A stretch of DNA of 64,000 nucleotides, taken from assembly GCF_024223415.1 (NCBI RefSeq), contig NZ_CP100500.1; one strand, 5' to 3'. This stretch comes from Escherichia coli. Lineage in GTDB: Bacteria; Pseudomonadota; Gammaproteobacteria; Enterobacterales; Enterobacteriaceae. The notes below the pieces were generated by a model, which saw only the letters and a program-made list of their open reading frames with translations, did no database searches and was not told where the DNA came from. Of this stretch, positions 1-64,000 are shown piece after piece (position 1 is the first letter of the stretch; the number at the start of each line of letters is the position of its first letter). Both the position numbers and the translations under genes were made by a program.

Positions 1-223
1 AGATTCAGCAACGGATACGGTTTCCCCAACTTGCCTACTTCCATACGTGTCCTCCTTACCAGAAATTTATCCTTAAGCTCCTCAATAACCATTTTCCTGC
101 TAACTAAATTCATGGTTAAGGTTGCATAATGATAGGCAACAAATGTATAACATTTTCTTTACCAAAAGAAATAAACAAAAGCGACCGACAAAAGCATCGG
201 ATTACGGCAGGAGACATAATGGC

Positions 224-1522
224 ATGGCTGAAAGTACTGTAACGGCAGACAGCAAACTGACAAGTAGTGATACACGTCGCCGCATTTGGGCGATTGTGGG
301 GGCCTCTTCAGGTAATCTGGTCGAGTGGTTCGATTTCTATGTCTACTCGTTCTGTTCACTCTACTTTGCCCACATCTTCTTCCCTTCCGGGAACACGACG
401 ACTCAACTACTACAAACAGCAGGTGTTTTTGCTGCGGGATTCCTGATGCGCCCAATAGGCGGTTGGCTATTTGGCCGCATAGCCGATAAACATGGTCGCA
501 AAAAATCGATGCTGCTATCGGTGTGTATGATGTGTTTCGGCTCACTGGTAATCGCCTGTTTGCCTGGTTATGAAACAATCGGTACGTGGGCTCCGGCATT
601 ATTGCTTCTCGCGCGTTTATTTCAGGGATTATCCGTTGGCGGAGAATATGGCACCAGCGCCACCTATATGAGTGAAGTTGCCGTTGAAGGGCGTAAAGGT
701 TTTTACGCATCATTTCAGTATGTGACGTTGATCGGCGGACAACTGCTAGCCCTACTGGTTGTCGTGGTTTTACAACACACCATGGAAGACGCTGCACTCA
801 GAGAGTGGGGATGGCGTATTCCTTTCGCGTTAGGAGCTGTGTTAGCTGTTGTGGCGTTGTGGTTACGTCGTCAGTTAGATGAAACTTCGCAACAAGAAAC
901 GCGCGCTTTAAAAGAAGCTGGATCTCTGAAAGGATTATGGCGCAATCGCCGTGCATTCATCATGGTTCTCGGTTTTACCGCTGCGGGCTCCCTTTGTTTC
1001 TATACCTTCACCACTTATATGCAGAAGTATCTGGTAAATACTGCGGGAATGCATGCCAACGTGGCGAGTGGCATTATGACTGCCGCATTGTTTGTATTCA
1101 TGCTTATTCAACCACTCATTGGCGCGCTGTCGGATAAGATTGGTCGCCGTACCTCAATGTTATGTTTCGGTTCGCTGGCAGCGATTTTTACCGTTCCTAT
1201 TCTCTCAGCATTGCAAAACGTTTCCTCGCCTTATGCCGCTTTTGGTCTGGTGATGTGTGCCCTGCTGATAGTGAGTTTTTATACATCAATCAGTGGAATA
1301 CTGAAGGCTGAGATGTTCCCGGCACAGGTTCGCGCATTAGGCGTTGGTCTGTCATATGCGGTCGCTAATGCTATATTTGGTGGTTCGGCGGAGTACGTAG
1401 CGTTGTCGCTGAAATCAATAGGAATGGAAACAGCCTTCTTCTGGTATGTGACCTTGATGGCCGTGGTGGCGTTTCTGGTTTCTTTGATGCTACATCGCAA
1501 AGGGAAGGGGATGCGTCTTTAG
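224..1522 (+). CDS. kgtP: alpha-ketoglutarate/H+ symporter (MFS)
   Basis: ORF 122..1522. The ATG at 224 gives 432 aa starting [12 protein letters not shown], recognised as E. coli KgtP, with a multi-TM MFS pattern. Confidence 0.95.
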
Positions 1523-1842
1523 TGACGGGTCAGTTGCCAGACGGTATAGCCGGTGCTTGCACCGGCGACATCCCAGGCCAAATCCTTCCAGCTCCAGCCG
1601 CTCCCTTCGGGGCGGCTATCCCAAAGCTCTTTTGACGCCCCCAAACTGACAGAGAACATCAATCCAAACATGGCACTGCGATCCCGGCTCATCCCCTGAT
1701 GCTGTGAATATTCATTTCCGGCGGCGGAAAGCATCGCCGAGGCGATAAAGTGTTGAGCTTTATCCTGCCCGCTCCAGCTATCGTTAGCCATATGGCTGCA
1801 TCCAGAAAGTAACAATAGCGAACAGACAAAAAGAATACGCAA
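1519..1842 (-). CDS. yfiM: small lipoprotein YfiM
   Basis: ORF 1519..1863. TTG at 1842 is preceded by GGAGG. Lipobox LLLSGC follows a signal peptide. Matches recalled YfiM (107 aa). Confidence 0.85.
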
Positions 1843-1862
1843 AACGTGGCCTCCAAAAAACA

Positions 1863-1883
1863 AACCCCGTACAGGACGGGGTT
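1863..1883 (-). terminator. rho-independent terminator downstream of pssA
   Basis: Hairpin aaccccgt/acggggtt followed by a T-run on the minus strand. Confidence 0.6.
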
Positions 1884-1887
1884 GTGA

Positions 1888-3243
1888 TTACAGGATGCGG
1901 CTAATTAATCGGTCGATGCGGATACGGCGCAAACGGCGGATGAGTTTACGAACCTTCACCGGATAATCGGCAATACTTTGCAGATCGCGATAGTGCTTAA
2001 CGATGGTGGTATGCTCGCGGATCAGCTCCAGTTCTTTCTCTCGCTGTGGCGCAAGCTCCAGTTGCGGATCGTGGATCAAAATGGCGTTTTCCAGATCCAG
2101 ACGCCAGGCGCGCGGGTTCAGGTTATTACCGGTGATCAACATCCACTTATCATCAACCCACATCCCTTTCAGGTGATAGGTGTTGTCGTCATCTTTCCAT
2201 AACCGAACCACTAACTGGTCAGTATTGACGTAATACTGCAAACGGCTCAGGAAACGACGCAGATTGATCTCATAGAGATAAGGCAATGCGCCAATTATCT
2301 TGAAAGGTTCATCTTCCGGAATGTAGAAGTCGTTCGCGGTTTTATCACCAACAATAATTTCGACCTTTTTCCCTTCGCGCAGCAACTGGATAATATTGCG
2401 CACAAGGATTGCTGGCAGGTTGAAGTATGGCGTACAGATGGTTAGTTTCTGCTCGGCACAAGGCATAAGATGGAAAATGGTCTTGTTCAACAGACTCGAT
2501 TTCCCCAGCCCCACTAGCGGCGTTACGGAAAGCTGATCGTTGTCGGCATCGCCCTGGAAATGATAAGCGGCATCACGCAGCTCCTGGCGGAACAGACGAA
2601 TATCATTCTTGATTTCCGGGCTTTTTGGCCGATTAACATCATCCAGACGATTAACGCCGCGGCCATTCATAATATTCTGTGTAACCCATTCAAACATAAT
2701 GTCTGACATCTTACGGTTACGGATAAGATGATAACGGTCGTAGCGATATTTATCGTGCTGATGCAGGTAAACATCGTTCAGGCTGGCACCGCTATAAAGT
2801 ACGCTATCGTCGATGATAAAGCCTTTAAAGTGCAGAACGCCAAGGGCTTCACGGGTATTGATTGGAACGCCATAAACCGGAACATCTACGCCCGGATTTT
2901 CCTGCGCCATGCGGCAGTACCAGTCAGCGTTAGTGTTAGATGCCGCAGCGCCAATGCGTCCACGTTGTGCACGATGCCAGTCGACCAGCACCCGCACATC
3001 CAGTTCCGGACGCTGCCTTTTAGCTTCATACAACGCGTTCAGAATGCCTTTGCCACCGTCATCCTGTTCGAGATACAGGGCGACAATGCAAATGCGCTGC
3101 TTCGCGCTGGCTATTTTTTCCAGCAGCGTCTCCCGGAAGTCGGCGGGAGCGTAAAAGAAATCGACATCATCAACTGATTGAGAAATCTTGGGTAGTTGGG
3201 CAAGGTGTTGTTGATGTTTATTACGCTTAAATTTTGACAACAT
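1888..3243 (-). CDS. pssA: phosphatidylserine synthase (PLD superfamily, two HKD motifs)
   Basis: ORF 1888..3246. The sequence MLSKFKRNKHQQHLAQLPK... is recognised as PssA. HFKG and HLKG HKD-type motifs are present. Confidence 0.95.
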   Translation of the reverse strand: MLSKFKRNKHQQHLAQLPKISQSVDDVDFFYAPADFRETLLEKIASAKQRICIVALYLEQDDGGKGILNALYEAKRQRPELDVRVLVDWHRAQRGRIGAAASNTNADWYCRMAQENPGVDVPVYGVPINTREALGVLHFKGFIIDDSVLYSGASLNDVYLHQHDKYRYDRYHLIRNRKMSDIMFEWVTQNIMNGRGVNRLDDVNRPKSPEIKNDIRLFRQELRDAAYHFQGDADNDQLSVTPLVGLGKSSLLNKTIFHLMPCAEQKLTICTPYFNLPAILVRNIIQLLREGKKVEIIVGDKTANDFYIPEDEPFKIIGALPYLYEINLRRFLSRLQYYVNTDQLVVRLWKDDDNTYHLKGMWVDDKWMLITGNNLNPRAWRLDLENAILIHDPQLELAPQREKELELIREHTTIVKHYRDLQSIADYPVKVRKLIRRLRRIRIDRLISRIL

Positions 3244-3356
3244 CACAGTGCATTTCTTCTCTGTTCATTGAAGGGTCCTCTGTGCAATGCAGACGACATA
3301 AGCGGGCAATAATAACACCAGTCCCGATTAAGTGGTCAACATTTCCAGTACCTTAC

Positions 3357-6017
3357 TCATGATTCCTCGCGTTGGGCAAGATTTAGCGTAAGCCCAACGA
3401 TCCCCTCTTCGAGCTGGATATCAACGTTAAACCCGAGCTTGCGGGCCAGCGCCACCATGCCACGATTATTTGGCATCGTAATACCATTCAGACGTTGTAG
3501 TCCGTGATCTCGCGTATAGGTAATCAACTTTTCCATTAAGCGTCGACCTAAGCCTAACCCTTTGAGATCCGAGCGAACCAGCACGGCAAATTCGGCATCG
3601 ATGTTATCAGGGTCGGAGATCGCACGCGTGACGCCGAGGATCTCTTCCGTTTGATCAATACGTCGTACCGCTACAAACGCCATTTCCCGATCGTAGTCGA
3701 TCTGCGTCATGTTGGCTAAATCTTCATGGGTAAATTCGTTGATCTCGCTAAAGTAGCGGTAATAAAGATCTTCTTTGGTGACTCGCGAAATGAATTGCTG
3801 AAGTTGTGGCTCATCTTCTGGCAAAATCGGGCGGAACAAGCAGCGTTCACCGTTTTTCAATTCTACCCATTCTTCCAGCTGATGCGGATAAGGGCGCACT
3901 GCCAGCCGACTCTCGTTATCGCCTTCAAACGGCGCGATATCCAGCGTGACATCCAGCGCGTTAAATTCACTGCCAGAAGCCAGCAAAGGATGAATATCCA
4001 GACGCTGAATTTCCGGGCAATCGACAATCAAGTTGGAAACCTGCACCAGAAGCTGGCTCAAGCCTGCAACATCCAATGGGCGTAGCGCACTGCGCGCACG
4101 AATCTTTTTACTTTTGATCCCCTGAATAACCAGATAGCGGGCCAGGTTCATATTCAGCGGCGGCAGTGCGACGACGGCTTGATCTTCAGGACGCCACTCC
4201 ACACCGCCTTCACCCAGCATGATCAACGGCCCAAAAACCGGATCGTGCTCAACCACAACCCGCAACTCCTGAGCGCCAGCACGGTTAGCCATACTTTGCA
4301 CCAACAGGCCGTGGACCCGCGCCTGCGGCCAGGTCATTTTTACGCGATCGAAAATAGCGTTTGCCGCTTGCTGGACTTCATTGGCTGTACGCAGGTACAG
4401 CATGACGCCCTGAACTTCCGATTTATGTGGAATATCCGGCGAACGCAATTTCAGCGCCACCGGATAACCAATCTGTTCGGCAATATGCACCGCTTCGGTG
4501 CTATCACTGGCAATCCAGGTAGGGAGCGTGTTCATGCCATACGCTTGCAGGATGGGCTGAACTTCATGGGTATCGAGCGACGTAGCCCCTTCGGCAATCG
4601 CCTGTTGCAACAGAAGATGCGCTTTTGCGGTATTGGAAGTCAGATTGCTGGGCAACGCCGGCGTTTCGCGTAGTTGCTTCTGATTACGCCGGTACTCCAC
4701 CATATGCATAAAAGCAGTGATGGTTCCTTCCGGGGTACGGTAGGTCGGCAGCCCGGCTTCGCTGAATAAACGTCGTGCCTCTTGCGAGGAGTGCTCGCCG
4801 CACCAGTTCGTCAGCAGAGAAACATACTTGCTGCGGGGATGATGCTTTACCGCTTCAATTAATGCTTGCGCACTTTCTGTTGCGGGAGCAGCGGCGCTGG
4901 GCGAATGAATAACCATCAGCGCATCAAAATCCTGGCTATGGAGCAGAATGTCCAGCGTTTTGACATAATGCTCGCTGCTGGCGTCATCGCGCAGATCGAG
5001 CGGGTTAGAGATTGCCACATGTCCTGGCAGTGCATCGCGCAGTTTCTGGCAGGTTTCTTCGCTTAGTGTTGCCAGCTTGCCATTGCGTGACCATAAGGCA
5101 TCCAGCGCCAGCGCGGCAGGCGCAGCACCGTTGCTGATAATCATCAACCGGTCGCCACGCAGCGGGCGCATATGGCTAAGGGTTTCTACCGCCGAAAACA
5201 GTTCGTGGGTGTCCTGTACCCGCAACAAACCGGCACGCTGAATAGCCGCATCCCATGCCGGGTCCATTCCTGCCGTCGTGTTGAGCAGTCGCTGTGCCGC
5301 CGGGCTACGTCCGCTTTTAATCACCAGAATCGGTTTATTACGCGAGGCACTACGGGCCGCCGAAACAAAGCGTCGCGCGTCGCTTAACTGTTCGAGATAG
5401 AGCAGGATGGCGCTGGTTTTACTGTCGCGTGCCAGATAGTCAAGCAATTCATCAACGTCGATATCCAGGCTGTCGCCGAGCGCAATAAAGTAGGAAAAGC
5501 CCATCTCACGTTGTTGCGCCCAGTCGAGGATGGTGTTGGAGACGGCAGCCGATTGTGAAATAAACGCCAGCTTGCCGCGTTTAATAGGTACCGGCGAAAA
5601 GCTGGCATTCAGACCTTGCCAGGGAGCCAGTAAACCCAGACTGTTTGGTCCAAGCAGGCGCATGTTATGGCGCAGGGCGCAGGCGCGGAGATCTTCGTGT
5701 TGCGATGCCGGGGCGGAAAGAATAATGCAGGTTTTACAGCCTTTCTCGCCGAGCTCTTCCAGAAGAGCAAGATTACGGCTGGCATTGGTACATAAAACCG
5801 CAAGGTCGGGTGTAAAGGGCAAGCTGGCAATATCCGGCCAGGCCAACACACCCAACACCGCTTTCCAGGCTGGCGTCACCGGGAGTACCGGTCCGTTAAA
5901 GCCTCCCGCCAGCAGGTTACGCATCATCAGGTAACCTGCGCGATTGGGTTTCATCGACGCGCCAATTACCGCTATCGATTTTGGTCGCAGTAGTGCTTCC
6001 AGTCCTCGCTGACTCAT
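3357..6017 (-). CDS. patZ: protein lysine acetyltransferase (CoA-ligase-like domains plus C-terminal GNAT)
   Basis: 886-aa ORF recognised as YfiQ/Pka/PatZ. N-terminal CoA-binding and ATP-grasp-like regions and a C-terminal GNAT motif (RSDLKGLGLGRRLMEKL). Confidence 0.95.
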   Translation of the reverse strand: MSQRGLEALLRPKSIAVIGASMKPNRAGYLMMRNLLAGGFNGPVLPVTPAWKAVLGVLAWPDIASLPFTPDLAVLCTNASRNLALLEELGEKGCKTCIILSAPASQHEDLRACALRHNMRLLGPNSLGLLAPWQGLNASFSPVPIKRGKLAFISQSAAVSNTILDWAQQREMGFSYFIALGDSLDIDVDELLDYLARDSKTSAILLYLEQLSDARRFVSAARSASRNKPILVIKSGRSPAAQRLLNTTAGMDPAWDAAIQRAGLLRVQDTHELFSAVETLSHMRPLRGDRLMIISNGAAPAALALDALWSRNGKLATLSEETCQKLRDALPGHVAISNPLDLRDDASSEHYVKTLDILLHSQDFDALMVIHSPSAAAPATESAQALIEAVKHHPRSKYVSLLTNWCGEHSSQEARRLFSEAGLPTYRTPEGTITAFMHMVEYRRNQKQLRETPALPSNLTSNTAKAHLLLQQAIAEGATSLDTHEVQPILQAYGMNTLPTWIASDSTEAVHIAEQIGYPVALKLRSPDIPHKSEVQGVMLYLRTANEVQQAANAIFDRVKMTWPQARVHGLLVQSMANRAGAQELRVVVEHDPVFGPLIMLGEGGVEWRPEDQAVVALPPLNMNLARYLVIQGIKSKKIRARSALRPLDVAGLSQLLVQVSNLIVDCPEIQRLDIHPLLASGSEFNALDVTLDIAPFEGDNESRLAVRPYPHQLEEWVELKNGERCLFRPILPEDEPQLQQFISRVTKEDLYYRYFSEINEFTHEDLANMTQIDYDREMAFVAVRRIDQTEEILGVTRAISDPDNIDAEFAVLVRSDLKGLGLGRRLMEKLITYTRDHGLQRLNGITMPNNRGMVALARKLGFNVDIQLEEGIVGLTLNLAQREES

Positions 6018-6048
6018 ACCGGTCTCCCGCAGAAGTGACCGAATGATT

Positions 6049-6747
6049 TTAAACGCTTTCTAACTGTTCTGCTGTGATGCTACCCAGATGTTGCGTTTTT
6101 CCTGCCAGATAGCGTGTTTTAAAGCGGGTAAAATGCTCGCCTAACCCTGCTGCCGCCCCGGTATCGCCGGCCATATCTAACAGTGCGATGGCTACCTCGG
6201 CAGTACAATATTGGCCTTCAGCCTGGGCTTCACGCAGGCGATAGGCAGAAAGCCGGGAAAGATCGACGGAAATGACGGGAAGATTATCCAGATACGGACT
6301 TTTACGAAACATCTTGCGAGCTTCCGGCCAGGTACCATCGAGCATGATAAACAGCGGTGGCTTACCGGAAGGCGGGGTGAAGATCACTTCCCGTTGCTCA
6401 TCAGCATACGAGGCTGGAAAGACCACCATTGGCTGATAATCCGGATTTTGTACCAGATCCAGCAAATCCTGCGAGGGTTCGGTACGCGACCATTGAAACG
6501 CAACGGTATCAGGTAAAATATCAGCAATCAGACGCCCGGTATTACTGGGCTTCATTGGCTCGGTGTCGAACATCAGCAAACAGAAGCGACTTTTTGCTTG
6601 TGCTGGGGTAATTGTCGAACAGAGACATAATTTCTCTGGCAAAAGACAGCGTTGGCAGCGACGAACGCGATTACCGCGGGCAAGAAAAGGACGTGTTGCG
6701 CGCGCAATACGCTCGGCGCGTAACTGGAGAACAGCGTTTTCGGTCAT
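6049..6747 (-). CDS. tapT: DTW-domain tRNA-uridine aminocarboxypropyltransferase
   Basis: ORF 6049..6798. The ATG at 6747 gives MTENAVLQLRAERI... (YfiP/TapT). CxxC..CxC cluster and DGTW motif. Confidence 0.85.
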   Translation of the reverse strand: MTENAVLQLRAERIARATRPFLARGNRVRRCQRCLLPEKLCLCSTITPAQAKSRFCLLMFDTEPMKPSNTGRLIADILPDTVAFQWSRTEPSQDLLDLVQNPDYQPMVVFPASYADEQREVIFTPPSGKPPLFIMLDGTWPEARKMFRKSPYLDNLPVISVDLSRLSAYRLREAQAEGQYCTAEVAIALLDMAGDTGAAAGLGEHFTRFKTRYLAGKTQHLGSITAEQLESV

Positions 6748-6815
6748 AAGAGAGCGTCGAAAAAACGCCATTGTCGCAGAGGAGAATACGGGGCACAAGA
6801 TGCGCCCCGGTAAGA

Positions 6816-7235
6816 TTAAAGAGATTCGTTCAGCCAGCTATCGAACGGCGCTTTCGGTACTGCGCCATTAAGCATGTCGACAACCTGACCGTTTTTGAAA
6901 ATCATGATCGTCGGTATACTACGAATTCCAAAGCGACTGCTCAATTCACGTTCAGCTTCGGTATTCACTTTCACAAAGCGCACTTTACCGCTACGCTCTT
7001 GCGCGACATCTTCAAAAATTGGTGCGAAATTACGGCAGGGGCCGCACCACGGTGCCCAGAAGTCGATCACCACTGGTAGATCATCTTTCAGCAATTTGTC
7101 GAGCGTTTCACCGGTCGCATTAATCACCTCTCCGTCAAACAAGTCGTGACCGCAGCGTCCGCATTTTGCCGCATCTTCGATCCGATCGTCGGGAATGCGA
7201 TTGATGGCCTGACAATGGGTACAAACGGTATTCAT
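6816..7235 (-). CDS. trxC: thioredoxin 2 (N-terminal zinc finger plus WCGPC)
   Basis: 139 aa with CxxC...CxxC followed by the WCGPC active site. Confidence 0.95.
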
Positions 7236-7441
7236 AACTAACCTCGGGATGAGTAAGGAGACTTATCGGCAACGACGCCGGTATGTTTCTAATATGTTAC
7301 ATATTATCGGGGACATTGTTCCAGACAACAATCTGTTTTATTCAATAGGTATGATAGTCGCAGGCTTTGGTACGAAATCATGGCGAACCGCGCGGACTTC
7401 GGGTAATCTGCGCGCTTCGCGCAGCGCTGGTGGAGAAAAGC

Positions 7442-8479
7442 ATGAACGATGAAATGAAAGGTAAAAGCGGCAAGGTCAAAGTGATGTATGTCCGCAGTGA
7501 TGATGATTCTGATAAACGTACCCACAACCCGCGTACCGGGAAAGGGGGCGGGCGTCCAGGAAAATCTCGTGCTGACGGTGGCCGTCGCCCCGCCCGCGAT
7601 GACAAACAGAGTCAGCCCCGTGACCGCAAGTGGGAAGAGTCGCCGTGGCGCACGGTTTCCCGCGCGCCGGGTGATGAAACGCCGGAAAAGGCCGATCACG
7701 GTGGCATCAGTGGTAAAAGTTTTATTGATCCAGAAGTTTTGCGTCGTCAGCGTGCGGAAGAAACCCGCGTCTACGGCGAAAATGCATGTCAGGCACTGTT
7801 CCAGAGCCGTCCGGAAGCGATTGTTCGCGCCTGGTTTATCCAGAGCGTAACGCCACGTTTTAAAGAAGCCTTGCGCTGGATGGCGGCAAACCGCAAAGCG
7901 TACCATGTGGTGGATGAAGCGGAATTGACAAAAGCGTCAGGCACGGAACATCACGGTGGCGTTTGCTTCCTGATCAAAAAGCGTAATGGCACAACCGTGC
8001 AGCAGTGGGTAAGCCAGGCAGGTGCGCAGGATTGCGTACTGGCACTGGAAAACGAATCTAACCCGCATAACCTGGGTGGCATGATGCGCAGCTGCGCGCA
8101 CTTCGGCGTGAAAGGCGTTGTGGTGCAGGATGCGGCACTGCTGGAGTCGGGTGCGGCTATCCGTACCGCAGAAGGCGGCGCAGAGCACGTTCAGCCGATT
8201 ACTGGCGACAACATTGTTAACGTGCTGGATGATTTCCGTCAGGCGGGTTACACCGTAGTGACAACTTCCAGCGAGCAGGGGAAACCGCTGTTCAAAACCA
8301 GCCTGCCAGCGAAAATGGTACTGGTGCTGGGTCAGGAATATGAAGGGTTACCGGATGCCGCACGCGATCCGAACGATCTGCGCGTGAAGATTGACGGTAC
8401 GGGCAACGTTGCCGGGCTGAATATCTCTGTCGCAACCGGCGTTTTGCTTGGTGAATGGTGGCGTCAGAATAAAGCCTGA
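7442..8479 (+). CDS. yfiF: SpoU/TrmH-family RNA methyltransferase with basic N-terminal extension
   Basis: ORF 7367..8479. The ATG at 7442 gives [13 protein letters not shown]..., recognised as YfiF, with C-terminal SpoU motifs. Confidence 0.9.
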
Positions 8480-8526
8480 TAAATCAGCCGGGTGGCAACT
8501 CTGCCATCCGGCATTTTCCCGCAAAT

Positions 8527-9216
8527 TTACTCACTCTCTGCCGGTAATACTGGCATCCAGTCAATCGGCGTCTCGCCATGTTGTTCCAGCCACTGATTTG
8601 CCAGCACAAAATGGTTGCAGCCAAAGAATCCACGATGCGCCGAAAGCGGCGACGGATGCGGTGCTTTCAGTACATGATGGCGTTGCTTATCTATAATCGC
8701 CCCTTTCTTTTGCGCATGAGATCCCCACAACAAAAACACCACGCCTTCGCGATGCTGGTTAATCAGGCTGATCACTTTATCGGTGAAGGTTTCCCAGCCG
8801 AGGCTGGCGTGGGAATGCGCCTGACCTGCGCGTACCGTCAACACAGTATTGAGTAGCAGAACGCCCTGACGCGCCCAGCTTTCAAGATAACCATGATTAG
8901 GGCGGGTGAAGCCCGGAATAGTATTTTCGAGCTCTTTATACATATTCAGCAGTGACGGAGGAGTGGCGATTCCGGGGCGAACGGAAAATGCCAGCCCATG
9001 CGCCTGTCCCGGTCCGTGATAAGGATCCTGGCCGAGAATCACCACTTTAACGTCACCCAACTCGGTAAAGCGGAACGCGTTAAAGACATCTTTTTGTGGT
9101 GGATAGATAGTGACGCCGGACTGCCGCTCGCTGGCGACGGTCTGAAGGGTATTAAGAAAATAGGGTTGCTGCTTCTCTTCAGCCAGCACGTCATGCCAGG
9201 TTAATTTGTTAGCCAT
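8527..9216 (-). CDS. ung: uracil-DNA glycosylase
   Basis: 229 aa with [14 protein letters not shown] and HPSPLSA motifs. Confidence 0.97.
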
Positions 9217-9520
9217 CTCGCTCTCCTGCGAATCTTCAATCCGCCTAGCTTAACTGCTTCTTTCTACAGAACAAAATCATGCTCATTTTTTAGACTTAAA
9301 CGAGTGCAAAAAAATGTAAATTGGTAAAATTTCACACCCGCATAAGTTGATGTAAAACAATAAAATCCATTTACGACCACAATCGATGTGTGGTTTCTAT
9401 TGATTTAAATCAAAGAATCAAGGGTGTTTGAGGAGTATATATACACTCAAGCAACAATGGTTTTACCAATTGGCCGCGACAGGCTGAACAAATCAAATAA
9501 TTTTGCCGGGGAGGCATCAC

Positions 9521-9904
9521 ATGATTACAGGTATCCAGATTACTAAAGCCGCTAACGACGATCTGCTGAACTCTTTCTGGCTGCTGGACAGCGAAAAAGG
9601 CGAAGCGCGTTGCATCGTTGCAAAAGCAGGTTATGCAGAAGATGAAGTGGTTGCAGTAAGCAAACTGGGTGACATTGAATACCGTGAAGTTCCAGTAGAA
9701 GTGAAACCAGAAGTTCGCGTTGAAGGTGGTCAACACCTGAACGTAAACGTTCTGCGTCGTGAAACTCTGGAAGATGCAGTTAAGCATCCGGAAAAATATC
9801 CGCAGCTGACCATCCGTGTATCCGGATATGCAGTTCGCTTTAACTCTCTGACTCCGGAACAGCAGCGCGACGTTATTGCTCGTACCTTTACTGAAAGCCT
9901 GTAA
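9521..9904 (+). CDS. grcA: autonomous glycyl radical cofactor
   Basis: ATG at 9521 gives [14 protein letters not shown].... The C-terminal RVSGYAV glycyl-radical motif is present. Confidence 0.95.
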
Positions 9905-9926
9905 GGCTTAAGTAGCAAGTTACTAA

Positions 9927-9957
9927 GCGGAAGAGGGCGACTTCTTCCGCTTTTTTT
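9927..9957. terminator. hairpin terminator between convergent grcA and eamB
   Basis: Stem gcggaaga/tcttccgc followed by T7 on the plus strand. Confidence 0.6.
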
Positions 9958-9959
9958 CG

Positions 9960-10547
9960 TTAATAGAAAATGCGTACCGCGCAATAGACCAGCAACAGTG
10001 CAAGCACGATATTCAACTGGCGACCATACTGGCGAAACAATCGCTGAAACAGATGCCCCGCCAGCGCCCAGCACACATTGCCAAACGTCCCAATCATCGC
10101 CAGCAAAACGCTGACGCCAACTACCCAGCTTAACGCCTGTGTTTGCGGCAGAACAAATGTCGACAGTGCCGTAACACCGTACAAAATGATTTTGACGTTC
10201 ACAAACTGCAAAGCAAAGCTGGCCCAAAAACTGATTGGTTTTGTCTGAAGCCCGTCTTCCTTTGTTGGACTGGTAGCGATTTTCCACGCCAGCCAGACAA
10301 TATATGCCGCCCCCGCCCAACTCAACAGATGCACAGCTGCCGGGTCGATAACAGCCAGTGAAAACGAAATGCCCGCACACAGCAACATGACGATTAAAAA
10401 TCCCAGACTCATCCCTGCCAGCACGCGGGTACTCTGATGAAATCCGTGCGTTGTGGCTGAGCTAAGGGCGAGAATATTGTTCGGTCCTGGCGTCATGGCG
10501 GTAATCAGGGTGTAAGTCCAAAAAGCACTTAAAAGGGTCGGTGTCAC
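9960..10547 (-). CDS. eamB: cysteine/O-acetylserine exporter (LysE/RhtB family)
   Basis: 195-aa polytopic membrane protein recognised as YfiK/EamB. Confidence 0.9.
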   Translation of the reverse strand: MTPTLLSAFWTYTLITAMTPGPNNILALSSATTHGFHQSTRVLAGMSLGFLIVMLLCAGISFSLAVIDPAAVHLLSWAGAAYIVWLAWKIATSPTKEDGLQTKPISFWASFALQFVNVKIILYGVTALSTFVLPQTQALSWVVGVSVLLAMIGTFGNVCWALAGHLFQRLFRQYGRQLNIVLALLLVYCAVRIFY

Positions 10548-10649
10548 TTGTTATCTCCTCTGTTTTGGTAGACAGTACCCGACACGGAATATTTAAAAAA
10601 ATGAATGTTTTTACATTCTAAATTCGATATTTTCGATAGGTTTGGGGTT

Positions 10650-11531
10650 ATGGATCTGCGCCGTTTTATTACGCTTAAAACCGTGGTGGAAGAAGGTTCC
10701 TTTTTGCGAGCTTCGCAAAAATTGTGCTGCACACAATCGACGGTGACTTTTCATATTCAGCAGCTTGAGCAGGAGTTCTCAGTCCAGTTATTTGAGAAAA
10801 TTGGTCGACGAATGTGCCTTACCCGCGAAGGGAAAAAGCTGCTGCCGTACATTTATGAACTCACCAGAGTGATGGATACCCTTCGTGAGGCTGCCAAAAA
10901 GGAGTCGGATCCGGACGGGGAACTACGCGTTGTTTCGGGCGAAACGTTGCTCTCTTACCGAATGCCGCAGGTGTTGCAGCGTTTTCGGCAACGCGCCCCA
11001 AAAGTGCGTTTATCGTTGCAGTCTCTGAACTGTTACGTGATCCGTGATGCGCTATTGAATGATGAGGCCGATGTCGGGGTTTTTTATCGCGTAGGGAATG
11101 ATGATGCCCTGAACCGACGAGAATTGGGTGAGCAATCGCTGGTGCTGGTAGCTTCACCGCAAATTGCAGATGTCGATTTTACTGAGCCGGGAAGACATAA
11201 CGCCTGTAGCTTTATTATCAACGAACCGCAATGTGTATTCCGGCAGATATTTGAGAGCACGCTGCGCCAGCGGCGGATCACGGTGGAAAATACCATTGAG
11301 CTGTTAAGCATTGAAAGTATCAAACGTTGTGTCGCGGCGAATATCGGTGTCAGTTACTTGCCCCGCTTTGCGGTGGAAAAAGAGCTTGAGAGCGGAGAAT
11401 TAATTGAATTGCCTTTTGGCGAACACTCGCAGACCATTACGGCAATGTGCGCTTACCATGCCGGAAAAGCGGTTAGCCCGGCGATGCACACTTTTATTCA
11501 GTGTGTTGAAGATTGTTTTTTGCCGGGATAA
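10650..11531 (+). CDS. yfiE: LysR-type transcriptional regulator
   Basis: ATG at 10650 gives MDLRRFITLKTVVEEGSF.... N-terminal LysR HTH. Divergent from eamB. Confidence 0.85.
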   Translation: MDLRRFITLKTVVEEGSFLRASQKLCCTQSTVTFHIQQLEQEFSVQLFEKIGRRMCLTREGKKLLPYIYELTRVMDTLREAAKKESDPDGELRVVSGETLLSYRMPQVLQRFRQRAPKVRLSLQSLNCYVIRDALLNDEADVGVFYRVGNDDALNRRELGEQSLVLVASPQIADVDFTEPGRHNACSFIINEPQCVFRQIFESTLRQRRITVENTIELLSIESIKRCVAANIGVSYLPRFAVEKELESGELIELPFGEHSQTITAMCAYHAGKAVSPAMHTFIQCVEDCFLPG

Positions 11532-11563
11532 AAATAATGCCGGGCTTAAACCCGGCATTGAGA

Positions 11564-12898
11564 TTACTCTTCTGTCGTTTGCGGTGGCACGCCCGTTCCG
11601 CTTGGTTTACGGCGCTTACCAATATTTTTGGTATCGCGATGGCGTTTTTTCACCCGCGGCTTCTCTTTCTCTTTAGCTTTTTTCTTCTCGGCGCGTTTTG
11701 CCAGTACTTTCTTCGATGGCTTGCCGGTCTGCTTCTCGCTTGGTGCACGCGTTTTCGGGCGTAACTCATCAATTACGCGAGCTTTAATTGGCTCTTCAAT
11801 ATAGCGACCAACTTTGCCCAGCAGCAGATGGTCATGGGCTTCTACCAGCGAAATTGCGGTGCCTTTACGACCGGCGCGCGCGGTACGTCCGATACGGTGC
11901 AAATAAGTATCGCCACTGCGCGGCATATCGAAGTTAAAGACGTGGCTGACGTCAGGAATGTCGATACCGCGCGCAGCAACATCGGTTGCAACCAGTACGT
12001 TTACGCGACCTTCGGTCAAACGCTTGATCGCTTCGTTACGCTTGCCTTGTACCATCTCACCTTCGAGATAGCAGTTGTTGATGCCCGCTTCGCGCAGCCA
12101 GTTTGCCAGCTCATGCACACGTTCACGCTTACGCACAAACACAATTGAGCGGGTCGCTTCCGGCTGTTTTAACAGATGCACCAGCAACGCGGTTTTATGC
12201 TCAAGATCATCGGCGCGGTAATACCACTGATGAATTTTTTTGCGCTCACGGGTGGACGGATTGGCAGAAACTTCCACCGGATCTTCCAGCAGACGCTCGG
12301 CAAAGTCCTGAATCGCATCGCCTTCCAGAGTTGCCGAAAAGAGCAGGGTCTGTTTACGCCAGCGCGTTTCGCCAGCAATATGTTCGATATCCTGAGCGAA
12401 GCCCATATCCAGCATACGGTCTGCTTCGTCGAGGATCAGCGTTTCAACCGCGCGGCAATCGAAGTTCTCTTCTTTTATGTATTGCAGCAGACGTCCGGTC
12501 GTGGCGACCACGATGTCCTGATTTTCGCTGAACACTTCCGCGTGGTTCATATAGGCTACGCCGCCGGTGATGGTGGCGATATCCAGATGCGTATGTTTCG
12601 CCAGTTCGCGGGCATGATCGGCCACCTGCATCGCCAGCTCGCGAGTTGGGGTGAGGATCAAAATACGCGGCGGACCGGATTTCTTACGCGGGAAATCGAG
12701 CAGGTGCTGCAACGCTGGCAGCAGATACGCCGCCGTTTTACCGGTGCCTGTCGGCGCAGAACCGAGTACATCACGGCCATCGAGCGCAGGCGGAATGGCG
12801 GCAGCCTGAATGGCGGTCGGGCGAGTGAAACCTTTATCCTGGAGGGCTTCCAGCAGGCTTTCGTCGAGTTCAAGTTCGGAAAAAGTCGTTACAGTCAT
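11564..12898 (-). CDS. srmB: DEAD-box RNA helicase
   Basis: 444 aa with AxTGTGKT, DEAD ([10 protein letters not shown]), SAT and HRIGRTAR motifs and a basic C-terminal tail. Confidence 0.95.
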
Positions 12899-13029
12899 GT
12901 TCTACCTCTGTGTGGGGCGCTGATTATAGACGTTACGGCTGCAATCTTCATCTGTTTGTATGGATATCGCTTCTCGGGTATTGTTCTCACCCGGTGCTAT
13001 CGCCGTTTTTCCTGCAAGGTTTTATTTTC

Positions 13030-15383
<2,354 letters not shown>

Positions 15384-15671
15384 TTAATTTACTAAACATG
15401 GTTTGGTCAGCATAGCATCATGTTGTGCGAATAAACACCTGCTATTTTAATATTTGTTACAGTGGCTAAACACGCTGACGCAGGGCGGCGAGAAAAAGAG
15501 AAGTTACTGGCTGGTGGAGGATTAGGTGGTGAAATAAAAAGGCCGTTGGGTTACTCTTCAGGCAGTTAAATGGGCATTTCTACACAGATAATGCGATGTT
15601 CAGATTCTGTAGACTTATAATGATAGATAATGATCCGTCTACAGCATGACAAACAAAAACAGATGCGTTAC

Positions 15672-15699
15672 GGAACTTTACAAAAACGAGACACTCTAA
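15672..15699 (+). promoter_or_regulatory. sigma-E-dependent promoter upstream of rpoE
   Basis: GGAACTT (15672-15678), a 16-nt spacer, then TCTAA (15695-15699) match the sigma-E consensus about 85 nt upstream of the rpoE ATG. Confidence 0.75.
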
Positions 15700-15781
15700 C
15701 CCTTTGCTTGCTCAAATTGCAGCTAATGGAGTGGCGTTTCGATAGCGCGTGGAAATTTGGTTTGGGGAGACTTTACCTCGG

Positions 15782-16357
15782 ATGAGCGAGCAGTTAACGG
15801 ACCAGGTCCTGGTTGAACGGGTCCAGAAGGGAGATCAGAAAGCCTTTAACTTACTGGTAGTGCGCTATCAGCATAAAGTGGCGAGTCTGGTTTCCCGCTA
15901 TGTGCCGTCGGGTGATGTTCCCGATGTGGTACAAGAAGCTTTTATTAAAGCCTATCGTGCGCTGGATTCGTTCCGGGGAGATAGCGCTTTTTATACATGG
16001 CTGTATCGGATTGCTGTAAATACAGCGAAAAATTACCTGGTTGCTCAGGGGCGTCGTCCACCTTCCAGTGATGTGGATGCCATTGAAGCTGAAAACTTCG
16101 AAAGTGGCGGCGCGTTGAAAGAAATTTCGAACCCTGAGAACTTAATGTTGTCAGAAGAACTGAGACAGATAGTTTTCCGAACTATTGAGTCCCTCCCGGA
16201 AGATTTACGCATGGCAATAACCTTGCGGGAGCTGGATGGCCTGAGCTATGAAGAGATAGCCGCTATCATGGATTGTCCGGTAGGTACGGTGCGTTCACGT
16301 ATCTTCCGAGCGAGGGAAGCTATTGATAACAAAGTTCAACCGCTTATCAGGCGTTGA
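15782..16357 (+). CDS. rpoE: ECF sigma factor sigma-E
   Basis: ATG at 15782 gives MSEQLTDQVLVERVQKGDQ... (191 aa). Confidence 0.97.
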   Translation: MSEQLTDQVLVERVQKGDQKAFNLLVVRYQHKVASLVSRYVPSGDVPDVVQEAFIKAYRALDSFRGDSAFYTWLYRIAVNTAKNYLVAQGRRPPSSDVDAIEAENFESGGALKEISNPENLMLSEELRQIVFRTIESLPEDLRMAITLRELDGLSYEEIAAIMDCPVGTVRSRIFRAREAIDNKVQPLIRR

Positions 16358-16389
16358 CGATAGCGGGATACTGGATAAGGGTATTAGGC

Positions 16390-17040
16390 ATGCAGAAAGA
16401 ACAACTTTCCGCTTTAATGGATGGCGAAACGCTGGATAGTGAGCTGCTTAACGAACTGGCTCATAACCCAGAAATGCAGAAAACCTGGGAAAGCTATCAC
16501 TTAATCCGTGACTCAATGCGGGGTGATACTCCCGAGGTGCTCCATTTCGATATCTCTTCACGCGTGATGGCCGCCATTGAAGAAGAGCCAGTACGTCAAC
16601 CGGCGACATTGATCCCGGAAGCCCAGCCTGCGCCGCATCAATGGCAGAAAATGCCATTCTGGCAGAAAGTACGTCCGTGGGCGGCACAGCTTACCCAAAT
16701 GGGCGTAGCCGCATGCGTATCGCTTGCAGTTATCGTTGGCGTCCAGCACTATAATGGACAATCTGAAACGTCCCAGCAGCCCGAAACGCCGGTATTTAAT
16801 ACACTGCCGATGATGGGTAAAGCCAGCCCGGTTAGCCTGGGAGTACCTTCTGAAGCGACCGCAAATAATGGTCAACAGCAGCAGGTACAGGAGCAGCGTC
16901 GTCGCATTAATGCAATGTTGCAGGATTACGAACTGCAACGCCGACTCCACTCTGAACAGCTTCAGTTTGAGCAGGCGCAAACCCAGCAAGCCGCTGTACA
17001 GGTGCCAGGAATTCAAACTTTAGGAACGCAATCGCAGTAA
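16390..17040 (+). CDS. rseA: anti-sigma-E factor
   Basis: ATG at 16390 gives MQKEQLSALMDGE.... Central TM segment and Q-rich C-terminus. Confidence 0.95.
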   Translation: MQKEQLSALMDGETLDSELLNELAHNPEMQKTWESYHLIRDSMRGDTPEVLHFDISSRVMAAIEEEPVRQPATLIPEAQPAPHQWQKMPFWQKVRPWAAQLTQMGVAACVSLAVIVGVQHYNGQSETSQQPETPVFNTLPMMGKASPVSLGVPSEATANNGQQQQVQEQRRRINAMLQDYELQRRLHSEQLQFEQAQTQQAAVQVPGIQTLGTQSQ

Positions 17041-17996
17041 TGAAGCAACTTTGGTTTGCCATGTCATTAGTGACAGGTAGCCTGTTATTCTCTGCTAACG
17101 CCTCGGCCACTCCCGCGTCCGGGGCGTTATTACAGCAGATGAACCTGGCCAGTCAGTCACTGAATTACGAGCTGTCATTCATCAGCATCAATAAACAGGG
17201 TGTTGAGTCTCTGCGTTATCGACATGCACGCCTCGATAACCGTCCTCTTGCACAATTGTTGCAAATGGATGGCCCGCGCCGGGAAGTGGTACAGCGCGGC
17301 AATGAAATCAGCTATTTTGAACCGGGACTTGAACCGTTCACGCTTAATGGCGATTACATTGTTGATTCTCTGCCATCGCTCATTTATACCGATTTCAAAC
17401 GCCTTTCTCCTTACTACGACTTTATCTCCGTCGGGCGCACGCGTATTGCTGATCGTCTTTGCGAAGTCATTCGCGTGGTTGCCCGAGATGGTACACGCTA
17501 CAGCTACATCGTGTGGATGGACACCGAATCGAAATTACCGATGCGGGTTGATCTTCTTGATCGCGATGGTGAAACGCTGGAACAATTTCGCGTGATTGCT
17601 TTTAACGTCAATCAGGATATCAGCAGCAGTATGCAGACGCTGGCGAAGGCAAATTTGCCGCCGTTGCTTTCTGTTCCTGTAGGTGAAAAAGCTAAATTCA
17701 GCTGGACGCCAACCTGGTTGCCACAGGGTTTTAGCGAAGTTTCCAGTAGTCGACGTCCGCTACCGACGATGGACAACATGCCTATCGAATCACGTCTCTA
17801 TTCCGACGGATTATTCAGCTTCTCGGTAAACGTTAACCGCGCTACGCCATCGAGCACCGATCAGATGTTGCGCACCGGACGCAGAACCGTCAGTACAAGC
17901 GTACGTGATAACGCCGAAATCACCATTGTCGGTGAACTGCCGCCGCAAACGGCGAAACGCATTGCCGAGAATATTAAGTTCGGGGCAGCGCAATGA
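17040..17996 (+). CDS. rseB: sigma-E regulatory protein RseB
   Basis: 318 aa with a signal peptide, start overlapping the rseA stop; recognised by sequence and synteny. Confidence 0.95.
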   Translation: MKQLWFAMSLVTGSLLFSANASATPASGALLQQMNLASQSLNYELSFISINKQGVESLRYRHARLDNRPLAQLLQMDGPRREVVQRGNEISYFEPGLEPFTLNGDYIVDSLPSLIYTDFKRLSPYYDFISVGRTRIADRLCEVIRVVARDGTRYSYIVWMDTESKLPMRVDLLDRDGETLEQFRVIAFNVNQDISSSMQTLAKANLPPLLSVPVGEKAKFSWTPTWLPQGFSEVSSSRRPLPTMDNMPIESRLYSDGLFSFSVNVNRATPSSTDQMLRTGRRTVSTSVRDNAEITIVGELPPQTAKRIAENIKFGAAQ

Positions 17997-18472
17997 TCAA
18001 AGAGTGGGCTACCGTCGTCTCCTGGCAAAACGGGCAGGCGCTGGTCAGTTGTGATGTTAAAGCCTCATGCAGCAGCTGCGCTTCACGCGCCGGTTGCGGT
18101 AGCCGCGTGTTGAATAAACTTGGCCCGCAAACCACGCATACCATTGTCGTACCCTGTGATGAGCCGTTAGTGCCGGGGCAAAAAGTGGAATTGGGGATCG
18201 CCGAAGGCAGCCTGCTTAGCTCCGCATTACTGGTTTATATGTCGCCGCTGGTGGGATTATTCCTCATCGCTTCGCTATTTCAGCTACTCTTTGCTTCTGA
18301 CGTCGCAGCATTATGTGGTGCGGTCCTCGGCGGTATTGGCGGGTTCCTGATTGCGCGTGGCTACTCGCGTAAGTTTGCTGCCCGGGCAGAATGGCAACCG
18401 ATCATCTTAAGCGTGGCATTGCCGCCTGGCCTTGTGCGATTTGAAACATCTTCGGAAGACGCGAGCCAGTGA
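17993..18472 (+). CDS. rseC: RseC/SoxR-reducing system protein
   Basis: 159 aa with an N-terminal Cys cluster and two TM segments. Overlapping ATGA junction with rseB. Confidence 0.92.
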   Translation: MIKEWATVVSWQNGQALVSCDVKASCSSCASRAGCGSRVLNKLGPQTTHTIVVPCDEPLVPGQKVELGIAEGSLLSSALLVYMSPLVGLFLIASLFQLLFASDVAALCGAVLGGIGGFLIARGYSRKFAARAEWQPIILSVALPPGLVRFETSSEDASQ

Positions 18473-18669
18473 TTTCACTGGCTTTGTTGCATTTTGCATA
18501 ACAAATGCGAGGACGTTTCCAGATACCACAATCCATACGGTATGAACATTTCCTCGCCTCAATGTTGTAGTGTAGAATGCGGCGTTTCTATTAATACAGA
18601 CGTTAAGCTCAGAACAGCGACTTCTAAAAGCCTGGTTAACCGGGCATTAAGGCACAATAATCATACTTT

Positions 18670-20469
<1,800 letters not shown>

Positions 20470-20484
20470 CCCTTAGGAGTTGGC

Positions 20485-21459
20485 ATGGCGAATATGTTTG
20501 CCCTGATTCTGGTGATTGCCACACTGGTGACGGGCATTTTATGGTGCGTGGATAAATTCTTTTTCGCACCTAAACGGCGGGAACGTCAGGCAGCGGCGCA
20601 GGCGGCTGCCGGTGACTCACTGGATAAAGCAACGTTGAAAAAGGTTGCGCCGAAGCCTGGCTGGCTGGAAACCGGTGCTTCTGTTTTTCCGGTACTGGCT
20701 ATCGTATTGATTGTGCGTTCGTTTATTTATGAACCGTTCCAGATCCCGTCAGGTTCGATGATGCCGACTCTGTTAATCGGTGATTTTATTCTGGTAGAGA
20801 AGTTTGCTTATGGCATTAAAGATCCTATCTACCAGAAAACGCTGATCGAAACCGGTCATCCGAAACGCGGCGATATCGTGGTCTTTAAATATCCGGAAGA
20901 TCCAAAGCTTGATTACATCAAGCGCGCGGTGGGTTTACCGGGCGATAAAGTCACTTACGATCCGGTCTCAAAAGAGCTGACGATTCAACCGGGATGCAGT
21001 TCCGGCCAGGCGTGTGAAAACGCGCTGCCGGTCACCTACTCAAACGTGGAACCGAGCGATTTCGTTCAGACCTTCTCACGCCGTAATGGTGGGGAAGCGA
21101 CCAGCGGATTCTTTGAAGTGCCGAAAAACGAAACCAAAGAAAATGGAATTCGTCTTTCCGAGCGTAAAGAGACACTGGGTGATGTGACGCACCGCATTCT
21201 GACAGTGCCGATTGCGCAGGATCAGGTGGGGATGTATTACCAGCAGCCAGGGCAACAACTGGCAACCTGGATTGTTCCGCCGGGACAATACTTCATGATG
21301 GGCGACAACCGCGACAACAGCGCGGACAGCCGTTACTGGGGTTTTGTGCCTGAAGCGAATCTGGTCGGTCGGGCAACGGCTATCTGGATGAGCTTCGATA
21401 AGCAAGAAGGCGAATGGCCGACAGGTGTGCGCTTAAGTCGCATTGGCGGCATCCATTAA
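20485..21459 (+). CDS. lepB: signal peptidase I
   Basis: 324 aa with the catalytic SGSMMPTL serine motif and GDNRDNSADSRYWG box. Confidence 0.97.
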   Translation: MANMFALILVIATLVTGILWCVDKFFFAPKRRERQAAAQAAAGDSLDKATLKKVAPKPGWLETGASVFPVLAIVLIVRSFIYEPFQIPSGSMMPTLLIGDFILVEKFAYGIKDPIYQKTLIETGHPKRGDIVVFKYPEDPKLDYIKRAVGLPGDKVTYDPVSKELTIQPGCSSGQACENALPVTYSNVEPSDFVQTFSRRNGGEATSGFFEVPKNETKENGIRLSERKETLGDVTHRILTVPIAQDQVGMYYQQPGQQLATWIVPPGQYFMMGDNRDNSADSRYWGFVPEANLVGRATAIWMSFDKQEGEWPTGVRLSRIGGIH

Positions 21460-21473
21460 TAGCCATCTTCGTT

Positions 21474-21502
21474 CACGTTGTCGCCGTTATGGCGACAACG
21501 TG
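21474..21502 (+). terminator. lepB terminator hairpin
   Basis: 12-bp perfect stem cacgttgtcgcc/ggcgacaacgtg with a short loop, followed by an AT-rich tail. Confidence 0.6.
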
Positions 21503-21603
21503 AATTATTTATGAGATAAATCTCCCGTGGCTAACGACATCCCCCGTCGTTGTGTATAGAATATTCCCCCGAAGTTTAAGGTTGGCACCTCCAGGTTGCC
21601 ACG

Positions 21604-21696
21604 GCACACGAAACAGCGTTGGTCCCCATATACCGCTAAACTGAAACTGCAGCGAAGCAGTTAGCAGAGCCATGTATATCAGGTCTGTTTCGTGTG
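21604..21696 (+). promoter_or_regulatory. long hairpin in the rnc 5' leader (candidate RNase III autoregulatory site)
   Basis: gcacacgaaacag (21604-) pairs with ctgtttcgtgtgc (-21696). The rnc leader is known to be cut by RNase III; exact cleavage sites cannot be read from sequence. Confidence 0.5.
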
Positions 21697-21700
21697 CTGA

Positions 21701-23313
<1,613 letters not shown>

Positions 23314-23324
23314 GAGTAACTCCG

Positions 23325-24053
23325 ATGGAAGGCTGGCAGCGCGCATTTGTCCTGCATAGTCGCCCGTGGAGCGAAACCAGCCTGATGCTGGACGTCTTCA
23401 CGGAGGAATCGGGGCGCGTGCGTCTGGTTGCCAAAGGCGCACGCTCTAAACGCTCTACCCTGAAAGGTGCATTACAGCCTTTCACCCCTCTCTTGCTACG
23501 TTTTGGCGGGCGTGGCGAAGTCAAAACGCTGCGCAGTGCTGAAGCCGTCTCGCTGGCGCTGCCATTAAGCGGTATCACGCTTTACAGCGGTCTGTACATC
23601 AACGAACTTCTCTCCCGCGTACTGGAATACGAGACGCGCTTCTCTGAACTCTTTTTCGATTACTTGCACTGCATTCAGTCTCTTGCAGGGGGCACTGGTA
23701 CGCCAGAACCCGCGCTGCGCCGCTTTGAACTGGCACTGCTCGGGCATCTGGGTTATGGCGTCAATTTTACCCATTGTGCGGGTAGCGGCGAGCCGGTAGA
23801 TGACACCATGACGTATCGTTATCGCGAAGAAAAAGGGTTTATCGCAAGCGTCGTTATCGACAATAAAACGTTCACCGGAAGGCAGTTAAAAGCGTTAAAC
23901 GCACGGGAATTTCCTGACGCAGACACACTGCGCGCCGCGAAACGCTTTACCCGCATGGCGCTTAAGCCGTATCTTGGCGGTAAACCTTTAAAGAGCAGGG
24001 AACTGTTCCGGCAATTTATGCCTAAGCGAACGGTGAAAACACATTATGAATGA
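23325..24053 (+). CDS. recO: DNA repair protein RecO
   Basis: 242 aa recognised by sequence and rnc-era-recO synteny. Confidence 0.95.
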
Positions 24054-24064
24054 TGAGGATTGTC

Positions 24065-24796
24065 ATGGCTGAATTACTGTTAGGCGTCAACATTGACCAT
24101 ATCGCTACGCTGCGCAACGCGCGCGGTACCGCTTACCCGGATCCGGTGCAGGCCGCGTTTATTGCCGAGCAGGCGGGGGCGGACGGCATTACCGTGCATT
24201 TACGTGAAGATCGCCGCCACATTACTGACCGCGATGTGCGCATCCTGCGTCAGACGCTGGATACCCGCATGAATCTGGAGATGGCGGTGACCGAAGAGAT
24301 GCTGGCGATCGCGGTTGAGACGAAGCCGCATTTTTGCTGCCTGGTACCAGAAAAGCGTCAGGAAGTAACAACCGAAGGCGGCCTGGACGTTGCAGGGCAG
24401 CGTGACAAAATGCGCGATGCCTGCAAACGTCTGGCGGATGCCGGGATTCAGGTTTCTCTGTTTATCGACGCCGATGAAGAGCAGATCAAAGCTGCGGCAG
24501 AGGTTGGCGCACCGTTTATCGAGATCCACACCGGTTGCTATGCTGATGCCAAAACTGACGCCGAACAGGCGCAAGAGCTGGCGCGTATCGCCAAAGCCGC
24601 GACCTTTGCCGCTAGTCTCGGTTTGAAAGTTAACGCTGGACACGGTCTGACCTATCACAACGTAAAAGCCATTGCCGCCATCCCTGAGATGCACGAACTG
24701 AATATCGGTCATGCCATTATTGGTCGTGCAGTGATGACCGGACTGAAAGATGCGGTGGCAGAAATGAAGCGCCTGATGCTGGAAGCGCGTGGCTAA
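24065..24796 (+). CDS. pdxJ: pyridoxine 5'-phosphate synthase
   Basis: ATG at 24065 gives [21 protein letters not shown]... (243 aa). Confidence 0.95.
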
Positions 24797-25176
24797 TGGC
24801 AATATTAGGTTTAGGCACGGATATCGTAGAGATCGCTCGCATAGAAGCAGTGATCGCCCGATCCGGTGAGCGCCTGGCACGCCGCGTATTAAGCGATAAC
24901 GAATGGGAAATTTGGAAAACGCACCACCAGCCGGTGCGTTTTCTGGCGAAACGCTTTGCCGTAAAAGAAGCCGCAGCAAAAGCGTTTGGCACCGGGATCC
25001 GCAATGGTCTGGCGTTTAATCAGTTTGAAGTATTTAACGATGAGCTTGGTAAGCCACGGCTGCGACTGTGGGGCGAGGCATTAAAACTGGCGGAAAAGCT
25101 GGGCGTTGCAAATATGCATGTGACGCTGGCCGATGAGCGCCACTATGCTTGCGCCACGGTAATTATTGAAAGTTAA
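24796..25176 (+). CDS. acpS: holo-ACP synthase
   Basis: 126 aa starting [13 protein letters not shown].... Confidence 0.95.
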
Positions 25177-25202
25177 AAATAATACCGTTCTCTTTAAAAA
25201 GT

Positions 25203-25235
25203 AAAACCCCCGAACTGGTAAGGAACGGGGGTTTT
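25203..25235. terminator. acpS terminator hairpin
   Basis: aaaacccccg...cgggggtttt stem. A near-copy occurs in the prophage at 32499-32533. Confidence 0.65.
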
Positions 25236-25244
25236 ACTTTGTAA

Positions 25245-25305
25245 CTTTAATTTAGTGCAGCACGCACCCTCAACAACAGCGATTATGGATCAGGGTAGTT
25301 ATCTT
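25245..25305 (-). ncRNA. ohsC: candidate OhsC antitoxin sRNA (ends approximate)
   Basis: 22 nt at 25255-25276 (gtgcagcacgcaccctcaacaa) recur with 2 mismatches at 25503-25524 in the shoB leader. A minus-strand RNA over the first copy would pair with the leader, which fits the published divergent ShoB/OhsC layout. Confidence 0.35.
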
Positions 25306-25596
25306 TTACAAGCAACTTGCAATCTTTATCATAAAAACTCGAGCCTTTACGAAGAAAGCGATATTGATGGCAAGATTAACGTGACCGCCAATTCGTAAGT
25401 ACATTAAAATTGGTTTCGTTATTGGCGATTTTGCTGTGCTTTACACCATGCCACAGAATTCCCCCATTGAAACGAGTGGTGTCGTCAAAGCTCTGGTGTG
25501 GAGTGCAGCATGCACCCTCAATAACTCGCACGTTCAGTTTTGGGGAGATGTAAGGGCTAATCTGAACGGCTGCATTCCTTGTTTAAGGAAAAACGA

Positions 25597-25677
25597 ATGA
25601 CTGATTGCCGATACCTTATTAAACGGGCCATTAAAATCATCATTGCTGTTTTACAGCTGATCCTTCTGTTCTTATAA
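25597..25677 (+). CDS. shoB: type I toxin ShoB (26-aa hydrophobic peptide)
   Basis: Absent from the ORF track because it is too short. AAGGA RBS, then ATG, giving MTDCRYLIKRAIKIIIAVLQLILLFL. Matches recalled ShoB with one substitution. Confidence 0.85.
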   Translation: MTDCRYLIKRAIKIIIAVLQLILLFL

Positions 25678-25871
25678 CACAAGGAAACGTACTTAAGGTG
25701 CGTCCGGTGAACCAGTCGAACGCACCTTTAATAACTATAAATAAGTGTCTGGGCAGATACTATATAAATTAACTTAGTGAATGTTTGTGCTAATAATCAT
25801 CAATTAAATAAATATAATAGCGTTAAGGTTTCCCTATAAAATAATTAATACTCTACTTCAGGAGCAGAATA

Positions 25872-26141
<270 letters not shown>

Positions 26142-26346
26142 TTACCGTTAAATCATTTTAAAATCAGTAAGTTGTATCGAGTTTGTATGCTTTACTGTCA
26201 TTAACTTACTGTATGTTGATCCAGTGTATTTAACCTTGATAAACTCAGTCCAGCAACACAAAACCGCAACACATTGCATTTTGTCCCGTAGAAAAGACTT
26301 GTATGTGTGAGCTTGTTTTCTGCGCCTACGCAGATAAGGATTGAGA

Positions 26347-27744
26347 ATGCCGCGCACTGTAACACATAATCCGGATAGCCCCAATAATGACGATGTTTTA
26401 GCCGCTTCTGAAAAATGGGACGCCTGTAAACCCCCCTATACCAGCGCACACATGAAAATCTGTGTTGCTGCCGCCAAAATCATCCTCGCTGCTTCCGGCG
26501 TGGCTCGCCGTTCCAAATACGAAAAAGAGAACTATCTCCGTATCGATTTCAGCAAAGCCGGTAAGGTTACATTTTACGCCGAGTTTCCAAAAAAGATGGG
26601 CCTCAAAGGTAAAAAGCTCGGCGAGTGGCCGGAGCTCGCTATCCAGCTGGCGCGCGAAAAAGCACTAGGTATGGCTGACGGTGGACTGCGGGCAGAGTCC
26701 GTACATGCAGCGCTGGAAATGTACCGGGATGACCTCAAAGCCAAAGTAGCCCGTCAGAAGCTGAGCCCGGACAGTTTCACAACCTATGGGGTGCGTATCG
26801 ACCGGATTAAATCAACGTTCGGCGAGCGCGAGGTGTTCAGCGACGTAACATACAGTCGGCTGGTGGAAGTGCTGGACGAGTGGATCGCCACTCGCTCGAA
26901 CAATAACGCCCTGGAGTTGTTTGCCGAGCTCCGTCGGTTCTGGAAGTTCTGCGCACCTACTCTTTGCAACGGCCGCAATGTTGCCGCCAGTCTGCCAGAT
27001 GATTATGTTTCCTCCCGCGTACAGAAACCCACCCCCACACGGCTTTTTACCGATATTGAGTCAATCGCCCGGCTCTGGCTCAATGTTGCCGCCTGCACCT
27101 CTGTACACCAGAAGAATGCTGTTCGCTTCATGATCATCACCGGAGTTCGTCCGATTAATGTCCATAACCTGCGCTGGGACTACGTTCACGAGGAGGTTGG
27201 TGAAATTGTTTATCCGGAAGGGGTTATCGGCATGCGAGGGGCTATGAAAACACAAAAGGCTTTCCGCCTGCCGATAACGCCTGAGATCCGGCGGATTATC
27301 GACGAGCAGAAAGCCTGGCGTGATTCAGTTCCTGAGTGCAACAGGGATTATGTATTTTTGCAGCCACGTGATCCAATGCAGCCATTTTCAAAACGATCAC
27401 TGGATAAGCTGGTGAAAACATACAGCCCGGACGGGGCTGTAAAAGGAATAAAACATGATGGGACTGTTAAAGGGAAAGACGGTGCATTTAATACGATGTG
27501 CCGTAAATTCCTTAAGAGCAATGTTATTGCCTTGATGAAGGAAAGAGGCTATTCCCGATCAGACCGAAGGGAAATCAGCCTCCTTTGCCTTCACCACTCC
27601 AGCAAGTCAGATGACCCGATGGCAGAACATTACGACTTTTCTGATGAGATTTTACAGGAAGAGATTGCGTTAAAGCGCGAAGCTTTCGAGGCTCACGAGC
27701 GGAGCATACTTGCGCAGGTGGCATTGCTACGGCGGCGAGGTTAA
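26347..27744 (+). CDS. int: tyrosine integrase (P4-like, N-terminal arm-binding-type domain)
   Basis: ORF 26341..27744. ATG at 26347 after AAGGA (a later start at 26453 is possible). C-terminal catalytic region with R (HNLRWDY), LCLHHS and AEHY tyrosine. Confidence 0.85.
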   Translation: MPRTVTHNPDSPNNDDVLAASEKWDACKPPYTSAHMKICVAAAKIILAASGVARRSKYEKENYLRIDFSKAGKVTFYAEFPKKMGLKGKKLGEWPELAIQLAREKALGMADGGLRAESVHAALEMYRDDLKAKVARQKLSPDSFTTYGVRIDRIKSTFGEREVFSDVTYSRLVEVLDEWIATRSNNNALELFAELRRFWKFCAPTLCNGRNVAASLPDDYVSSRVQKPTPTRLFTDIESIARLWLNVAACTSVHQKNAVRFMIITGVRPINVHNLRWDYVHEEVGEIVYPEGVIGMRGAMKTQKAFRLPITPEIRRIIDEQKAWRDSVPECNRDYVFLQPRDPMQPFSKRSLDKLVKTYSPDGAVKGIKHDGTVKGKDGAFNTMCRKFLKSNVIALMKERGYSRSDRREISLLCLHHSSKSDDPMAEHYDFSDEILQEEIALKREAFEAHERSILAQVALLRRRG

Positions 27745-27941
27745 TACCGGCTGCGACACTTTTGAATAAAAGCGTCGACATTGCGGCGCTCATAACGAAC
27801 TACTTTTGCACTGAAACGAATTGGTGCCAGGATAGCCCGATGACGATGCTTAATATTCCACTCACATAGCGTTTTCTGTGTAATACCTAACTTTTGGCAT
27901 ACTTCATCCGGGGTGAGTAAATCGTCGGGTTTCTCGCTCAT
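27741..27941 (-). CDS. xis: excisionase/AlpA-like HTH protein
   Basis: The internal ATG of ORF 27741..28139 gives a 66-aa protein, MSEKPDDLLTPDEVCQKLGITQKTLCEW.... Its ATG overlaps the helicase TGA (ATGA). Confidence 0.7.
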   Translation of the reverse strand: MSEKPDDLLTPDEVCQKLGITQKTLCEWNIKHRHRAILAPIRFSAKVVRYERRNVDAFIQKCRSRY

Positions 27942-29332
27942 GCTATACCTCTCTTTTTCATGGCATCGAGCAGGATGTCCTGCACTGTTCGTTTTGAGTT
28001 GCGCCGCTCTATCACCATTTCGTCCATAGTGTCGGCGGCGATAATGTGGTGAATGAACACCGGGCGGTTGTGTCCGGCCTGAATCTGCCGGGTTGGCCCG
28101 ATGCGTTCGATAATTTGTTGGTACTGCTCCAGATTCCACCAGTGCGAGAAAAACACCAGTATGTTTCCGCCGTCCTGCATGTTCAGGCCGTGGCCCGCGC
28201 TGGCTGGGTGTGCAAAGAGAACAGGAATCTTTCCGGAATTCCAGTCGCGCAGTGTCTGTGGATCCTGGTCGAGGTGACGACCGCGAGGGAATGCTTTAAG
28301 CAAGCGTTCAAGATCGTGTTTCCAGTGATAAGCAACCAGCACAGGTGCGCCAGCTGCTTCGGTCAGTATGCTGTCCAGCGCTTGTAGTTTGGTGTCATGC
28401 AGTTCTGACCAACTTCCGGTGTCGTCTGTGTATACTGCGCCACTGGCGATTTGCAGACATTTCAGTGTCTTTGCCGCGGCGTTCGGTGCTTCGATGCCTT
28501 CGCCATTCAGCTCGAGGAACATTTCCTTTTCCATTTCACGATACTGCTGACGGGCCTTCGGCGGCATATCCACGCGGATTACGTTATGGATGGGGTCTTT
28601 GATATCGAACCAGTCGGCCGCATCCAGCGAGAGGGTCACATCGGCTAATGCTCGCTGTATTTCACCCTGTGAGTGAGCAAAAGGCTCCAGTTTAGTCCAG
28701 CTCTGTCCCGGAAACTGTATCGAGTTGAACCAGCGTGAGGTAAACGCACCGTAAGTGCGCCCGAGACGTTGCCCCTGGTCCACAAACCACGATTGTCCCC
28801 ACAAATCTACCAGGCCGTTCGGTGCTGGCGTACCGGTGAGATTTATCCAGCGCCGGACATACTTATGCGCCACTTTGCCCAGCGCCGCTGCGCGCTTACC
28901 ACCACCTCGCAGCCGGAAGGATTTTAGCCGGGTGCTTTCATCCGGAATGACAGTAACGAACGGCCATCGTTCTCCCAATTCCTCAACCAGCCAGACAAGG
29001 TTATCGTAGTTGATGGTGAACACGCTTGCGTTGCTGTTCGCCAGCGCTGCAGAGCGCGCTTTGGCGTTACCAACAATCGGCTGCACCTCAATATTACGCA
29101 GATGCCCCCATTTCAGCGCTTCATCCGGCCATGTGTTTGCTGCAACACGTAGCGGCGCGAGGACCAGCGCGGGGCGTGTTTCTGCCCCTGCCATAAAGAG
29201 ATCTTCCAGCGTAGTGAGCGTTGCCACGGTTTTACCCATCCCCATCCCTGCCCAGATGTTGCCGCGCAGGGTTTCGGTTTCGTGGTTGATGATGAGGTCC
29301 TGGTAAGGGCGAGGCGTGAAAATTTGTCCCAT
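27938..29332 (-). CDS. SNF2/DEAD-like phage helicase
   Basis: 464 aa with Walker A GMGKT, DEST(R) box, TGTPAPN motif III and C-terminal helicase motifs (GHGLNMQ..., QQIIERIGPTRQ). Confidence 0.85.
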   Translation of the reverse strand: MGQIFTPRPYQDLIINHETETLRGNIWAGMGMGKTVATLTTLEDLFMAGAETRPALVLAPLRVAANTWPDEALKWGHLRNIEVQPIVGNAKARSAALANSNASVFTINYDNLVWLVEELGERWPFVTVIPDESTRLKSFRLRGGGKRAAALGKVAHKYVRRWINLTGTPAPNGLVDLWGQSWFVDQGQRLGRTYGAFTSRWFNSIQFPGQSWTKLEPFAHSQGEIQRALADVTLSLDAADWFDIKDPIHNVIRVDMPPKARQQYREMEKEMFLELNGEGIEAPNAAAKTLKCLQIASGAVYTDDTGSWSELHDTKLQALDSILTEAAGAPVLVAYHWKHDLERLLKAFPRGRHLDQDPQTLRDWNSGKIPVLFAHPASAGHGLNMQDGGNILVFFSHWWNLEQYQQIIERIGPTRQIQAGHNRPVFIHHIIAADTMDEMVIERRNSKRTVQDILLDAMKKRGIA

Positions 29333-29376
29333 AGTATTTTAGCCAGTAGGGCGCGGGATAATCCCGCGCAAGAATG

Positions 29377-30099
29377 TCAGATTAGATCGGCGTAATAGGT
29401 GAAGTTGCCAAACTGCGGATGCCTCCAGCGCTTGCGGTTACCTTTCGGCGGTGTCGATTCGTTTAACAGCTTTTGAGCTGCTTGTTCGATCGCCGGAAGG
29501 TTAACGAGCAATCCCCGAACACCGGTGTCTGAACGTACCGGTATCCTGGCGAAGCCGATCAATTTCCGGCATGTTGAATCAGATAAACCTGTTTTCCATG
29601 CTGCTTTGCTGACGGGGACATATTCACCTTCAACATGAGATAAATTCGCTGGTGCGGCTGGTTGAGAATAGCCAGTTGCATCAAGACAGGCTTTCATTGT
29701 TGCTTCTGCTACGACGCGAGCAAGCTGGACGATGCCGTCGTTGATCGTAATGCTTGGCGCGGGCGCTGCTGATATTTGAACCTGCTCTTTTTCCCTTTCA
29801 AGTTCTTGCCAGCGGTCAACGATTTGTGCAGTGAATTCAGGACAGAGTTGAGCGACTACAACAATGCTATCGCGTCTGCCTTGTTCTCCTTCAAAGTTAT
29901 ATACTTCATCTTTGACTGTGTGGCCTAAGTTATTGATTCTTTCGATAAACGCCGTTGGCGGTTTTCGTATGATATCGCGCTCGACCAGTCTTTCGATGCT
30001 ACGTTTGACGTCACCCGGACGGCTACCTACCAGATCGGCAATCTCCTTATGGGTCATTGAAAGTTGCTTGGTATCGTTTATCAGTGTTAGAGTATTCAT
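29377..30099 (-). CDS. Rha-family phage regulatory protein (antirepressor-like)
   Basis: The N-terminus LSMTHKEIADLVGSRPGDVKRSIERL matches the Phage_pRha pattern. The C-terminal half is uncharacterised. Confidence 0.7.
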   Translation of the reverse strand: MNTLTLINDTKQLSMTHKEIADLVGSRPGDVKRSIERLVERDIIRKPPTAFIERINNLGHTVKDEVYNFEGEQGRRDSIVVVAQLCPEFTAQIVDRWQELEREKEQVQISAAPAPSITINDGIVQLARVVAEATMKACLDATGYSQPAAPANLSHVEGEYVPVSKAAWKTGLSDSTCRKLIGFARIPVRSDTGVRGLLVNLPAIEQAAQKLLNESTPPKGNRKRWRHPQFGNFTYYADLI

Positions 30100-30158
30100 G
30101 CTGTATTCTCCATTCAGTTAAAGACGCGCTGATAGTTACCGCTACCAGTGCGTTTTGT

Positions 30159-30335
30159 TTATTCATCCCACGGCTTGTTTGCAGCCTCCCTTGCGGCCTG
30201 CTGCGCAAAATAAATCAATTCAAAAGCTAACTGTTCTCCTTTTTCCAGCGAACTGAGAAGCCTTGCTGTTTCCAGCATGTCCGCGATATACCCGAAAATA
30301 TCTGCCTGATGTAACTGCGTGATCTTGATAGCCAT
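30159..30335 (-). CDS. hypothetical 58-aa protein
   Basis: The internal ATG at 30335 of ORF 30159..30416 is preceded by GAGG. First gene leftward from the Arc-type operators. Confidence 0.5.
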   Translation of the reverse strand: MAIKITQLHQADIFGYIADMLETARLLSSLEKGEQLAFELIYFAQQAAREAANKPWDE

Positions 30336-30374
30336 AGCGTTAACCTCGATGGAACCACTGCGGTCCATTTTAGT

Positions 30375-30413
30375 AAACCACCGTGGTTTATTGATGTCAA
30401 CACCACCGTGGTG
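30375..30413. promoter_or_regulatory. two palindromic operators sharing the core ACCACCGTGGT
   Basis: AAACCACCGTGGTTT (30375-30389) and CACCACCGTGGTG (30401-30413) lie in the 113-bp divergent intergenic region. Confidence 0.6.
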
Positions 30414-30448
30414 CATACTTTGAGAATCGAGTTTATGAGGTAGTTACT

Positions 30449-30763
30449 ATGAGTCGTGAAGATGCGCAGATGAAGATCCGTTTACCTGCGGAACTGAAAG
30501 AATTATTGGAGAATGCAGCCCGTGCTAACGGTCGTTCGTTGAATGCAGAGGTGCTTCAACGCTTAAGATCTTCATTTCCTGCAATAAATAAGCTGGAAAG
30601 CCAGAATACTCATGCGTTTTTATATCTACGACAAGCTGAAGGTATGGGGCTTGGACGCGAAGCTGAATCTTTGCTTAATGAGTGGGGCAAAAATATTGAA
30701 AAAAACACAGAACTCTTAGAAAGACTGCATGAACTCGTAGAAAATCGTTTGGGGAAAAAATAA
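30449..30763 (+). CDS. Arc/MetJ-type ribbon-helix-helix repressor with C-terminal extension
   Basis: MKIRLPAELKELLENAARANGRSLNAEVLQRL is a classic Arc-family RHH. GAGG RBS. Confidence 0.75.
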   Translation: MSREDAQMKIRLPAELKELLENAARANGRSLNAEVLQRLRSSFPAINKLESQNTHAFLYLRQAEGMGLGREAESLLNEWGKNIEKNTELLERLHELVENRLGKK

Positions 30764-30781
30764 TGTACCGTAACGAAATTG

Positions 30782-30922
30782 TTACTTAAGGTCTTTAGCT
30801 AGCCTGAATAATATTTCTGCATTTACTGAACGCATATTTTTCTTTGCTGTTTTCTTTAACTCCTCCGCTAATGCGCGGGGGATCCGTAATTTAAACTGTA
30901 AGTGCTCATCTGATTTTTTCAC
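30782..30922 (-). CDS. small Arc/Mnt-type RHH protein (46 aa)
   Basis: Not in the ORF track. The GTG at 30922 overlaps the VRR-NUC TGA (GTGA) and follows GGAGGGG. Translation: MKKSDEHLQFKLRIPRALAEELKKTAKKNMRSVNAEILFRLAKDLK. Confidence 0.65.
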   Translation of the reverse strand: MKKSDEHLQFKLRIPRALAEELKKTAKKNMRSVNAEILFRLAKDLK

Positions 30923-31188
30923 AATATCCCCTCCAGATTTTTGCTATCCAGCACCACCACGGTAAAGCCCAGTTTTCGCAGACGTTCATGTTCGCGCAAC
31001 TGGTCAGGTCGTGGTGGTTTGCCTGGCGCTTTGCATTCGACAAAGACGATGCGACCGCCGGGTAGCAGGACAATGCGATCCGGTACCGAGCGGCGACCGG
31101 GAGATACGAACTTAAAGGCCACACCGCCAGCTTTTTTCACTTCAGCGACGAGGTGCTTTTCGATAAGGCTTTCACGTTCACAGGCCAT
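30919..31188 (-). CDS. VRR-NUC domain nuclease
   Basis: 89 aa with PDRIVLLPGGRIVFVECK (D...ExK) and the downstream Q..E pattern typical of VRR-NUC. Confidence 0.8.
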   Translation of the reverse strand: MACERESLIEKHLVAEVKKAGGVAFKFVSPGRRSVPDRIVLLPGGRIVFVECKAPGKPPRPDQLREHERLRKLGFTVVVLDSKNLEGIL

Positions 31189-31399
31189 CGTCTGCCACCT
31201 TACGTTTTTCGCGTATGTTCTGCATCAGGCAAAAATCAGATCTGCGCTCACTCCATTCCTGATTGAGCGCGTTACGTGACTGGCGGTTGGCTTTGGCCCA
31301 GACCTTTGCTGCCCGATCGTACGCGCCGGACTGCTCAAGGCACAAAGCCTCCCGTGCAGTCTGGTAATAAAGTGGACTGTCCCGGTATTTAAATGACAT
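31178..31399 (-). CDS. PerC-family-like small regulator
   Basis: 73 aa. LEQSGAYDRAAKVWAKA...NQEWSERRSDFC resembles the PerC/Pch motif (A..LE..G.W.RAA..W......R.W...RR..C). From memory only. Confidence 0.4.
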   Translation of the reverse strand: MSFKYRDSPLYYQTAREALCLEQSGAYDRAAKVWAKANRQSRNALNQEWSERRSDFCLMQNIREKRKVADDGL

Positions 31400-31415
31400 A
31401 TATTTCGATTCCTGT

Positions 31416-31440
31416 AAAAAGCCCCTGACAGTGCAGGGGC
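31416..31440 (-). terminator. rho-independent terminator after the Bro-N gene
   Basis: gcccctg/caggggc stem followed by T5 on the minus strand. An identical copy lies at 35509-35535 after the AntA/KilAC gene. Confidence 0.7.
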
Positions 31441-31893
31441 GGGATTGATTTGAATTAACGAGGTAAGGCTGGTGGAATGTATTTGCCGATGCGGTCTTCT
31501 ATCGTTGGCAGAATACACATGCTGTCGTTAAAGCGATCGTGCAGTTTGTAGACCAGTTTCGAATCAGCCATTTCAAGCGCTGGCATTAACTGAGTCTGCC
31601 AGATTTCGTTGATGCGCCGGAAGTTATGACAGATCGCACGAAGATTATTAATGAACATTTCCTTCTCTGCGTCAGTGACTTCTGTTTGTGTTTTCTGAAT
31701 ACGCTTTGTGCTGCCGTTCCGGTAAAAGCGTTCCTGCGCAGCGACAGCCTCATCCACAGTCGGATAACAGCCAACGTATACGTTTTTCTCGCCGTCCCAT
31801 GCATAAGCCCGGTACGGATTGTATTTGCTCCGGTGATGGTAAATCATCTTCGGCAGACATTCCCTGTGCGGCGCCAGTATCGTGGAGGACTGC
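31416..31893. repeat. ~480-bp direct repeat, copy A (terminator plus 3' half of the Bro-N gene)
   Basis: Aligns colinearly with 35509-35987, roughly nine in ten bases identical by eye. Confidence 0.9.
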
Positions 31894-32231
31894 GGAACGG
31901 CGGTATCTTTCTCGATAAGGTCAAGCACCCAGCGACGAAATTCTTTGGCTACCGGAGTCGTTGCGAATATTGCTACCAGGTGGGCACCGCGCAGGGAGAA
32001 AACTCGCACATCTTTTTCACGTAAGCTATTGTTTATTCCGTTGAACCTCATTTTGAGGTTGATTGACATACCCGGGGTAAACTCATCTGCGTTGCGGTTG
32101 TATATCTGGGTGATTTTATCGCCGCGCGAATACCCCAGCGCAGTAGCCAGCGTTGCGGCGGTGAACCACTGCCTGCCGTTGTGTTCGGTAGTTTCGAGAA
32201 CGTGAGATTTGAATACGAGTTGGGTACTCAT
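31455..32231 (-). CDS. Bro-N domain protein with AP2-like C-terminal module
   Basis: ATG at 32231 (AAAGGA RBS). N-terminus FKSHVLETTEHNGRQWFTAATLATALGY is Bro-N. C-terminus YRAYAWDGEKNVYVGCYPTVDEAVAAQERFYRNG is AP2-like and shared with the 35547 gene. Confidence 0.75.
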   Translation of the reverse strand: MSTQLVFKSHVLETTEHNGRQWFTAATLATALGYSRGDKITQIYNRNADEFTPGMSINLKMRFNGINNSLREKDVRVFSLRGAHLVAIFATTPVAKEFRRWVLDLIEKDTAVPQSSTILAPHRECLPKMIYHHRSKYNPYRAYAWDGEKNVYVGCYPTVDEAVAAQERFYRNGSTKRIQKTQTEVTDAEKEMFINNLRAICHNFRRINEIWQTQLMPALEMADSKLVYKLHDRFNDSMCILPTIEDRIGKYIPPALPR

Positions 32232-32446
32232 AGTTTTATGTCCTTTGCAATATTTTGAATTCACCCCTTTTGAGAGGGCGGTCAGGCGCTCAAAACCGTG
32301 CAAAGTCGGCGGGCGTATTTCCCTTACGGGTATTGTATTAGCCTCACGCCCGACCATTGAATTCTCAATATCGTGGACATAAAAAATCCGCATGTCTGTC
32401 GGGTGCGGTTTCCGCTTTGCAAGGTGTTTTGAGCACCATGACGCGG

Positions 32447-32476
32447 AATATAGCCCCGTTAACGCGACATTGTCAA
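32447..32476 (-). promoter_or_regulatory. sigma-70-like promoter for the Bro-N gene
   Basis: Minus strand TTGACA, 18 nt, TATATT, about 215 nt upstream of the ATG. Confidence 0.5.
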
Positions 32477-32498
32477 ACTGAAGAATTTTACGGATAGC

Positions 32499-32533
32499 AA
32501 AAACCCCCGAACTGGTGAGGAACAGGGGTTTTT
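32499..32533. terminator. hairpin terminator downstream of the TIR-like gene; near-copy of the host acpS terminator
   Basis: aaaaacccccgaactggtgaggaacaggggttttt compared with host aaaacccccgaactggtaaggaacgggggtttt (25203-25235). Confidence 0.6.
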
Positions 32534-32591
32534 ACTTTACTACTGATTTCGCGGTACGCTGATCTCAAACAGACGAGATTATCACCAGACT

Positions 32592-32606
32592 TGTAAAGTA
32601 AGCAAT
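32592..32606. repeat. 15-bp direct repeat TGTAAAGTAAGCAAT (left copy)
   Basis: Perfect copy of 33366-33380. Lies 7 nt outside the TIR-like stop codon. Confidence 0.95.
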
Positions 32607-32613
32607 GGGCGGA

Positions 32614-33357
32614 TTAAGATGAAGCGTTCGCTATCTGAGCGTCGCTGAATGTGAAACCCGCCTGTTTAAGACGCTGGATTAAGCGGGGTACTGTCTCCCG
32701 AACATGGTCATTAAAGTTGAGATAAAGAATACCGGCGGCATCAGAAGGCTGCTCAAGGTGTTGTTTCTGCAGGATGACCACGTTACTGCGACCGAGTGAA
32801 GATAACAGCATCCCCATTTCTAAAACTACGTTTTGGCGTGCCCTGGGCTGGGCTGCTTCCTGGCCGTCTCTTTTGGCGTATCCCACATCATCGGGAGTGA
32901 GGAGAACAATGCCGAAACGCGTCGCTGTCCGTCCCTGACCAATTTCACGTTCAAGCTCTTCAATTATCGTAAGCCCGGTCCCACCGGTATTCTGCAAAAT
33001 AAAATGGTCAGGTAATCCAAGCTTATGAAGAATAAGTTCAAGCTGCTCTTTTGCTACATGATCGTGACCGTGAACGATGAAAATCTTTTTTGCTGGTTCT
33101 TGCATCATGACTGGAGCGTTACCCAGGTGTTCATTAATAATGGCTTCAACCTCAGGTTTTGCCGCTTGTGAACCCTGAATCAAAATCGTTCCGGTGTGGT
33201 AAAGCGTTATGATGGCACCATTACTTAAACGATAACAATCATGACCGGTTTTGTTTTCTTCTCCGGTAACATCAAATCCGGATTCGACTAAAAATTGACG
33301 AAAAGTATCGACAGCGTATGGGTATTTGAGTGCCATTTCATTGAGTTCCTGCATCAT
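32614..33357 (-). CDS. TIR-like domain protein (Cap12/PycTIR-type TIR_like) with TBP-fold-like N-terminal domain
   Basis: 247 aa. C-terminal KIFIVHGHD...IVLLTPDDVG...ARQNVVLEMGMLLSSLGR...PSDAAGILY matches the TIR-like family, including the conserved Glu. N-terminal NGAIITLYHTGTILIQGSQ resembles the RNase HIII N-domain. Confidence 0.7.
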   Translation of the reverse strand: MMQELNEMALKYPYAVDTFRQFLVESGFDVTGEENKTGHDCYRLSNGAIITLYHTGTILIQGSQAAKPEVEAIINEHLGNAPVMMQEPAKKIFIVHGHDHVAKEQLELILHKLGLPDHFILQNTGGTGLTIIEELEREIGQGRTATRFGIVLLTPDDVGYAKRDGQEAAQPRARQNVVLEMGMLLSSLGRSNVVILQKQHLEQPSDAAGILYLNFNDHVRETVPRLIQRLKQAGFTFSDAQIANASS

Positions 33358-33365
33358 TGTGTTCC

Positions 33366-33380
33366 TGTAAAGTAAGCAAT
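33366..33380. repeat. 15-bp direct repeat TGTAAAGTAAGCAAT (right copy)
   Basis: Perfect copy of 32592-32606. Lies 8 nt outside the TIR-like start codon. Confidence 0.95.
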
Positions 33381-33410
33381 AGTTAACAAAGTTGCAACGA
33401 CAACGATCAC

Positions 33411-35477
33411 CTAATCTTTTCTGTAACGGTACGCCTCGAATCCTCCGGCGTTTAGTGGAATGCTCGTGGCCCAGTCAGGAACGGTTGCCAGTAACTGGCT
33501 GAGATGTTCTGCTGAGTAATCGGGTGAGTCAGGGGCCTCACTTATAATTTCATCGTGTACCGTCAGCACAATGCTGTAACCGGCATCTTCGATAAGCGGC
33601 ATGTTTCCGGCCAGAACGTCGCGGGCGGCCGCCTGGGTGACGTTCTCCACCAGCTTTCCGCCGTAGGTTTTGAGTCGTTGCCATTTACGCGAATAAGAGT
33701 TAACACCCATATAGGTGATATCCCCTTTTTCGATAACCGGAGACGGGTAGCATACAGCGCGTCCGGATGGTAGCTGTATGCGCAGCCACGCGCCATCGCG
33801 GCGGATTTTAAGATAACCGCAATACAATGTTTTTTGCGGTGTGGCGATTGCAGTGCGGACGGTGCGCTCCAGTTCGTACCAGAAATCGCAGGTCGCCGGG
33901 TGCGCCCTGCGCCACAGGCGCTTGAGCGAGTCACATGCGATGAATACACGCTCGGACAGGCCAAAGGTCGACTTACGTTTAACCGATTCGTCGTACCAGC
34001 TTTTCGCCTCGCGGATAACATCGCGGGGAATGTTTGGCAGTGCGGCGTTCGCCAGCTCGTCGAGATCGAGACCGTAAACCAGAGCAAAAGTGATGAAAGC
34101 CGATACACCACCTCCATAACCCAGACCGAGTTCCATGACTTTACCGATCTGACGCATGTGTTTATCAACATCATCTGGTGCAATATCGAAAGCTTTTGCA
34201 TACGCCAGTTTATATAAGTCCGGACCCGTTCCGGCGTCGTACTCTCTGAATGCATTCAGTTTCCATTCTTCTCCCGCCAGCCATGCCAGCATACGGCCTT
34301 CAATGTTCGACAAGTCACTTACCACCAGTTTTTTGCCTGTTGGCGCGATAATGCAGCCACGTAACGCTGAACTGGTTAGTTCCATGATATTGTCAAACAG
34401 CAGGTCTGCACATCCGGCTTTCAGTGCTTCGATGCCTTCGTCTATTTGTTCCTGTTTTAGTGAAGGGCGGGGAAGGTTCTGGGGCTGGAATAGCCGTCCG
34501 GCCCAACGACCGGTACGTGACGCCCCGCAGAACTGTAGCGTACCGCGTAAGCGCCCGTCGTGGCTTACGCCTTTCATCAGTGCCTTGTATTTACTGGTGC
34601 TGGTAGTACTGGCCTGCAGGCGGATAGCCAGCAGTTCTTTCACGGCAGATGGTAAATTGGGGTCGGCAATACGACGTTCCAGAGTACTGCGTTGCATGTC
34701 TGGTAGCTCCACACCGTAGGATTCAACAATGTGCTTAATCAACGCGTCCCGTTGTGTGGCTGCCTGCACTTCGCCATCAGTCATTTCCTGTGTACGCTTT
34801 GCCAGGCGCTTTTGCTCCTGGTCTACCGCTTCGATCGCAGCGCGCGCGAGTTGAATGTCCATGCAGACGCCCCGGTCGTTGATCTGCTGATCACGATGCC
34901 AGAGTGCCAGTTCTGTCCCCTGATAATTCCACTTCGGCAGACGTTTATAGACTTCGCGCATTGCCTCGATATCCAGTCCGGCGTAAGCAACAAAGCGCCG
35001 CCATTCTTCCGGGTGGGTTTTGCTGGTGGCCCGGCGCAGTTTGCTGTTTTTCGGGCGTGGTTTGCACAGTAGCTGAATTAGTGACTTGCCTTCTTTATCC
35101 TTCGCTTTGTCCTGCGGGACGCCCAGCACTTCGCAAAGAGCGCCCAGCGCCCCCGGAAGACCATGCGCCAGCGCCTGCACCATTGTGTCGCGCCAGCGTT
35201 CAGTAGCTGGTGACATGTCTGGCATACAATGACGAAGTATCGTGCGGTCAAAGTGCGAATTGTGCGCCCAAACCTCCACATCCGGGTTTTTGAGTGCGAG
35301 ACGTAATTCCGGGGGGATTTTTTCGCCTGCGGTCAGGTCCCACACCTGCACGGGATCGTTATTGATGGCCCAGGCAAAAAGCATAATTTCAGCGCCTTCT
35401 GCATATGCGTGGGTACCGTTTTTTATCGGTATTTCAGAGAAGGTTTCAAGATCGAGCCAGAGAATGTTTGCAGGCAA
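33411..35477 (-). CDS. family A DNA polymerase with 3'-5' exonuclease domain
   Basis: 688 aa. Exo motifs [22 protein letters not shown]. Pol motifs DLSNIEGR (A), [16 protein letters not shown] (B), VHDEII (C). Confidence 0.9.
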
Positions 35478-35508
35478 AACAGGACCCTCCGTAAATTAAA
35501 CGGCTACA

Positions 35509-35987
35509 AAAAGCCCCTGACAGTGCAGGGGCGGGATTGATTTGAATTAACGAGGTAAGGCTGGTGGAATGTATCTGCCGATGCGGTCTTCTATGGTCGG
35601 CAGAATGCACATGCTGTCGCTGAAGCGGTCATGCAACTGGTAAACCAGTTTAGAATCCATTTTTTCGAGAGCAGGCATTAACTGCGCCCGCCAGATTTCG
35701 TTGATGCGCCGGAAGTTATGACAGACGGCGCGGAGATTGTTGATGAACATTTCCTTCTCTGCGTCAGTGACTTCTGTCTGTGTTTTCTGAATACGCTTTG
35801 TGCTGCCATTCCGATAGAAGCGTTCCTGAGCAGCAACAGCCTCATCCACGGTTGGATAGCACCCTACGTAAACGCTCTTCTCTCCGTTCCATGCGTAGGC
35901 TCTGTACGGGTTGTATTTGCTCCGGTGATGGTAAACCATCTTCGGCAGACACTCCCTGTGTGGCGCCAGTATCGTGGAGGATTGCTG
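35509..35987. repeat. ~480-bp direct repeat, copy B (terminator plus 3' half of the AntA/KilAC gene)
   Basis: Colinear with 31416-31893. Includes an identical terminator hairpin at 35509-35535. Confidence 0.9.
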
Positions 35988-36308
35988 GTGCAGTTTGCGT
36001 TCGCACTCGATGAAGTATCGGCGGATCTGGCGGCCTTTTTCGTTGCGCTCCACCATCGCCAGTTCTTTGGCCGTGTCGAGGGTGAGGTGGTAGTCCTTAC
36101 AAAGAACATTTTTACGCTTTCCAGTTTTGGAAAACGTTACGATATAATCCTGATTTTCAACGAATTCATAGTCTGCAATTCGTGATGTAATCCACGCTGC
36201 AAACACTTTCCCTACCCCAAGGAATGCGTGCAGATCGCGAGCATTGCAGAGCAGGGTGGTTTCGTTGGCGATAGCGCCGTTGAAAACGGGGATGAGTTGA
36301 GTTGCCAT
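35547..36308 (-). CDS. AntA/KilAC-type antirepressor-like protein with AP2-like C-terminal module
   Basis: ATG at 36308 after GAGGT. N-terminus NARDLHAFLGVGKVFAAWITSRI...LTLDTAKELAMVERNEKGRQIRRYFIECE is ANT/KilAC-like. The C-terminal ~150 aa are shared with the Bro-N protein. Confidence 0.7.
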   Translation of the reverse strand: MATQLIPVFNGAIANETTLLCNARDLHAFLGVGKVFAAWITSRIADYEFVENQDYIVTFSKTGKRKNVLCKDYHLTLDTAKELAMVERNEKGRQIRRYFIECERKLHQQSSTILAPHRECLPKMVYHHRSKYNPYRAYAWNGEKSVYVGCYPTVDEAVAAQERFYRNGSTKRIQKTQTEVTDAEKEMFINNLRAVCHNFRRINEIWRAQLMPALEKMDSKLVYQLHDRFSDSMCILPTIEDRIGRYIPPALPR

Positions 36309-36470
36309 CACAGTTACCTCTAACGGTGAAATTCACCGCCACCACTGAGTTGCAAATCTCATATGGGTGGCGAACTGACGAGGTTTGCAATACCGGCGTT
36401 AGAGGAAACCGGCGCGCCGAAGCGCCCCCGCCAGCCCGCCATAATGCGAACGTGGCAAAGCTTGCGACAA

Positions 36471-36492
36471 TAAAAAAGACGCTGGCGCGTCT
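36471..36492 (-). terminator. rho-independent terminator inside the noncoding island
   Basis: agacgc/gcgtct stem followed by T6 on the minus strand. Confidence 0.6.
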
Positions 36493-36651
36493 GGTGTCGC
36501 CCCTAACAATTCCGGGTTGCAAATCCCGATCTCCATTTGGGAGATTCGGTGAGCATAAACCGGAAGGGGGCGATGAGTCAATATCGGGGTAGCAGGGCGA
36601 CTGGGTGCTAACCAGAACAATACAGGTAGCTCCGGGCATATTCCCCTTTGC

Positions 36652-36679
36652 AAAAACACCCGGCGTTTAACCGGGCGTC
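36652..36679 (-). terminator. rho-independent terminator after the DUF2815 gene
   Basis: cccgg/ccggg-cored hairpin followed by T5 on the minus strand. Confidence 0.6.
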
Positions 36680-36691
36680 TGTGAAGCAGGA

Positions 36692-37240
36692 TTAAATCAG
36701 TGCTTCAGCATCAGCACCTTCGCTGATATCGTCGAAATCGTCAGCGCTTGCCACTCCGCCGCCAGCGAATGCATCGCCGTCTCGCAGGAACTGGACTCCG
36801 CCGAGTGAGGCATTAATGCGTTTACCGAAATTATTGTCCTGTGCCCAGATATCGATAACGGCGTTTACATAGCACCCTGCATAGGGACGTCCATCAGCCT
36901 GAGTAAGTGGCGAACGATCGCGATCAAGAACAGCCGGGCGCGCTTTGTTAGCAGCATTCAGGAAGAAATTACCGGGGAAACCTTCATACTCTGCTTTTTC
37001 ATCGCCGTCATGCAGGCACAGATTGAGTTTCTTCTCCAGTTGGTTATAAACAGCCTCCCACTTCTCTCCCCATTTTTCCTTTGCGACCTGCTTCATTGCT
37101 TTACGGATTTCTTCCAGTTGTGGGTGTTCGGGAGACATTAAAAATACAGCGGAGAAACGCGGATCGCCTTCGCCGTTTACAGTTTTAGCTTCAAACAGCG
37201 CAGGAAAAGCCAGACGAACATTGTTCAGCTTCAGTTTCAT
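36692..37240 (-). CDS. DUF2815-family phage protein (SSB-like OB fold)
   Basis: The N-terminus MKLKLNNVRLAFPALFEAK and an acidic C-terminal tail (DDFDDISEGADAEALI) are typical of DUF2815 and SSB tails. Confidence 0.7.
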   Translation of the reverse strand: MKLKLNNVRLAFPALFEAKTVNGEGDPRFSAVFLMSPEHPQLEEIRKAMKQVAKEKWGEKWEAVYNQLEKKLNLCLHDGDEKAEYEGFPGNFFLNAANKARPAVLDRDRSPLTQADGRPYAGCYVNAVIDIWAQDNNFGKRINASLGGVQFLRDGDAFAGGGVASADDFDDISEGADAEALI

Positions 37241-37255
37241 TATATGTCTCCTTAA

Positions 37256-38560
37256 TCAGATGAGGTCAGCGGCGAGCGCGTCGTCGGACACGTCATCGAA
37301 ATCATTTACAGGGTTAATATTGAGTGCGGGGCGCGGATCTGAATCAGGAACGACGGTGGGTTTACCGTCCGCTCGTGTTATCAGGGCCTCGACTTTTGGC
37401 CAGCGGCGCGGACTGGCTTTTTTGATGAGTTTTTCTGCTTTGGCAGGGCTAATCAGTTTAAAGTCGAAAACTTCTTCAGTTTTATACCTGAACTGATCCT
37501 TCAGAAGAGCTCGAGCTGCTTCCTCATCACTCCAGGTCCGGTTACCTTGTTTTCCTGTTACCAGTTTAAACCCCGGTACCGTATGCCCGGCATGGAGTTC
37601 ATTGTGAACCCGGTCACGTAGCGCTTTGCAAAAAGACTCAATCAGGTCAACATGGCTGTAAATGTCTGCCAGTTGTTCAGCGGTCAGTAGTGGTACACGC
37701 TTAACGGCATCTGCGAGTTGCTCGCCAACGGGTCTGCTCAGGTCAACGAAGTCGTCCGCAACGGCGTTAAGTCTGGCCTGTGCTTCTGCTGAACACAGCC
37801 CACCTTTTGCTTTACAGAAGAGGCACTGTTTCTCGCCTGGTGTGAAGTTTTCAGGTGGCAGGGTTTCGACGCCTTCGCAATCGGCGATGTTGAACATCAC
37901 GATCACACTGGCGGCAGCTTCCTGCGCCCGTTTGCCGAATGCCTGCAGTTCCTCCACCGTCAGGGACCACTCTGAAACGTGGTTAATCCGCGGCTGGTGG
38001 ATGAACAGGCGCACCGTCTCGAAGTCGTACAGAAGGCTGAACTGCTCGAGCACGCCCAGGGCATACAGCTGCAACTGCTCGTTCTGCTCAGCGTCGACAC
38101 GCACTCCCTTACCGTATTTCAGGTCGTGGATCTGCAGTTCGTTACCCGCGATGATTATGCAGTCGGCAGTTCCGAAAGAGTCTTCCACACCGACGATGTG
38201 GGAGAAGTCTACGCGTTGCTCAACCAGCAGCGTGTTGCCCTGTGCCAGTGACCAGACTGTATCAACATACCGGCCAACGGCTTCGACCATTTCCTCATCC
38301 ACCTGTGGGCCAGATGTATCATCAGGATTTGCGCGAAGGGGGTATGAGCCGAGAAACATAGAAACATTGCATCCGGCGTAGTGTTCCGGGTGACTTTGCC
38401 TGTTTCGCAGGACTTTTTCTGCAAGCGCGTGCGCCGCAGTACCTTCAACAGCAAAGGATGTTTCTTTGTCAGGCTGAGTGGACTCCAGCGCCAGACTGCC
38501 GCTACAACGCATCCATCTGTGGGCGGCTGATGGAGATAATTTTGCATGAACCTCGGGCAT
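37256..38560 (-). CDS. DUF2800-family PD-(D/E)XK (Cas4-like) nuclease
   Basis: The N-terminus [18 protein letters not shown] is the DUF2800 hallmark, with a later D...DLKYGKG nuclease core and a C..C..C cluster. Confidence 0.7.
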
Positions 38561-38562
38561 AA

Positions 38563-39486
38563 TTAACCCTCCAGCGCTTTTTCAGCAAGGGCTATCACGT
38601 CTGCGAGTTTATCGTCAGCGACTTCACCGAGTTTTCTGGCTCCCTGTTTTTCCAGAATGGCAATAGCTTCTGCCCGGTAACCGCCTTTTGCAAGCTGGAG
38701 GATCAACCCTTCGGCCTGTTTACGCAGTGCAGCAAAATCGGTCTGTTCGCCAGTATCTTCCACGGCATCACCACCAGTTTCGGTACCGCTTTTTGCTGCG
38801 TCTCTGCGTGCAAATTCTTCCTGCAGCTGAAGGTACTCAACACGGTTGATCTCGATATGGCCTTTTTTCAGCATCTCGTTCAACTTGCGTAAGGTGTGGA
38901 GTTCACTGGCTGCTGTGCCGGATACATTTTTGACGTAAAACGGCCCCGTGCGTTCTCCATCTTTGTTACTGGCCTTTTTCGGCTTAACTTCATCACGCCC
39001 ATCTGCAGGTGCATCAAGTAGCTGCTCGGCAAAAGCACGTCGCTCGCCGATAGTTGGCAGGTCGTCCCAGAACTTAAGAATGTTGCGGGACAGGTCCAGA
39101 AGAGCGGGTTTATGCAGTGCCCTGGCTCGTTTGACGCACTGCAATGTGCTGTCGAGAGCATCAATCTGAACTACTCGTTTATCACCTTCAGCATCACGGT
39201 AAGCAACAGCTCGTTGCAGCATGTCTTCAGTAACAGGGGTAGCTGACGGGTAGAAACCAGCCAGTGCGATAACGTCGCTGAACTCCAGATCATCCAGTGT
39301 CATTACCGCTTTATTTTCAGTTTCATCTGCTGTTTCGGTTGCTGTATCCCGACATTCCTGTACTTGTGAAATGGCGTCAGGATGCATAACAATACCTGAT
39401 GCCATTGTGCGGATAAGACGTTCAAGCAGCACATTATGTTGCGCCAGAAGTTGGTTATTAAGTTCGAGACTGGTTTCTAAGCTCAT
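38563..39486 (-). CDS. hypothetical acidic early protein (307 aa)
   Basis: Tightly packed with neighbouring genes. No motif recognised. Confidence 0.6.
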
Positions 39487-39665
39487 ACTGTGGTCCTCGC
39501 TACAAGGAGAATGAAAGTGATGATCAGGCCAAGTGCAGTGGCAACGACCAGACCTGTCATCAAATCGAAGTGTTTACGGCGATAACGGAGAACATCGCGC
39601 CCCGTCAGTCGATGGATGTGTTCAGGTTTCATCGGTTGTATTCCTTTTTTCATATCGGGGAGCAC
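39483..39665 (-). CDS. small tail-anchored membrane protein
   Basis: About 50-60 aa with a C-terminal TM segment (LVVATALGLIITFILLV). Start uncertain (GTG 39665, or ATG 39653 or 39632). Confidence 0.5.
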   Translation of the reverse strand: MLPDMKKGIQPMKPEHIHRLTGRDVLRYRRKHFDLMTGLVVATALGLIITFILLVARTTV

Positions 39666-39748
39666 GCTGTTGCGAGTGCGCTTTCAGACATAAAAAAGCC
39701 CGTCACTTGCGGCGGGCAAAGACTACACACAGCAATTACATGGATGAT

Positions 39749-39943
39749 TCAGTTGGTATTGTGCGTACGTGGTACCACGAGGTTGAAGCGGACACGCCAG
39801 TGCGTTGCAATGGTATGCAGGAAAGCACCACATCTAGGGCAGTGCTCATAACATTCGTTGATTTGGTATCGTTTTGGCTTTGGTGTCTGAAGTTGTGTTT
39901 GGCAAGCAGGGCATTCACCTTTGAGCGGTTTATACGTTTTCAC
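39749..39943 (-). CDS. zinc-ribbon protein (64 aa), first gene of the leftward early operon
   Basis: GTG start after GAGGAA. CPAC...CPRC pairs. Confidence 0.55.
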   Translation of the reverse strand: MKTYKPLKGECPACQTQLQTPKPKRYQINECYEHCPRCGAFLHTIATHWRVRFNLVVPRTHNTN

Positions 39944-40146
39944 GCCGTTTCCTCATTCAGTTCACTTTGGTGGTTCGGCGGCTTCGACTTGTATCAGTAG
40001 ACAGTGCTTCGCCGCACCCCAAAGGGAACTTACTGACCCGTATTGCCGACATCCTGTCCCGCCACGGTCCCGACGCATGGTTTAGAGTCGCGCCGTTCGA
40101 CTTGATGAGGGATAAATTACTATGTTTATTGTATTACGTAAACCAC

Positions 40147-40181
40147 AAATATGGTATTTATGGTTGCAAAAATACCATATT
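40147..40181. promoter_or_regulatory. inverted pair of AAATACCATATT(T) sites (candidate OL operators)
   Basis: aaatatggtattt (40147-40159) and aaataccatatt (40170-40181) are reverse complements. A related AAATACCACATA lies in the cI-cro region. Confidence 0.45.
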
Positions 40182-40266
40182 ATTGATATTTAAGTTAATT
40201 TAGTTGGTAGACAATCGGGGCGGGCGGTATGGCGGGAGGGCTTTTTCGCCCTCTTTCTGGATGGGA

Positions 40267-40890
40267 TTATCTTTTGCGGCGGTAAATACGATGTTCAATC
40301 ATGACCCCTACGATCTGTAAGGGGACATCTGCACTTCGTAGCACGGGATAGTCGGGATTCAGGGGGACCAGTTCAAAATCATCAACGCCGATACCCAACG
40401 GGCGGTATTTTTTGAAAGTGGCCTCATACCCGTTGTTCTTTGCAACGACGAATTCGCCAGGCATGGGGCATAAATCCGGGTCAATTATTACAATATCGCC
40501 TTCCTTAAACTCCGGTTGCATACTGTCACCATCTATCCGCAGGGCGAAGCAGGACTCAGGTACGTCGGAATCCGCGAGAACGTATTCCATATTTCCATCC
40601 ATGTCCGTAGCGTCTTTTGCTTCCGTTAGCGCACCGGCCTGTACGTAACTGAGGATCGGGATGCGGCGGGTACTTATTTCCGCCAGGGGCATTATATTCC
40701 TGCCATTTAAAAGCCAGTCGGGACTGCATTTCAGTGCCTTTGAAAGCTCTATGATGTTGCGGGGCTTCCGGGTCTTTCCGCTTTCAATAGTCTCAATGGA
40801 TTGCTGGCTGACCCCCGCGATTGCTGCAACTTCTGTTTGTGTCATCCCGAGTTCTGTACGGCGTGCTTTAAAGCGTTCTGCAAGTGACAT
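40267..40890 (-). CDS. cI: CI-like repressor (HTH_XRE plus S24 LexA-like peptidase)
   Basis: ATG at 40890 after GGGGG. N-terminal HTH (LGMTQTEVAAIAGVSQQSIETIESG). C-terminal GDSM serine and FKK lysine. Confidence 0.9.
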   Translation of the reverse strand: MSLAERFKARRTELGMTQTEVAAIAGVSQQSIETIESGKTRKPRNIIELSKALKCSPDWLLNGRNIMPLAEISTRRIPILSYVQAGALTEAKDATDMDGNMEYVLADSDVPESCFALRIDGDSMQPEFKEGDIVIIDPDLCPMPGEFVVAKNNGYEATFKKYRPLGIGVDDFELVPLNPDYPVLRSADVPLQIVGVMIEHRIYRRKR

Positions 40891-40928
40891 GGTGTACCCC
40901 CTGATTCCTGATTTTTTGCTCTCCCTTA

Positions 40929-40990
40929 TTAATACAATTTTTGTTGTAGTTGACAAACATCATTTATTGTCGCTAAATACCACATAAATT
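40929..40990. promoter_or_regulatory. divergent cI/cro promoter-operator region
   Basis: Plus strand: TTGACA (40950-40955), 18 nt, TAAATA (40974-40979). Minus strand: TTGTCA, 16 nt, TATTAA. Palindromes TACAAnnnnnnTTGTA and GACAA..TTGTC, plus an AAATACCACATA site. Confidence 0.55.
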
Positions 40991-41006
40991 GTAGGAGACA
41001 ATAATC

Positions 41007-41216
41007 ATGACACTTGCTACCCGAGTAAAAAACCAGCGTAAGGCTCTTGGCCTGACGCAGGTTATGCTGGCAGAACGCACAGGGATTAGCCAGCAGGCCA
41101 TTAACCGCATTGAAAGCGGCCTTATATCCCGTCCCCGTTATCTGCTGGAAATAGCTGTTGCCCTGAACTGCGACCCTAACTGGCTGTTGCATGGTACTCC
41201 CGCGGATAAGACGTAA
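41007..41216 (+). CDS. cro: Cro-like HTH_XRE repressor
   Basis: 69 aa, LGLTQVMLAERTGISQQAINRIESG. Divergent from cI. Confidence 0.85.
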   Translation: MTLATRVKNQRKALGLTQVMLAERTGISQQAINRIESGLISRPRYLLEIAVALNCDPNWLLHGTPADKT

Positions 41217-41219
41217 CTT

Positions 41220-43364
41220 ATGGCCCAGATCAATCTCTCATACGGCCGGGAACTGGTAGACAACCTTCCTGTGCCCTGTACTGATGCCGATTTTAACCGG
41301 ACATTTAAGCGTGTTAAAAAGTGGGCTCGTGCTATCGGCGCAACCAAACAGGATACAAAAAGCCAGCTTAACGCCAAAAAAGCGCGTCTGCCCTACATCT
41401 GGCACGCAATGAAGGACGTCACCAAAGGTCGTAACGCTGCTAATGCGGGCAACCGTGATGTGCTCTTCATGGATATGGACGGCTGTAACGCGCCTGCATG
41501 GGGCGCTTTACGCGATGCGCTGGCCTGTTTCTCATGTTTCACCTATTCAACGCCAAGTCATCTGCACCCCACTGCAAACGGGGAACATCGCTGGCGTATC
41601 TGCCTGGAGCTGAGTCGCCAGGTCACGCCCGAAGAGTACAAGCGTCTTGGCCTTGCGGTTGAAAACTGGCTGATGGATTGTATCAGCCTGCTGGACGATT
41701 ACACCGTCAAGTGGGACCACAGCGTTTACAACCCGGACCATATGGTTTTTGCCCCTGATGAAAAGGCCATCTTTGAACGTTTTACCGGGGAACCTGTTGA
41801 CGTTGATATCCTGTTGGCCAGCGCACCGGAAGTTACCATCCCTGAAAAAGCATCTTCCACAGACCGCGATGATTTGTCACGCGCTGTCGAACTGAACGGC
41901 ATCAGTCAGGAAACTTTTGACGACCTGCGCGAAGTGATGTGGCATCCGGCTGTACTGGCAGACGCTGAGCCGGGTTGCGGTAAATACCATAGCTGGGCGG
42001 CGATGGGAAATCGTCTGGCATGGTTTAAGGGAACCGACTGGGAAGACGCAGCCCGTCAGCTTTGGGTCGACTGGTCGATAGCGGGTGGTGGCGATGGCAT
42101 CAGCGCTGAACATAAATGGGACAGTAACCAGCTTACCGCCGAACGAACCGGTTACCAGGCCATTTTCGCCCATGCGCAGAAAGCAGGGGTCGCTAACCCC
42201 GCGACCGACCGTATGCGCGGTTTTGTCGCCGGTGCGAATGACTTCGACGAGTTGCCACCGGAAAAACCGGAGCTGCCAAAGTCCAGACCGCACACAGGCG
42301 GCTACGGTAAGCCGGGAAAGTTCATCATTGAAGGGATGGTGCCGCACGGGGTGACCATGCTCTATGGAGCTTCGTCATCGTTCAAATCCTATGGCGTTAT
42401 CTCCATGCTCTGCCGTGTGGCGACGAAAACTCATCGCTGGGGCGGGCGTAACCTCAAAGGTGGCGCTGTTCTGTATGTTGCCGCTGAGGGTGGCAGCTCC
42501 GTTATGCCGCGTGTCGGCGCATGGGCGGATAAGTACAATGACGGTAAGCCACTGGATTTGTTCTACACCCTGCCACTGGCGGTTGATCTCTCTGTCCCCG
42601 CAAACGTCACAAAGATGGTAAACGAGATTAAGCGCATAGCGTACCACACCGGCGAACCTGTCCGGCTTGTGGCCGTCGACACGCTGTCGCAGTCCATGAT
42701 GCAGGGCGAGGAAAACAGCGCCAGTGATGTGGCAAAATTCATGGCGGGCGCAACCAGGGTGTTCACCGAAACGGGCGCAGCGGTGATTATCGTTCACCAC
42801 AGCGGCAAAGACAGCAGTAAGGGGATGCGTGGCTCTTCTGCTGCCTTTGCTAACGCCGATGCGGTCATTCGCGTGGAACGCATCGGCGACGCGGTGAACC
42901 TGATTAACGAGAAACAGCGTACCGGTCCGGTACAGCCGACCCGCGGTTACATGGTACCGACAGTGCAGCTTCCTGACGACGTTATCGCGGCTAACGAAAC
43001 GTACGATGATGAGTATACCAGCACTGAAGGGGAAGTATATGACCCTGTAAGGCTTACCACCGAGCGCGTGTTTGAAGATGCACCAATGGCGGAGATCACC
43101 CCACTGCTGGTGGATAAGGGCGACGGGAATACCAAAGGCAGCAGCGATGAATCCTGGGTATGGGAAAAGCTGGAGGCCTCCGGCGGCAGCATCAACCGTT
43201 CTGCGCTTCGCGAGTTATGGAAGGATGAAACCGATAAAAGTACCGGTCAGTTACGTGCGGTTCTGGGGCGCATGAAAGAGAAGTATTACATCGTTGAGCG
43301 CGACGGCGTAATCAGGGATCCGCTATGCAATGGCGTACCACCTGGAGGGGATGAAATTGCTTAA
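41220..43364 (+). CDS. bifunctional primase-polymerase / RepA-like (AAA_25) helicase
   Basis: 714 aa. N-terminal AEP-like motifs (FMDMDG; SHLH). C-terminal RecA-fold with Walker A GASSSFKS, Walker B LVAVDTL and IIVHHSGKD. Confidence 0.75.
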   Translation: MAQINLSYGRELVDNLPVPCTDADFNRTFKRVKKWARAIGATKQDTKSQLNAKKARLPYIWHAMKDVTKGRNAANAGNRDVLFMDMDGCNAPAWGALRDALACFSCFTYSTPSHLHPTANGEHRWRICLELSRQVTPEEYKRLGLAVENWLMDCISLLDDYTVKWDHSVYNPDHMVFAPDEKAIFERFTGEPVDVDILLASAPEVTIPEKASSTDRDDLSRAVELNGISQETFDDLREVMWHPAVLADAEPGCGKYHSWAAMGNRLAWFKGTDWEDAARQLWVDWSIAGGGDGISAEHKWDSNQLTAERTGYQAIFAHAQKAGVANPATDRMRGFVAGANDFDELPPEKPELPKSRPHTGGYGKPGKFIIEGMVPHGVTMLYGASSSFKSYGVISMLCRVATKTHRWGGRNLKGGAVLYVAAEGGSSVMPRVGAWADKYNDGKPLDLFYTLPLAVDLSVPANVTKMVNEIKRIAYHTGEPVRLVAVDTLSQSMMQGEENSASDVAKFMAGATRVFTETGAAVIIVHHSGKDSSKGMRGSSAAFANADAVIRVERIGDAVNLINEKQRTGPVQPTRGYMVPTVQLPDDVIAANETYDDEYTSTEGEVYDPVRLTTERVFEDAPMAEITPLLVDKGDGNTKGSSDESWVWEKLEASGGSINRSALRELWKDETDKSTGQLRAVLGRMKEKYYIVERDGVIRDPLCNGVPPGGDEIA

Positions 43365-43379
43365 TTTTACCAATTTGCA

Positions 43380-43620
43380 GAAAGCTACAAATTTGCATAA
43401 AAATGCAAAAATAAAATATATGCAATTTATTTGCATAAATAGTCAGCGCAACAAAAATTTTAAGCAGCAAGCGCAACACGATGCGCAACAGCGCAACAAA
43501 AAATGTTGCGCCGCTGATTTTAAAGGCTTTTTTAACCGCAACAAGAGCAACACGACGGCTAGCGTAGTGGCGCAACACAATACCCCTCTCCCCCCTTTAG
43601 GGGGGAGGGGTTTGTTGCGC
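43380..43620. repeat. candidate phage replication origin: AT-rich TTGCAT/ATGCAA inverted repeats plus GCGCAACA iterons
   Basis: GCGCAACA at 43446, 43471, 43483, 43491 and 43570. Variants at 43536 and 43546. Inverted TGTTGCGC at 43504 and 43613. G/C hairpin at 43583-43610. Confidence 0.6.
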
Positions 43621-43687
43621 CCGAGCCGTTGCGGTTTTTATTCATTTAAATGCATATGCAATGCTGGTGAATGATAAGGGGGTGCAG

Positions 43688-44386
43688 ATGCTGACAGCAA
43701 TCAACAACGAAAAAATTGTCATCGCAAGGGACGCGCAGAAACCGGGAATTTTCGCCTGCCCGGAATGTGGTGAAGTTGTCACCCTGCGGAAAGGTTCGGT
43801 GAAAGTTCACCATTTCGCCCATCGCAGCACCACATCCTGCGGTTACGGGAAAGGCGAATCTGAGTTGCACATGGATTTGAAAATGCAGGTCTATGACGCG
43901 TTGAACGCGCATCGTGAGGTGGAATATGTTGCGATGGAGGTCGCAGTCGGTGATGTTCGTCCCGATGTGCTGGCGATTATTCGGGGTCAGAAGGTTGCTT
44001 TTGAGATTCAGGTTAGTTCGCTGAGTATTGAAGACCTCTATCGCCGCACGGTTGCGTACGCAGCTCAGGACATTGCGATGATCTGGATCCTGCACTGGCC
44101 TGAAGGTACTGCACTGGACCGGCTTTATCACCCTGCATCATGGGAGCGATGGTTACATACTTGCGGAATGGCAACTCTGTACTTCTGGGCGGGCGATGGC
44201 TGGGTCAGGCCAGTGCGTCTGGGAAACCGACAACATGGATTACAAAGAGCACCTCGTGCCCATCTGGTTGATGATTTCGAACCAAAGCGAACAGGCGGGT
44301 GGATTAAAGGTGATTTTCTGATACCTGCTCGCTTTATCTGGAATCGTGTGCGACGGCAAAAACGTAGAGGTCAGAGCTATGCGTAA
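43688..44386 (+). CDS. CoiA-like PD-(D/E)XK nuclease family protein
   Basis: ATG at 43688 after AGGGGG. CPECG...HFAH...C, then GESELH...E...RPDV...FEIQVS...W pattern as in the competence protein CoiA family. Confidence 0.6.
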   Translation: MLTAINNEKIVIARDAQKPGIFACPECGEVVTLRKGSVKVHHFAHRSTTSCGYGKGESELHMDLKMQVYDALNAHREVEYVAMEVAVGDVRPDVLAIIRGQKVAFEIQVSSLSIEDLYRRTVAYAAQDIAMIWILHWPEGTALDRLYHPASWERWLHTCGMATLYFWAGDGWVRPVRLGNRQHGLQRAPRAHLVDDFEPKRTGGWIKGDFLIPARFIWNRVRRQKRRGQSYA

Positions 44387-44813
44387 TATTCAACAGGTTT
44401 TAGAGCGCTGGGGTGGCTGGGCTGCCAATAGCAACACCACAGTGAGCTGGGCTCCAATAGCGGCGGGATTTAAAGGGCTGGTAGTCAGCAGCCTGCCTGG
44501 CAGGCTGAGTTGCTGCGACGACGATGGCCTGATTATCGATGCTTGCGTCTGTCGGCTGCAGCAGGTCCGTAAGCCTGAGGAACTGGACGTCATTATGCTG
44601 TACTACGTCTACGGGTTAAGCAAACGTGAGATAGGACGGCGGCGTCGATGTTCTGAAGGATTTATCCGCCAGCAGTTGCAGGTAGCTGAGGGATTCATTG
44701 AGGGGTGTCTCTGCATGCTGGGTGTGAGCCTTCAGATGGATCCTGAGGTCGAAATTCAAAGGGATGAAAAAAGTATTAGTGCGCTACGCAAAAACTGCGC
44801 TACGCTGGTATGA
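44379..44813 (+). CDS. Q: late-gene antiterminator Q
   Basis: MRNIQQVLERWGGWAANS...AAGFKGL...CCDDDGLIID matches the recalled Q family of 21/933W-type lambdoid phages. Confidence 0.85.
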   Translation: MRNIQQVLERWGGWAANSNTTVSWAPIAAGFKGLVVSSLPGRLSCCDDDGLIIDACVCRLQQVRKPEELDVIMLYYVYGLSKREIGRRRRCSEGFIRQQLQVAEGFIEGCLCMLGVSLQMDPEVEIQRDEKSISALRKNCATLV

Positions 44814-44839
44814 GTTGAATTTCTGACCTCAACGAAGAG

Positions 44840-44862
44840 CTCCAAATTATTGGGGGTTTTTT
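44840..44862 (+). terminator. hairpin plus T6 just downstream of Q
   Basis: ctccaa/ttgggg stem with a 4-nt loop, followed by tttttt. Confidence 0.5.
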
Positions 44863-44940
44863 GTACGCACAACAGGTAATAGTATTGAACCCGCAGACCT
44901 CGCGGAACTGGTGAAAGGTGCCGCGCAGTGCTCTTATCGT

Positions 44941-45067
44941 TGTGGTGAAGCTCAATGGCGAGCTAGCAGATAGGCGACAGTGAAAATACTAGTCATGTAT
45001 CTGACCGCCGCGCGTACTGCAATCGGCAGCGCACCGATGGAAGCCGGTTCGATTCCGGCCGCCACAA
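44941..45067 (+). ncRNA. non-canonical tRNA-like element (127 nt)
   Basis: Perfect T-arm gccgg-TTCGATT-ccggc. The 3' acceptor cgccaca pairs with tgtggtg at 44941. D-arm gctc-aatggc-gagc. Arm atcgg-cagcgca-ccgat. An extra ~57 nt sits between the D-arm and that arm. Confidence 0.3.
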
Positions 45068-45187
45068 CCCAAACTGAGCCGTAGCCACTGGCTGTCCTGA
45101 ACTCCTCAGTGATAGTTACGCTGCGGCCTTCTTTTTCCCCTTCCTAATACAAGAACTACGCAATCCGTTACTGGCGGAGGCGTTGCT

Positions 45188-45403
45188 ATGAAATCAATGG
45201 ACAAAATCTCAACTGGCATTGCCTACGGAACATCCGCTGGTAGTGCGGGATACTGGTTTTTACAGTGGTTGGATCAGGTCAGTCCGTCACAGTGGGCTGC
45301 TATTGGTGTGCTGGGGAGTCTGGCACTGGGCTTTCTGACTTATCTGACGAATCTGTACTTCAAGATAAAAGAGGACCGTCGCAAGGCGGCGCGGGGAGAG
45401 TAA
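45188..45403 (+). CDS. S: class II pinholin (phage 21 S-type), dual-start motif
   Basis: [45 protein letters not shown]... matches recalled S21 (Met1/Met4 starts, two TM segments). Confidence 0.9.
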
Positions 45404-45407
45404 TTCA

Positions 45408-46343
45408 ATGGAACATAATAATGAAAAATCCAGAGAGCACTCTGGAAACAGCAAACATTATTCCATTGCTCATTCATTCGGCGGCTTTCGTGATGTAGTC
45501 GGACAGGGTGCTGAGAGAGAACAGGAGAGTAATACAATGACTCAAAACCATGAACTGGTTGTTAAAGGAACCCGAAATTTTGAGAATAAAATTGCGGTGA
45601 TTTTAACCCTGCGTGACAAAAAGCGTTTTGCCTGTGAGATATTTGACTTACACATCAACCTTGAACGACAGGAAGGCGCCACTCTGGAGTTTTATGAGTC
45701 AGAGGCAATAAAACGGGCAAAGACATTGTTCCGGGATGTTGCTGCAGGGTTATGTGAAGGGGACGAGCTGTCGCCGGAAAAGCGCCCCATAATTTTACAG
45801 GCGCACAATGTGTGGATAACCTACAAAGGAAAGCTACCGGGAAGAATTACTGGTTCTCTGAAGATGCCGCCGTCAACACTGCGGTCAGAAAAAGAGGCGT
45901 CTTGTCTGCAGTCTGAGTACTCCATTACGGTTAAAAGTGCCGGAGAGGAAGGAAATAAACGTTATTTTATTGCGTCTGCACCTGATAAAGATCAGGAATG
46001 GGAGTGTAACCGGCCATCCTTTGTTGTATACGGAGATGGCGGGAAAATAACCATCTCAGAAAATGGGAAATTAACACCGCCATCGCACCAGCATAGTGAG
46101 GCGCTCATTGAATTTGCCATTGATTACCTGAAGAACAATAAAAAGCAGGGGCTGATGAAGCGCATTGGTCGTTGCATGGGATATCTGCAGGTAGCAGCTG
46201 AGATTGAAATGATGGCCAGTGGTGCTGACAATGATGCAGTTGTGCTGGAGGCTCTTCTGCGTGATTTTGATAATACGCCCTTTAAGAAAGCACCTGTTGA
46301 CTGGATGCAGCCGGGGATGACTTATCTGAAAGGGCGTATATAA
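45408..46343 (+). CDS. hypothetical protein inserted in the lysis cassette
   Basis: ORF of 311 aa. An alternative ATG at 45537 with an AGGAGA RBS gives 268 aa. No recognisable motif. Confidence 0.6.
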   Translation: MEHNNEKSREHSGNSKHYSIAHSFGGFRDVVGQGAEREQESNTMTQNHELVVKGTRNFENKIAVILTLRDKKRFACEIFDLHINLERQEGATLEFYESEAIKRAKTLFRDVAAGLCEGDELSPEKRPIILQAHNVWITYKGKLPGRITGSLKMPPSTLRSEKEASCLQSEYSITVKSAGEEGNKRYFIASAPDKDQEWECNRPSFVVYGDGGKITISENGKLTPPSHQHSEALIEFAIDYLKNNKKQGLMKRIGRCMGYLQVAAEIEMMASGADNDAVVLEALLRDFDNTPFKKAPVDWMQPGMTYLKGRI

Positions 46344-46352
46344 GGTGGCTCG

Positions 46353-46667
46353 TTATCTGTTGCTGGATAATCGACTGAAGATGCGTTCTTTTTGTGTTTT
46401 TGCGTAATGATTGTCCCACTCACAATCAAGGTAGCTTAATTCTTCATTCAACCAGTTATTTATATTGGTCTTAATACGCATAAGCATGGGCTGTGTTAAT
46501 GCTCTGGCGATAATGCCGAGAGTCACAGGTGTGAGATGTCCATACGGCTCAGCCTGAATGGATTTTACTGCATCGTGTTCTTGTGGGAGGAGTAAGAGGC
46601 ACTCTGATTTTACCCGCTCATTTATGGCTTGCAGGCATAAATCATAATTATGTTGATCGTTATGCAT
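46353..46667 (-). CDS. hypothetical 104-aa protein (possibly YdfR/DUF826-like)
   Basis: Convergent with the preceding gene and antisense to late transcription. Its position between holin and lysozyme recalls ydfR in the Qin prophage. Weak recall only. Confidence 0.5.
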   Translation of the reverse strand: MHNDQHNYDLCLQAINERVKSECLLLLPQEHDAVKSIQAEPYGHLTPVTLGIIARALTQPMLMRIKTNINNWLNEELSYLDCEWDNHYAKTQKERIFSRLSSNR

Positions 46668-46795
46668 GGTTAATCCTCTACTGAAATTGTCAGATATATT
46701 TCAGCCATCAGGAAAAACGCCAGTGTCCTACCGCTGGCGGGCTGAAGATTTAACATATCCAGGGATTCGGAACCGATAAATCCTGATAAATATCC

Positions 46796-47329
46796 ATGAA
46801 CACCAAAATCAAATATGGCCTGTCGGCTGCCGTTCTGGCACTGATTGCCGTCGGTGCGCCTGCGCCTGATATTCTCGACCAGTTTCTGGATGAAAAAGAA
46901 GGTAACCACACAACGGCATACCGCGATGGTTCCGGTATATGGACCATCTGTCGTGGTGCCACAATGGTGGATGGTAAGCCCGTCATACCGGGAATGAAGC
47001 TGTCGAAGGAAAAATGCGTTCAGGTTAATGCCATTGAGCGTGATAGGGCGCTGGCATGGGTGGAGCGCAATATTAAAGTACCTCTGACCGAAGCACAGAA
47101 AGCGGGTATTGCGTCATTCTGTCCCTATAACATTGGCCCCGGTAAGTGTTTCCCGTCGACGTTTTATAAGCGGCTTAATGCCGGTGATCGTAAAGGTGCC
47201 TGTGAGTCGATTCGCTGGTGGATTAAGGACGGTGGGCGTGATTGCCGCACACGTTCAAATAACTGCTACGGACAGGTTATTCGTCGTGACCAGGAAGCAG
47301 CACTTGTGTGCTGGGATATCGACAGATGA
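46796..47329 (+). CDS. R: SAR endolysin (T4-lysozyme-type, phage 21 R-like)
   Basis: N-terminal signal-anchor-release segment GLSAAVLALIAVGA followed by the E-x8-D-x5-T catalytic triad (EGNHTTAYRDGSGIWT). Confidence 0.9.
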   Translation: MNTKIKYGLSAAVLALIAVGAPAPDILDQFLDEKEGNHTTAYRDGSGIWTICRGATMVDGKPVIPGMKLSKEKCVQVNAIERDRALAWVERNIKVPLTEAQKAGIASFCPYNIGPGKCFPSTFYKRLNAGDRKGACESIRWWIKDGGRDCRTRSNNCYGQVIRRDQEAALVCWDIDR

Positions 47330-47334
47330 GCAGA
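47262..47334. repeat. R 3' end / Rz start segment, copy 1
   Basis: About 70 bp that recur, diverged, at 47819-47889. Confidence 0.8.
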
Positions 47335-47421
47335 ATATTTTGCTGAAAAATGACGTTGGCCAACGCGGACGGATAACACGATATTCGACATAAATGAATT
47401 TAAATAGTGAATAAAAGCAGA

Positions 47422-47456
47422 AACCCCGATTGTTGGTCGCAATCGGGGTTTTGTGT
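47422..47456. terminator. strong hairpin terminator inside the R-Rz insertion
   Basis: aaccccgattg/caatcggggtt stem followed by a T-rich tail. Confidence 0.65.
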
Positions 47457-47514
47457 TTCTGGCAGTAAGTTATGGGAGGCTGCCTTGATTAATTTTAGCG
47501 GAGGAGACTGGATT

Positions 47515-47652
47515 GTGGAAGCTCTGAAATTGCTCGAAAGAAGTCCGGTTCTGAGAAGAATGTTTTATATAGCTCTTATAGTTATCGGAGCATTCGCCGT
47601 TGCGAAATCACTTCCGGGAATAGCTGAAATCATAAAGGCGCTGAATGCATAA
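47515..47652 (+). CDS. 45-aa single-TM protein
   Basis: GTG after GGAGGAG. VEALKLLERSPVLRRMFYIALIVIGAFAVAKSLPGIAEIIKALNA. Part of track ORF 47407..47652. Confidence 0.45.
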   Translation: MEALKLLERSPVLRRMFYIALIVIGAFAVAKSLPGIAEIIKALNA

Positions 47653-47818
47653 AGAATACCTGGCTGAGGCTGACAAACAGGTCTCTGAATTGAAAGCTCC
47701 GGTAACCGATGACATCAGCGGAGCGGTGGCTTTTGCCATTAAGTGGGTGGCAGTCGGCGTTGCTATATCACCGGTACTGTATGGGCTGGCAAAGCTGGTT
47801 ATTGCGTTGAAATCATAA
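47645..47818 (+). CDS. 57-aa single-TM protein
   Basis: Not in the ORF track. Its ATG overlaps the upstream stop (ATGCATAA). MHKEYLAEADKQVSELKAPVTDDISGAVAFAIKWVAVGVAISPVLYGLAKLVIALKS. Confidence 0.45.
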   Translation: MHKEYLAEADKQVSELKAPVTDDISGAVAFAIKWVAVGVAISPVLYGLAKLVIALKS

Positions 47819-47889
47819 CTGTTACGGCCAGGTTATTCGTCGTGACCAGGAAAGTGCATTAGCCTGTTGGGGGATAGATCAGTGAGCAG
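47819..47889. repeat. relic R 3' end fused to the intact Rz start, copy 2
   Basis: ctgttacggccaggttattcgtcgtgaccaggaa... parallels 47262-47334. Confidence 0.8.
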
Positions 47890-48349
47890 AGTCGCCGCGA
47901 TTATTTATGCTCTGGTTATCTGCATCATCGTCTGCCTGTCGTGGGCGGTCAATCATTACCGTGATAACGCCATCGCCTACAAAGAACAGCGTGATAAAAA
48001 AGTCAGTGAGCTGAAGCAGGCGACCGCCACCATTACTGACATGCAGCAACGCCAGCGTGCTGCTGATGTACTCGATGCTAAATACACGAAGGAGTTGGCT
48101 GATGCGAAAGCTGAAAATGATGCTCTTCGGCGCAAGCTTGATAATGGTGGTCGGGTGCTCGTCAAAGGAAAATGCTCTGTGCCATCCTCAGCCGAAACCT
48201 CCAGCGCCTCCGGCATGGGCAATGATGCCACCGTCGAACTCTCTCCAGTTGCTGGACGAAACGTTCTCGGTATCCGGGACGGAATCATCAGAGACCAGAC
48301 AGCACTGAGAACGCTTCAGGAATATATCAGGACGCAATGCCTTCGATGA
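47882..48349 (+). CDS. Rz: i-spanin Rz
   Basis: GTG at 47882. [39 protein letters not shown]... closely matches recalled lambda Rz. Confidence 0.9.
48102..48308 (+). CDS. Rz1: o-spanin Rz1 (embedded, +1 frame)
   Basis: [19 protein letters not shown] lipobox followed by a proline-rich region, nested in Rz. Confidence 0.85.
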
Positions 48350-48523
48350 TAGCGATAATTTTACTGATCATCCTTCACATCTGGCTCTGTAGACAGGGTG
48401 GTGATCACTTCTGGAGTGAATCCAGATTAAACATCTCATTGCTGATGCTTGAAGTTGAGCATCTGGCGCGCGGTAAGGGGCTGCGTTGAAATAAGAGCCA
48501 GTCATTAAAAATACCTGGATTTA

Positions 48524-48546
48524 GCCTCGCATTCGCGGGGCTTTTT
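48524..48546 (+). terminator. terminator downstream of Rz
   Basis: gcctcgc/gcggggc stem followed by ttttt. Confidence 0.55.
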
Positions 48547-48550
48547 ATTG

Positions 48551-48852
48551 CCATTACAAAAGCCACTCCCTACAGAGTGGCTTTGATAATGGCTTATACC
48601 CTACACGGGATAACTTAACTGATATCCCTTTTAACGGATAAAGGTATTCAAGCCTGACACATCATGCGCTGTATCGTCGCCGTATTCCCGTATTAACAGA
48701 GACCGTAGCCCGACGGGGAACTCCTTCTGCGAGAGTGTGCGGGAATAATCAAAAACGATGCACACCGGGTTTTTACCGCGCTAATGATTCGCGGGTTTGT
48801 CCCTCATGCTCGCCAGTCCTGTGCGAGGGTGGAAGAAACAGGGCATGTATTC
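48551..48852. repeat. ~300-bp direct repeat, copy 1
   Basis: 48551-48775 matches 50338-50561 with about six mismatches by eye. Weaker similarity continues to 48852 / 50638. The repeat begins with the hairpin agccactc/gagtggct. Confidence 0.95.
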
Positions 48853-48899
48853 AGGAGCGTGCGACCGTGGTCGCACGGTATCTTTGTCAGGAGGTTTTG

Positions 48900-49760
48900 A
48901 TGAAAGAGTTGCAAAAAATTAATTCAATAATGGAAAGGTTAAGTGCTCTTGAGCGTAAGCTGGACGATTGTGGAAAGCTGTGTGTTGAAAAGCAAAATGA
49001 GCTTTACCGGGAATTTTTTACAATCGTAAGTGAGCTGATGCCAATTGTTAATAACTGCCTGATGACATCCAGATTTTTTAATGTCGATGCTACTACATCC
49101 AGAAAATTTTCTGTGAAAATTCAAGAAAGAGTTTCTGGTAGTGTGACAAGAGAGATGGCTGAACAGTTGGTGGCAATGAGCAATAAAACAAAAAGAAAAA
49201 AGGCATTGCTTGTAACAGCAAATCAGCTTTCAGGGCGCGTTGACTTTCAGGTCAGACAGGGTGGGCGTGTACTGGTAAATGATGCGTTCGTTGGACGTAG
49301 CTTTAGTCCTTACTCGATAAAATATGATGTTGATGCAGATGATCAGGATATCAGCATTTCCTGGAAATCTGAGACAGCAGGGATTGTATTAACAGCAGAG
49401 TTGTTGAGTGATGATAAAAATGATGTCCAGCATCATTTGGACGAAAAGAATCATATTTCTGAAATTTGTATGAAGCCACGCAGCGGAATGACTTTATTGT
49501 CACGCACTCTTGCTGCTGGCTTTTCTGCACCGGAAAAACGTGTGCTTCTGGTAGTGCCTGAAGATGCAGATATTCGACCACTGAATGGCTGTGATGTTAT
49601 TAGTGCAAAAACATTGCATACCCGCGTCATTCCTGTACCGGATGTGGTCATTATTGATGATGTTGAGAAATGCAAGTCTGTTTCCTCAACTGCCACAATC
49701 AAGCGAATTTTACGTTGTAGCACGTCGGCTGTTGTATTCCGGAAGCAGTTACATAACTAA
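48900..49760 (+). CDS. hypothetical 286-aa protein (N-terminal coiled coil; C-terminal degenerate P-loop-like region)
   Basis: ATG at 48900 after AGGAGG. AT-rich. PRSGMTLLSRTLA...RVLLVVPEDAD...DVVIIDDVEK resembles Walker A (Lys replaced by Met) and Walker B spacing. Inference only. Confidence 0.6.
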   Translation: MKELQKINSIMERLSALERKLDDCGKLCVEKQNELYREFFTIVSELMPIVNNCLMTSRFFNVDATTSRKFSVKIQERVSGSVTREMAEQLVAMSNKTKRKKALLVTANQLSGRVDFQVRQGGRVLVNDAFVGRSFSPYSIKYDVDADDQDISISWKSETAGIVLTAELLSDDKNDVQHHLDEKNHISEICMKPRSGMTLLSRTLAAGFSAPEKRVLLVVPEDADIRPLNGCDVISAKTLHTRVIPVPDVVIIDDVEKCKSVSSTATIKRILRCSTSAVVFRKQLHN

Positions 49761-49886
49761 CCAGTTTTGTTTTGCAGAACATCCTCAACTAAAAGCTTAT
49801 AGAAAGAGAGCCTGAGATATTTTTTCTGTCTCTCGTAGTTGTTTGTTTTTTTTTTCGAACAGGCTTACAACTTACAGGATATAAAC

Positions 49887-50336
49887 ATGCAAGAAGAAGC
49901 AAATAAAATTCTTGTTGATTTATTGAAGAAGGCCAGCGATGGAATTGATTCCGCCATTGCATTCAGTCAGGCTCAGATTCCGGATGTTGTTCATCAGTTG
50001 CTGGTATGGAATATGGTTGATAGCCTGATTAAAACATTAATAGCCATTTCAACAATCCCTCTGGTTTTCTGGTTTATGAAGAAGCAGTGCCAAAGAGTTG
50101 AGACAGGTAAAATCGGTGATGAAGGATATTCATGGGAGAAGGGAAATCCCAAATACAGGCCGACAATGGTTTGGGATAGCAAAGGTGATATTAATCTTCT
50201 TATCGTGCCATTGGTTGGAGTTTTGACTATGTGGGGGATTTTTATTATTTGTGCAGTAACCAATATGACATGGTTAAAAATCTGGCTGGCACCTAAGTTA
50301 TATCTAATCGAATACGCAGCATCACTAATTAAATAG
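49887..50336 (+). CDS. hypothetical 149-aa membrane protein (two predicted TM segments)
   Basis: ATG at 49887. TM segments LIKTLIAISTIPLVFWFM and LLIVPLVGVLTMWGIFIICAV. Confidence 0.55.
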   Translation: MQEEANKILVDLLKKASDGIDSAIAFSQAQIPDVVHQLLVWNMVDSLIKTLIAISTIPLVFWFMKKQCQRVETGKIGDEGYSWEKGNPKYRPTMVWDSKGDINLLIVPLVGVLTMWGIFIICAVTNMTWLKIWLAPKLYLIEYAASLIK

Positions 50337-50337
50337 T

Positions 50338-50638
50338 CCATTACAAAAGCCATTCGCTACAGAGTGGCTTTGATAATGGTTTATACCCTGTACGGGATAA
50401 CTTAACTGATATCCCTTTTAACGGATAAAGGTATTCAAGCCTGACACATCATGCGCTGTATCGTCGCCGTATTCCCGTATTAACAGAGACCGTAGCCCGA
50501 CGGGGAACTCCTTCTGCGCGAGTGTGCGGGAATAATCAAAAACGATGCACACCGGGTTTTACTGTGCTGACAGACGCAGGGTTACTCTCATAGTCGCTTT
50601 TCCGGTGCGATGGTGGAAGAAACCGGGATGTTTATTCA
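50338..50638. repeat. ~300-bp direct repeat, copy 2
   Basis: See copy 1. This copy ends at the stop codon of the ylcI-like gene. Confidence 0.95.
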
Positions 50639-50826
50639 TCATCTATTTGGATTGATGTATATGCTCTCTTTTCTGACGTTAGTCTCCGACGGCAGGCTTC
50701 AATGACCCAGGCTGAGAAATTCCCGGACCCTTTTTGCTCAAGAGCGATGTTAATTTGTTCAATCATTTGGTTAGGAAAGCGGATGTTGCGGGTTGTTGTT
50801 CTGCGGGTTTTGTTCTTCGTTGACAT
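50632..50826 (-). CDS. YlcI/YnfO-family (DUF3950) small RHH-like protein
   Basis: MSTKNKTRRTTTRNIRFPNQMIEQINIALEQKGSGNFSAWVIEACRRRL matches recalled DLP12 YlcI, which also sits just upstream of a Nu1 homolog. Confidence 0.7.
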   Translation of the reverse strand: MSTKNKTRRTTTRNIRFPNQMIEQINIALEQKGSGNFSAWVIEACRRRLTSEKRAYTSIQIDDE

Positions 50827-51024
50827 GAGGTTGCCCCGTATTCAGTGTCGCTGATTTGTATTGTCTGAAGTTGTTTTTACGTTAAGTTGATGCAGATCAA
50901 TTAATACGATACCTGCGTCATAATTTATTATTTGACGTGGTTTGATGGCGTAGATGCACGTTGTGACATGTAGATGATAATTATTATCATTTTGCGGGTC
51001 CTTTCCGGCATGTGGACCGTTACG

Positions 51025-51036
51025 GGGCGTCGACCT
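51025..51036. other. cos: cosN cohesive-end sequence GGGCGTCGACCT
   Basis: The flanks (cgttaagttgatgcagatcaattaatacgatacctgcgtcataat...gggtcctttccgg...ttacg | ...cgcggtttttcgctatttatga) match the recalled lambda right and left ends. One G-to-T change relative to lambda GGGCGGCGACCT. Confidence 0.85.
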
Positions 51037-51074
51037 CGCGGTTTTTCGCTATTTATGAGATTTTTTGAGGGGGT

Positions 51075-51220
51075 GGTTGTTGTTTAATTGTTTGGTATAT
51101 CTAATTGATAAGTAAGGTGAAAATAAAATAAATACAACAACCTTACGATGTGCTTTGATGTCATTAATGTGAAAAAATTAAATGATATCAAATGGTTTTG
51201 TAAAAACACATGGTTGTTGT
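51075..51220. promoter_or_regulatory. candidate cosB: three GGTTGTTGT sites
   Basis: GGTTGTTGT at 51075-51083 and 51212-51220. Inverted ACAACAACC at 51134-51142. AT-rich between them. Confidence 0.5.
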
Positions 51221-51252
51221 ATCGCTTTTTATCGATGACTTATGGAGAGGAG

Positions 51253-51759
51253 ATGGCCTTTTTATTGAATAAAAGTGATATGGCCTCCTCCATCGGTATC
51301 TCTGTTCAGGCATTTGATAAATGGGGTGTTCCTCCTGTCGAGCGTCGGGGGAGGGAAGTTTTTTATGACGTTAAAACTGTACTGGAGATAGATCGCGAGC
51401 GGCGACAACACAATCATAGAACACCTGATGACGGGGGCGATCTGGAGGAAAGGCTGCTTCGGGCCAGAGCTGAACTGACAGAAGAACAGGCCGTAGCTCA
51501 AAAACTTAAAAATCAGGTAACCGAAGGTAAGCTCATCGATTCAGACTTCTGCGTTTTCGCCCTCAGCAAGCTGGCGATGGCATTGTCCAGTACGCTTGAT
51601 TCTATTCCGTTATCCATGCAGCGACAGTTCCCGGATTTAACGCCACGTCATCTTGACCATCTGAAAACCCTTATTGCGAAGGGCGCAAATCAGTGTGCGC
51701 GGGCAGGGGATAAATTACCGGATTTGCTGGATGAATATATCAGAGCAACAACTGAATAA
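51253..51759 (+). CDS. nu1: terminase small subunit (Nu1-like, non-lambda specificity)
   Basis: ATG at 51253 after GGAGAGGAG. LNKSDMASSIGISVQAFDKWGVPP...VFYDVKTVLE parallels the Nu1 winged-HTH region. Overlaps the start of gene A as in lambda. Confidence 0.8.
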   Translation: MAFLLNKSDMASSIGISVQAFDKWGVPPVERRGREVFYDVKTVLEIDRERRQHNHRTPDDGGDLEERLLRARAELTEEQAVAQKLKNQVTEGKLIDSDFCVFALSKLAMALSSTLDSIPLSMQRQFPDLTPRHLDHLKTLIAKGANQCARAGDKLPDLLDEYIRATTE

Positions 51760-53659
51760 TCTGATGGCTGCCGTTTCGGTTGCGCTGCAGCCTCTGGTCA
51801 GGGTTGTACCGATGACGGCAGTTGAATGGGCTGATCAAAATTATTATCTGCCGAAAGAATCCTCATACGGTGACGGCGAATGGAAAACGCTGCCGTTCCA
51901 GATCGCCATCATGAACAGTATGGGGAATGATCAGGTCCGCACTGTTAATCTGATTAAATCTGCCCGTATTGGTTATACAAAGATGTTGCTGGGGGTGGTC
52001 GGGTATTTTATTGAGCATAAATCCCGAAACAGTCTGCTTTTTCAGCCCACGGATTCTGCCGCTGAAGATTTTATGAAGTCTCACGTGGAGACGACGATTA
52101 GGGACGTGCCATGCCTGAAAGACCTTTCCCCATGGCTGGGTCGTAAACATCGTGATAATACCCTCACGCTGAAACGCTTTTCATCGGGCGTCGGTTTCTG
52201 GTGCCTGGGCGGCGCTGCCGCCAAAAACTACCGTGAAAAATCCGTGGACGTGGTCTGCTATGACGAACTCTCATCGTTTGAACCTGATGTTGAAAAAGAG
52301 GGCTCGCCAACCCTGCTGGGGGATAAGCGTATTGAGGGCTCTGTATGGCCAAAATCCATTCGCGGCTCGACGCCTAAAATCAAAGGCTCCTGCCAGATCG
52401 AAAAAGCCGCTAACGAGTCGGCACATTTCATGCGTTTTTATGTGCCCTGTCCGCACTGTGGGGAGGAGCAGTATCTGAAATTTGGTGATGATGCCTCGGC
52501 TTTCGGTCTTAAGTGGGAGAAGAATAAGCCAGAAAGTGTTTTCTACCTTTGTGAGCATCATGGCTGTGTGATCCATCAGTCTGAGCTTGACCAGAGTAAC
52601 GGGCGGTGGATCTGTGAAAACACGGGGATGTGGACCCGTGACGGTCTGACGTTTTTCAGCGCCCGGGGTGATGAAATTCCGCCGCCGCGCTCCATCACTT
52701 TCCATATCTGGACGGCGTACAGTCCGTTCACCACCTGGGTACAGATAGTCTATGACTGGCTGGATGCACTGAAAGATCCCAACGGCCTGAAAACCTTTGT
52801 GAACACCACGCTGGGCGAGACCTGGGAAGAGGCCGTGGGCGAAAAACTCGATCACCAGGTACTGATGGATAAGGTTGTGCGTTACACGGCGGCGGTGCCT
52901 GCCCGGGTGGTTTATCTGACGGCGGGCATTGACTCGCAGCGAAACCGTTTTGAGATGTATGTCTGGGGATGGGCTCCGGGAGAGGAAGCCTTTCTGGTGG
53001 ATAAAATCATCATTATGGGACGTCCCGATGAGGAAGAGACGCTGTTACGTGTGGATGCGGCGATCAACAAAAAATACTGCCATGCAGACGGAACCGAAAT
53101 GACCATTTCCCGTGTCTGCTGGGACATCGGGGGGATCGATGGCGAAATCGTTTATCAGAGGTCAAAAAAACACGGTGTTTTCCGGGTGCTGCCGGTAAAA
53201 GGCGCATCTGTCTATGGCAAGCCGGTGATCACCATGCCAAAAACCCGCAATCAGCGGGGCGTGTATCTGTGTGAAGTGGGGACGGACACCGCAAAAGAAA
53301 TTCTCTATGCCCGTATGAAAGCCGCTCCCACGCCTGCGGATGAATCCACGTCGTATGCCATCCGTTTTCCTGATGATCCGGAGATTTTTTCGCAGACAGA
53401 GGCGCAGCAACTGGTCGCGGAAGAGCTTGTGGAGAAGTGGGAAAAAGGAAAGATGCGTCTGCTGTGGGATAACAAAAAGCGGCGTAACGAAGCGCTGGAC
53501 TGCCTGGTGTATGCCTACGCGGCATTACGTGTGTCCGTGCAACGCTGGCAGCTTGATCTGGCTGTACTGGCAAAATCCCGGGAAGAAGAGACGACCCGGC
53601 CAACCCTTAAAGAACTGGCAGCGAAGCTGTCCGGAGGAGTGAATGGTTACAGTCGCTGA
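51731..53659 (+). CDS. A: terminase large subunit gpA
   Basis: MNISEQQLNNL... The sequence is colinear with recalled lambda gpA (KSARIGYTKMLLG, YDELSSF, CPHCGEEQYLKFGD). Confidence 0.95.
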   Translation: MNISEQQLNNLMAAVSVALQPLVRVVPMTAVEWADQNYYLPKESSYGDGEWKTLPFQIAIMNSMGNDQVRTVNLIKSARIGYTKMLLGVVGYFIEHKSRNSLLFQPTDSAAEDFMKSHVETTIRDVPCLKDLSPWLGRKHRDNTLTLKRFSSGVGFWCLGGAAAKNYREKSVDVVCYDELSSFEPDVEKEGSPTLLGDKRIEGSVWPKSIRGSTPKIKGSCQIEKAANESAHFMRFYVPCPHCGEEQYLKFGDDASAFGLKWEKNKPESVFYLCEHHGCVIHQSELDQSNGRWICENTGMWTRDGLTFFSARGDEIPPPRSITFHIWTAYSPFTTWVQIVYDWLDALKDPNGLKTFVNTTLGETWEEAVGEKLDHQVLMDKVVRYTAAVPARVVYLTAGIDSQRNRFEMYVWGWAPGEEAFLVDKIIIMGRPDEEETLLRVDAAINKKYCHADGTEMTISRVCWDIGGIDGEIVYQRSKKHGVFRVLPVKGASVYGKPVITMPKTRNQRGVYLCEVGTDTAKEILYARMKAAPTPADESTSYAIRFPDDPEIFSQTEAQQLVAEELVEKWEKGKMRLLWDNKKRRNEALDCLVYAYAALRVSVQRWQLDLAVLAKSREEETTRPTLKELAAKLSGGVNGYSR

Positions 53660-53849
53660 ACTGCAGGCGCTGCGTCAGGCGCGCCTTGATTTATTAACCG
53701 GTAAACGGGTGGTGTCTGTCCAGAAAGATGGTCGCAGAATTGAATATACGGCGGCTTCTCTGGATGAGCTTAACCGGGCGATCAATGATGCGGAGTCGGT
53801 ACTGGGGACAACCCGACGTCGCCGTCGTCCGCTGGGAGTGAGGTTATGA
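53643..53849 (+). CDS. W: head-tail joining protein gpW
   Basis: 68 aa. LLTGKRVVSVQKDGRRIEYTAAS matches the lambda W core. Confidence 0.9.
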   Translation: MVTVAELQALRQARLDLLTGKRVVSVQKDGRRIEYTAASLDELNRAINDAESVLGTTRRRRRPLGVRL

Positions 53850-55438
53850 AAAGAACGCCTGTCCTGATTGATGTGAACGGCGTTCCGCTTCGTGAGAGTC
53901 TCAGCTACAACGGGGGCGGCGCAGGATTTGGCGGGCAAATGGCGGAGTGGTTGCCACCGGCGCAGAGTGTCGATGCGGCCCTGCTGCCCGCGTTGCGTCT
54001 GGGGAATGCCCGGGCAGATGATCTGGTGCGCAATAACGGAATAGCGGCTAATGCGGTGGCCCTGCATAAGGATCACATAGTCGGGCATATGTTTCTGATC
54101 AGCTACCGTCCGAACTGGCGCTGGCTGGGGATGCGGGAGACCGCAGCAAAAAGCTTTGTCGATGAGGTGGAGGCGGCCTGGTCGGAATACGCCGAAGGGA
54201 TGTCTGGCGAGATCGACGTGGAAGGAAAACGCACGTTCACGGAATTTATCCGTGAAGGTGTGGGCGTTCATGCGTTTAACGGCGAAATCTTTGTGCAGCC
54301 GGTCTGGGATACGGAAACCACGCAGTTATTCCGTACGCGTTTTAAAGCCGTGAGTCCGAAACGGGTGGACACGCCTGGACACGGTATGGGGAACCGCTTT
54401 CTGCGGGCCGGGGTGGAGGTCGATCGGCATGGACGGGCCGTTGCGTACCATATCTGTGAGGATGATTTTCCGCTCTCTGGTAGTGGACGATGGGAACGGA
54501 TCCCGCGTGAACTTCCCACCGGGCGTCCGGCCATGCTGCATATTTTCGAGCCGGTTGAGGACGGGCAGACCCGTGGGGCTAATCAGTTTTACAGCGTCAT
54601 GGAACGGCTGAAAATGCTCGATTCCCTGCAGGCAACACAGCTTCAGTCAGCCATAGTGAAGGCGATGTATGCAGCGACGATTGAAAGTGAACTTGATACC
54701 GAAAAGGCCTTTGAATATATCGCCGGTGCGCCGGAGGGGCAGAAGGATAATCCGCTTATTAATATTCTGGAGAAGTTCTCCAGCTGGTATGACACGAATA
54801 ACGTGACACTGGGCGGTGTCAAAATTCCGCACCTTTTCCCCGGTGATGATCTGAAACTACAGACTGCGCAGGATTCAGACAATGGATTTTCTGCGCTTGA
54901 ACAGGCGCTGCTGCGGTATATCGCCGCCGGTCTTGGCGTTTCCTACGAACAGTTGTCCCGTGATTACTCGAAGGTCAGTTATTCAAGTGCCCGCGCCTCC
55001 GCCAATGAGTCGTGGCGCTATTTTATGGGGCGGCGAAAATTTATTGCGGCCCGGCTGGCCACGCAGATGTTTTCCTGCTGGCTGGAAGAGGCTCTTCTGC
55101 GGGGGATTATTCGTCCGCCACGGGCGCGTTTTGATTTTTATCAGGCGCGTTCATCCTGGTCACGGGCAGAGTGGATTGGAGCCGGAAGAATGGCCATTGA
55201 CGGGCTCAAGGAGGTCCAGGAATCGGTGATGCGCATTGAGGCCGGACTGAGCACGTATGAGAAAGAGCTGGCGCTGATGGGTGAGGATTATCAGGACATT
55301 TTCCGCCAGCAGGTCAGGGAATCTGCAGAGCGGGAAAAAGCCGGACTCTCACGTCCGGTGTGGATAGCGCAGGCGTATCAGCAGCAGATAGCGGCGAGTC
55401 GCAGGCCGGAAGAGGAGACAACACCACGTGAGACGTAA
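53846..55438 (+). CDS. B: portal protein gpB
   Basis: 530 aa at the lambda B position, with a similar GGGAGFGGQ motif. Confidence 0.93.
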   Translation: MKRTPVLIDVNGVPLRESLSYNGGGAGFGGQMAEWLPPAQSVDAALLPALRLGNARADDLVRNNGIAANAVALHKDHIVGHMFLISYRPNWRWLGMRETAAKSFVDEVEAAWSEYAEGMSGEIDVEGKRTFTEFIREGVGVHAFNGEIFVQPVWDTETTQLFRTRFKAVSPKRVDTPGHGMGNRFLRAGVEVDRHGRAVAYHICEDDFPLSGSGRWERIPRELPTGRPAMLHIFEPVEDGQTRGANQFYSVMERLKMLDSLQATQLQSAIVKAMYAATIESELDTEKAFEYIAGAPEGQKDNPLINILEKFSSWYDTNNVTLGGVKIPHLFPGDDLKLQTAQDSDNGFSALEQALLRYIAAGLGVSYEQLSRDYSKVSYSSARASANESWRYFMGRRKFIAARLATQMFSCWLEEALLRGIIRPPRARFDFYQARSSWSRAEWIGAGRMAIDGLKEVQESVMRIEAGLSTYEKELALMGEDYQDIFRQQVRESAEREKAGLSRPVWIAQAYQQQIAASRRPEEETTPRET

Positions 55439-56933
55439 TCTTTCACACATTATTGCCGCAGCATTCAATGAACCGCTGCTTCTGGAGCCCGCCTATGCGC
55501 GGGTTTTCTTTTGCGCGCTCGGGCGCGAGATGGGGGCAGCAAGTCTTTCGGTACCACAACAGCAGGTACAGCTTGATGCTCCCGGAATGCTGGCTGAAAC
55601 GGACGAGTACATGGCCGGAGGTAAACGACCGGCCCGTGTTTACCGGGTGGTGAACGGTATTGCTGTACTGCCGGTGACCGGCATGCTGGTGCACCGGCTG
55701 GGTGGTATGCGGCCATTTTCCGGAATGACAGGCTATGACGGCATTGTCGCCTGTCTTCAGCAGGCAATGGCGGACACCGCTGTCCGGGGCGTACTGCTGG
55801 ACATTGACAGTCCGGGCGGGCAGGTCGCAGGCGCGTTTGACTGCGCTGACATGATTTACCGCCTCCGTCAGCAGAAGCCGGTCTGGGCACTGTGCAATGA
55901 CACGGCCTGTTCTGCAGCCATGCTGCTGGCGTCGGCCTGCTCCCGACGGCTGGTTACCCAGACATCCCGTATCGGCTCCATTGGCGTGATGATGAGCCAT
56001 CTCAGCTATGCCGGTCATCTGGCGCAGGCCGGTGTGGATATCACGCTGATTTATGCCGGGGCGCACAAGGTGGATGGCAATCAGTTTGAAGCCTTACCGG
56101 AAGAGGTGCGTCAGGACATGCAGCAGCGCATTGATGCGGCACACCGGATGTTTGCCGAAAAAGTGGCGATGTATACCGGGCTGTCTGTGGATGTGGTCAC
56201 GGGAACAGAGGCCGCCGTTTTTGAAGGTCAGTCCGGCATTGAGGCCGGGCTGGCGGATGAATTAGTCAATGCGTCGGATGCCATCAGTGTGATGACCACG
56301 GCGCTGTACACACATGATACAGGAGGCACTATGCCGCAATTAACTGCAACGGAAGCCGCCGCGCAGGAGAACCAGCGAGTGATGGGGATCCTGACGAGTA
56401 AGGAAGCGAAAGGACGTGAACAGCTTGCCACGATGCTGGCGGGACAACAGGGCATGAGCGTTGAACAGGCCCGGGAGATCCTGGCCGCGGCGGCACCACA
56501 GCAGCCGGTGGCATCCGCGCAGAGTGAAGCCGATCGCATTATGGCGTGTGAAGAGGCGAAAGGTCGTGAACAACTGGCGGCAACGCTGGCGGCGATGCCG
56601 GAGATGACGGTGGAAAAAGCCCGCCCGATCCTGGCAGCTTCACCGCAGGCGGATGCCGGACCATCACTCCGTGATCAGATCATGGCCCTGGATGAGGCAA
56701 AAGGGGCTGAGGCGCAGGCTGAACAGCTGGCTGCCTGCCCGGGAATGACCGTGGAGAACGCCCGGGCTGTGCTGGCTGCGGGATCAGGTAAGGCAGAACC
56801 GGTCTCTGCATCCACAACCGCCATGTTTGAACATTTCATGGCGAACCATTCACCGGCAGCGGTACAGGGTGGCGTGCCACAGACGTCAGCAGACGGTGAT
56901 GCGGACGTGAAAATGCTCATGGCCATGCCATGA
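55428..56933 (+). CDS. C: head maturation protease gpC (S49/ClpP-like) with nested Nu3 scaffold region
   Basis: IAAAFNEPLLLEPAYARVFFCAL... and GSIGVMMSH match lambda gpC. The C-terminal region carries three tandem repeat units. Confidence 0.92.
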   Translation: MRRNLSHIIAAAFNEPLLLEPAYARVFFCALGREMGAASLSVPQQQVQLDAPGMLAETDEYMAGGKRPARVYRVVNGIAVLPVTGMLVHRLGGMRPFSGMTGYDGIVACLQQAMADTAVRGVLLDIDSPGGQVAGAFDCADMIYRLRQQKPVWALCNDTACSAAMLLASACSRRLVTQTSRIGSIGVMMSHLSYAGHLAQAGVDITLIYAGAHKVDGNQFEALPEEVRQDMQQRIDAAHRMFAEKVAMYTGLSVDVVTGTEAAVFEGQSGIEAGLADELVNASDAISVMTTALYTHDTGGTMPQLTATEAAAQENQRVMGILTSKEAKGREQLATMLAGQQGMSVEQAREILAAAAPQQPVASAQSEADRIMACEEAKGREQLAATLAAMPEMTVEKARPILAASPQADAGPSLRDQIMALDEAKGAEAQAEQLAACPGMTVENARAVLAAGSGKAEPVSASTTAMFEHFMANHSPAAVQGGVPQTSADGDADVKMLMAMP

Positions 56934-56969
56934 AGCCAGTGCTGACCATCAATAGGAGGTTTTTACAAT

Positions 56970-57317
56970 ATGGTAACGAAAACCATCACTGAACAGCGTG
57001 CGGAAGTACGTATTTTTGCCGGTAATGATCCGGCTCATACCGCCACAGGCAGCAGCGGGATTTCCTCGCCAACACCGGCACTGACGCCCCTGATGCTGGA
57101 TGAAGCCACCGGGAAACTGGTGGTCTGGGACGGACAGAAAGCCGGTAGTGCGGTTGGCATACTGGTACTGCCGCTTGAAGGCACAGAGACGGTGCTGACG
57201 TATTACAAGTCGGGAACCTTTGCGACGGAGGCAATCCGCTGGCCTGACAGTGTGGATGAACACAAAAAGGCCAACGCCTTTGCCGGTAGTGCCCTGAGTC
57301 ACGCGGCGCTGCCGTAA
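56970..57317 (+). CDS. D: head decoration protein gpD
   Basis: DPAHTATG...TPLMLD...KLVVWDG...YKSGTF...AFAG matches lambda D. Confidence 0.93.
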   Translation: MVTKTITEQRAEVRIFAGNDPAHTATGSSGISSPTPALTPLMLDEATGKLVVWDGQKAGSAVGILVLPLEGTETVLTYYKSGTFATEAIRWPDSVDEHKKANAFAGSALSHAALP

Positions 57318-57374
57318 CACGTTATCAGGCCACCGCGGTGGCCTGACTGATTTCTGAATGAAAGGAACTGATTT

Positions 57375-58403
57375 ATGGGATTGTTTACGACCCGCCAGTT
57401 ACTCGGTTATACCGAACAAAAAGTGAAATTTCGTGCGCTGTTTCTGGAGCTGTTTTTCCGTCGTACGGTGAATTTCCATACCGAAGAGGTGATGCTGGAC
57501 AAAATTACCGGAAAAACGCCGGTGGCGGCCTATGTCTCCCCGGTTGTTGAAGGAAAAGTGCTGCGTCATCGTGGTGGTGAAACCCGCGTGTTGCGTCCGG
57601 GCTACGTCAAGCCGAAACACGAATTTAATTCCCGGCAGGCGGTTGAGCGCCTTCCTGGTGAAGATCCGGCTCAACTGAACGATCCGGCTTACCGCCGTCT
57701 GCGTATCATTACCGATAACCTCAAACAGGAAGAGCACGCGATTGTCCAGGTGGAAGAAATGCAGGCGGTAAATGCCGTGCTGTATGGCAAATACACCATG
57801 GAAGGAGACCAGTTCGAGAAAATTGAGGTCGATTTTGGCAGGTCGACGAAGAATAACATTACGCAGGCCAGTGGTAAAAAATGGTCTGAGCACGATCGTG
57901 ACACGTTCGATCCTGCGCATGATATTGACCTCTACTGCGACCAGGCCAGCGGCCTTGTGAATATTGCCATTATGGACGGTACCGTCTGGCGTCTGCTGAA
58001 TGGTTTTAAGCTGTTCCGCGAAAAACTGGATACCCGTCGCGGTTCAAATTCGCAACTCGAAACGGCAGTGAAAGACCTGGGGGCGGTGGTGTCTTTCAAA
58101 GGGTATTACGGTGATCTGGCCATTGTGGTGGCGAAAACGTCTTATGTGGCAGAGGACGGTACCGAAAAACGTTATCTGCCAGACGGCACGCTGGTCCTGG
58201 GGAATACTGCTGCAGATGGGATCCGTTGTTACGGTGCCATTCAGGATGCACAGGCGTTGTCTGAAGGAGTGGTGGCCTCTTCCCGTTATCCGAAACACTG
58301 GCTGACGGTGGGGGATCCCGCCCGTGAATTTACCATGACGCAGTCCGCGCCGCTGATGGTGTTGCCGGACCCGGATGAGTTTGTGGTGGTACAGGTGAAA
58401 TAA
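57375..58403 (+). CDS. E: major capsid protein gpE
   Basis: 342 aa colinear with recalled lambda E (PGYVKPKHE, VEEMQAVNAVLYGKYTM, TGDPAREFTM). Confidence 0.95.
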   Translation: MGLFTTRQLLGYTEQKVKFRALFLELFFRRTVNFHTEEVMLDKITGKTPVAAYVSPVVEGKVLRHRGGETRVLRPGYVKPKHEFNSRQAVERLPGEDPAQLNDPAYRRLRIITDNLKQEEHAIVQVEEMQAVNAVLYGKYTMEGDQFEKIEVDFGRSTKNNITQASGKKWSEHDRDTFDPAHDIDLYCDQASGLVNIAIMDGTVWRLLNGFKLFREKLDTRRGSNSQLETAVKDLGAVVSFKGYYGDLAIVVAKTSYVAEDGTEKRYLPDGTLVLGNTAADGIRCYGAIQDAQALSEGVVASSRYPKHWLTVGDPAREFTMTQSAPLMVLPDPDEFVVVQVK

Positions 58404-58454
58404 TCCGTGAGCGGGGGCGAAATGCCCCCGTGTCTTTTTTCACAGGGGGCTGAT

Positions 58455-58817
58455 ATGGCAACGAAAGAGCAAAATCTGAAACGGCTTGATGAACTGGCCC
58501 TGATTCTGGGGCGTGAGCCGGATATATCCGGGAGTGCCGCAGAGATAGCGCAGCGGGTGGCGGAATGGGAAGAGGAAGCAGAGGACAAAAACCAGGAGAG
58601 TGATGAGAACGAAAGGCATTTGATGACGTATAGCCACTCCACTGGCGGGGATGAAATGAGCACTGTTCGTGTACTCAAAACCCTGCATGTGGCGGGAAAA
58701 CATCCGCATGATGACAGTGATATGGAGATTGTTGTTACAGGTATGACTGTCAGAGTTGATCCAGTGAATGTTGCGGAACTTGTCCTGGAGGGGCTTGTTA
58801 CAGATGAAAGTTATTAA
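58455..58817 (+). CDS. FI: DNA packaging accessory protein gpFI
   Basis: ATG at 58455. Same position and acidic-linker architecture as lambda FI. Confidence 0.8.
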   Translation: MATKEQNLKRLDELALILGREPDISGSAAEIAQRVAEWEEEAEDKNQESDENERHLMTYSHSTGGDEMSTVRVLKTLHVAGKHPHDDSDMEIVVTGMTVRVDPVNVAELVLEGLVTDESY

Positions 58818-59166
58818 TATCAGGGATAACGGTTTTGATACAGCCATTGCCCGGGCTGATGAAACGATACGCGGGCATATGGGAACGTCAGCCACCATTA
58901 CATCCGGTGAGCAGCCCGGCGCAGTAATACGTGGTGTTTTTGATGACCCTGAAAATATCAGCTATGCCGGACAGGGCGTGCGCGTTGAAGGCTCCAGCCC
59001 GTCCCTGTTTGTCCGGACTGATGATGTGCGGCAACTGCGGCGTGGAGACACGCTGACCATCGGTGAGGAAAACTTCTGGATAGACCGGGTTTCGCCGGAT
59101 GATGGCGGAAGCTGTCATCTCTGGCTTGGGCGGGGCGTACCGCCTGCCGTTAATCGTCGCCGCTGA
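58804..59166 (+). CDS. FII: head-tail connector gpFII
   Basis: ATG at 58804. AIARADETIRGHMGTSATITSGEQPGAVIRGVFDDPENISYAGQGVRVEG... is nearly identical to recalled lambda FII. Confidence 0.93.
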   Translation: MKVINIRDNGFDTAIARADETIRGHMGTSATITSGEQPGAVIRGVFDDPENISYAGQGVRVEGSSPSLFVRTDDVRQLRRGDTLTIGEENFWIDRVSPDDGGSCHLWLGRGVPPAVNRRR

Positions 59167-59177
59167 AAGGGGGATGT

Positions 59178-59753
59178 ATGGCCATACAGGGTCTTGAGCA
59201 GGCCGTTGAAAACCTCAGCCGTATCAGCAGAACGGCGGTGCCTGGTGCCGCCGCAATGGCCATTAACCGCGTGGCCACAACGGCGATTAATCAGTCTTCG
59301 TCTCAGGTCGCCCGTGAAACCCGGGTGCCGAGAAAACTTGTTAAAGAGCGATCCAGACTGAAACGGGCTACGGTCAGAAATCCGAACGCAAAAATTATCG
59401 TTAACCGCGGCGATCTTCCTGTGATTAAGCTGGGGATCAGGATGCTGGGACGTCGCCCGAACAGCATACTCAAAGCCGGTCAGCATCGTTATCAGCGGGC
59501 ATTCATCCAGCGACTGAATAATGGGCGCTGGCATGTTATGCAACGTCTGCCAGAAGCCAGGTATGCGAAGGGCAATGACGATAAGGGAAGGAAAAAGCGT
59601 AATCGTCTTCCCATTCAGGTGGTGAAAATTCCGATGTCGGCCCCACTGAAACAGGCTTTTGATGAGAACGTTAACCGTATCCGACGCGAACGTCTGCCAA
59701 AAGAACTGAGCTATGCGCTGAAACAACAACTGAGGATTGTGATAAAGCGATGA
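59178..59753 (+). CDS. Z: tail completion protein gpZ
   Basis: MAIQGLEQAVENLSRIS...[23 protein letters not shown] matches lambda Z. Confidence 0.93.
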   Translation: MAIQGLEQAVENLSRISRTAVPGAAAMAINRVATTAINQSSSQVARETRVPRKLVKERSRLKRATVRNPNAKIIVNRGDLPVIKLGIRMLGRRPNSILKAGQHRYQRAFIQRLNNGRWHVMQRLPEARYAKGNDDKGRKKRNRLPIQVVKIPMSAPLKQAFDENVNRIRRERLPKELSYALKQQLRIVIKR

Positions 59754-60145
59754 AAAATACTGATATCCGTACAGCCGTACTGGATGCACTGGAGAAGCAT
59801 GACACCGGGGCGACGTTTTTTGATGGTCGCCCCGCTGTTTTTGATGAGGCGGATTTTCCGGCAGTTGCCGTTTATCTCACCGGCGCTGAATACACGGGCG
59901 AAGAGCTGGACAGCGATACCTGGCAGGCGGAGCTGCATATTGAAGTTTTCCTGCCTGCTCAGGTGCCGGATTCAGAGCTGGATTCGTGGATGGAGTCCCG
60001 GATTTATCCGGTGATGAGCGATATCCCGGCACTGTCAGATTTGATCACCAGTATGGTGGCCAGTGGCTATGACTACCGGCGCGACGATGATGCGGGCCTG
60101 TGGAGTTCAGCCGATCTGACTTATGTCATTACCTATGAAATGTGA
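59750..60145 (+). CDS. U: tail terminator gpU
   Basis: [59 protein letters not shown] is nearly identical to lambda U. Confidence 0.95.
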
Positions 60146-60152
60146 GGACGAT

Positions 60153-60905
60153 ATGCCAACACCAAATCCTCTGGCACCGGTGAAAGGGGCCGGGACCACA
60201 CTGTGGGTTTATAAGGGGAACGGTGACCCTTATGCGAATCCGCTTTCAGACAATGACTGGTCGCGTCTGGCTAAAGTTAAAGACCTGACGCCCGGCGAAC
60301 TGACCGCTGAGTCCTATGACGACAGTTATCTCGATGATGAAGATGCGGACTGGGCCGCGACCGGACAGGGGCAGAAATCCGCCGGAGATACCAGCTTCAC
60401 GCTGGCGTGGATGCCCGGAGAGCAGGGGCAGCAGGCGCTGCTGGCGTGGTTTAATGAAGGTGATACCCGTGCCTATAAAATCCGCTTCCCGAACGGCACG
60501 GTCGATGTGTTCCGCGGCTGGGTCAGCAGCATCGGTAAGGCGGTGACAGCGAAGGAAGTGATCACCCGCACGGTGAAAGTCACTAACGTGGGTAAACCTT
60601 CTGTAGCGGAAGAACGCAGCAAAATTACGCCGGTCAGTGCGATTAAGGTGACGCCGACATCCGGTACGGTGGCAAAAGGGAAAACAACCACCCTGACGGT
60701 TTCTTTTGAGCCGGAAAGTGCAACCGACAAGACGTTCAGAGCGGTTTCCGCCGATCCGTCGAAAGCCACCATTAGTGTGAAAGATATGACAATTACGGTA
60801 AACGGCGTGGCGACAGGTAAGGTGCAGATCCCTGTGGTGAGCGGAAATGGTCAGTTCGCCGCAGTGGCTGAAGTCACCGTTACTGAAGCGGGCGCTGCAG
60901 GGTAA
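60153..60905 (+). CDS. V: major tail tube protein gpV with C-terminal Ig-like domain
   Basis: ATG at 60153. [22 protein letters not shown]... matches lambda V. The C-terminus is Big_2-like. Confidence 0.95.
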
Positions 60906-60918
60906 ACGGAGGTAATAC

Positions 60919-61341
60919 ATGTTTCTGAAAACAGAACAATTTGAATATAACGGTGTGTCTGTCACGCTTTCCGAATTGTCTGCGCTGCAGCGTATCGAGC
61001 ATCTTGCCCTCCTGAAACGGCGTGCAGAACAGGCAGAATCCAGCGGCAACCTGCAGGTAAGCGTGGAAGATCTCGTCAGAACCGGCGCGTTTCTGGTGGC
61101 GATGTCCCTGTGGCATAACCATCCACAGAAAACGCAGATGCCGTCCATGAATGAAGCCGTTAAACAGATTGAGCAGGAAGTGCTTACCACCTGGCCCACG
61201 CAGGCAATTTCTCATGCTCAAAACGTGGTGTACCGGCTGTCCGGAATGTATGAGTTTGTGGTGAATAATGCCCCTGAACAGACAGAGGACGCCGGGCCCG
61301 CAGAGCCTGTTTCTGCGGGAAAGTGTTCGACGGTGAGCTGA
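60919..61341 (+). CDS. G: tail assembly chaperone gpG
   Basis: MFLKTEQFEYNGVSVTLSELSALQRIEHLALLKR... matches lambda G. Confidence 0.93.
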   Translation: MFLKTEQFEYNGVSVTLSELSALQRIEHLALLKRRAEQAESSGNLQVSVEDLVRTGAFLVAMSLWHNHPQKTQMPSMNEAVKQIEQEVLTTWPTQAISHAQNVVYRLSGMYEFVVNNAPEQTEDAGPAEPVSAGKCSTVS

Positions 61342-61757
61342 GTTTTGCCCTGAAACTGGCGCGCGAGATGGGGCGACCCGACTGGCGCGCCATGCTTGCC
61401 GGGATGTCATCCACGGAGTATGCCGACTGGCACCGCTTTTACAGTACCCATTATTTTCATGATGTTCTGCTGGATATGCACTTTTCCGGGCTGACGTACA
61501 CCGTGCTCAGCCTGTTTTTCAGCGATCCGGATATGCATCCGCTGGATTTCAGTCTGCTGAACCGGCGCGAGGCTGACGAAGAGCCTGAAGATGATGTGCT
61601 GATGCAGAAAGCGGCAGGGCTTGCCGGAGGCGTCCGCTTTGGCCCGGACGGGAATGAAGTTATCCCTGCATCCCCGGATGTGGCGGACATGACGGAGGAT
61701 GACGTAATGCTGATGACAGTATCAGAAGGGATCGCAGGAGGAGTCCGGTATGGCTGA
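60919..61757 (+). CDS. T: gpG-T frameshift fusion chaperone
   Basis: The T-frame ORF 61323..61757 lacks its own RBS and is reached by a -1 slip at 61317-61323. Confidence 0.85.
61317..61323 (+). other. G-T programmed -1 frameshift slippery heptamer GGGAAAG
   Basis: G GGA AAG lies near the end of G, and the -1 frame stays open to 61757 (T segment), as in lambda. Confidence 0.85.
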
Positions 61758-64000
61758 ACCGGTAGGCGATCTGGTCGTTGATTTAAGTCTGGATGCGGCC
61801 AGGTTTGACGAGCAGATGGCCAGAGTCAGGCGTCATTTTTCCGGTACGGAAAGTGATGCGAAAAAAACAGCGGCAGTCGTTGAACAGTCAATGAACCGGC
61901 AGGCGCTGGCTGCACAGAAAGCGGGGATTTCCGTCGGACAGTATAAAGCCGCCATGCGTATGCTGCCTGCACAGTTCACCGACGTGGCCACACAGCTTGC
62001 AGGCGGGCAGAGTCCGTGGCTGATCCTGCTGCAACAGGGTGGTCAGGTGAAGGACTCCTTCGGCGGGATGATCCCCATGTTCAGGGGGCTTGCCGGTGCG
62101 ATCACCCTGCCGATGGTCGGGGCCACCTCGCTGGCGGTGGCGACCGGTGCGCTGGCGTATGCCTGGTATCAGGGCAACTCAACCCTGTCCGATTTCAACA
62201 AAACGCTGGTCCTTTCCGGCAATCAGGCGGGACTGACGGCAGATCGTATGCTGGTCCTGTCCAGAGCCGGGCAGGCGGCAGGGCTGACGTTTAACCAGAC
62301 CAGCGAGTCACTCAGCGCACTGGTTAAGGCGGGGGTAAGCGGTGAGGCTCAGATTGCGTCCATCAGCCAGAGTGTGGCGCGTTTCTCCTCTGCATCCGGC
62401 GTGGAGGTGGACAAGGTCGCTGAAGCCTTCGGGAAGCTGACCACAGACCCGACGTCGGGGCTGACGGCGATGGCGCGCCAGTTCCATAACGTGACGGCGG
62501 AGCAGATTGCGTATGTTGCTCAGTTGCAGCGTTCCGGCGATGAGGCAGGGGCATTGCAGGCGGCGAACGAGGCCGCAACGAAAGGGTTTGATGACCAGAC
62601 CCGCCGCCTGAAAGAGAACATGGGCACGCTGGAGACCTGGGCAGACAGGACAGCGCGGGCATTCAAATCCATGTGGGATGCGGTGCTGGATATTGGTCGC
62701 CCGGACACTGCCCGGGAAATGCTGGAGAAAGCAGAAAAGGCTTTTGATGAGGCGGACAAAAAATGGCAGTGGTATCAGAGCCGGAGCCACCGGCGCGGTA
62801 AAGCCTCAGCATTTCTTGCCAATCTCCGGGGAGCATGGGAGGACAGAGCGAATGCGCAACTTGGGCTTTCAGCCGCCACGTTGCAGGCCGATCTTGAAAA
62901 GGCCAGAGAGATGGCAGCAAAGGACTGGGCCGACTCTGAGGCATCACGGCTGAAATATACCGAAGAGGCGCAGAAGGCTTACGAACGCCTGCAGACGCCG
63001 CTGGAGAAATATACCGCCCGTCAGGAAGAACTGAACAAGGCACTGAAAGACGGAAAAATCCTGCAGGCAGATTACAACACGCTGATGGCGGCGGCGAAAA
63101 AGGATTATGAAGCGACGCTGAAAAAGCCGAAACAGTCCGGCGTGAAGGTGTCTGCGGGCGATCGTCAGGAAGACAGTGCTCATGCCGCCCTGCTGACGCT
63201 TCAGGCAGAACTCCGGACGCTGGAGAAGCATGCCGGAGCAAATGAGAAAATCAGCCAGCAGCGCCGGGATTTGTGGAAGGCGGAGAGTCAGTTCGCGGTA
63301 CTGGAGGAGGCGGCGCAACGTCGCCAGCTGTCTGCACAGGAGAAATCCCTGCTGGCGCATAAAGATGAGACGCTGGAGTACAAACGCCAGCTGGCTGCAC
63401 TTGGCGACAAGGTTACGTATCAGGAGCGCCTGAACGCGCTGGCGCAGCAGGCGGATAAATTCGCACAGCAGCAACGGGCAAAACGGGCCGCCATTGATGC
63501 GAAAAGCCGGGGGCTGACTGACCGGCAGACAGAACGGGAAGCCACGGAACAGCGCCTGAAGGAACAGTATGGCGATAATCCGCTGGCGCTGAATAACGTC
63601 ATGTCAGAGCAGAAAAAGACCTGGGCGGCTGAAGACCAGCTTCGCGGGAACTGGATGGCAGGCCTGAAGTCCGGCTGGAGTGAGTGGGAAGAGAGCGCCA
63701 CGGACAGTATGTCGCAGGTAAAAAGTGCAGCCACGCAGACCTTTGATGGAATTGCACAGAATATGGCGGCGATGCTGACCGGCAGTGAGCAGAACTGGCG
63801 CAGCTTCACCCGTTCCGTGCTGTCCATGATGACAGAAATTCTGCTTAAGCAGGCAATGGTGGGGATTGTCGGGAGTATCGGCAGCGTCATTGGCGGTGCT
63901 GCCGGTGGTGGCGCATCAGTGTCAGGCGGTACAGCCATTCAGGCTGCTGCGGCAAAATTCCATTTTGCGACCGGAGGATTTACGGGAACCGGCGGCAAAT
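61750..64000 (+). CDS. H: tail tape measure protein gpH (5' partial, runs off the window)
   Basis: ATG at 61750. MAEPVGDLVVDLSLDAARFDEQMARVRRHFSGTESDAKK... matches lambda H. The frame is open to the window end, so it is absent from the ORF track. Confidence 0.93.
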   Translation, partial: MAEPVGDLVVDLSLDAARFDEQMARVRRHFSGTESDAKKTAAVVEQSMNRQALAAQKAGISVGQYKAAMRMLPAQFTDVATQLAGGQSPWLILLQQGGQVKDSFGGMIPMFRGLAGAITLPMVGATSLAVATGALAYAWYQGNSTLSDFNKTLVLSGNQAGLTADRMLVLSRAGQAAGLTFNQTSESLSALVKAGVSGEAQIASISQSVARFSSASGVEVDKVAEAFGKLTTDPTSGLTAMARQFHNVTAEQIAYVAQLQRSGDEAGALQAANEAATKGFDDQTRRLKENMGTLETWADRTARAFKSMWDAVLDIGRPDTAREMLEKAEKAFDEADKKWQWYQSRSHRRGKASAFLANLRGAWEDRANAQLGLSAATLQADLEKAREMAAKDWADSEASRLKYTEEAQKAYERLQTPLEKYTARQEELNKALKDGKILQADYNTLMAAAKKDYEATLKKPKQSGVKVSAGDRQEDSAHAALLTLQAELRTLEKHAGANEKISQQRRDLWKAESQFAVLEEAAQRRQLSAQEKSLLAHKDETLEYKRQLAALGDKVTYQERLNALAQQADKFAQQQRAKRAAIDAKSRGLTDRQTEREATEQRLKEQYGDNPLALNNVMSEQKKTWAAEDQLRGNWMAGLKSGWSEWEESATDSMSQVKSAATQTFDGIAQNMAAMLTGSEQNWRSFTRSVLSMMTEILLKQAMVGIVGSIGSVIGGAAGGGASVSGGTAIQAAAAKFHFATGGFTGTGGK

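Follow-up and report, generated by a model that had tools for sequence, protein, structure and literature searches.

The temperate phages BPP-1 (Bordetella; Rauchvirus), APSE, Xfas53, BcepC6B and YeP4 (Yersinia) carry a set of DUF2800, DUF2815, family-A polymerase, VRR-NUC and SNF2 genes, and the duf2800-gp2.5-polA module has been described as such (PMC8093625). A T7-type function in binding single-stranded DNA has been demonstrated for the DUF2815 family with Enc34 ORF6 (PMC5686142). In APSE, a phage of Hamiltonella defensa, a Bordetella/Bcep/Xylella-like early module with the polymerase P45 is joined to lambdoid, P22-like late genes (PMC8579659).

The prophage described here lies beside yfhL in the window, that is, the whole 64,000-nucleotide stretch of Escherichia coli DNA that was analysed, and follows the same hybrid logic as APSE. 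Its late half, of lambda/phage-21 type, comprises the Q antiterminator, lysis genes of P21 type, cos and the genes for head and tail, and its early half consists of a cI/cro switch, a leftward operon (SSB, DUF2800, polymerase, VRR-NUC, SNF2 and excisionase genes) and a rightward operon (primase-helicase, then iterons). We consider it likely that this is a temperate, seemingly intact prophage built of two exchangeable halves, a lambda/phage-21-type late half and a BPP-1/APSE/YeP4-type early arm with its own replication; the window stops within gene H and the right end lies beyond it, so that "intact" covers only the visible part.

Gene content of the early arm

The left end of the prophage and its leftward genes are as follows.

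26341..27744 (+): tyrosine integrase (PF00589), prophage left end next to host yfhL
27741..27941 (-): excisionase-like HTH protein, 66 aa (HTH_17 match)
27938..29332 (-): SNF2-family helicase, 464 aa (PF00176 4e-12, Helicase_C, phrog_62 1e-156)
29377..30763: cargo slot 1, with an Ant/Rha-like HTH protein (29377-30099, -), a small ORF (30159-30416, -) and an Arc-like repressor (30449-30763, +)
30919..31188 (-): VRR-NUC nuclease, 89 aa (PDB 4qbo 8.9e-15, 4qbn 2.7e-12, phrog_93 7.6e-32)
31178..31399 (-): small conserved PerC/ANR-like protein, just downstream of the polymerase gene (PerC 3e-4)
31455..33357 (-): cargo slot 2, with a Bro-N protein (31455-32393) and a TIR-domain protein (32614-33357)
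33411..35477 (-): family-A DNA polymerase, 688 aa, with a 3'-5' exonuclease domain (phrog_17 1.3e-127, PF00476)
35547..36639 (-): cargo slot 3, with an AntA-type antirepressor (35547-36311, AntA 9.6e-25) and an unassigned ORF (36166-36639)
36692..37240 (-): DUF2815/T7 gp2.5-type protein that binds single-stranded DNA (SSB; PF10991 1.4e-44)
37256..38560 (-): DUF2800 PD-(D/E)XK (Cas4/RecB-like) nuclease (PF10926 3.6e-104, PDDEXK_1 2e-7)
38563..39486 (-): conserved 307-aa protein, the leftward operon's first large gene (phrog_6784 5e-170)

The six components named in the original prediction (SNF2, VRR-NUC, polymerase, DUF2815, DUF2800 and primase-helicase) are all present, each at or beside its predicted position, and look intact; the conserved arm genes align with their homologues over essentially full length and their catalytic motifs are intact. 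They stand, as predicted, where lambda has red/gam and O/P, and a tblastn search for the lambda genes O, P, exo, bet, gam and N found no homologue. The module is not contiguous, being interrupted by TIR, Bro-N, Ant/Rha-like, Arc and AntA cargo that the prediction did not list.

The gene order (integrase, SNF2, small genes, VRR-NUC, polymerase, SSB, DUF2800, cI/cro, primase-helicase) is that of BPP-1 and YeP4, to which amino acid identities are, respectively, 69 and 73% for the polymerase, 65 and 72% for SNF2, 67 and 63% for the SSB, 44 and 60% for DUF2800 and 54 and 74% for VRR-NUC. The BPP-1 counterparts are bbp42 (polymerase), bbp47 (SNF2), bbp40 (SSB) and bbp38 (DUF2800, annotated "exonuclease"). 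The integrase lies on the same strand as in YeP4 and on the opposite strand to that of BPP-1, which, unlike the prophage, has no annotated Q gene.

Relatives of the polymerase occur in BPP-1, APSE, Xfas53, BcepC6B and YeP4, and it is 91% identical to that of vB_EcoM-606R2 and 65% to APSE P45. Read from the translation, its exonuclease motifs (Exo I LDLET, Exo II NSHFD, Exo III YAGLD) and polymerase motifs (motif A DLSNIEGR, a further motif and motif C VHDE) are intact, and it carries no inactivating change. The 688-aa protein lacks a 5' nuclease domain. Polymerase and primase-helicase were found together in every relative examined.

In the VRR-NUC protein, a PD..VE-x-K motif aligns with PDB 4qbo/4qbn, the Pfam VRR_NUC score being just 19.9 bits, under the cut-off; it is a probable junction resolvase. 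The DUF2815 protein probably also performs annealing. Of the conserved genes in the leftward early operon, SNF2 comes last. For the 307-aa protein, Pfam, NCBIfam and PADLOC searches gave no match; it has 604 homologues, those with names being from Enterobacterales, and its AF2 model is helical (pLDDT 61) with no fold match in the PDB. The integrase is 99% identical at the amino acid level to that of E. coli F1022, which occupies the identical yfhL site, a site also used in H10407. Likewise, the excisionase-like protein is 100% identical to an annotated HTH regulator of F1022, and the PerC/ANR-like protein shares 80% identity with an F1022 gene annotated "ANR family" and 66% with its YeP4 equivalent.

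The cargo slots vary. Slot 1 is missing at the DNA level from F1022 and H10407; its HTH protein matches the phrog_63 anti-repressor (2.5e-21), the label "Rha" being the annotation of a phage record under a DNA match, and its Arc-like repressor matches PF03869 (3e-12). In slot 2, the Bro-N domain match is 6e-8, and the TIR protein matches CAP12/Pycsar TIR (5.6e-31) and the PADLOC candidate defence family PDC-S35 (8.9e-107). The slots flanking the polymerase gene in relatives hold SIR2, Nmad5, Dcm methylase or DUF4406, and in place of the slot 3 genes relatives have Nmad5, HNH, Band_7 or hypothetical genes.

Switch region, primase-helicase and iterons

To the right of the 307-aa gene lie the immunity switch and the rightward operon.

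40267..40956 (-): cI-type repressor, HTH and S24 LexA-like autopeptidase (Peptidase_S24 8e-21, HTH_3 1e-12)
41007..41216 (+): Cro-like HTH protein whose gene diverges from that of the repressor (HTH_3 3.4e-15)
41220..43364 (+): primase-helicase, 714 aa
43365..43660: putative replication origin, with A+T-rich DNA (43365-43440), seven GCGCAACA iterons (43446-43620) and a G+C-rich hairpin (43585-43610)
43661..44386 (+): CoiA-like zinc-finger/nuclease protein (CoiA_nuc 2e-14, CoiA_N 4e-13)

The true start of the repressor is probably near 40890, and its homologues are annotated as 207-209 aa. A TTGACA box and ACAA..TTGT palindromes can be read directly at 40930-41000.

The primase-helicase comprises an AEP PrimPol domain (~1-200), a PriCT-2-like helical region (~225-330), an SF4 RepA/DnaB-like ATPase (~370-570) and a small C-terminal helical/strand domain (~640-705), which we propose binds DNA. 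The Walker A motif reads G-x-S-S-x-F-K-S, the usual Gly before Lys being Phe, and this Phe is kept in 22/22 aligned AAA_25-type homologues, down to ~53% overall identity; because of this conserved replacement, ATPase activity is assumed. The helicase domain differs in BPP-1 and YeP4: the SF4 AAA_25 protein found here corresponds to a Prim-Pol, PriCT_2 and D5_N/DUF5906 protein in BPP-1, and in YeP4 to a VapE protein with no Pfam match in its N-terminal half.

The iteron array of the predicted origin lies just downstream of the primase-helicase gene, beyond its end at 43364, where 7 of the 11 GCGCAACA sites of the 64-kb window fall within 175 bp. In five lineages (F1022, Salmonella, Arsenophonus, Serratia and Xenorhabdus) the homologous gene is followed by an equivalent arrangement. 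The array is conserved in position and lineage-specific in sequence, Serratia having the iteron CGTAACA and Xenorhabdus CGTGACA; against these two, the C-terminal domain is 24-31% identical and the ATPase core 70-80%. Any link between this domain and iteron specificity is loose, as Arsenophonus retains GCGCAACA iterons, yet its C-terminal domain is just 40% identical. An ORF that overlaps the putative origin (43330-43674) matched no family, and the Serratia and Xenorhabdus relatives have no called gene at that place. The CoiA-like gene travels with the AAA_25-type primase and occupies the equivalent position in the Serratia and Xenorhabdus relatives.

Late genes and modular exchange

The late half begins at the Q gene, which follows the primase region in all enterobacterial relatives examined.

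44346..44813 (+): Q-type late antiterminator at the early arm/late gene boundary (PF06530 2.5e-50)
45188..48349 (+): lysis cassette of P21-type holin, DUF1327 protein, lysozyme and Rz (Phage_holin_2_1 1e-35, Phage_lysozyme 7e-24, Phage_lysis 9e-29)
51025..64000 (+): cos-like site (51025-51036) and the genes for packaging, head and tail, of the lambda family, from Nu1 to H

With lambda and phage 21 the prophage shares the arrangement of cI and cro, late transcription that depends on Q, a lysis cassette, cos, the head genes Nu1-A-W-B-C-D-E and the tail genes FII-H, and its cos site differs by one base from lambda cosN. The original description of the genes from cos to H as almost lambda holds for the tail genes only; the genes for head and lysis resemble those of phage 21 (A, B, C and E show 51-65% amino acid identity to lambda). 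In further contrast to lambda, the replication genes are divided between the leftward and rightward operons, and the iterons follow the initiator gene rather than lying inside it as in lambda O.

The virion genes of BPP-1 and YeP4 are podovirus-type (morphology per PMC8579659), those found here lambda-type. Similarly, the P22-like late partner in APSE (podovirus) differs from the lambda/21-like one of the prophage (siphovirus, cos), and APSE carries a toxin cassette that is absent here. The P22-like late type of APSE packages DNA by the headful mechanism. Prophages of the vB_EcoM-606R2/ETEC H10407 type share the yfhL site, the integrase and a Q gene with lambdoid-style lysis cassette after the arm, and their SNF2, VRR-NUC, polymerase and SSB-DUF2800-307-aa block are 83-97% identical in nucleotide sequence; they differ in the immunity region, in a VapE or DUF5906 primase-helicase and in myovirus-type late genes (DUF1073 portal, DUF2184 capsid, DUF3383 sheath-like, baseplate J).

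The mosaic is less unusual than first thought: the hybrid kind is already described in APSE (PMC8579659), the gene order of the early arm is that of BPP-1 and YeP4, and the arm is common in E. coli, being present in ~160 of 5426 complete E. coli genomes (about 3%), including ETEC H10407 and O55:H7 strains. In these E. coli genomes the arm is always accompanied by a Q antiterminator and by a lysis cassette of lambdoid style. In 123 complete genomes the late region is myovirus-type; lambda-type late genes are a minority partner (2/5426), and a Serratia relative joins the arm to P22-type virion genes. The lambda-type hybrid also occurs in F1022 and B771 and in each of the five draft contigs listed with an identical primase-helicase, a protein indexed in 280 blocks of a public assembly collection. 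The type is common and its kind described, but the phage collection searched contained no isolated, characterised phage with exactly this combination.

Possible modes of replication

From these gene identities we infer a mode of replication largely free of the host replisome. Upon cleavage of the repressor, the primase-helicase would recognise the GCGCAACA iterons, probably via its variable C-terminal domain, melt the adjoining A+T-rich DNA, form an SF4 ring helicase and prime with its AEP domain, and the phage polymerase would extend with the gp2.5-like SSB in the style of the T7 replisome. The exonuclease and annealing SSB, with VRR-NUC and SNF2, would then drive recombination-dependent replication, yielding branched concatemers that are resolved for cos packaging. 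If so, DnaA, DnaB/DnaC, DnaG and Pol III would be dispensable for initiation and chain elongation. The phage would still depend on host ligase, on primer removal, on topoisomerases and possibly on a processivity factor. The replisome is not self-contained, and to call the set "full" was an overstatement, since no clamp or other processivity factor, ligase or 5' (flap) nuclease was identified in it.

The set resembles the T7 replisome (gp5, gp4, gp2.5, gp6, gp3) in its proofreading family-A polymerase, SF4 helicase-primase fusion, gp2.5-type SSB, exonuclease and junction nuclease. The T7 gp4 primase is of the Toprim/zinc-finger type, and that of the prophage, unlike it, is AEP-type. T7 polymerase gains processivity from host thioredoxin and the T7 origin is promoter-dependent, whereas the prophage is temperate, with an iteron-type origin and a polymerase for which no processivity partner was identified.

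That last feature fits a different division of labour, in which primase-helicase and iterons initiate, host Pol III holoenzyme carries out bulk synthesis (cf. P4 alpha, N15 RepA) and the polymerase, SSB, nuclease, VRR-NUC and SNF2 serve mainly in recombination, repair or gap-filling, like the lambda red and nin functions. The neighbours of the polymerase are indeed of recombination type (exonuclease, annealing-type SSB (PMC8093625), junction-resolvase-type nuclease), the cluster occupies the lambda exo/bet/gam position, and the polymerase of the ETEC H10407 copy is frameshifted. We nevertheless regard this as rather unlikely, as the polymerase keeps all its catalytic and proofreading motifs and is conserved at 65-91% amino acid identity in phages of E. 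coli, Yersinia, Bordetella and Hamiltonella, and its constant company with the primase-helicase is the pattern of a T7-like dedicated replicase.

Polymerase and SNF2 genes decay in certain lysogens, the H10407 copy also having a stop codon in SNF2. These lesions, together with some draft contigs in which the TIR gene is split or the polymerase shortened and a right end outside the window, might also indicate a decaying or defective prophage whose gene set does not now function as a unit. This seems improbable given the essentially full-length arm genes with intact motifs, the deposition of close early-arm relatives as phage genomes (vB_EcoM-606R2 and others) and the identical primase-helicase in many independent assemblies. 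As few complete genomes have the combination, we also considered that the junction of polymerase arm and lambda-type genes is an assembly chimera; nothing was found in favour of this, and it is very improbable, as this junction, with primase, iterons, CoiA, Q, P21 holin and Nu1/A, occurs in independent draft assemblies and, at 95-97% nucleotide identity, in the closed F1022 genome.

The replication operon and its proposed mode of action

All six components of the replication set that the original prediction had named, namely the SNF2 helicase, VRR-NUC nuclease, polymerase, DUF2815 SSB, DUF2800 nuclease and primase-helicase, are present in the prophage. Over its first 26 kb the window is E. coli chromosome (lepA-lepB-rnc-era-recO-pdxJ-acpS-yfhL), with 99% identity to sequenced strains; the prophage starts beside yfhL and continues beyond the window end, so that the whole element does not lie inside the window. 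A gene map made from ORF lists and profile searches gives the order int, xis, SNF2, small genes, VRR-NUC, Pol, SSB, DUF2800, an unknown gene and cI, followed across the switch by cro and the primase-helicase.

Mapped features of the prophage (window coordinates; strand where assigned)
26341-27744, tyrosine integrase, 467 aa, at yfhL, the prophage start
27938-29332, SNF2 helicase (PF00176; phrog_62, 1e-156)
29377-30763, cargo slot with an Ant/Rha-like gene and an Arc-like repressor
30919-31188, VRR-NUC nuclease (4qbo, 9e-15; 4qbn, 3e-12; Pfam 19.9 bits, under the cut-off)
31455-32393, cargo slot with a Bro-N gene
33411-35477, divergent family-A polymerase, 688 aa (PF00476 over part; phrog_17, 1e-127)
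35547-36639, cargo slot with an AntA antirepressor
36692-37240, DUF2815 gp2.5-like SSB (PF10991, 1.4e-44)
37256-38560, DUF2800 PD-(D/E)XK nuclease (PF10926, 3.6e-104), its gene adjoining that of the SSB
38563-39486, (-), conserved 307-aa protein, first large gene of the leftward operon
41007-41216, cro
41220-43364, (+), primase-helicase, 714 aa
51025-51036, cos-like site, one mismatch from that of lambda and at the position predicted by the lambda alignment

The VRR-NUC and SNF2 genes lie downstream of the polymerase gene in one operon and are followed by the excisionase and integrase, an order also found in bbp43-bbp50 of Bordetella phage BPP-1 and in YeP4. The catalytic PD...E-x-K residues of the VRR-NUC protein align with those of 4qbo and 4qbn, which are solved small VRR-NUC-type nucleases; another candidate for this gene, ORF 30159-30416, gave no hits and was rejected. 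Inactivating changes in the polymerase, which would have told against the original prediction, were looked for and none was found: in the translation, Exo I (LDLET), Exo II (NSHFD) and Exo III (YAGLD) are all present, and polymerase motifs A (DLSNIEGR), B and C (VHDE) are intact. The polymerase has no 5' nuclease domain. The function of the DUF2815 SSB has been described (PMC5686142), as has a duf2800-gp2.5-polA module (PMC8093625).

Searches of the window with lambda proteins (tblastn) found no homologue of O, P, exo, bet, gam, Q or int; lambda N also gave no match in the window, N proteins being fast to diverge. Whereas in lambda the O/P initiator and helicase loader recruit the host replisome, this prophage carries a primase-helicase and a polymerase instead. 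We suggest that the primase-helicase would recognize the iterons and melt the DNA, that priming and elongation would be carried out by phage enzymes, and that the DUF2800 nuclease with the SSB, the VRR-NUC nuclease and the SNF2 helicase would support recombination-dependent replication and branch resolution, giving concatemers for cutting at cos. As none of the prophage genes was identified as a clamp, ligase, flap nuclease or topoisomerase, host functions would still be required. The main rival explanation assigns elongation to host Pol III and leaves the polymerase cluster to recombination and repair, which we consider improbable. The set parallels the T7 replisome, with its SF4 helicase-primase fusion, proofreading family-A polymerase, gp2.5-type SSB, exonuclease and junction nuclease. 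Replication by the phage's own enzymes, without DnaB, DnaC, DnaG or Pol III, is probably the rule in this E. coli prophage family, which occurs in about 3% of complete genomes. That such independence helps the phage to escape defences, an idea of the original prediction, is speculation.

The 307-aa protein has 604 homologues, the named ones being from Enterobacterales, and matches no family, structure or defence database entry. Its AF2 model has a pLDDT of only 61, and Foldseek against the PDB returned nothing below E 0.7. With the equivalent YeP4 gene it has only its last ~58 residues in common (74% identity), and its only BPP-1 match, a weaker one of 46 residues (41%), lies at the end of bbp35. 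The position of the 307-aa gene resembles that of BPP-1 bbp36 (309 aa; 8777-9706 of the BPP-1 locus), which is annotated with 'variable region 2' and lies two genes upstream of a DUF2800-type exonuclease; no similarity between the 307-aa protein and bbp36 itself was detected.

The primase-helicase and its putative origin

The primase-helicase gene directly follows cro, across the cI/cro switch; at the equivalent point BPP-1 has bbp29 and YeP4 has its primase, although those enzymes are of a different helicase class from the 714-aa protein. The description of this protein as a primase-polymerase/RepA-like helicase was borne out. It has a RecA-like core of the AAA_25/DnaB type (AAA_25 domain, 3.9e-28), as in SF4 helicases, and it carries the DxD, SxH and acidic motif III of the AEP fold, D85-x-D87, S113-H114 and W165-D166 being invariant. 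Further supporting the assignment, residues 255-302 align with the PriCT-2 domain of bbp29, the only part that hhalign matched to the BPP-1 Prim-Pol region. The AEP domain is missed by Pfam: residues 1-349 gave no match even at E<=5, Prim-Pol PF09250 included, and the C-terminal 133 residues gave none at E<=5. A profile of 26 homologues searched against PDB sequences found RepA only (E 0.22), and an AlphaFold model based on 26 homologues (mean pLDDT 67.5; 80-95 over the N-terminal 200 residues) was compared with solved structures. In Salmonella the N-terminal half is 82-94% identical but fused to a VapE-type helicase, indicating that the halves can be exchanged.

The Walker A motif departs from the canonical GxxxxGK[ST]. 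It reads G-A-S-S-S-F-K-S (residues 383-390; window 42364-42390), with Phe replacing the second Gly before the Lys, and an alignment of 22 AAA_25-type homologues, the most distant at ~53% overall identity, shows the pattern G-x-S-S-x-F-K-S in every one. A Walker B sequence, VAVDT, is present.

An A+T-rich stretch (43365-43440), seven GCGCAACA repeats within 175 bp and a G+C-rich hairpin lie 3' of the primase-helicase gene, and this array holds 7 of the 11 copies of GCGCAACA in the whole window. Repeat cluster, A+T-rich region and initiator gene thus occur together, as in iteron origins, and E. coli F1022, Salmonella and Arsenophonus show this layout again after the orthologous gene. The repeat itself is CGTAACA in Serratia and CGTGACA, in nine copies, in Xenorhabdus; in these two the C-terminal domain of the protein is 24-31% identical, versus 70-80% for the ATPase core. 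Arsenophonus retains GCGCAACA although its C-terminal domain is only 40% identical, so the link between this domain and the repeat is loose. A fixed position and layout with a lineage-specific repeat would be expected of an origin bound by its initiator.

ORF 43330-43674 (+; 114 aa), annotated as a hypothetical protein in RefSeq relatives, overlaps the iteron array and matches no family, and the Serratia and Xenorhabdus annotations lack a gene there. It was therefore discarded as a gene, and the DNA is probably a non-coding part of the origin. Downstream of the origin and before Q comes a CoiA-like zinc-finger/nuclease gene (43661-44386, +), found at the same position in the Serratia and Xenorhabdus relatives having this primase type; the N-terminus of its product weakly matches DruB (Druantia).

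Late genes

The late half of the prophage is lambdoid in organization, with a divergent cI/cro switch and a Q antiterminator followed by a lysis cassette and virion genes, the latter comprising cos and Nu1, A, W, B, C, D, E and onward to H at 36-96% identity to lambda (tblastn). The original prediction had called the genes from cos to H almost lambda. This fits the cos site and the tail region, the latter, with a short stretch near cos, being the only DNA ~90% identical to lambda at the nucleotide level. The holin is P21-type. Nor does the label fit the head genes, whose proteins are well removed from those of lambda (A 65%, B 63%, C 52%, E 61% and Nu1 36%, tblastn) and whose closest match, at ~94% nucleotide identity, is to phage 21-type phages.

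Between Rz and cos, a 1.5-kb insertion of low G+C content is flanked by a ~268-bp direct repeat (48575-48842 and 50362-50626), both copies of which align to one site in F1022. Its ORFs, 48735-49760 (341 aa) and 49839-50336 (165 aa), have no Pfam match, and the whole looks like a moron insertion with target duplication.

Relatives, frequency and cargo genes

The early regions of BPP-1 (bbp29-bbp50) and YeP4 have the same gene order as the prophage, with 44-73% amino acid identity across five proteins, and the polymerase is 69% identical to BPP-1 bbp42, 65% to APSE P45 and 57% to those of Xfas53 and BcepC6B, in agreement with the claim that this gene set is known from other temperate phages. APSE, as described in PMC8579659, combines Bordetella/Bcep/Xylella-like early genes with a P22-like late set, the same kind of hybrid as the prophage with a different lambdoid late partner. 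The early arm, that is, the block from integrase to primase-helicase, has P22-type portal, scaffold and coat genes as its partner in Serratia marcescens and a myovirus-type set in Xenorhabdus and Arsenophonus.

Among 60 evenly spaced rows out of 357 hit records, 27 matched the polymerase/SSB/nuclease core, which scales to ~160 of 5426 complete E. coli genomes (~3%), among them ETEC H10407 and O55:H7 strains. The H10407 prophage occupies the same yfhL site and has a VapE-type primase, a Q gene and a lambda-family holin, with a virion module of myovirus type like that of vB_EcoM-606R2; this arrangement occurs in 123 genomes (at least 80% of a 23-kb query). RefSeq marks its SNF2 gene (15636-17030 of the H10407 locus) as having an internal stop and its polymerase gene (19859-21933) as frameshifted, so some copies of the family are decaying.

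Whether the combination is unusual for a lambda-like phage, as originally proposed, depends on what is counted. A 22.6-kb query from polymerase to lambda-type portal found both parts joined in only two complete genomes, F1022 and B771, the former 88-97% identical to the window in nucleotides where aligned and differing in immunity region and cargo genes. By DNA search and among the best 60 polymerase protein matches, no phage-collection record had both the early arm and lambda-type virion genes, and literature searches turned up no paper on the E. coli elements, whether 606R2-type phages or lambdoid prophages that carry a polymerase module. On the other side, the arm is common, APSE-type hybrids have been published, and a public-assembly collection has the exact 714-aa protein in 280 indexed blocks. 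The polymerase arm is present in all five contigs listed with that protein (18 similar places fall outside the list), and lambda-type Nu1/A in all four of the listed contigs that are long enough, three of which also have W and portal. The feature is real, and the original prediction described it well. Within a common, modular family, the prophage is one recombinant that looks rare but has been sampled widely, and hybrids of its kind have been published before.

We tentatively propose, as a possible joint reading, that the BPP-1-type early arm is a portable, host-replisome-independent cassette in Enterobacterales (integration, immunity, replisome, iteron origin and Q) with at least four unrelated virion/packaging partners (lambda/21 cos siphovirus, P22-type, 606R2-type myovirus and BPP-1-type podovirus); that its operon is a hotspot for defence and counter-defence cargo (TIR PDC-S35 here, SIR2 and Nmad5 in relatives); and that its initiator, a fusion of AEP primase and SF4 helicase, is unusual, with a non-canonical P-loop that is conserved and origin repeats that vary by lineage. 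The value of these observations is modest and mostly descriptive. They indicate that a lambda/21 virion module can function with a completely different replication system; N15 has such a module alongside a linear-plasmid system. If independent of the host replisome, these prophages would be natural test cases for host factors or defences that act through it, and for the regulation of a T7-like replisome in a temperate phage. The iteron array, fixed in position with a lineage-varying repeat, is a ready system for studying origin specificity, and the cargo slots of the replication operon are places to seek new defence and anti-defence genes.

Three such slots break up the conserved replication genes in the window, and in relatives the slots around the polymerase gene hold SIR2, Nmad5, Dcm methylase, DUF4406, HNH or Band_7 genes; taken together, these slots look like a place where defence and counter-defence genes accumulate. 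Nmad5 has been reported as an anti-Tmn protein (PMC11846954). Within the replication operon, just downstream of the polymerase gene, a 247-aa TIR-domain protein (32614-33357, -; CAP12/Pycsar-type TIR, 5.6e-31) matches the PADLOC candidate single-gene defence family PDC-S35 (8.9e-107), and in some draft contigs its gene is in two pieces.

What the first reader, a model, noticed from the sequence alone, without database searches (positions are those of the whole stretch)
30159..30922. immI-like secondary immunity region: two Arc/Mnt-type RHH genes, paired palindromic operators and a downstream Rha antirepressor-type gene
A 104-aa Arc-type RHH protein (30449..30763, plus strand) is transcribed divergently from a 58-aa ORF followed by a Rha-family gene (29377..30099). 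The 113-bp divergent region holds two palindromes with the same core, AAACCACCGTGGTTT and CACCACCGTGGTG. These are the expected form of Arc/Mnt operators. Converging on the Arc-like gene is a second RHH gene of 46 aa (30782..30922). It is missing from the ORF track and is translationally coupled (GTGA) to the VRR-NUC gene. The layout parallels the P22 immI region (mnt, arc, ant). Here it sits inside a replication operon, and the long Arc protein has an extra ~55-aa C-terminal domain of unknown role. An RHH antitoxin-like function for a neighbouring toxin cannot be excluded.
Basis: partly seen in the sequence, partly recalled or inferred. Interest (0 to 1): 0.5.

Follow-up and report, generated by a model that had tools for sequence, protein, structure and literature searches.

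The report
Mnt/Arc-type prophage regulatory switch cassette
An E. coli prophage carries a small self-contained switch, related to the second immunity region of phage P22, in which two ribbon-helix-helix repressors that read the same DNA word sit around three copies of that word and control a small operon of unknown function; the wiring is well supported, but a role in countering the main repressor is unproven.

Summary
Both small genes (104 aa, 30449-30763 +; 46 aa, 30782-30922 -) pass Pfam's Arc cut-off. The 113-bp divergent region holds three copies of ACCACnGTGGT, not two: two exact and one with a mismatch. These are the only such sites in the 64 kb apart from one 1-mismatch match at 14941-14951, outside the prophage. 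Each exact site lies in the spacer of one of two back-to-back promoters that I read by hand.

Comparative data are the main support. In 29 related loci, the operator word changes together with the DNA-reading beta-strand residues of both repressors. Unrelated beta-proteobacterial prophages with the same reading head carry the same word in the same place. The P22 Mnt operator shares the 9-bp core CCACnGTGG.

The long protein is Mnt-like: its RHH is 53.5% identical to Mnt, and it has a non-homologous helical tail that is swapped between phages. The short one is Arc-like.

It differs from P22 immI in three ways:
- Both repressors share one reading head.
- The short gene has moved to the far side, convergent with the long one and coupled to the early operon.
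- The controlled genes (a 58-aa protein and a Rha-like protein) are unrelated to P22 Ant.

Antirepressor function is only inferred. A toxin-antitoxin reading is unlikely. I rate it a new variant of a known kind, of moderate interest.

The parts
30449..30763 (+). arc1: long (104 aa) Mnt-like RHH repressor. N-terminal RHH is residues 1-43, with reading head Q7-K9-R11. The helical tail is residues 55-102.
   Evidence: Pfam Arc 46.6 bits. phmmer against PDB: Mnt 3.8e-5, Arc 1e-4. 53.5% identity to Mnt of P22-like phages over 43 aa. AF2 model: helices 14-27, 31-42, 55-65 and 69-102, the last at pLDDT about 90. Foldseek top hit is the Arc-operator complex 1par. dN/dS 0.08-0.18.
30782..30922 (-). arc2: short (46 aa) Arc-like RHH with reading head Q9-K11-R13. 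Its GTG start overlaps the VRR-NUC stop (GTGA). It converges on arc1 with 18 bp between the stop codons.
   Evidence: Pfam Arc 39.2 bits. Annotated as 'Arc family DNA-binding protein' in E. coli relatives. dN/dS 0.06-0.13. In L016/L017 it follows SNF2 instead of VRR-NUC.
30401..30413 (.). O1: operator CACCACCGTGGTG, lying in the 17-nt spacer of the arc1 promoter.
   Evidence: Exact ACCACCGTGGT at 30402-30412. The same offset (-12 from the TTGACA hexamer) is kept in all 11 distinct intergenic regions.
30375..30389 (.). O2: operator AAACCACCGTGGTTT, lying in the 17-nt spacer of the leftward promoter.
   Evidence: Exact ACCACCGTGGT at 30377-30387. Offset +12 or +13 in all 11 distinct intergenic regions (+13 in every type-A region and Serratia, +12 in the E. 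coli type-B regions).
30354..30364 (.). O3: degenerate operator ACCACTGCGGT, at the predicted start site and 5' leader of the 58-aa gene.
   Evidence: One-mismatch copy. It is a perfect palindrome at the equivalent place in the other type-A loci.
30391..30419 (+). Predicted arc1 promoter: TTGATG (30391-30396), 17 nt, CATACT (30414-30419).
   Evidence: Read by hand. It falls below the threshold of the consensus scan. Relatives have TTGATG or TTGCTG, 17 nt, then CATAAT at the same place.
30372..30400 (-). Predicted leftward promoter: TTGACA (30400-30395), 17 nt, TGgTTTACT (-10 hexamer at 30377-30372).
   Evidence: Read by hand, not called by the scan. TTGACA/TTGACT is conserved in all 11 distinct intergenic regions, and the TTTACT -10 in the type-A regions.
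30159..30335 (-). 58-aa acidic, probably helical protein (helicity judged from the sequence, not modelled); first gene of the controlled operon; function unknown.
   Evidence: No hit in Pfam, NCBIfam or PADLOC, and only a marginal PHROG match. Only 11 clusters at 50% identity among 1.84 billion proteins. A homologous domain is fused to the C-terminus of a Bro-N protein, P0182. dN/dS 0.07-0.15.
29377..30099 (-). Rha-like two-domain DNA-binding protein (240 aa); second gene of the controlled operon.
   Evidence: PHROG 63 'anti-repressor Ant' 2.5e-21 on residues 3-109. Pfam Rha is sub-threshold, but homologues carry PF09669. The C-terminal half is shared with KilA-N and Bro-N proteins. AF2: N-terminal winged helix plus a C-terminal strand-helix-helix-strand-strand-helix domain. 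No similarity to P22 Ant.
27741..29332 (-). Downstream genes in the same orientation, with no predicted terminator in between across the stretch scanned (29300-31500): SNF2 helicase (27938-29332) and an excisionase-like HTH_17 gene (27741-27944). They probably also receive leftward transcription.
   Evidence: Pfam. No terminator-like site on the minus strand between 30335 and 29300, the end of the scanned stretch; the region 27741-29300 was not scanned.
30919..31188 (-). VRR-NUC nuclease gene; last replication-operon gene before arc2, coupled to it by GTGA.
   Evidence: PHROG 93 7.6e-32, Pfam VRR_NUC.

Best explanation
This is a portable four-gene regulatory cassette, arc2 >< arc1 | O1-O2-O3 | 58aa-rha, of the P22 immI (Mnt/Arc) kind. 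It sits inside the early-left replication operon of an E. coli prophage integrated next to yfhL.

Shown or strongly supported:
- Both RHH proteins belong to the Arc/Mnt family.
- Both carry the same DNA-contacting beta-strand residues, Q-x-K-x-R.
- Three copies of the palindrome ACCACnGTGGT lie in the divergent region, at conserved positions relative to conserved promoter hexamers.
- The palindrome, arc1 and arc2 are exchanged between phages as one specificity block.

Inferred:
- Arc1 is made from its own promoter. It oligomerises through its helical tail, as Mnt does through its own tail, and occupies the operators.
- O2 (promoter spacer) and O3 (start site) shut the leftward promoter that drives the 58-aa gene and the Rha-like gene, and probably SNF2 and xis downstream.
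- O1, in the spacer of the arc1 promoter, gives autoregulation.
- Arc2 has no tail and is translated from the CI-controlled early operon. After infection or induction it binds the same sites, as P22 Arc shuts down both Pant and Pmnt.
- Early-operon transcription also runs antisense through arc1, because the two arc genes converge with no terminator between them. The state of the primary (CI/Cro) switch would thus be passed to this second switch.

Most speculative: the products of the controlled operon, the 58-aa protein and the Rha-like protein, act together on a DNA-bound regulator or on DNA itself (an antirepressor-like or regulatory role).
For: RHH identity.

Operators unique and clustered.

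Fixed positions in 11 distinct intergenic regions, with flanks that diverge.

Covariation:
- Q-K-R heads go with ACCACnGTGGT. All 14 loci with this head have exact sites, and they lie only in that intergenic region.
- None of the 13 Q-R-R loci has them. Those carry CTCAC.GTGAG or CTCAnnnTGAG instead.
- An E-R-R head in Roseomonas goes with TCCACACGGTGTGGA.

Independent lineages with the same head and the same word: Variovorax, Comamonas, Paraburkholderia and Xenorhabdus.

The P22 Mnt operator GGTCCACGGTGGACC shares the core CCACnGTGG.

Mosaic breakpoints:
- Type-B E. coli prophages lose similarity exactly over 30347-30905, which is the operators plus arc1 plus arc2.
- A type-A relative loses only 30501-30800, the Arc1 tail.

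The cassette moves as a unit relative to SNF2 in L016/L017.

The canonical immI order, long Arc | short Arc then Rha or Bro-N, is found in Variovorax and Comamonas.

The Arc1 tail is predicted as a 34-residue helix at pLDDT about 90.

No terminator lies between the convergent arc genes.

A primary CI (S24) / Cro region lies at 40267-41216.

The 58-aa domain is fused to a Bro-N protein.

P22 immI biology is taken from PMC8022706 and PMC11016777.
Against: - No binding, transcript or phenotype data exist for this cassette.
- Both promoters are read by hand and fall below the scan's threshold. The leftward -10 hexamer lacks the usual A at position 2.
- The covariation rests on few independent switches of reading head (Q-K-R, Q-R-R, E-R-R).
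- The Arc1 tail has no sequence similarity to the Mnt tetramerisation domain, with no PF11423 hit. Its oligomeric state is not modelled.
- The Rha-like protein is unrelated to P22 Ant, and both of its predicted domains look DNA-binding. A protein-sequestering antirepressor is therefore not the obvious reading.
- A terminator-like hairpin at 31440-31421 lies upstream of arc2 in the early operon, so arc2 expression from the CI-controlled promoter is not assured.
Confidence: 0.6

Rival explanations
1. The switch wiring is the same, but the purpose is different. The cassette guards a CI-independent promoter that reads into SNF2 and the excisionase-like gene. On this view Arc1 is a second maintenance repressor that prevents untimely excision or replication functions. 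The 58-aa and Rha-like proteins would be accessory DNA-binding factors, not antirepressors.
For: The cassette is upstream of the xis-like gene in the window and in E. coli relatives, including L016/L017 where it lies after SNF2 and directly before xis. No terminator is predicted between the 58-aa gene and 29300, the end of the scanned stretch. The C-terminal domain of the Rha-like protein gives weak Foldseek matches to Xis, RacA and MerR-type winged helices.
Against: tblastn with the window's xis-like protein found no match in the Serratia (L003) and L019 loci, where the sequence held extends only about 1.2 kb and 0.2 kb beyond SNF2. The Foldseek matches all have E above 0.3. Read-through from the early operon would express xis anyway.
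Confidence: 0.2
2. It is a repressor-controlled accessory (moron-like) module. The 58-aa and Rha-like proteins would act against other phages or other resident prophages (exclusion or defence), and the RHH pair would merely set their expression level.
For: The cassette is optional among related prophages: 18 of 5426 complete E. coli genomes carry it, while 151 match the neighbouring VRR-NUC region. It sits near a candidate defence gene, a TIR protein matching PADLOC PDC-S35 at 1e-106. P22 Ant itself inhibits superinfecting phage (PMC11016777).
Against: No PADLOC model matches the 58-aa, Rha-like or RHH proteins. A promoter with operators in its spacer and over its start site is built to be tightly off, which is unusual for a defence gene expressed from a prophage.
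Confidence: 0.1
3. It is a type II toxin-antitoxin system in which one RHH protein is the antitoxin of a neighbouring toxin (the VRR-NUC nuclease, the 58-aa protein or the Rha-like protein).
For: RHH domains are common in antitoxins. There are weak Pfam similarities to FitA, TacA and HicB-type RHH models and Foldseek matches to AtaR and TacA at E above 0.5. arc2 is translationally coupled to a nuclease gene.
Against: arc1 is monocistronic and converges on arc2. arc2 follows SNF2 instead of VRR-NUC in L016/L017, so it is not tied to the nuclease. The best matches of both RHH proteins are Arc and Mnt repressors. No toxin family or PADLOC model hits any neighbour. The 58-aa protein is acidic, has no membrane segment, and is transcribed divergently from arc1.
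Confidence: 0.03
4. The long RHH protein is a ParG-like centromere-binding partition protein, and the repeats are a centromere.
For: PHROGs 795 and 2685 are labelled 'partition protein ATPase'.
Against: The same label is attached to P22 mnt itself in RefSeq and PHROG-based annotations, so it is a propagated misannotation. No ParA/ParF ATPase gene is adjacent. The element is an integrated prophage with an integrase.
Confidence: 0.01

Closest known systems
P22 immI region (mnt, arc, ant, sar)
   Same: - A long RHH repressor with an extra C-terminal tail (Mnt-like; 53.5% identity in the RHH) is transcribed divergently from a small operon through overlapping promoters.
- A short Arc-type RHH is a second repressor.
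- The operator core CCACnGTGG is identical to that of Omnt.
- An operator lies over the start site of the controlled promoter.
- The cassette is embedded in a larger operon.
- A RecA-cleavable primary repressor is encoded elsewhere in the prophage.
   Different: - There are three copies of one operator word, instead of one Oarc plus one Omnt.
- Both repressors share one reading head (Q-K-R), whereas Arc has Q-N-R and Mnt has H-N-R.
- The short arc is not the first gene of the controlled operon. It lies beyond arc1, convergent with it and coupled to the early operon.
- The controlled genes (58-aa and Rha-like) are unrelated to Ant (P22_AR_N / P22_AR_C).
- The Arc1 tail is not homologous to the Mnt tetramerisation domain.
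- No sar-like RNA was found.
- The host phage is not P22-like: its replication module has PolA, DUF2800, Enc34-type SSB, SNF2 and VRR-NUC.
Lambda OR switch (CI / Cro)
   Same: By analogy only. Two repressors recognise the same set of three operators between divergent promoters. One is long and has an oligomerisation domain. The other is a small dimer made from the lytic early transcript.
   Different: The fold is different (RHH, not HTH). The small repressor is not encoded next to the operators. Differential site affinity is not known here.
Bro-N / KilA-N / Rha domain-shuffled phage DNA-binding proteins (often annotated 'antirepressor')
   Same: The Rha-like protein has an N-terminal winged helix of the Rha type. 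Its C-terminal half occurs behind KilA-N or Bro-N domains in other proteins. In Serratia and Xenorhabdus relatives the same slot holds a Bro-N protein. The 58-aa domain is found fused to a Bro-N protein.
   Different: For most members of this group, including this one, no function has been tested. The 'antirepressor' label comes from annotation habit.

Membership tests
Arc/Mnt ribbon-helix-helix repressors (Pfam PF03869) | Sequence match to the Arc domain above the curated cut-off | tested here: met
   Arc1 46.6 bits and Arc2 39.2 bits against a cut-off of 20.4. PDB phmmer hits to Arc and Mnt.
Arc/Mnt ribbon-helix-helix repressors (Pfam PF03869) | N-terminal beta-strand with alternating outward residues, followed by two helices and the conserved R-x-P and N-x-R-[ST]-x-[NT]-[AS]-E motifs | tested here: met
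   Alignment with P22 Arc and Mnt. AF2 helices 14-27 and 31-42. Foldseek top hits are Arc-operator complexes.
Arc/Mnt ribbon-helix-helix repressors (Pfam PF03869) | Sequence-specific binding to a palindromic operator | not testable with these tools
   Only indirect evidence: the operator word covaries with the reading head over 29 loci.
Mnt proper | RHH close to Mnt, and an operator of the Omnt type | tested here: met
   53.5% identity over 43 aa. Omnt GGTCCACGGTGGACC against AAACCACCGTGGTTT: the 9-bp core CCACnGTGG is identical.
Mnt proper | C-terminal Mnt tetramerisation domain (Pfam PF11423) | tested here: not met
   P22 Mnt hits PF11423 at 1.5e-20. Arc1 gives no hit. Its tail is a different predicted helix and is replaced by unrelated tails in relatives.
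P22-type immI region | Long RHH gene divergent from the controlled operon through overlapping promoters that carry the operators | tested here: inconclusive
   The gene arrangement and operators are met. The promoters are read by hand and not called by the scan.
P22-type immI region | Short arc gene as the first gene of the controlled operon | tested here: not met
   The first gene is the 58-aa ORF, and arc2 lies beyond arc1. The feature is met in the Variovorax and Comamonas relatives.
P22-type immI region | An ant gene homologous to P22 Ant (P22_AR_N / P22_AR_C) | tested here: not met
   BLASTP E = 2.9. The Pfam domains of Ant are absent.
P22-type immI region | Antirepressor activity against the primary repressor | not testable with these tools
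The primary CI-like repressor is at 40267-40956.
P22-type immI region | Small antisense RNA (sar) within the controlled operon | tested here: inconclusive
   No relevant Rfam match at E up to 1 in 27500-32500. I did not check whether sar has an Rfam model.
Rha family (Pfam PF09669) | Match to Phage_pRha above the curated cut-off | tested here: inconclusive
   15.2 bits against 29.9 for this protein. Full-length homologues at 40-67% identity carry PF09669. PHROG 63 hits at 2.5e-21.
Type II toxin-antitoxin (RHH antitoxin) | Co-transcribed toxin gene next to the RHH gene | tested here: not met
   arc1 is monocistronic. The upstream partner of arc2 varies, being VRR-NUC or SNF2. There are no toxin or PADLOC hits.

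The most novel reading that the evidence does not exclude
The cassette would be an RHH-built equivalent of the lambda CI/Cro switch. A tailed, oligomerising repressor (Arc1) and a tail-less one (Arc2) carry the same reading head and compete for three graded operators between back-to-back promoters. Arc2 has been moved into the CI-controlled early operon, convergent with arc1 and with no terminator between them. The primary immunity state would then be relayed to a second bistable switch in two ways: by Arc2 protein and by transcriptional collision or antisense RNA. Specificity (head plus operators) and oligomerisation (tail) evolve as separately exchangeable blocks. The output, a split Bro-N/Rha-type protein pair (58-aa plus Rha-like), would be a new type of antirepressor or excision regulator.
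Probability: 0.25. Interest if true: 0.6.

Novelty: new variant of a known kind. Interest (0 to 1): 0.42.

Why it matters
P22 immI is the textbook case of a second immunity region, and it is usually treated as a peculiarity of P22-like phages. This work shows that Mnt/Arc-type cassettes with the Mnt operator core occur in unrelated prophages of Enterobacterales and beta-proteobacteria. In those cassettes, Rha or Bro-N proteins take the place of Ant.

In one phage family the cassette has been rewired. The short repressor reads the same sites as the long one and is fed from the primary early operon.

The system offers a compact, natural set of matched reading-head and operator pairs (Q-K-R, Q-R-R, E-R-R) with swappable tails. 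That is useful for studying RHH specificity and for building synthetic switches. It also gives a testable entry point to the function of the very common but untested 'antirepressor-like' Rha and Bro-N proteins.

The practical stakes are modest. The cassette is rare in E. coli (18 of 5426 complete genomes), and both RHH genes are already annotated as Arc-family proteins.

Tried and rejected
- **58-aa protein as a cryptic RHH.** The idea came from its position, where beta-proteobacterial relatives have the short arc, and from a strand-helix-helix-like pattern in its sequence. hhalign of its family profile against an Arc profile gave 0.1% probability, and a profile search of PDB found nothing.
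- **58-aa protein and P22 orf59a.** P22 orf59a is also 58 aa and lies next to mnt, but there is no alignment between the two.
- **Rha-like protein as a homologue of P22 Ant.** Rejected.
- **LexA control.** The only CTG...CAG element near the rha start has the wrong spacing (CTG-N11-CAG, read), so there is no sign of SOS control.
- **Bidirectional terminator between arc1 and arc2.** There is only a 5-bp stem, and the fold z-scores are -1.2 and -0.15. None was called by the scan.
- **Further operator copies elsewhere in the prophage.** None were found.
- **Deposited phage genomes.** None encodes the 58-aa protein. Nucleotide matches are limited to the VRR-NUC gene of three E. coli phages.
- **Literature searches.** Searches on Rha as an antirepressor, and for this phage family, found nothing specific.
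- **Partition-protein label.** Rejected as a propagated misannotation.
Full report
**Setting.**
- The left 25 kb of the window is E. coli chromosome. The rnc-era-recO-pdxJ-acpS stretch is 100% identical to sequenced strains.
- A prophage starts at the integrase gene (26341-27744 +), next to yfhL as in related E. coli prophages, and runs to the end of the window.
- Its primary immunity region is a CI-like S24/HTH repressor (40267-40956 -) divergent from a Cro-like gene (41007-41216 +).
- Leftward from CI runs a long operon of replication and accessory genes: DUF2800 nuclease, Enc34-type SSB, AntA, PolA, a TIR protein, Bro-N, a PerC/ANR-like protein and VRR-NUC. Beyond the feature studied here come SNF2 helicase and an excisionase-like gene.
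- The finding sits between VRR-NUC and SNF2.

**Observation.**
- Both RHH ORFs pass Pfam's curated Arc threshold: Arc1 46.6 bits and Arc2 39.2 bits, against a cut-off of 20.4.
- The arc2 GTG overlaps the VRR-NUC TGA and has a GGAGG upstream.
- The divergent region is 113 bp. It contains AAACCACCGTGGTTT (30375-30389) and CACCACCGTGGTG (30401-30413).
- The exact core occurs nowhere else in the 64 kb.
- The 58-aa ORF, arc2 and the arc1 RHH are all under purifying selection, with dN/dS of 0.06-0.18 at near-saturated synonymous divergence. All three are real genes.

**Promoters (my reading, not a tool call).**
- Rightward: TTGATG (30391-96), 17 nt, CATACT (30414-19).
- Leftward, on the other strand: TTGACA (30400-30395), 17 nt, TGgTTTACT.
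- The two -35 hexamers overlap back to back.
- O1 fills the spacer of the arc1 promoter. O2 fills the spacer of the leftward promoter. O3 covers the predicted leftward start site.
- The consensus scan did not call either promoter.
- Even so, TTGACA/TTGACT, the CATAAT-type hexamer and the three operator positions (-12, +12 or +13, and +36 to +44 from TTGACA) recur in all 11 distinct versions of this intergenic region, while the sequence between them diverges.

**Comparative evidence that the palindromes are the operators of both proteins.** I collected 29 related loci: E. coli genomes, IMG/VR contigs, Serratia, Xenorhabdus, Variovorax, Comamonas, Paraburkholderia, Roseomonas and P22.
- In the window, Arc1 reads Q7-K9-R11 and Arc2 reads Q9-K11-R13. 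These positions align with Arc Q9/N11/R13, the residues known to contact DNA in the Arc-operator crystal structure 1par (alignment; the assignment of contact residues is from my own knowledge).
- Every locus whose long Arc has the Q-K-R head has two or three exact ACCACnGTGGT sites, and they lie only in that intergenic region (14 loci).
- None of the 13 loci whose two RHH proteins both read Q-R-R (PQLRVRIP) has them. Those carry CTCACnGTGAG or CTCAnnnTGAG at the same positions.
- A Roseomonas homologue with an E-R-R head has TCCACACGGTGTGGA.
- Prophages in Variovorax, Comamonas and Paraburkholderia are unrelated to the E. coli phage, yet their Q-K-R long Arc goes with the same word in two or three copies.
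- The annotated P22 Mnt operator, GGTCCACGGTGGACC, shares the 9-bp core CCACnGTGG, and Arc1's RHH is 53.5% identical to Mnt.
- By analogy with Mnt, one 15-bp palindrome is probably one tetramer site, with an RHH dimer on each arm. This is inference.

**Modularity.**
- Only 18 of 5426 complete E. coli genomes carry the cassette.
- Type-B prophages are 93-97% identical to the window up to 30346. They lose all similarity over 30347-30905 and regain it at the arc2 / VRR-NUC junction.
- That block is exactly the operators plus arc1 plus arc2, which is the signature of an immunity-specificity unit.
- A type-A relative (VL40) differs only over 30501-30800, the Arc1 tail.
- At least six unrelated tails follow the same RHH in different loci.
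- The window's tail is predicted as a 34-residue helix (residues 69-102, pLDDT about 90) after a short helix and a low-confidence linker. By my own reading it has a heptad-like pattern.
- The tail does not match the Mnt tetramerisation domain PF11423. It is therefore analogous to the Mnt tail, not homologous.
- The whole four-gene unit lies after SNF2 in L016/L017, instead of before it. It therefore moves as a cassette, and arc2 is not tied to VRR-NUC.

**Relation to immI.**
- In Variovorax and Comamonas the order is canonical: long Arc | short Arc, then Rha or Bro-N. The Comamonas short Arc also reads Q-K-R.
- The E. coli, Serratia and Xenorhabdus phage family has a rearranged form. The short arc lies on the far side of the long arc, convergent with it. 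The stop codons range from 18 bp apart to 32 bp overlapping, and no terminator lies between them.
- In this rearranged form the 58-aa gene takes the first place in the controlled operon.

**The controlled genes.**
- The 58-aa protein belongs to a very small family: 11 clusters at 50% identity among 1.84 billion proteins, and it is absent from 50,697 deposited phage genomes.
- It has no family assignment.
- Its one informative relative is P0182, in which a homologous segment forms the C-terminus of a Bro-N + AP2-like protein (E = 4e-5). This links it functionally to the Bro-N/Rha group.
- The gene after it is Rha-like in the window and in E. coli, Bro-N in Serratia and Xenorhabdus, and something else in L019.
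- The window's Rha-like protein has an N-terminal winged helix: PHROG 63 at 2.5e-21, Pfam Rha sub-threshold, and homologues that carry PF09669.
- Its C-terminal half is shared with KilA-N and Bro-N proteins and is predicted as a second small winged-helix-like domain.
- It is unrelated to P22 Ant. 'Antirepressor' is therefore an annotation label, not a result.

**Mechanism proposed.**
- Arc1 is made from its own promoter. It oligomerises through its tail and occupies O2 and O3 to silence the leftward promoter. It occupies O1 to limit its own synthesis.
- Arc2 is made from the early operon after infection or induction and binds the same sites.
- Early-operon transcription also collides with, and runs antisense to, arc1.
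- What is shown: protein families, operator identity by covariation, architecture and modular exchange.
- What is inferred: promoter activity, oligomeric states, the direction of regulation, and any effect of the 58-aa and Rha-like proteins on CI, excision or other phages.
- A terminator-like hairpin at 31440-31421 upstream of arc2 is a caveat for the link to the CI-controlled promoter.

**Rivals.**
- An excision or replication guard (the same wiring with a different output) is the most serious rival.
- A defence or exclusion module is possible but has no specific support.
- A toxin-antitoxin pair and a partition system are unlikely, for the reasons given in the rival entries.

**Verdict.** It is a new variant of a known kind (Mnt/Arc-controlled cassette), with moderate interest.

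Noticed in passing
window 32272-32355 (-): A full-length match to Rfam RF02221 sRNA-Xcc1 (79.8 bits, gathering score 53, E = 4e-14). It lies inside the first ~40 codons of the longest Bro-N ORF (31455-32393). The Bro-N domain starts only at about residue 57, and a 48-aa PHROG labelled 'anti-repressor' matches just residues 1-46. The real Bro-N start is therefore probably near 32231, and the 5' part is an RNA element that some annotations translate.
   Followed up: partly
window 32614-33357 (-): A 247-aa protein with a CAP12/Pycsar-type TIR domain (Pfam 5.6e-31) matches the PADLOC candidate defence family PDC-S35 at 8.9e-107. It sits inside the early-left replication operon between PolA and Bro-N. 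A homologue occupies the same place in E. coli HY220605 and in L018.
   Followed up: no
window 31421-31440 (-): A strong intrinsic-terminator-like hairpin (7 pairs, 6 G-C, followed by TTTTT) lies between the Bro-N gene and the PerC/ANR-like gene, in the middle of the leftward operon. It suggests either antitermination or that Bro-N is an inserted module with its own terminator.
   Followed up: no
window 31178-31399 (-): A 73-aa protein of the ANR (AraC negative regulator) / PerC-like family (NCBIfam 1.9e-18) overlaps the VRR-NUC start. This is a further small regulator in the same operon.
   Followed up: no
window 40267-41216: The primary immunity region: a CI-like repressor with HTH_3 and Peptidase_S24 domains (so probably RecA-cleavable), divergent from a 69-aa Cro-like HTH gene, followed by a primase/helicase-type AAA_25 protein.
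   Followed up: partly
L023 (P22) 4520-4771; one search hit table; PHROGs 795/2685: P22 mnt and its homologues are labelled 'partition protein ATPase' in RefSeq records and in PHROG-based annotation. This is a propagated misannotation, and it also attaches to the RHH genes studied here.
   Followed up: yes
L016 and L017, about 2907-4500: In two IMG/VR prophages, the whole arc2-arc1-58aa-rha cassette lies after SNF2 and directly before xis, instead of between VRR-NUC and SNF2. The sequence just upstream of arc2 there resembles the sequence just upstream of xis in the window, which suggests recombination at a shared junction.
   Followed up: partly
window 31455-32393 and 35547-36311: The Bro-N protein and the AntA protein of this prophage appear to share a C-terminal domain. 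Both match the same stretch of locus L012 at about 80% identity. This is another case of domain shuffling among 'antirepressor-like' genes within one phage.
   Followed up: no

Follow-up and report, generated by a model that had tools for sequence, protein, structure and literature searches.

In the window (i.e. the whole 64,000-nucleotide stretch of Escherichia coli DNA that was analysed), two minus-strand genes end in the same sequence and bracket a family-A DNA polymerase (33411..35477, minus strand; a backbone gene). Local alignment pairs 31416-31893 with 35508-35985 (88.4% identity, 425 of 481 columns, one 3-nt indel pair being compensated), which bears out the colinear DNA repeat of about 480 bp proposed in the initial annotation, except that the second copy had been placed 1-2 nt off, at 35509-35987. 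An independent repeat search of the window returned 300 nt at 90%, and the length and identity of the repeat are far beyond chance. The opening 67 nt are identical in both copies, and further perfectly identical runs measure 36, 35, 29, 25 and 20 nt. Each repeat spans a T5 run, a terminator hairpin (31421-31440 in copy B, 31416..31893; 35513-35532 in copy A, 35508..35985; both on the minus strand), the stop codon and the final 145 codons of a gene, which has a BRO-N head in copy B and an AntA head in copy A. The hairpin (GCCCCUG/CAGGGGC; 7 bp, GC-rich, -14 kcal/mol) and its T5 run are the same behind both genes, as had been noted, and the T-run is the exact 3' boundary of what is described below as a cassette. 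The C-terminal module common to both proteins was likewise recovered (134 of 145 amino acids identical). Between the two tails dN/dS is 0.055 and dS is 0.70, which shows that both copies are old, functional paralogs under strong purifying selection.

The constant 145-aa tail consists of an AP2-like fold and a helical hairpin. An AP2-like unit had been recognised before, and this assignment holds: the module profile matches AP2 (PF00847)-positive proteins with E values of 1e-9 to 1e-11, its positions 2-55 matching P0028 and P0033-P0035 (E 2e-11 to 4e-9), all of them with an above-threshold PF00847 hit, and it also matches a region of the phrog_99 HNH endonuclease (E 9e-5). A direct Pfam AP2 match to the module was not found even at E <= 10. 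The AlphaFold model of the tail shows three strands and a helix (pLDDT ~90), for which the top five Foldseek matches were a plant AP2 domain, at E values of 0.08-0.9 only. KilAC (PF03374) was rejected as the identity of the tail, neither protein having a Pfam match to it, so that of the earlier label "AntA/KilAC" only the AntA part (PF08346, E 9.6e-25) stands. The window tail has no direct match to P22_AR_C (PF10548), a domain matched by five of 12 related tails (best E 1e-4), while hhalign against P22 Ant aligned 225-249, within the P22_AR_C domain, at a sub-threshold probability of 15%. The combination of AP2-like fold and hairpin has no Pfam entry and occurs in a single prophage lineage only, across three genera.

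Both genes are part of larger units. Cassette B (~1,065 bp, 31416..32480, minus strand) starts with a sigma-70-type promoter TTGACA-N18-TATATT (32447..32476; 11/12), which is the top promoter match in a 14-kb scan and has a -35 hexamer that is invariant across six related cassettes. It continues with a leader analogous to isrK (32381..32434), containing upstream target copies (GCUCAAAAC at 32426-32434 and UGCAAAG at 32415-32421) followed by a hairpin with T6 (32381-32408), and then with an sRNA-Xcc1 family RNA of C4-like fold (32272..32355; RF02221, 79.8 bits against a gathering score of 53). Downstream lie a junction-like site UUCAAAA (32253-32259) and the target UGCAAAG (32243..32249), which overlaps the AAGGA Shine-Dalgarno sequence 12 nt upstream of the start codon and is the perfect 7-nt complement of the sRNA-Xcc1 loop CUUUGCA. 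The gene itself (31455..32231; BRO-N head, Pfam Bro-N, PF02498, followed by the AP2-like domain and helical hairpin) has a start at 32231 that agrees with its homologues, and the longer ORF up to 32393 is unlikely to be coding sequence. With its own promoter and terminator, the BRO-N gene is indeed the autonomous unit that it had been taken for.

Cassette A (~1,090 bp, 35508..36598, minus strand) has the same layout. A weak promoter-like site TTGACT-N18-TATGCT (36552..36581; 9/12) precedes an isrK-like leader (36472..36545; RF01394, 50.9 bits and thus barely over the gathering score of 50), which has its own terminator (36477-36492) and the target copies a1 (36517-36524) and b1 (36500-36507, via G-U wobbles), and which is overlapped by a sub-threshold c4-a1b1 match. 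The C4 antisense RNA follows (36363..36446; RF01695, 70.6 bits against a gathering score of 45), then the a2 target AUUUGCAA (36350..36357), complementary to the single-stranded C4 junction UUGCAAA, and the b2 target CGUUAGAGG (36317..36325), which lies over the Shine-Dalgarno sequence 6 nt upstream of the AntA start codon and is perfectly complementary, over 9 nt, to the C4 loop CCUCUAACG (positions 42-50). The junction pairing UUGCAAA/UUUGCAA is present twice in the cassette. The gene (35547..36308; AntA head, AP2-like domain and helical hairpin) has its ATG at 36308; GTG at 36311, in the same frame, could serve as the start as well. No icd-like ORF is present in the 51-nt gap between the C4 3' end (36363) and the AntA start (36311). 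In RefSeq, the C4 region of the related genome STEC435 is annotated with an ORF of 58 aa.

The C4-family RNAs (C4 or sRNA-Xcc1), which lie upstream of both genes on the same strand and above the Rfam gathering scores, were not part of the initial annotation. One of the two is present in every module-bearing cassette (12 E. coli loci and five loci of other genera) and neither at the two loci without the module. Across eight cassette types, eight different loop sequences each co-vary with a matching complement at the ribosome-binding site (e.g. CTTTGCA/TGCAAAG, CTAGTAG/CTACTAG, CTGGTAG/CTACCAG and CATAGAT/ATCTATG), and each cassette is apparently silenced by its own small antisense RNA. With the sRNAs and their complementary sites, both units can be read as P1 immI-type cassettes, which also changes how the terminators are read. 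We therefore consider it probable that the repeats represent the unvarying 3' portions of a pair of paralogs, namely self-contained antirepressor cassettes of the P1 immI type, one on each side of the polymerase gene. The absence of an icd-like ORF, the borderline isrK match and the weak promoter of cassette A count against this model.

By analogy with P1/P7 c4-ant and Gifsy-1 isrK-anrP, lysogens would transcribe the cassettes, and the sRNA, once freed from the leader, would pair with the ribosome-binding site and block translation of the antirepressor, while leader RNA carrying the upstream target copy could counteract this repression. Since the sRNA/target pairs differ, the two cassettes may be controlled independently, although the palindrome UUGCAA of the C4 junction is also present in the cassette B target, so that orthogonality may be incomplete. 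It is from homology that we infer antirepressor activity, a target repressor (the CI-like repressor at 40267-40956 would be a candidate) and sRNA-mediated repression.

The same anatomy could also serve a different protein function. AP2 domains bind DNA, and a head joined to an AP2-like domain and an oligomerising hairpin might form a sequence-specific transcription factor acting on phage or host promoters, instead of a protein that inactivates a repressor. Conservation within the protein is highest in the AP2-like core, which fits this reading, as do the relation of both heads (BRO-N and AntA) to DNA-binding KilA-N-type folds and the absence of a KilAC domain, while the restriction of the tail to one prophage backbone would suit a backbone-specific DNA or protein target. 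Nevertheless, we hold it to be the less likely function, at something like one chance among several, because the PHROG families of both heads are annotated as anti-repressor, the helical tail is weakly and transitively similar to the C-terminal domain of the P22 antirepressor, and known antirepressor loci (P1 immI; Gifsy-1 anrP, PMC4825925) are organised in the same way as the cassettes.

The antirepressor cassette model also bears on the terminators, which had been taken to imply an antitermination mechanism. This inference is not required, since a cassette transcribed in the lysogen needs a terminator that shields the lytic genes downstream. Lysogenic transcription would make the repressing RNA; the 3' terminator would bar this transcription from polA and the downstream replication genes, and the terminators are most simply seen as insulators for units transcribed during lysogeny. 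A Q-like antiterminator gene (44346-44813) is part of the rightward late region. No promoter was found between the terminator at 35513-35532 and the polA start 30 nt further on (35477), and if the terminators are efficient, lytic polA expression is left unexplained by the cassette model, which counts against it. Besides polA, the repeats enclose a separate TIR cargo unit (32499..33357, minus strand), with a TIR-domain gene (32614-33357; PF10137, CAP12/Pycsar-type TIR) and a strong terminator hairpin of its own (32499-32533, -20.8 kcal/mol), and only this unit differs in GC content from the backbone (0.46 vs 0.52; cassettes 0.49-0.52).

The host element is a lambdoid prophage of E. coli, with one cassette in each of the two accessory-gene slots flanking the polymerase: slot A, from SSB to polA, and slot B, from polA to an ANR-like gene. 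The same cassette occupies slot A or slot B depending on the genome. In VL40, VL7S7, 89-3156 and CFIAFB20190157, slot B contains a version of cassette A (94.6-96.1% identity), and cassette B (31416-32455) is homologous (81-82%) to the slot-A cassettes of VL40, VL7S7 and RMDEC465. One tail carries at least seven different heads, and five further E. coli genomes have the two-cassette layout, their heads being combined differently, while the slots are empty or filled differently in L003, L004 and phage vB_EcoM-606R2. A recent segmental duplication without functional meaning, in which this genome copied the 3' end of one gene and one of the two copies is now decaying, would account for the identical opening 67 nt and the other identical tracts, yet it is hardly credible given the dS and dN/dS of the tails, the intact ORFs, the separate promoter, sRNA and matched target of each copy and the varied heads in those five genomes.

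Within a single genome, the identity between copies ranges from 88% to 100%, the latter in STEC435 (over 475 nt, despite differing heads), and the two copies in the window have 15 private substitutions in common, clustered at the terminator end. These observations show that gene conversion between resident copies occurs, which has homogenised short tracts, the terminal 67 nt above all, and exchange within the tail/terminator and the head-tail linker would carry heads and sRNAs from slot to slot and from phage to phage. The repeat would thus exist because tail and terminator are what stays constant throughout the cassette family.

Such exchange also lends something to the proposal in the initial annotation that the repeats recombine, so as to cut out the polymerase and the TIR cassette and fuse the two repeat-bearing genes; the deletion would measure 4,092 bp. 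The minimal processing segment of RecA recombination is about 25-30 nt, which is exceeded by the runs of 67, 36 and 35 nt, so that the substrate (478 bp, direct orientation) is adequate. The fusion product, however, was not seen: polA is retained in 13 of 13 module-bearing E. coli genomes and at four of five loci of other genera, including all Symbiopectobacterium and Erwinia loci with an intact module. The only locus without polA, L021, was excluded as a fusion product, since its module is truncated and it lacks an ANR junction, making it a decayed remnant. Moreover, a phage without polA would probably be severely impaired in replication, mismatch repair suppresses recombination between diverged repeats (here 12%), and a dS of 0.70 means that the copies have long coexisted or diverged without collapse. 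A meaningful deletion variant is therefore very improbable.

Compared with immI of P1/P7 (c4 - icd - ant1/ant2), the window shares an antirepressor transcript whose leader encodes a C4-family RNA (RF01695), two single-stranded sRNA elements that complement both the site at the ribosome-binding site (a2b2) and a duplicated upstream site (a1b1), an AntA-domain (PF08346) protein in cassette A, and sRNA/target pairs that co-vary, as they do between P1 and P7. In contrast to immI, the cassettes have no icd-like coupling ORF, a C-terminal AP2-like domain with helical hairpin and, in cassette B, the sRNA-Xcc1 family and a BRO-N head, and they occur as two per genome in a lambdoid-type prophage that is unrelated, within its replication module. 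The order of elements from 36545 to 35547 is that of Salmonella Gifsy-1 isrK - orf45 (STnc1160) - anrP, where an isrK leader with a partly read-through terminator and a stable RNA of ~80 nt precede an antirepressor-like gene (PMC4825925), and isrK with its terminator lies upstream here as well (the borderline RF01394 match). Gifsy-1 uses the short IsrK to activate translation by way of orf45, with the AntQ antiterminator as output (PMC4825925); the antirepressor tail of the window cassette differs.

APSE phages of Hamiltonella carry isrK and c4 beside a BRO-N gene and sRNA-Xcc1 upstream of another regulator, the a'/b' regions of c4 matching both the region upstream of BRO-N and the polymerase gene at its 3' end (bioRxiv 10.1101/2020.03.17.996009). 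Common to both systems are the pairing of C4/isrK or Xcc1 RNAs with BRO-N, AntA or Rha-type genes, the involvement of a DNA polymerase gene and a polymerase intein that is variably present, as it is among the relatives of the window. Phage type and host are different, and neither a shared tail nor a direct repeat formed by two cassettes is reported there.

In P22, immI (mnt / arc - ant, sar) likewise sets an antirepressor unit, regulated by antisense RNA and closed by a terminator of its own, in the midst of unrelated genes. A weak, sub-threshold resemblance links the helical tail to P22_AR_C, and Arc-family genes (30449-30922) lie ~0.5 kb from cassette B. However, sar of P22 is a genuine antisense RNA in cis and has no relation to C4, and the head of P22 Ant is P22_AR_N.

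Domain shuffling in KilA-N/Bro-N/Ant/Rha phage regulators was reportedly described by Iyer, Koonin and Aravind in 2002, and phage 'morons' are said to go back to Juhala and colleagues in 2000. Unlike in these cases, the tail lies outside Pfam in one prophage lineage, and the distinct base composition of morons is lacking (cassette GC 0.52 and 0.49 vs 0.52 for the backbone). As in these cases, heads and tails recombine freely at the linker, and autonomous units with their own promoter and terminator are present or absent among collinear phages; the repeat is best regarded as an instance of known phage module shuffling, with no new mechanism.

The two segments that the initial annotation had described as colinear direct repeats indeed align, 31416-31893 against 35508-35985, over 481 columns with 425 identities (88.4% by local alignment) and one compensated 3-nt indel pair, and a second, independent repeat search returned 300 nt at 90% identity. 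Identity is uneven, being 100% over the first 67 nt, 98% over columns ~250-300 and 76-80% elsewhere. Every gene of the region lies on the minus strand, and in that direction each repeat comprises a gene's final 145 codons with the stop codon, then a 13-nt spacer, a hairpin (GCCCCUG-CACUGU-CAGGGGC, -14 kcal/mol) and U5. Pfam assigns the variable heads of the two genes to Bro-N (within 31455-32231) and AntA (within 35547-36311), while it gives no genuine match to the shared tail of either protein; Imelysin, the sole match to the isolated module, was judged spurious, and the 'KilAC' label given earlier was wrong, as that domain is absent from the Pfam results for both proteins. The module had no phmmer match among PDB sequences and no tblastn match in 50,697 phage records, and a tail profile retrieved from the PDB only an 18-residue DksA match (E 0.3), taken as chance. 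A first structure model, built on a 12-sequence alignment, left the module too uncertain (pLDDT 30-70) and was replaced by one based on 31 sequences (pLDDT 83). The AP2-like and helical-hairpin tail is undescribed and outside Pfam coverage, and is common to proteins labelled 'Ant' or 'BRO-N'.

The first ~26 kb of the window is E. coli chromosome (its lepB-rnc-era segment matches that of many strains at 100% identity, and Rfam finds rseC antisense RNA, rncO and ohsC), after which a lambdoid-style prophage begins at an integrase gene (26341-27744). The prophage encodes a LexA-like CI repressor (40267-40956), a Q-like antiterminator (44346-44813), a primase-helicase and lysis genes; 373 of 5,426 complete E. 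coli genomes share its backbone, as does the isolated phage vB_EcoM-606R2. Its leftward array consists of a DUF2800 nuclease, a DUF2815/Enc34-type SSB, a family-A polymerase (polA), an ANR-like gene, VRR-NUC, two Arc-like genes, a Rha-like gene and an SNF2 helicase. Across 15 annotated relatives, gene content varies at two slots that flank polA (slot A, SSB-polA; slot B, polA-ANR); these are unoccupied in some cases and in others filled by a plus-strand ORF, SIR2, TIR, Nmad5 or Ant/BRO-N genes. The window's AntA gene occupies slot A, while its slot B contains a TIR gene (PF10137; 32614-33357, CAP12/Pycsar-effector type) and after it the BRO-N gene. The TIR gene has a strong terminator of its own and forms a unit separate from the BRO-N cassette. 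Other occupants are SIR2 (5008-6510) and TIR (2041-2802) in the related locus L004 and Nmad5 (7057-7695) in L009. The polA-flanking slots are hotspots that gather defence-type genes (TIR, SIR2) as well as antirepressor cassettes.

The TIR unit has a GC content of 0.46 versus 0.52 for the backbone, and the polymerase gene is 2,835 nt in several relatives versus 2,067 nt; it is long or altered in L005 (4774-7608), L006 (4280-7114), L011 (3482-6316), L001 (5274-8109) and L022 (3394-6342), consists of two pseudogene pieces in VL40 and is interrupted in Erwinia. An intein or other insertion seems to account for the extra length and is missing from the window's polA; the same polymerase polymorphism is found in APSE phages (10.1101/2020.03.17.996009). 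HNH or NUMOD4 homing-endonuclease-type genes, absent from the window, lie between DUF2800 and SSB or upstream of DUF2800 (L005 9413-9928, L002 10770-11288). In STEC435 and STEC1590, the slot-A cassette terminator is followed by polA leader/start-like sequence (CCGTTTAATTTACGGAGG...TTG; L002 7690-7733, L010 6345-6390) and then by a 600-nt plus-strand ORF before the real polA start, so a 5' fragment of polA may have been duplicated when the ORF or the cassette was inserted. About 0.5 kb from the BRO-N cassette, two convergent Arc-family ribbon-helix-helix genes (30449-30763, plus strand; 30782-30922, minus strand) bring to mind P22 immI, where ant is under arc/mnt control. An ohsC-like Rfam match (32494-32569, minus strand) lies immediately downstream of the TIR gene and scores 44.5 bits, below the gathering score of 50. 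Its 33-nt terminator hairpin is identical at 31 of 33 positions to that of host ohsC (25198-25274), ~7 kb away near the prophage end; a type I toxin-antitoxin was rejected here, because this hairpin is the only common part, and no shoB-like hydrophobic small ORF was found beside the match.

The cassette limits were set by homology of the same cassette type across different slots. Cassette A, with the AntA head, runs from 35508 to ~36598 and is 94.6-96.1% identical over ~1,090 nt to slot-B cassettes of VL40, VL7S7, 89-3156 and CFIAFB20190157, while cassette B, with the BRO-N head, runs from 31416 to ~32455-32480 and is 81-82% identical over ~1,040 nt to slot-A cassettes of VL40, VL7S7 and RMDEC465, its -35 hexamer being invariant in six cassettes. 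The 3' boundary is exactly the terminator T-run, and beyond it each slot has its own sequence, namely the ANR start in one and the polA Shine-Dalgarno with the TTG start in the other. The locus records movement of whole cassettes between two defined hotspots adjoining polA. Megablast against phage records also found related heads in Stx phages, in the BRO-N case together with sRNA and promoter, and since these matches end at or within ~35 nt of the head/tail junction, the linker QSSTILAPHRECL forms a second recombination boundary.

A fresh duplication as the origin of the repeat is contradicted by the divergence between the window's two tails (dS 0.70, dN/dS 0.055), which identifies them as old paralogs that are both under purifying selection. 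The two copies nevertheless have 15 substitutions in common that none of the nine distinct modules from relatives contains; these cluster in columns 13-64, in the terminator loop (CACTGT vs CTCAGC), the spacer and the last codons. The copies of STEC435, despite different AntA heads, show 100% identity to each other over 475 nt. These shared private substitutions and identical copies indicate that non-reciprocal exchange between resident copies happens, i.e. that there is gene conversion between cassettes within one prophage. The reciprocal outcome predicted earlier, a 4,092-bp deletion of polA and TIR, was seen in none of the module-bearing loci examined. The repeat itself is confirmed, its first interpretation only in part.

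Rfam, at curated gathering thresholds, places an RNA in front of each gene. In cassette B this is an sRNA-Xcc1 family RNA (32272-32355, 79.8 bits) located after the TTGACA-N18-TATATT promoter and before the BRO-N start, and in cassette A a C4 antisense RNA (36363-36446, 70.6 bits) upstream of the AntA start, itself preceded by an isrK-like RNA (36472-36545, 50.9 bits) that a sub-threshold c4-a1b1 match overlaps. Full-length RNAduplex predictions of sRNAs against leaders gave long, unrealistic duplexes that ignore intramolecular structure and were set aside; targets were instead located by exact-complement search limited to regions outside the sRNA. The C4 hairpin loop (positions 42-50, CCUCUAACG) is the perfect complement of CGUUAGAGG at 36317-36325, which makes up the Shine-Dalgarno region and lies 6 nt ahead of the AntA start. 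The single-stranded junction UUGCAAA is complementary to AUUUGCAA at 36350-36357; both targets recur upstream in the isrK-like element (36517-36524, and 36500-36507 via G-U wobbles). The Xcc1-type loop CUUUGCA is complementary to UGCAAAG at 32243-32249, a site 12 nt ahead of the BRO-N ATG that overlaps the AAGGA Shine-Dalgarno sequence, and its loop and junction targets recur upstream at 32415-32421 and 32426-32434, followed by a hairpin and T6 (32381-32408). The intergenic 'leaders' are thus probably functional C4-type sRNAs with identifiable targets.

A C4 or Xcc1 RNA is present in every module-bearing cassette of the relatives, and none was found in the module-less loci L003 and L004. The loop differs between cassettes, and each time the RBS-proximal site is its exact complement: CTTTGCA/TGCAAAG in cassette B of the window, CTAGTAG/CTACTAG in VL40, CTGGTAG/CTACCAG in RMDEC465, CTTGCTG/CAGCAAG in GF4, CATAGAT/ATCTATG in STEC435 slot B, CTATACG/CGTATAG in KY171, CCTCTAACG/CGTTAGAGG in the C4/AntA type and TTCCTCTTAAC/GTTAAGAGGAA (junction GTGCTAA/TTAGCAC) in 89-3156 slot A. 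The upstream target copy varies in step with the loop. Covariation was judged from per-cassette exact matches rather than by a formal pair count, since two of six aligned cassettes are shifted by 1-2 columns in the alignment. With eight independent compensated specificities, the comparative evidence is strong that sRNA/target pairing is functional and that the window's two cassettes are regulated separately, with the caveat that the C4 junction palindrome UUGCAA is also present in the cassette B target.

In some cassettes a further sRNA-Xcc1 copy lies upstream, and the RBS downstream of it shows no matching target (L001 5075-5163, L008 8004-8089, L007 2662-2747); these copies look like remnants of a previous cassette that had its gene replaced, suggesting nested or tandem insertion in the same slot. 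In Symbiopectobacterium prophages the interval from VRR-NUC to the SNF2 helicase contains a third BRO-N gene with an sRNA (L018 10942-11396, L020 11088-11668), gated by Xcc1 or by isrK and C4 with an above-threshold c4-a1b1, and tblastn found no match to the shared tail in these genes. At the equivalent place the window has the Rha-like gene (29377-30099) and no Rfam RNA.

The leftward array contains at least six terminator-like hairpins (after SSB, isrK, AntA, TIR and BRO-N, and within the leader of cassette B), and the stretch from 35513 to the polA start yielded no promoter. Terminators within the operon had been thought to imply antitermination, but N-type antitermination is not required on these grounds alone if they act as insulators. 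By analogy with P1 immI, the cassette would need transcription in the lysogen as the source of the repressing RNA, and its 3' terminator would block lysogenic transcription into polA and the ANR/VRR-NUC genes. Such a role would explain why, within the repeat, conservation and homogenisation by conversion are greatest at the terminator. A strong terminator-like hairpin with U5 (36652-36679, minus strand; -22 kcal/mol, z -3.5) follows the SSB gene directly and precedes cassette A. Backbone homology resumes at 36642-36692 in relatives, and since the hairpin sits at this edge it may not be cassette-borne, and it would interrupt a putative SSB-to-polA operon even without cassette A.

It is conceivable, though we consider it rather unlikely, that the tail is a lineage-specific adaptor and the tail-plus-terminator DNA a recombination 'handle', with at least eight orthogonal RNA-gated specificities. 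As adaptor, the tail would tie interchangeable heads to a backbone-specific target (e.g. a CI-like repressor, an operator or the replication region); as handle, the DNA, kept alike by gene conversion, would mediate head-plus-sRNA swaps between slots and phages. If true, this would amount to a combinatorial set of at least eight orthogonal RNA-gated immunity/anti-immunity specificities, two per genome.

The window cassettes have the order a1b1 - c4 - a2b2 - ant, as reportedly does the immI operon of phages P1 and P7 (Citron & Schuster 1990, as cited in 10.1101/2020.03.17.996009). Cassette A also resembles Gifsy-1 in its order of isrK, a stable 80-nt RNA and anrP, where the isrK terminator is partly read through (PMC4825925). 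On this reading, what seemed a structural oddity, repeats on both sides of an essential gene, becomes a readable unit, and the eight co-varying sRNA/RBS pairs would offer a natural set of orthogonal translational repressors, ready for use, and a clean test bed for P1-type heteroimmunity outside P1. The locus is a pair of sRNA-gated putative antirepressor cassettes of the P1-immI/IsrK-AnrP type, with swappable heads, a lineage-restricted AP2-like/hairpin tail and polA-flanking hotspots; to this known kind it adds the undescribed tail, eight putatively orthogonal sRNA/target pairs and evidence of intragenomic gene conversion, rather than a new mechanism.

What the first reader, a model, noticed from the sequence alone, without database searches (positions are those of the whole stretch)
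32592..33380. Standalone TIR-like effector gene as a single-gene cassette framed by a perfect 15-bp direct repeat inside the phage replication operon
ORF 32614..33357 (247 aa) has a C-terminal ~150 aa that read like the bacterial TIR-like family. That family supplies NAD-degrading effectors to CBASS (Cap12), Pycsar (PycTIR) and Thoeris-type systems. The matching stretches are KIFIVHGHD, LLTPDDVG, ARQNVVLEMGMLLSSLGR with the conserved Glu, and PSD..G. The N-terminal ~85 aa (GHDCYRLSNGAIITLYHTGTILIQGSQ) resemble the TBP-fold N-domain of RNase HIII, which could be a nucleic-acid or ligand sensor. No cyclase, SIR2, SAVED or other signalling partner is adjacent. The ORF is bounded 7-8 nt outside its stop and start by an exact 15-mer, TGTAAAGTAAGCAAT (32592-32606 and 33366-33380). 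It is followed by its own hairpin terminator. This is the signature of a precisely inserted one-gene module between the polymerase gene and a Bro-N gene. A prophage-borne sensor-TIR fusion with no partner is a plausible one-gene abortive-infection or superinfection-exclusion system of an undescribed architecture.
Basis: partly seen in the sequence, partly recalled or inferred. Interest (0 to 1): 0.8.

Follow-up and report, generated by a model that had tools for sequence, protein, structure and literature searches.

The report
Prophage one-gene TIR defence candidate (PDC-S35)
A prophage gene next to the phage DNA polymerase encodes a small two-domain protein with a predicted NAD-destroying TIR enzyme, belonging to an already catalogued but untested anti-phage candidate family (PADLOC PDC-S35); relatives point to control through RNase HI or RNA-DNA hybrids, and the 15-base repeat around it is not an insertion footprint.

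Summary

The interpretation needs correcting.
- The architecture is not undescribed. It matches PADLOC candidate PDC-S35 end to end (E 8.9e-107), one of 145 untested candidates.
- The 15-mer is not a target-site duplication. TIR-less relatives lose homology exactly at the polymerase stop codon and carry no copy. Related TIR-bearing prophages carry at most the start-proximal copy.

The gene is autonomous. It is the sole ORF of a Vibrio integron cassette, and 67 of 80 loci have no conserved neighbour. In 13 of 80 species it sits directly upstream of an RNase HI gene, with overlapping stop/start in 10. Its N-domain also occurs on RNase HIII-like proteins and dCTP-deaminase defence proteins, and resembles the RnlA domain that binds RNase HI.

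Most likely it is a one-protein abortive-infection NADase whose activation is tied to RNase HI or RNA-DNA hybrids. No experiment exists.

The parts
32614..33357 (-). CDS of the 247-aa TBP-like + TIR protein (PADLOC PDC-S35 family; the second ATG gives 246 aa)
   Evidence: ORF list. PDC-S35 full-length match, E 8.9e-107. phrog_16442, E 1.9e-77. An identical protein occurs in at least 24 E. coli draft assemblies at the same prophage position.
33118..33330 (-). N-terminal TBP-like domain (aa 10-80): helix, four strands, helix; G47, Q61 and G62 invariant
32710..33087 (-). Cap12/Pycsar-type TIR domain (aa 91-216)
   Evidence: Pfam PF10137, E 5.6e-31. The profile hits the TIR domains of Cap12/TIR-STING (9lmq, 7un8) and PycTIR (8jsj). 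Foldseek against the TIR-STING structures 9lmq/9lmr gives probability 1.00.
32818..32820 (-). Codon of Glu180 (GAA) in RQNVVLEMG, the predicted catalytic glutamate
   Evidence: Read from the sequence. Invariant in 51 homologues. Aligned to the Glu of RDNVVFEFG in the Cap12/TIR-STING chains 7un8 and 9lmq.
33358..33410 (-). 53-nt leader between the polymerase stop and the TIR start; it travels with the TIR gene and contains the start-proximal 15-mer and the RBS-like AGGAA
   Evidence: Aligns only in TIR-bearing relatives. TIR-less relatives break at 33412/33413. L001 keeps it at about 80% identity.
33366..33380 (.). 15-mer copy 1 (TGTAAAGTAAGCAAT), inside the TIR leader
   Evidence: Present as 13/15 in ECONIH2. 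Absent from TIR-less loci.
32592..32606 (.). 15-mer copy 2, inside the 28-nt junction 32584-32611 between the end of TIR homology and the Ant/Bro upstream module
   Evidence: Homology to L001 ends at 32612 and homology to L015 ends at 32583. This copy is absent from L001 and L003.
32496..32536 (-). Intrinsic-terminator-like hairpin (14-bp stem with flanking A and U tracts, so it could act in both directions)
   Evidence: Shares homology with the antA upstream region of L015.
32447..32476 (-). Sigma-70-like promoter (TTGACA-18-TATATT, 11/12) for the downstream Bro-N gene
   Evidence: It is the only promoter-like site found in 31000-36500.
31455..32393 (-). Bro-N domain gene (downstream neighbour)
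   Evidence: Pfam Bro-N, E 6e-08.
33411..35477 (-). Family-A DNA polymerase gene (upstream neighbour, probably co-transcribed)
   Evidence: Pfam DNA_pol_A. No promoter-like site lies between it and the TIR gene.

Best explanation
The gene encodes a self-contained, one-protein anti-phage (abortive-infection type) effector of the PADLOC PDC-S35 family, carried as cargo in a variable slot of a temperate phage's replication module.

Shown:
- The C-terminal half is a Cap12/Pycsar-type TIR domain with the family's catalytic-type glutamate (E180).
- The N-terminal 80 aa are a TBP-like domain of the RNase HIII-N / RnlA-NRD type.
- The gene needs no fixed neighbour and moves as a single gene.

Inferred:
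- In uninfected cells the TIR domain is kept monomeric and inactive by the N-domain.
- On infection the N-domain engages its cue, the TIR domains assemble into head-to-tail oligomers as in TIR-STING, and NAD+ is hydrolysed. The cell stops supporting phage growth.
- My preferred cue is RNase HI, or the RNA-DNA hybrids that RNase HI works on. It would come from the host in E. coli and from the cassette's own coupled gene in other phyla.

The 15-mer pair is most likely a lineage-specific recombination scar. A short piece of the TIR leader was duplicated at the joint with the Ant/Bro module. It is not a target-site duplication.
For: TIR identity and active site:
- PF10137, E 5.6e-31.
- E180 is invariant in 51 homologues and aligned to the Glu of the NVVFEFG motif of Cap12/TIR-STING.
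- Foldseek probability 1.00 to the TIR-STING structures 9lmq/9lmr.
- Cap12/Pycsar-type TIRs are NADases activated by oligomerisation. An isolated TIR of this clade (amoeba TirC) is spontaneously active and toxic, and mutating its putative catalytic glutamate abolishes this (bioRxiv 10.64898/2026.04.30.722052).

Defence association:
- Full-length match to PDC-S35. That family was picked because its members are embedded in BREX, DISARM or type I RM loci.
- Homologues sit in integron cassette arrays beside Mrr-like and PemK cassettes.
- One sits in a P4-like satellite region and one next to a serine recombinase.
- The distribution is patchy: 281 of 185,579 species representatives.

Autonomy:
- The TIR ORF is the sole ORF between two attC-like repeats.
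- Clustering of flanking ORFs in 80 loci finds no shared neighbour in 67 of them.

Sensor role of the N-domain and the RNase HI link:
- The domain profile retrieves a protein with an RNase_HII catalytic domain and PADLOC 'dCTPase' defence proteins that carry the same N-domain.
- A catalytically intact-looking RNase HI gene (PF00075, E 1e-43 to 1e-46) abuts the TIR gene in 13 of 80 loci. Ten of these have overlapping TGATG/TAATG stop-start. The 13 span at least 3 phyla and about 9-10 different genomic contexts.
- In RnlA, the NRD domain is the one that associates with RNase HI, and RNase HI is needed to activate the toxin after T4 infection (PMC5308261).
- The RNase HIII TBP-like domain binds DNA-RNA hybrids (PMC3710099, citing Miyashita 2011).
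- SpbK is a precedent for a mobile-element-borne sensor-TIR NADase acting as a one-gene abortive-infection system (PMC11984713).
Against: - No experiment exists for any member. PDC-S35 is explicitly untested, and 'pdc-s35' occurs in no searchable paper.
- The gene has no promoter-like site of its own and lies 53 nt behind the polymerase gene. It may be expressed with lytic replication genes rather than in the lysogen, which fits superinfection exclusion poorly.
- The N-domain is acidic in this protein (net charge -6) and near neutral family-wide (mean -0.9). This argues against direct nucleic-acid binding and favours a protein ligand.
- Sequence similarity of the N-domain to DUF3378 and RnlA_toxin is below Pfam thresholds, and the PDB profile hits are not significant (E 0.15 and 0.38).
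- RNase HI linkage is seen in only 16% of sampled loci and not in Enterobacteria.
- The TIR half of the AF2 model is only moderately confident (full-length mean pLDDT 73.9).
Confidence: 0.5

Rival explanations
1. The protein serves the phage's own lytic programme or counter-defence. Examples would be consuming NAD+ or NAD-derived signals to blunt host Thoeris/CBASS-type immunity, or tuning host metabolism during replication. On this view it does not protect the lysogen.
For: It sits inside the replication operon, 53 nt after the polymerase gene, with no promoter-like site of its own. It stays directly downstream of the polymerase in three diverged prophage lineages.
Against: The family is overwhelmingly cellular or carried by non-phage mobile elements. 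It is found in 281 species representatives, in integron cassettes and in a satellite, but in only 4 of 50,697 phage records. It was catalogued because members are embedded in BREX, DISARM or RM loci. Its TIR clade supplies cell-killing effectors. Most related prophages do without it: of 158 complete E. coli genomes carrying the polymerase, 9 have the TIR gene.
Confidence: 0.12
2. The TIR domain is a signal generator, as ThsB is in Thoeris. Its effector would be encoded elsewhere in the genome, so the gene would be half of a split system.
For: TIR domains can make signalling nucleotides, and no effector is adjacent.
Against: PF10137-type TIRs are the effector arm of CBASS and Pycsar. ThsB-type models (PF08937) were not hit. 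No effector-like gene is conserved near any of 80 loci; the only recurrent neighbour is RNase HI. As a single-ORF integron cassette it must work wherever it lands.
Confidence: 0.06
3. The gene is a selfish toxin-like or addiction element, or a decaying passenger, with no role in phage defence.
For: No phenotype is known. phrog_16442 is 'unknown function'. Part of the mobile-element association could reflect hitch-hiking.
Against: Purifying selection is very strong. Identity is about 55% across phyla, with 57 invariant columns in 51 sequences that include the catalytic-type Glu. The ORF is intact and identical in at least 24 assemblies. No antitoxin-like partner is present.
Confidence: 0.12
4. 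The 15-mer pair is a true insertion footprint, either a target-site duplication or a recombination site used by a cassette-moving enzyme.
For: Exact 15/15 identity placed 7 and 8 nt outside the CDS. Unrelated sequence flanks each copy on both sides. All assemblies with the identical allele keep both copies.
Against: TIR-less relatives have no copy and break homology at the polymerase stop codon, 31 nt beyond the repeat. ECONIH2 has the leader copy only, and vB_EcoM-606R2 has neither. No recombinase or attC-like structure is associated with it in the window. No empty site was found in 5,426 complete E. coli genomes or in JGI metagenomes, though the metagenome positive control was also empty.
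Confidence: 0.08

Closest known systems
PADLOC phage defence candidate PDC-S35 (Payne et al., bioRxiv 10.1101/2024.01.29.577857)
   Same: Full-length match to model PDLC05003 (3-245 of 245 positions, E 8.9e-107), same length and same single-gene architecture.
   Different: Nothing architectural; this protein is a member. The family is only a computational candidate. It is one of 145 untested candidates, and I found no published mechanism or domain dissection.
CBASS Cap12 / TIR-STING and Pycsar PycTIR effectors
   Same: Same TIR subfamily (PF10137), same NVV-x-E-x-G catalytic motif and a similar fold. Activation by oligomerisation is expected.
   Different: There is no STING, SAVED or transmembrane sensor domain and no adjacent cyclase. 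The NCBIfam Cap12 equivalog scores are 33 and 32 bits against a cut-off of 450. The sensor here is a TBP-like domain, so the trigger is not a cyclic nucleotide made by a partner.
SpbK of ICEBs1 (Bacillus subtilis)
   Same: A one-gene, mobile-element-borne abortive-infection protein with an N-terminal sensing region and a C-terminal TIR NADase, activated by direct recognition of a phage component (PMC11984713).
   Different: No N-domain resemblance to SpbK was seen here, and SpbK's TIR was not compared. SpbK senses the SPbeta portal protein, whereas the cue proposed here is RNase HI or RNA-DNA hybrids.
RnlA / LsoA (RNase LS) toxins
   Different: The effector is a HEPN RNase rather than a TIR NADase. 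RnlA is held by an antitoxin (RnlB), and no antitoxin gene accompanies the TIR gene.
dCTP deaminase defence proteins (PADLOC 'dCTPase' model PDLC02373)
   Same: Some members (P0214, P0232, about 610 aa) carry the same N-terminal TBP-like domain in front of a metabolite-depleting effector and are single-gene systems.
   Different: The effector is a cytidine-deaminase-type domain that depletes dCTP, not NAD+.
RNase HIII
   Same: Its N-terminal TBP-like (DUF3378) domain is the best structural match, with a shared G-(S/T)-x-x-x-Q-G-K strand motif.
   Different: The catalytic domain is an RNase H fold, not a TIR. RNase HIII is a housekeeping enzyme, not a mobile cassette.

Membership tests
Pfam PF10137 CAP12/Pycsar-type TIR domain | HMM score above the curated gathering threshold | tested here: met
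   107.5 bits against 24.7, E 5.6e-31, aa 91-216 covering 1-118 of 119 profile positions.
Pfam PF10137 CAP12/Pycsar-type TIR domain | Conserved catalytic glutamate in the NVV-x-E-x-G helix | tested here: met
   E180 is invariant in 51 homologues and aligned to the Glu of RDNVVFEFG in 7un8 and 9lmq.
Pfam PF10137 CAP12/Pycsar-type TIR domain | TIR (flavodoxin-like) fold resembling solved Cap12 TIRs | tested here: met
   Foldseek against 9lmq/9lmr: probability 1.00, E 1.7e-4, about 155 aligned columns. The TIR half of the model is only moderately confident.
Pfam PF10137 CAP12/Pycsar-type TIR domain | NAD+ hydrolase activity that depends on oligomerisation | not testable with these tools
   Needs biochemistry. 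No multimer prediction was available.
PADLOC PDC-S35 (candidate single-gene defence) | Full-length match to the family HMM with a one-gene architecture | tested here: met
   PDLC05003: E 8.9e-107, aa 11-247 to profile positions 3-245 of 245. No conserved partner in this window or in 67 of 80 loci.
PADLOC PDC-S35 (candidate single-gene defence) | Demonstrated anti-phage activity | not testable with these tools
   The source paper lists these candidates as untested. No paper mentions PDC-S35.
CBASS (Cap12 effector) / Pycsar (PycTIR effector) | Adjacent CD-NTase or pyrimidine cyclase gene | tested here: not met
   The neighbours are DNA pol A and Bro-N. No cyclase-like family is conserved in the flanks of 80 loci.
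CBASS (Cap12 effector) / Pycsar (PycTIR effector) | Cyclic-nucleotide sensor domain (STING, SAVED or similar) fused to the TIR, and the equivalog score | tested here: not met
   The N-domain is TBP-like. NCBIfam Cap12 models score 33.4 and 31.9 bits against a cut-off of 450.
Thoeris (ThsB TIR + ThsA) | ThsB-type TIR (PF08937) with an adjacent ThsA (SIR2 or Macro/SLOG) effector | tested here: not met
   No PF08937 hit and no ThsA-like neighbour. A SIR2-family gene lies on the other side of the polymerase in one relative only (ECONIH2) and is not linked to the TIR gene elsewhere.
RNase HIII-N / RnlA-NRD TBP-like domain (Pfam DUF3378, RnlA_toxin) | Pfam model above the gathering threshold | tested here: not met
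   DUF3378 scores 15.5-17.8 bits against 27. RnlA_toxin's best member scores E 8.6e-5, with 8 of 29 members hit. One homologue (P0031) carries a precomputed PF15935 hit.
RNase HIII-N / RnlA-NRD TBP-like domain (Pfam DUF3378, RnlA_toxin) | TBP-like fold (helix, four antiparallel strands, helix) closest to RNase HIII N-domains | tested here: met
RNase HIII-N / RnlA-NRD TBP-like domain (Pfam DUF3378, RnlA_toxin) | Binding of RNA-DNA hybrid or of RNase HI | not testable with these tools
   Only indirect evidence: RNase HI gene coupling in 13 of 80 loci. The acidic charge of this N-domain favours a protein ligand.
Insertion with target-site duplication / site-specific cassette | Relatives lacking the insert carry exactly one copy of the repeat at the empty site | tested here: not met
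   TIR-less relatives L002, L025, L026 and L015 have no copy with up to 3 mismatches. Homology ends at the polymerase stop codon. No empty site was found.

The most novel reading that the evidence does not exclude
The TBP-like N-domain is a docking module for RNase HI, either the host enzyme or the cassette's own coupled copy. The protein would be a TIR immune receptor that reads the state of RNase HI or RNA-DNA hybrids. Invading replicons that load, titrate or inhibit RNase HI would release or scaffold the TIR domains into NAD+-destroying filaments. The same sensor module would be shared by RnlA/LsoA toxins and by a subset of dCTP-deaminase defence proteins. That would define a common 'RNase HI-guard' input for three different effector chemistries.
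Probability: 0.25. Interest if true: 0.7.

Novelty: new member of a known kind. Interest (0 to 1): 0.45.

Why it matters
If the gene works as proposed, it is one of the smallest complete anti-phage systems (about 250 aa) and is carried by a temperate E. coli phage. It would give a tractable entry into an untested PADLOC candidate family that is spread thinly over many bacterial phyla.

The comparative result adds a concrete, cheap-to-test idea about what such one-protein systems sense. The N-domain is shared with RNase HIII-like proteins and dCTP-deaminase defence proteins and resembles an RnlA domain. An RNase HI gene directly follows the TIR gene in 13 of 80 species. Testing this would also help explain the long-standing, unexplained requirement of RNase HI for RnlA activation.

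The finding also shows that the slots on either side of the polymerase gene in this prophage family are exchange points for cargo (TIR, SIR2, Ant/Bro, methyltransferases, HNH genes).

Tried and rejected
- Empty-site search. Megablast and blastn of the region against 5,426 complete E. coli genomes found TIR-bearing relatives (9 genomes, about 88% identity) and many TIR-less ones. None has a single 15-mer at an empty site.
- Exact-pattern scans. The hypothetical empty junction was absent from JGI metagenomes. The filled junction was absent from IMG/VR and from JGI metagenomes. The leader junction was absent from IMG/VR. Because the filled-junction positive control also failed, these scans say nothing either way.
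- 15-mer as a dispersed regulatory site. Rejected: only two extra matches at 3 mismatches in 64 kb, which is within chance.
- A promoter for the TIR gene. The consensus scan found none between the polymerase and the TIR gene. By eye there is a TTGCAA-17-TACTTT arrangement overlapping the 15-mer, but it is weak and would leave no leader, so I did not adopt it.
- CBASS, Pycsar or Thoeris membership. Rejected for lack of a cyclase or ThsA and lack of a sensor domain.
- Direct nucleic-acid binding by the N-domain as the sole cue. Weakened by its net charge of -6.
- Literature. 'PDC-S35', PF10137, COG4271, TIR + TBP-like, TIR + RNase HIII, integron + TIR and RnlA + TIR gave no paper that characterises this architecture. 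Getz et al. 2025 on V. parahaemolyticus integron defence cassettes is not in the searchable library. I could not check whether the Vibrio homologue was tested there.
- The full-length Foldseek search did not resolve the N-domain, so I modelled the domain separately.
Full report
**1. What is in the sequence**

ORF 32614..33357 on the minus strand encodes 247 aa. It lies 53 nt downstream of a 688-aa family-A DNA polymerase gene (33411..35477) and 220 nt upstream of a Bro-N gene (31455..32393).

The 15-mer TGTAAAGTAAGCAAT is exact at 32592-32606 and 33366-33380, 7 and 8 nt outside the stop and start codons. No third copy exists with up to 2 mismatches, and 0 of 100 shuffles gave two copies. An exact direct repeat of at least 15 nt within 2 kb turns up somewhere in 12% of simulated 64-kb sequences. 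The repeat is therefore notable for where it lies rather than for existing.

A 14-bp hairpin with flanking A and U tracts sits at 32496-32536. It is followed by the only good sigma-70-like site of the region (TTGACA-18-TATATT, 32476-32447), which faces the Bro-N gene.

The window's left part is E. coli chromosome and the prophage starts at the integrase gene (26341-27744). In at least 24 draft assemblies the identical protein sits in the same prophage beside yfhL-acpS-pdxJ-recO-era.

**2. The protein**

- TIR half. Pfam gives PF10137 (CAP12/Pycsar TIR), E 5.6e-31, aa 91-216. A 51-sequence alignment spanning several phyla keeps about 55% identity. It has 57 invariant columns, including VHGHD, TPDD, RQNVVLEMG (E180) and PSD.
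- Active site. A profile of that alignment hits only three distinct PDB sequences: two Cap12/TIR-STING proteins and PycTIR. E180 lines up with the Glu of RDNVVFEFG.
- Fold. The AF2 model (mean pLDDT 73.9) matches the TIR-STING structures 9lmq/9lmr with Foldseek probability 1.00.
- Sequence-level support for the N-domain is weak but points the same way. DUF3378 scores E 0.004-0.02, RnlA_toxin is hit by 8 of 29 members (best E 8.6e-5), and the top two PDB profile hits are RNase HIII and LsoA, neither significant.

**3. It is already catalogued**

PADLOC model PDLC05003 (PDC-S35) matches positions 3-245 of 245 at E 8.9e-107. PDC systems are 145 untested 'phage defence candidates' chosen because members are embedded within BREX, DISARM or type I RM loci.

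PHROGs lists the family as unknown function, and NCBI names it 'TIR domain-containing protein'. I found no paper that names PDC-S35 or describes a TBP-like + TIR protein. 'Undescribed architecture' is therefore wrong. 'Uncharacterised' is right.

**4. Is it a one-gene module?**

Yes, on several counts.

- In related E. coli prophages the gene order is int, helicase, VRR-NUC, ANR, [slot A], pol, [slot B], DUF2815, DUF2800.
  - Slot A holds the TIR gene (ECONIH2; phage vB_EcoM-606R2), a Bro-N/Ant gene (GF4; O121), or a 67-aa gene (BH100).
  - Slot B holds AntA (this window), a SIR2-family gene (ECONIH2), HNH/NUMOD4 genes or hypotheticals.
- Of 158 complete E. coli genomes with this polymerase, nine carry the TIR gene.
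- In Vibrio parahaemolyticus the homologue (P0036) is the only ORF between two attC-like repeats of about 120 nt (5892-5984 and 6771-6892 of L010). That makes it a single-ORF integron cassette.
- Another homologue is the second cassette after an intI-like integrase, followed by Mrr-like and PemK cassettes.
- Others lie in a P4-like satellite region (Klebsiella) and beside a serine recombinase (Ralstonia).
- Only 4 of 50,697 phage records encode a homologue. By contrast, 281 of 185,579 species representatives do, scattered over many phyla.

**5. The 15-mer is not an insertion footprint**

- In TIR-less relatives, homology to the window stops at 33412/33413, the polymerase stop codon. This holds even where the polymerase 3' end is 97.7% identical. 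Only TIR-bearing relatives align through the 53-nt spacer. The start-proximal copy is therefore part of the TIR gene's own leader.
- TIR-less loci L002, L025, L026 and L015 have no copy with up to 3 mismatches.
- ECONIH2 has the leader copy at 13/15 but nothing after its stop codon, and vB_EcoM-606R2 has neither.
- On the other side, homology to ECONIH2 ends at 32612. Homology to the upstream region of an antA gene in a different slot of strain JNEC-KY171 covers 32304-32583, including the hairpin and the promoter.
- The stop-proximal copy thus sits in a 28-nt joint (32584-32611) between two modules, and it matches this lineage's own version of the leader exactly.

The simplest reading is a lineage-specific recombination scar made when the Ant/Bro module was joined behind the TIR gene. 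The mechanism cannot be recovered from the data. No empty site was found. The metagenome and IMG/VR scans lacked even the filled junction and so are uninformative.

**6. A partner after all, in part of the family**

I clustered all ORFs within about 5 kb of the gene in 80 species-representative loci. Apart from antisense shadows of the TIR gene, one family recurs. It is a roughly 165-aa RNase HI (PF00075, E 1e-43 to 1e-46), with its DEDD residues visible by eye in the L052 copy. It lies immediately downstream on the same strand in 13 loci.

- In ten of these loci the TIR stop and the RNase HI start overlap (TGATG or TAATG).
- The 13 come from Chloroflexota, Verrucomicrobiota and Acidobacteriota, among others.
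- They occupy at least three positions in a crude NJ tree.
- They share flanking genes only within two groups of close relatives, which leaves about 9-10 independent contexts.
- All 13 keep the N-domain.

The remaining 67 loci, and this window, have no conserved neighbour.

**7. The N-domain is a shared module**

A profile of the N-domain against 1.84 billion representative proteins gave 969 hits at E up to 0.001. Besides TIR proteins and fragments, they include:

- P0213 (1,234 aa): the N-domain, then an RNase_HII-family catalytic domain, then a DinG-like helicase.
- P0214 and P0232 (about 610 aa): the N-domain in front of a cytidine-deaminase domain. Both match PADLOC's 'dCTPase' defence model at E 7e-173 and 6e-169.

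From the literature:

- RnlA/LsoA toxins carry TBP-like N-domains, and the RNase HIII TBP-like domain binds DNA-RNA hybrids (PMC3710099).
- RNase HI associates with RnlA's NRD independently of RNA. It stimulates RnlA and is required for its activation after T4 infection (PMC5308261).

**8. Mechanism proposed**

Shown: a Cap12-type TIR with an intact catalytic motif, a TBP-like N-domain, autonomy as a single gene, and association with mobile elements and defence loci.

From established knowledge: Cap12/Pycsar-type TIRs are NADases switched on by oligomerisation, and a bare TIR of this clade is constitutively toxic. SpbK shows that a sensor-TIR fusion on a mobile element can be a complete abortive-infection system.

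Inferred: the N-domain restrains the TIR until it meets its cue. TIR filaments then deplete NAD+ and abort infection. The cue I favour is RNase HI or the hybrids it acts on, for these reasons:
- the fold;
- the RnlA precedent;
- the RNase HI gene coupling;
- the acidic charge of this N-domain (-6), which suits a basic protein ligand better than nucleic acid.

Weak points:
- No experiment exists.
- The coupling is seen in only 16% of loci.
- The gene has no promoter-like site of its own. It may be expressed with the replication genes rather than in the lysogen.

**9. Verdict**

The 'new architecture' and 'insertion signature' claims do not hold. The gene is a new member of a catalogued, untested candidate family. 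The added value is a specific, testable hypothesis for its input signal. Interest is moderate.

Noticed in passing
L052 5016-6295; L080 4920-6214; also L063, L082, L083, L087, L089, L095, L096, L100, L101, L103, L105: In 13 of 80 species-representative loci an RNase HI gene (PF00075) directly follows the TBP-like + TIR gene. The stop and start overlap (TGATG/TAATG) in 10 of them. The 13 span at least 3 phyla and about 9-10 genomic contexts.
   Followed up: yes
Proteins P0214, P0232 (about 610 aa) and P0213 (1,234 aa): The same N-terminal TBP-like domain is fused to a dCTP-deaminase-type defence effector (PADLOC dCTPase, E 7e-173). In P0213 it is fused to an RNase_HII-family domain plus a DinG-like helicase that matches the type IV CRISPR-associated DinG models.
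   Followed up: partly
window 31416-31715 and 35508-35807 (weaker similarity extends to about 32000 and 36090): A direct repeat of at least 300 nt (90% identity) is formed by the C-terminal halves and terminators of the Bro-N (312 aa) and AntA (254 aa) genes. It brackets the polymerase + TIR pair. Recombination between the copies would delete both genes.
   Followed up: partly
L001 (E. coli ECONIH2) 6970-8472: In this relative the slot on the other side of the polymerase gene holds a 500-aa SIR2-family gene. The polymerase is then flanked by two putative NAD-targeting cargo genes (TIR and SIR2). Both slots look like cargo hotspots across the prophage family.
   Followed up: partly
L010 5892-6892 (V. 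parahaemolyticus); L021-L024: The homologue is a single-ORF integron cassette bounded by attC-like repeats of about 120 nt. In another taxon it is the second cassette after an intI-like gene, next to Mrr-like and PemK cassettes.
   Followed up: yes
window 48551-48773 and 50338-50560; also 47273-47296 and 47829-47852: A direct repeat of roughly 220 nt, made of four exact blocks of 15-127 nt, occurs at 1,787-nt spacing on the far side of the prophage's repressor region. A separate exact 24-mer pair lies 556 nt apart. Not examined.
   Followed up: no
window 35513-35532 and 31421-31440 (-): Identical terminator-like hairpins (GCCCCTGCACTGTCAGGGGC + T-run) follow both antirepressor-type genes. One lies only about 35 nt upstream of the polymerase start, so transcription into pol-TIR would need read-through, antitermination or an undetected promoter.
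   Followed up: no
bioRxiv 10.64898/2026.04.30.722052 versus window aa 55-76: Amoeba TirB/TirD (Cap12-clade TIRs acquired from bacteria) are reported to have a small N-terminal domain 'resembling a partial KH domain'. The N-domain here also gives a weak KH_DEAH11 hit (E 0.04-0.15). The amoeba proteins might descend from this TBP-like + TIR family. I had no sequences to test this.
   Followed up: no
L004 and L007 5323-5838 and 7414-7932: Free-standing HNH / NUMOD4-HNH endonuclease genes sit next to DUF2815 and overlap the start of the polymerase gene in some prophages carrying the identical TIR allele. Homing-type endonucleases may contribute to the mosaicism around the polymerase.
   Followed up: no
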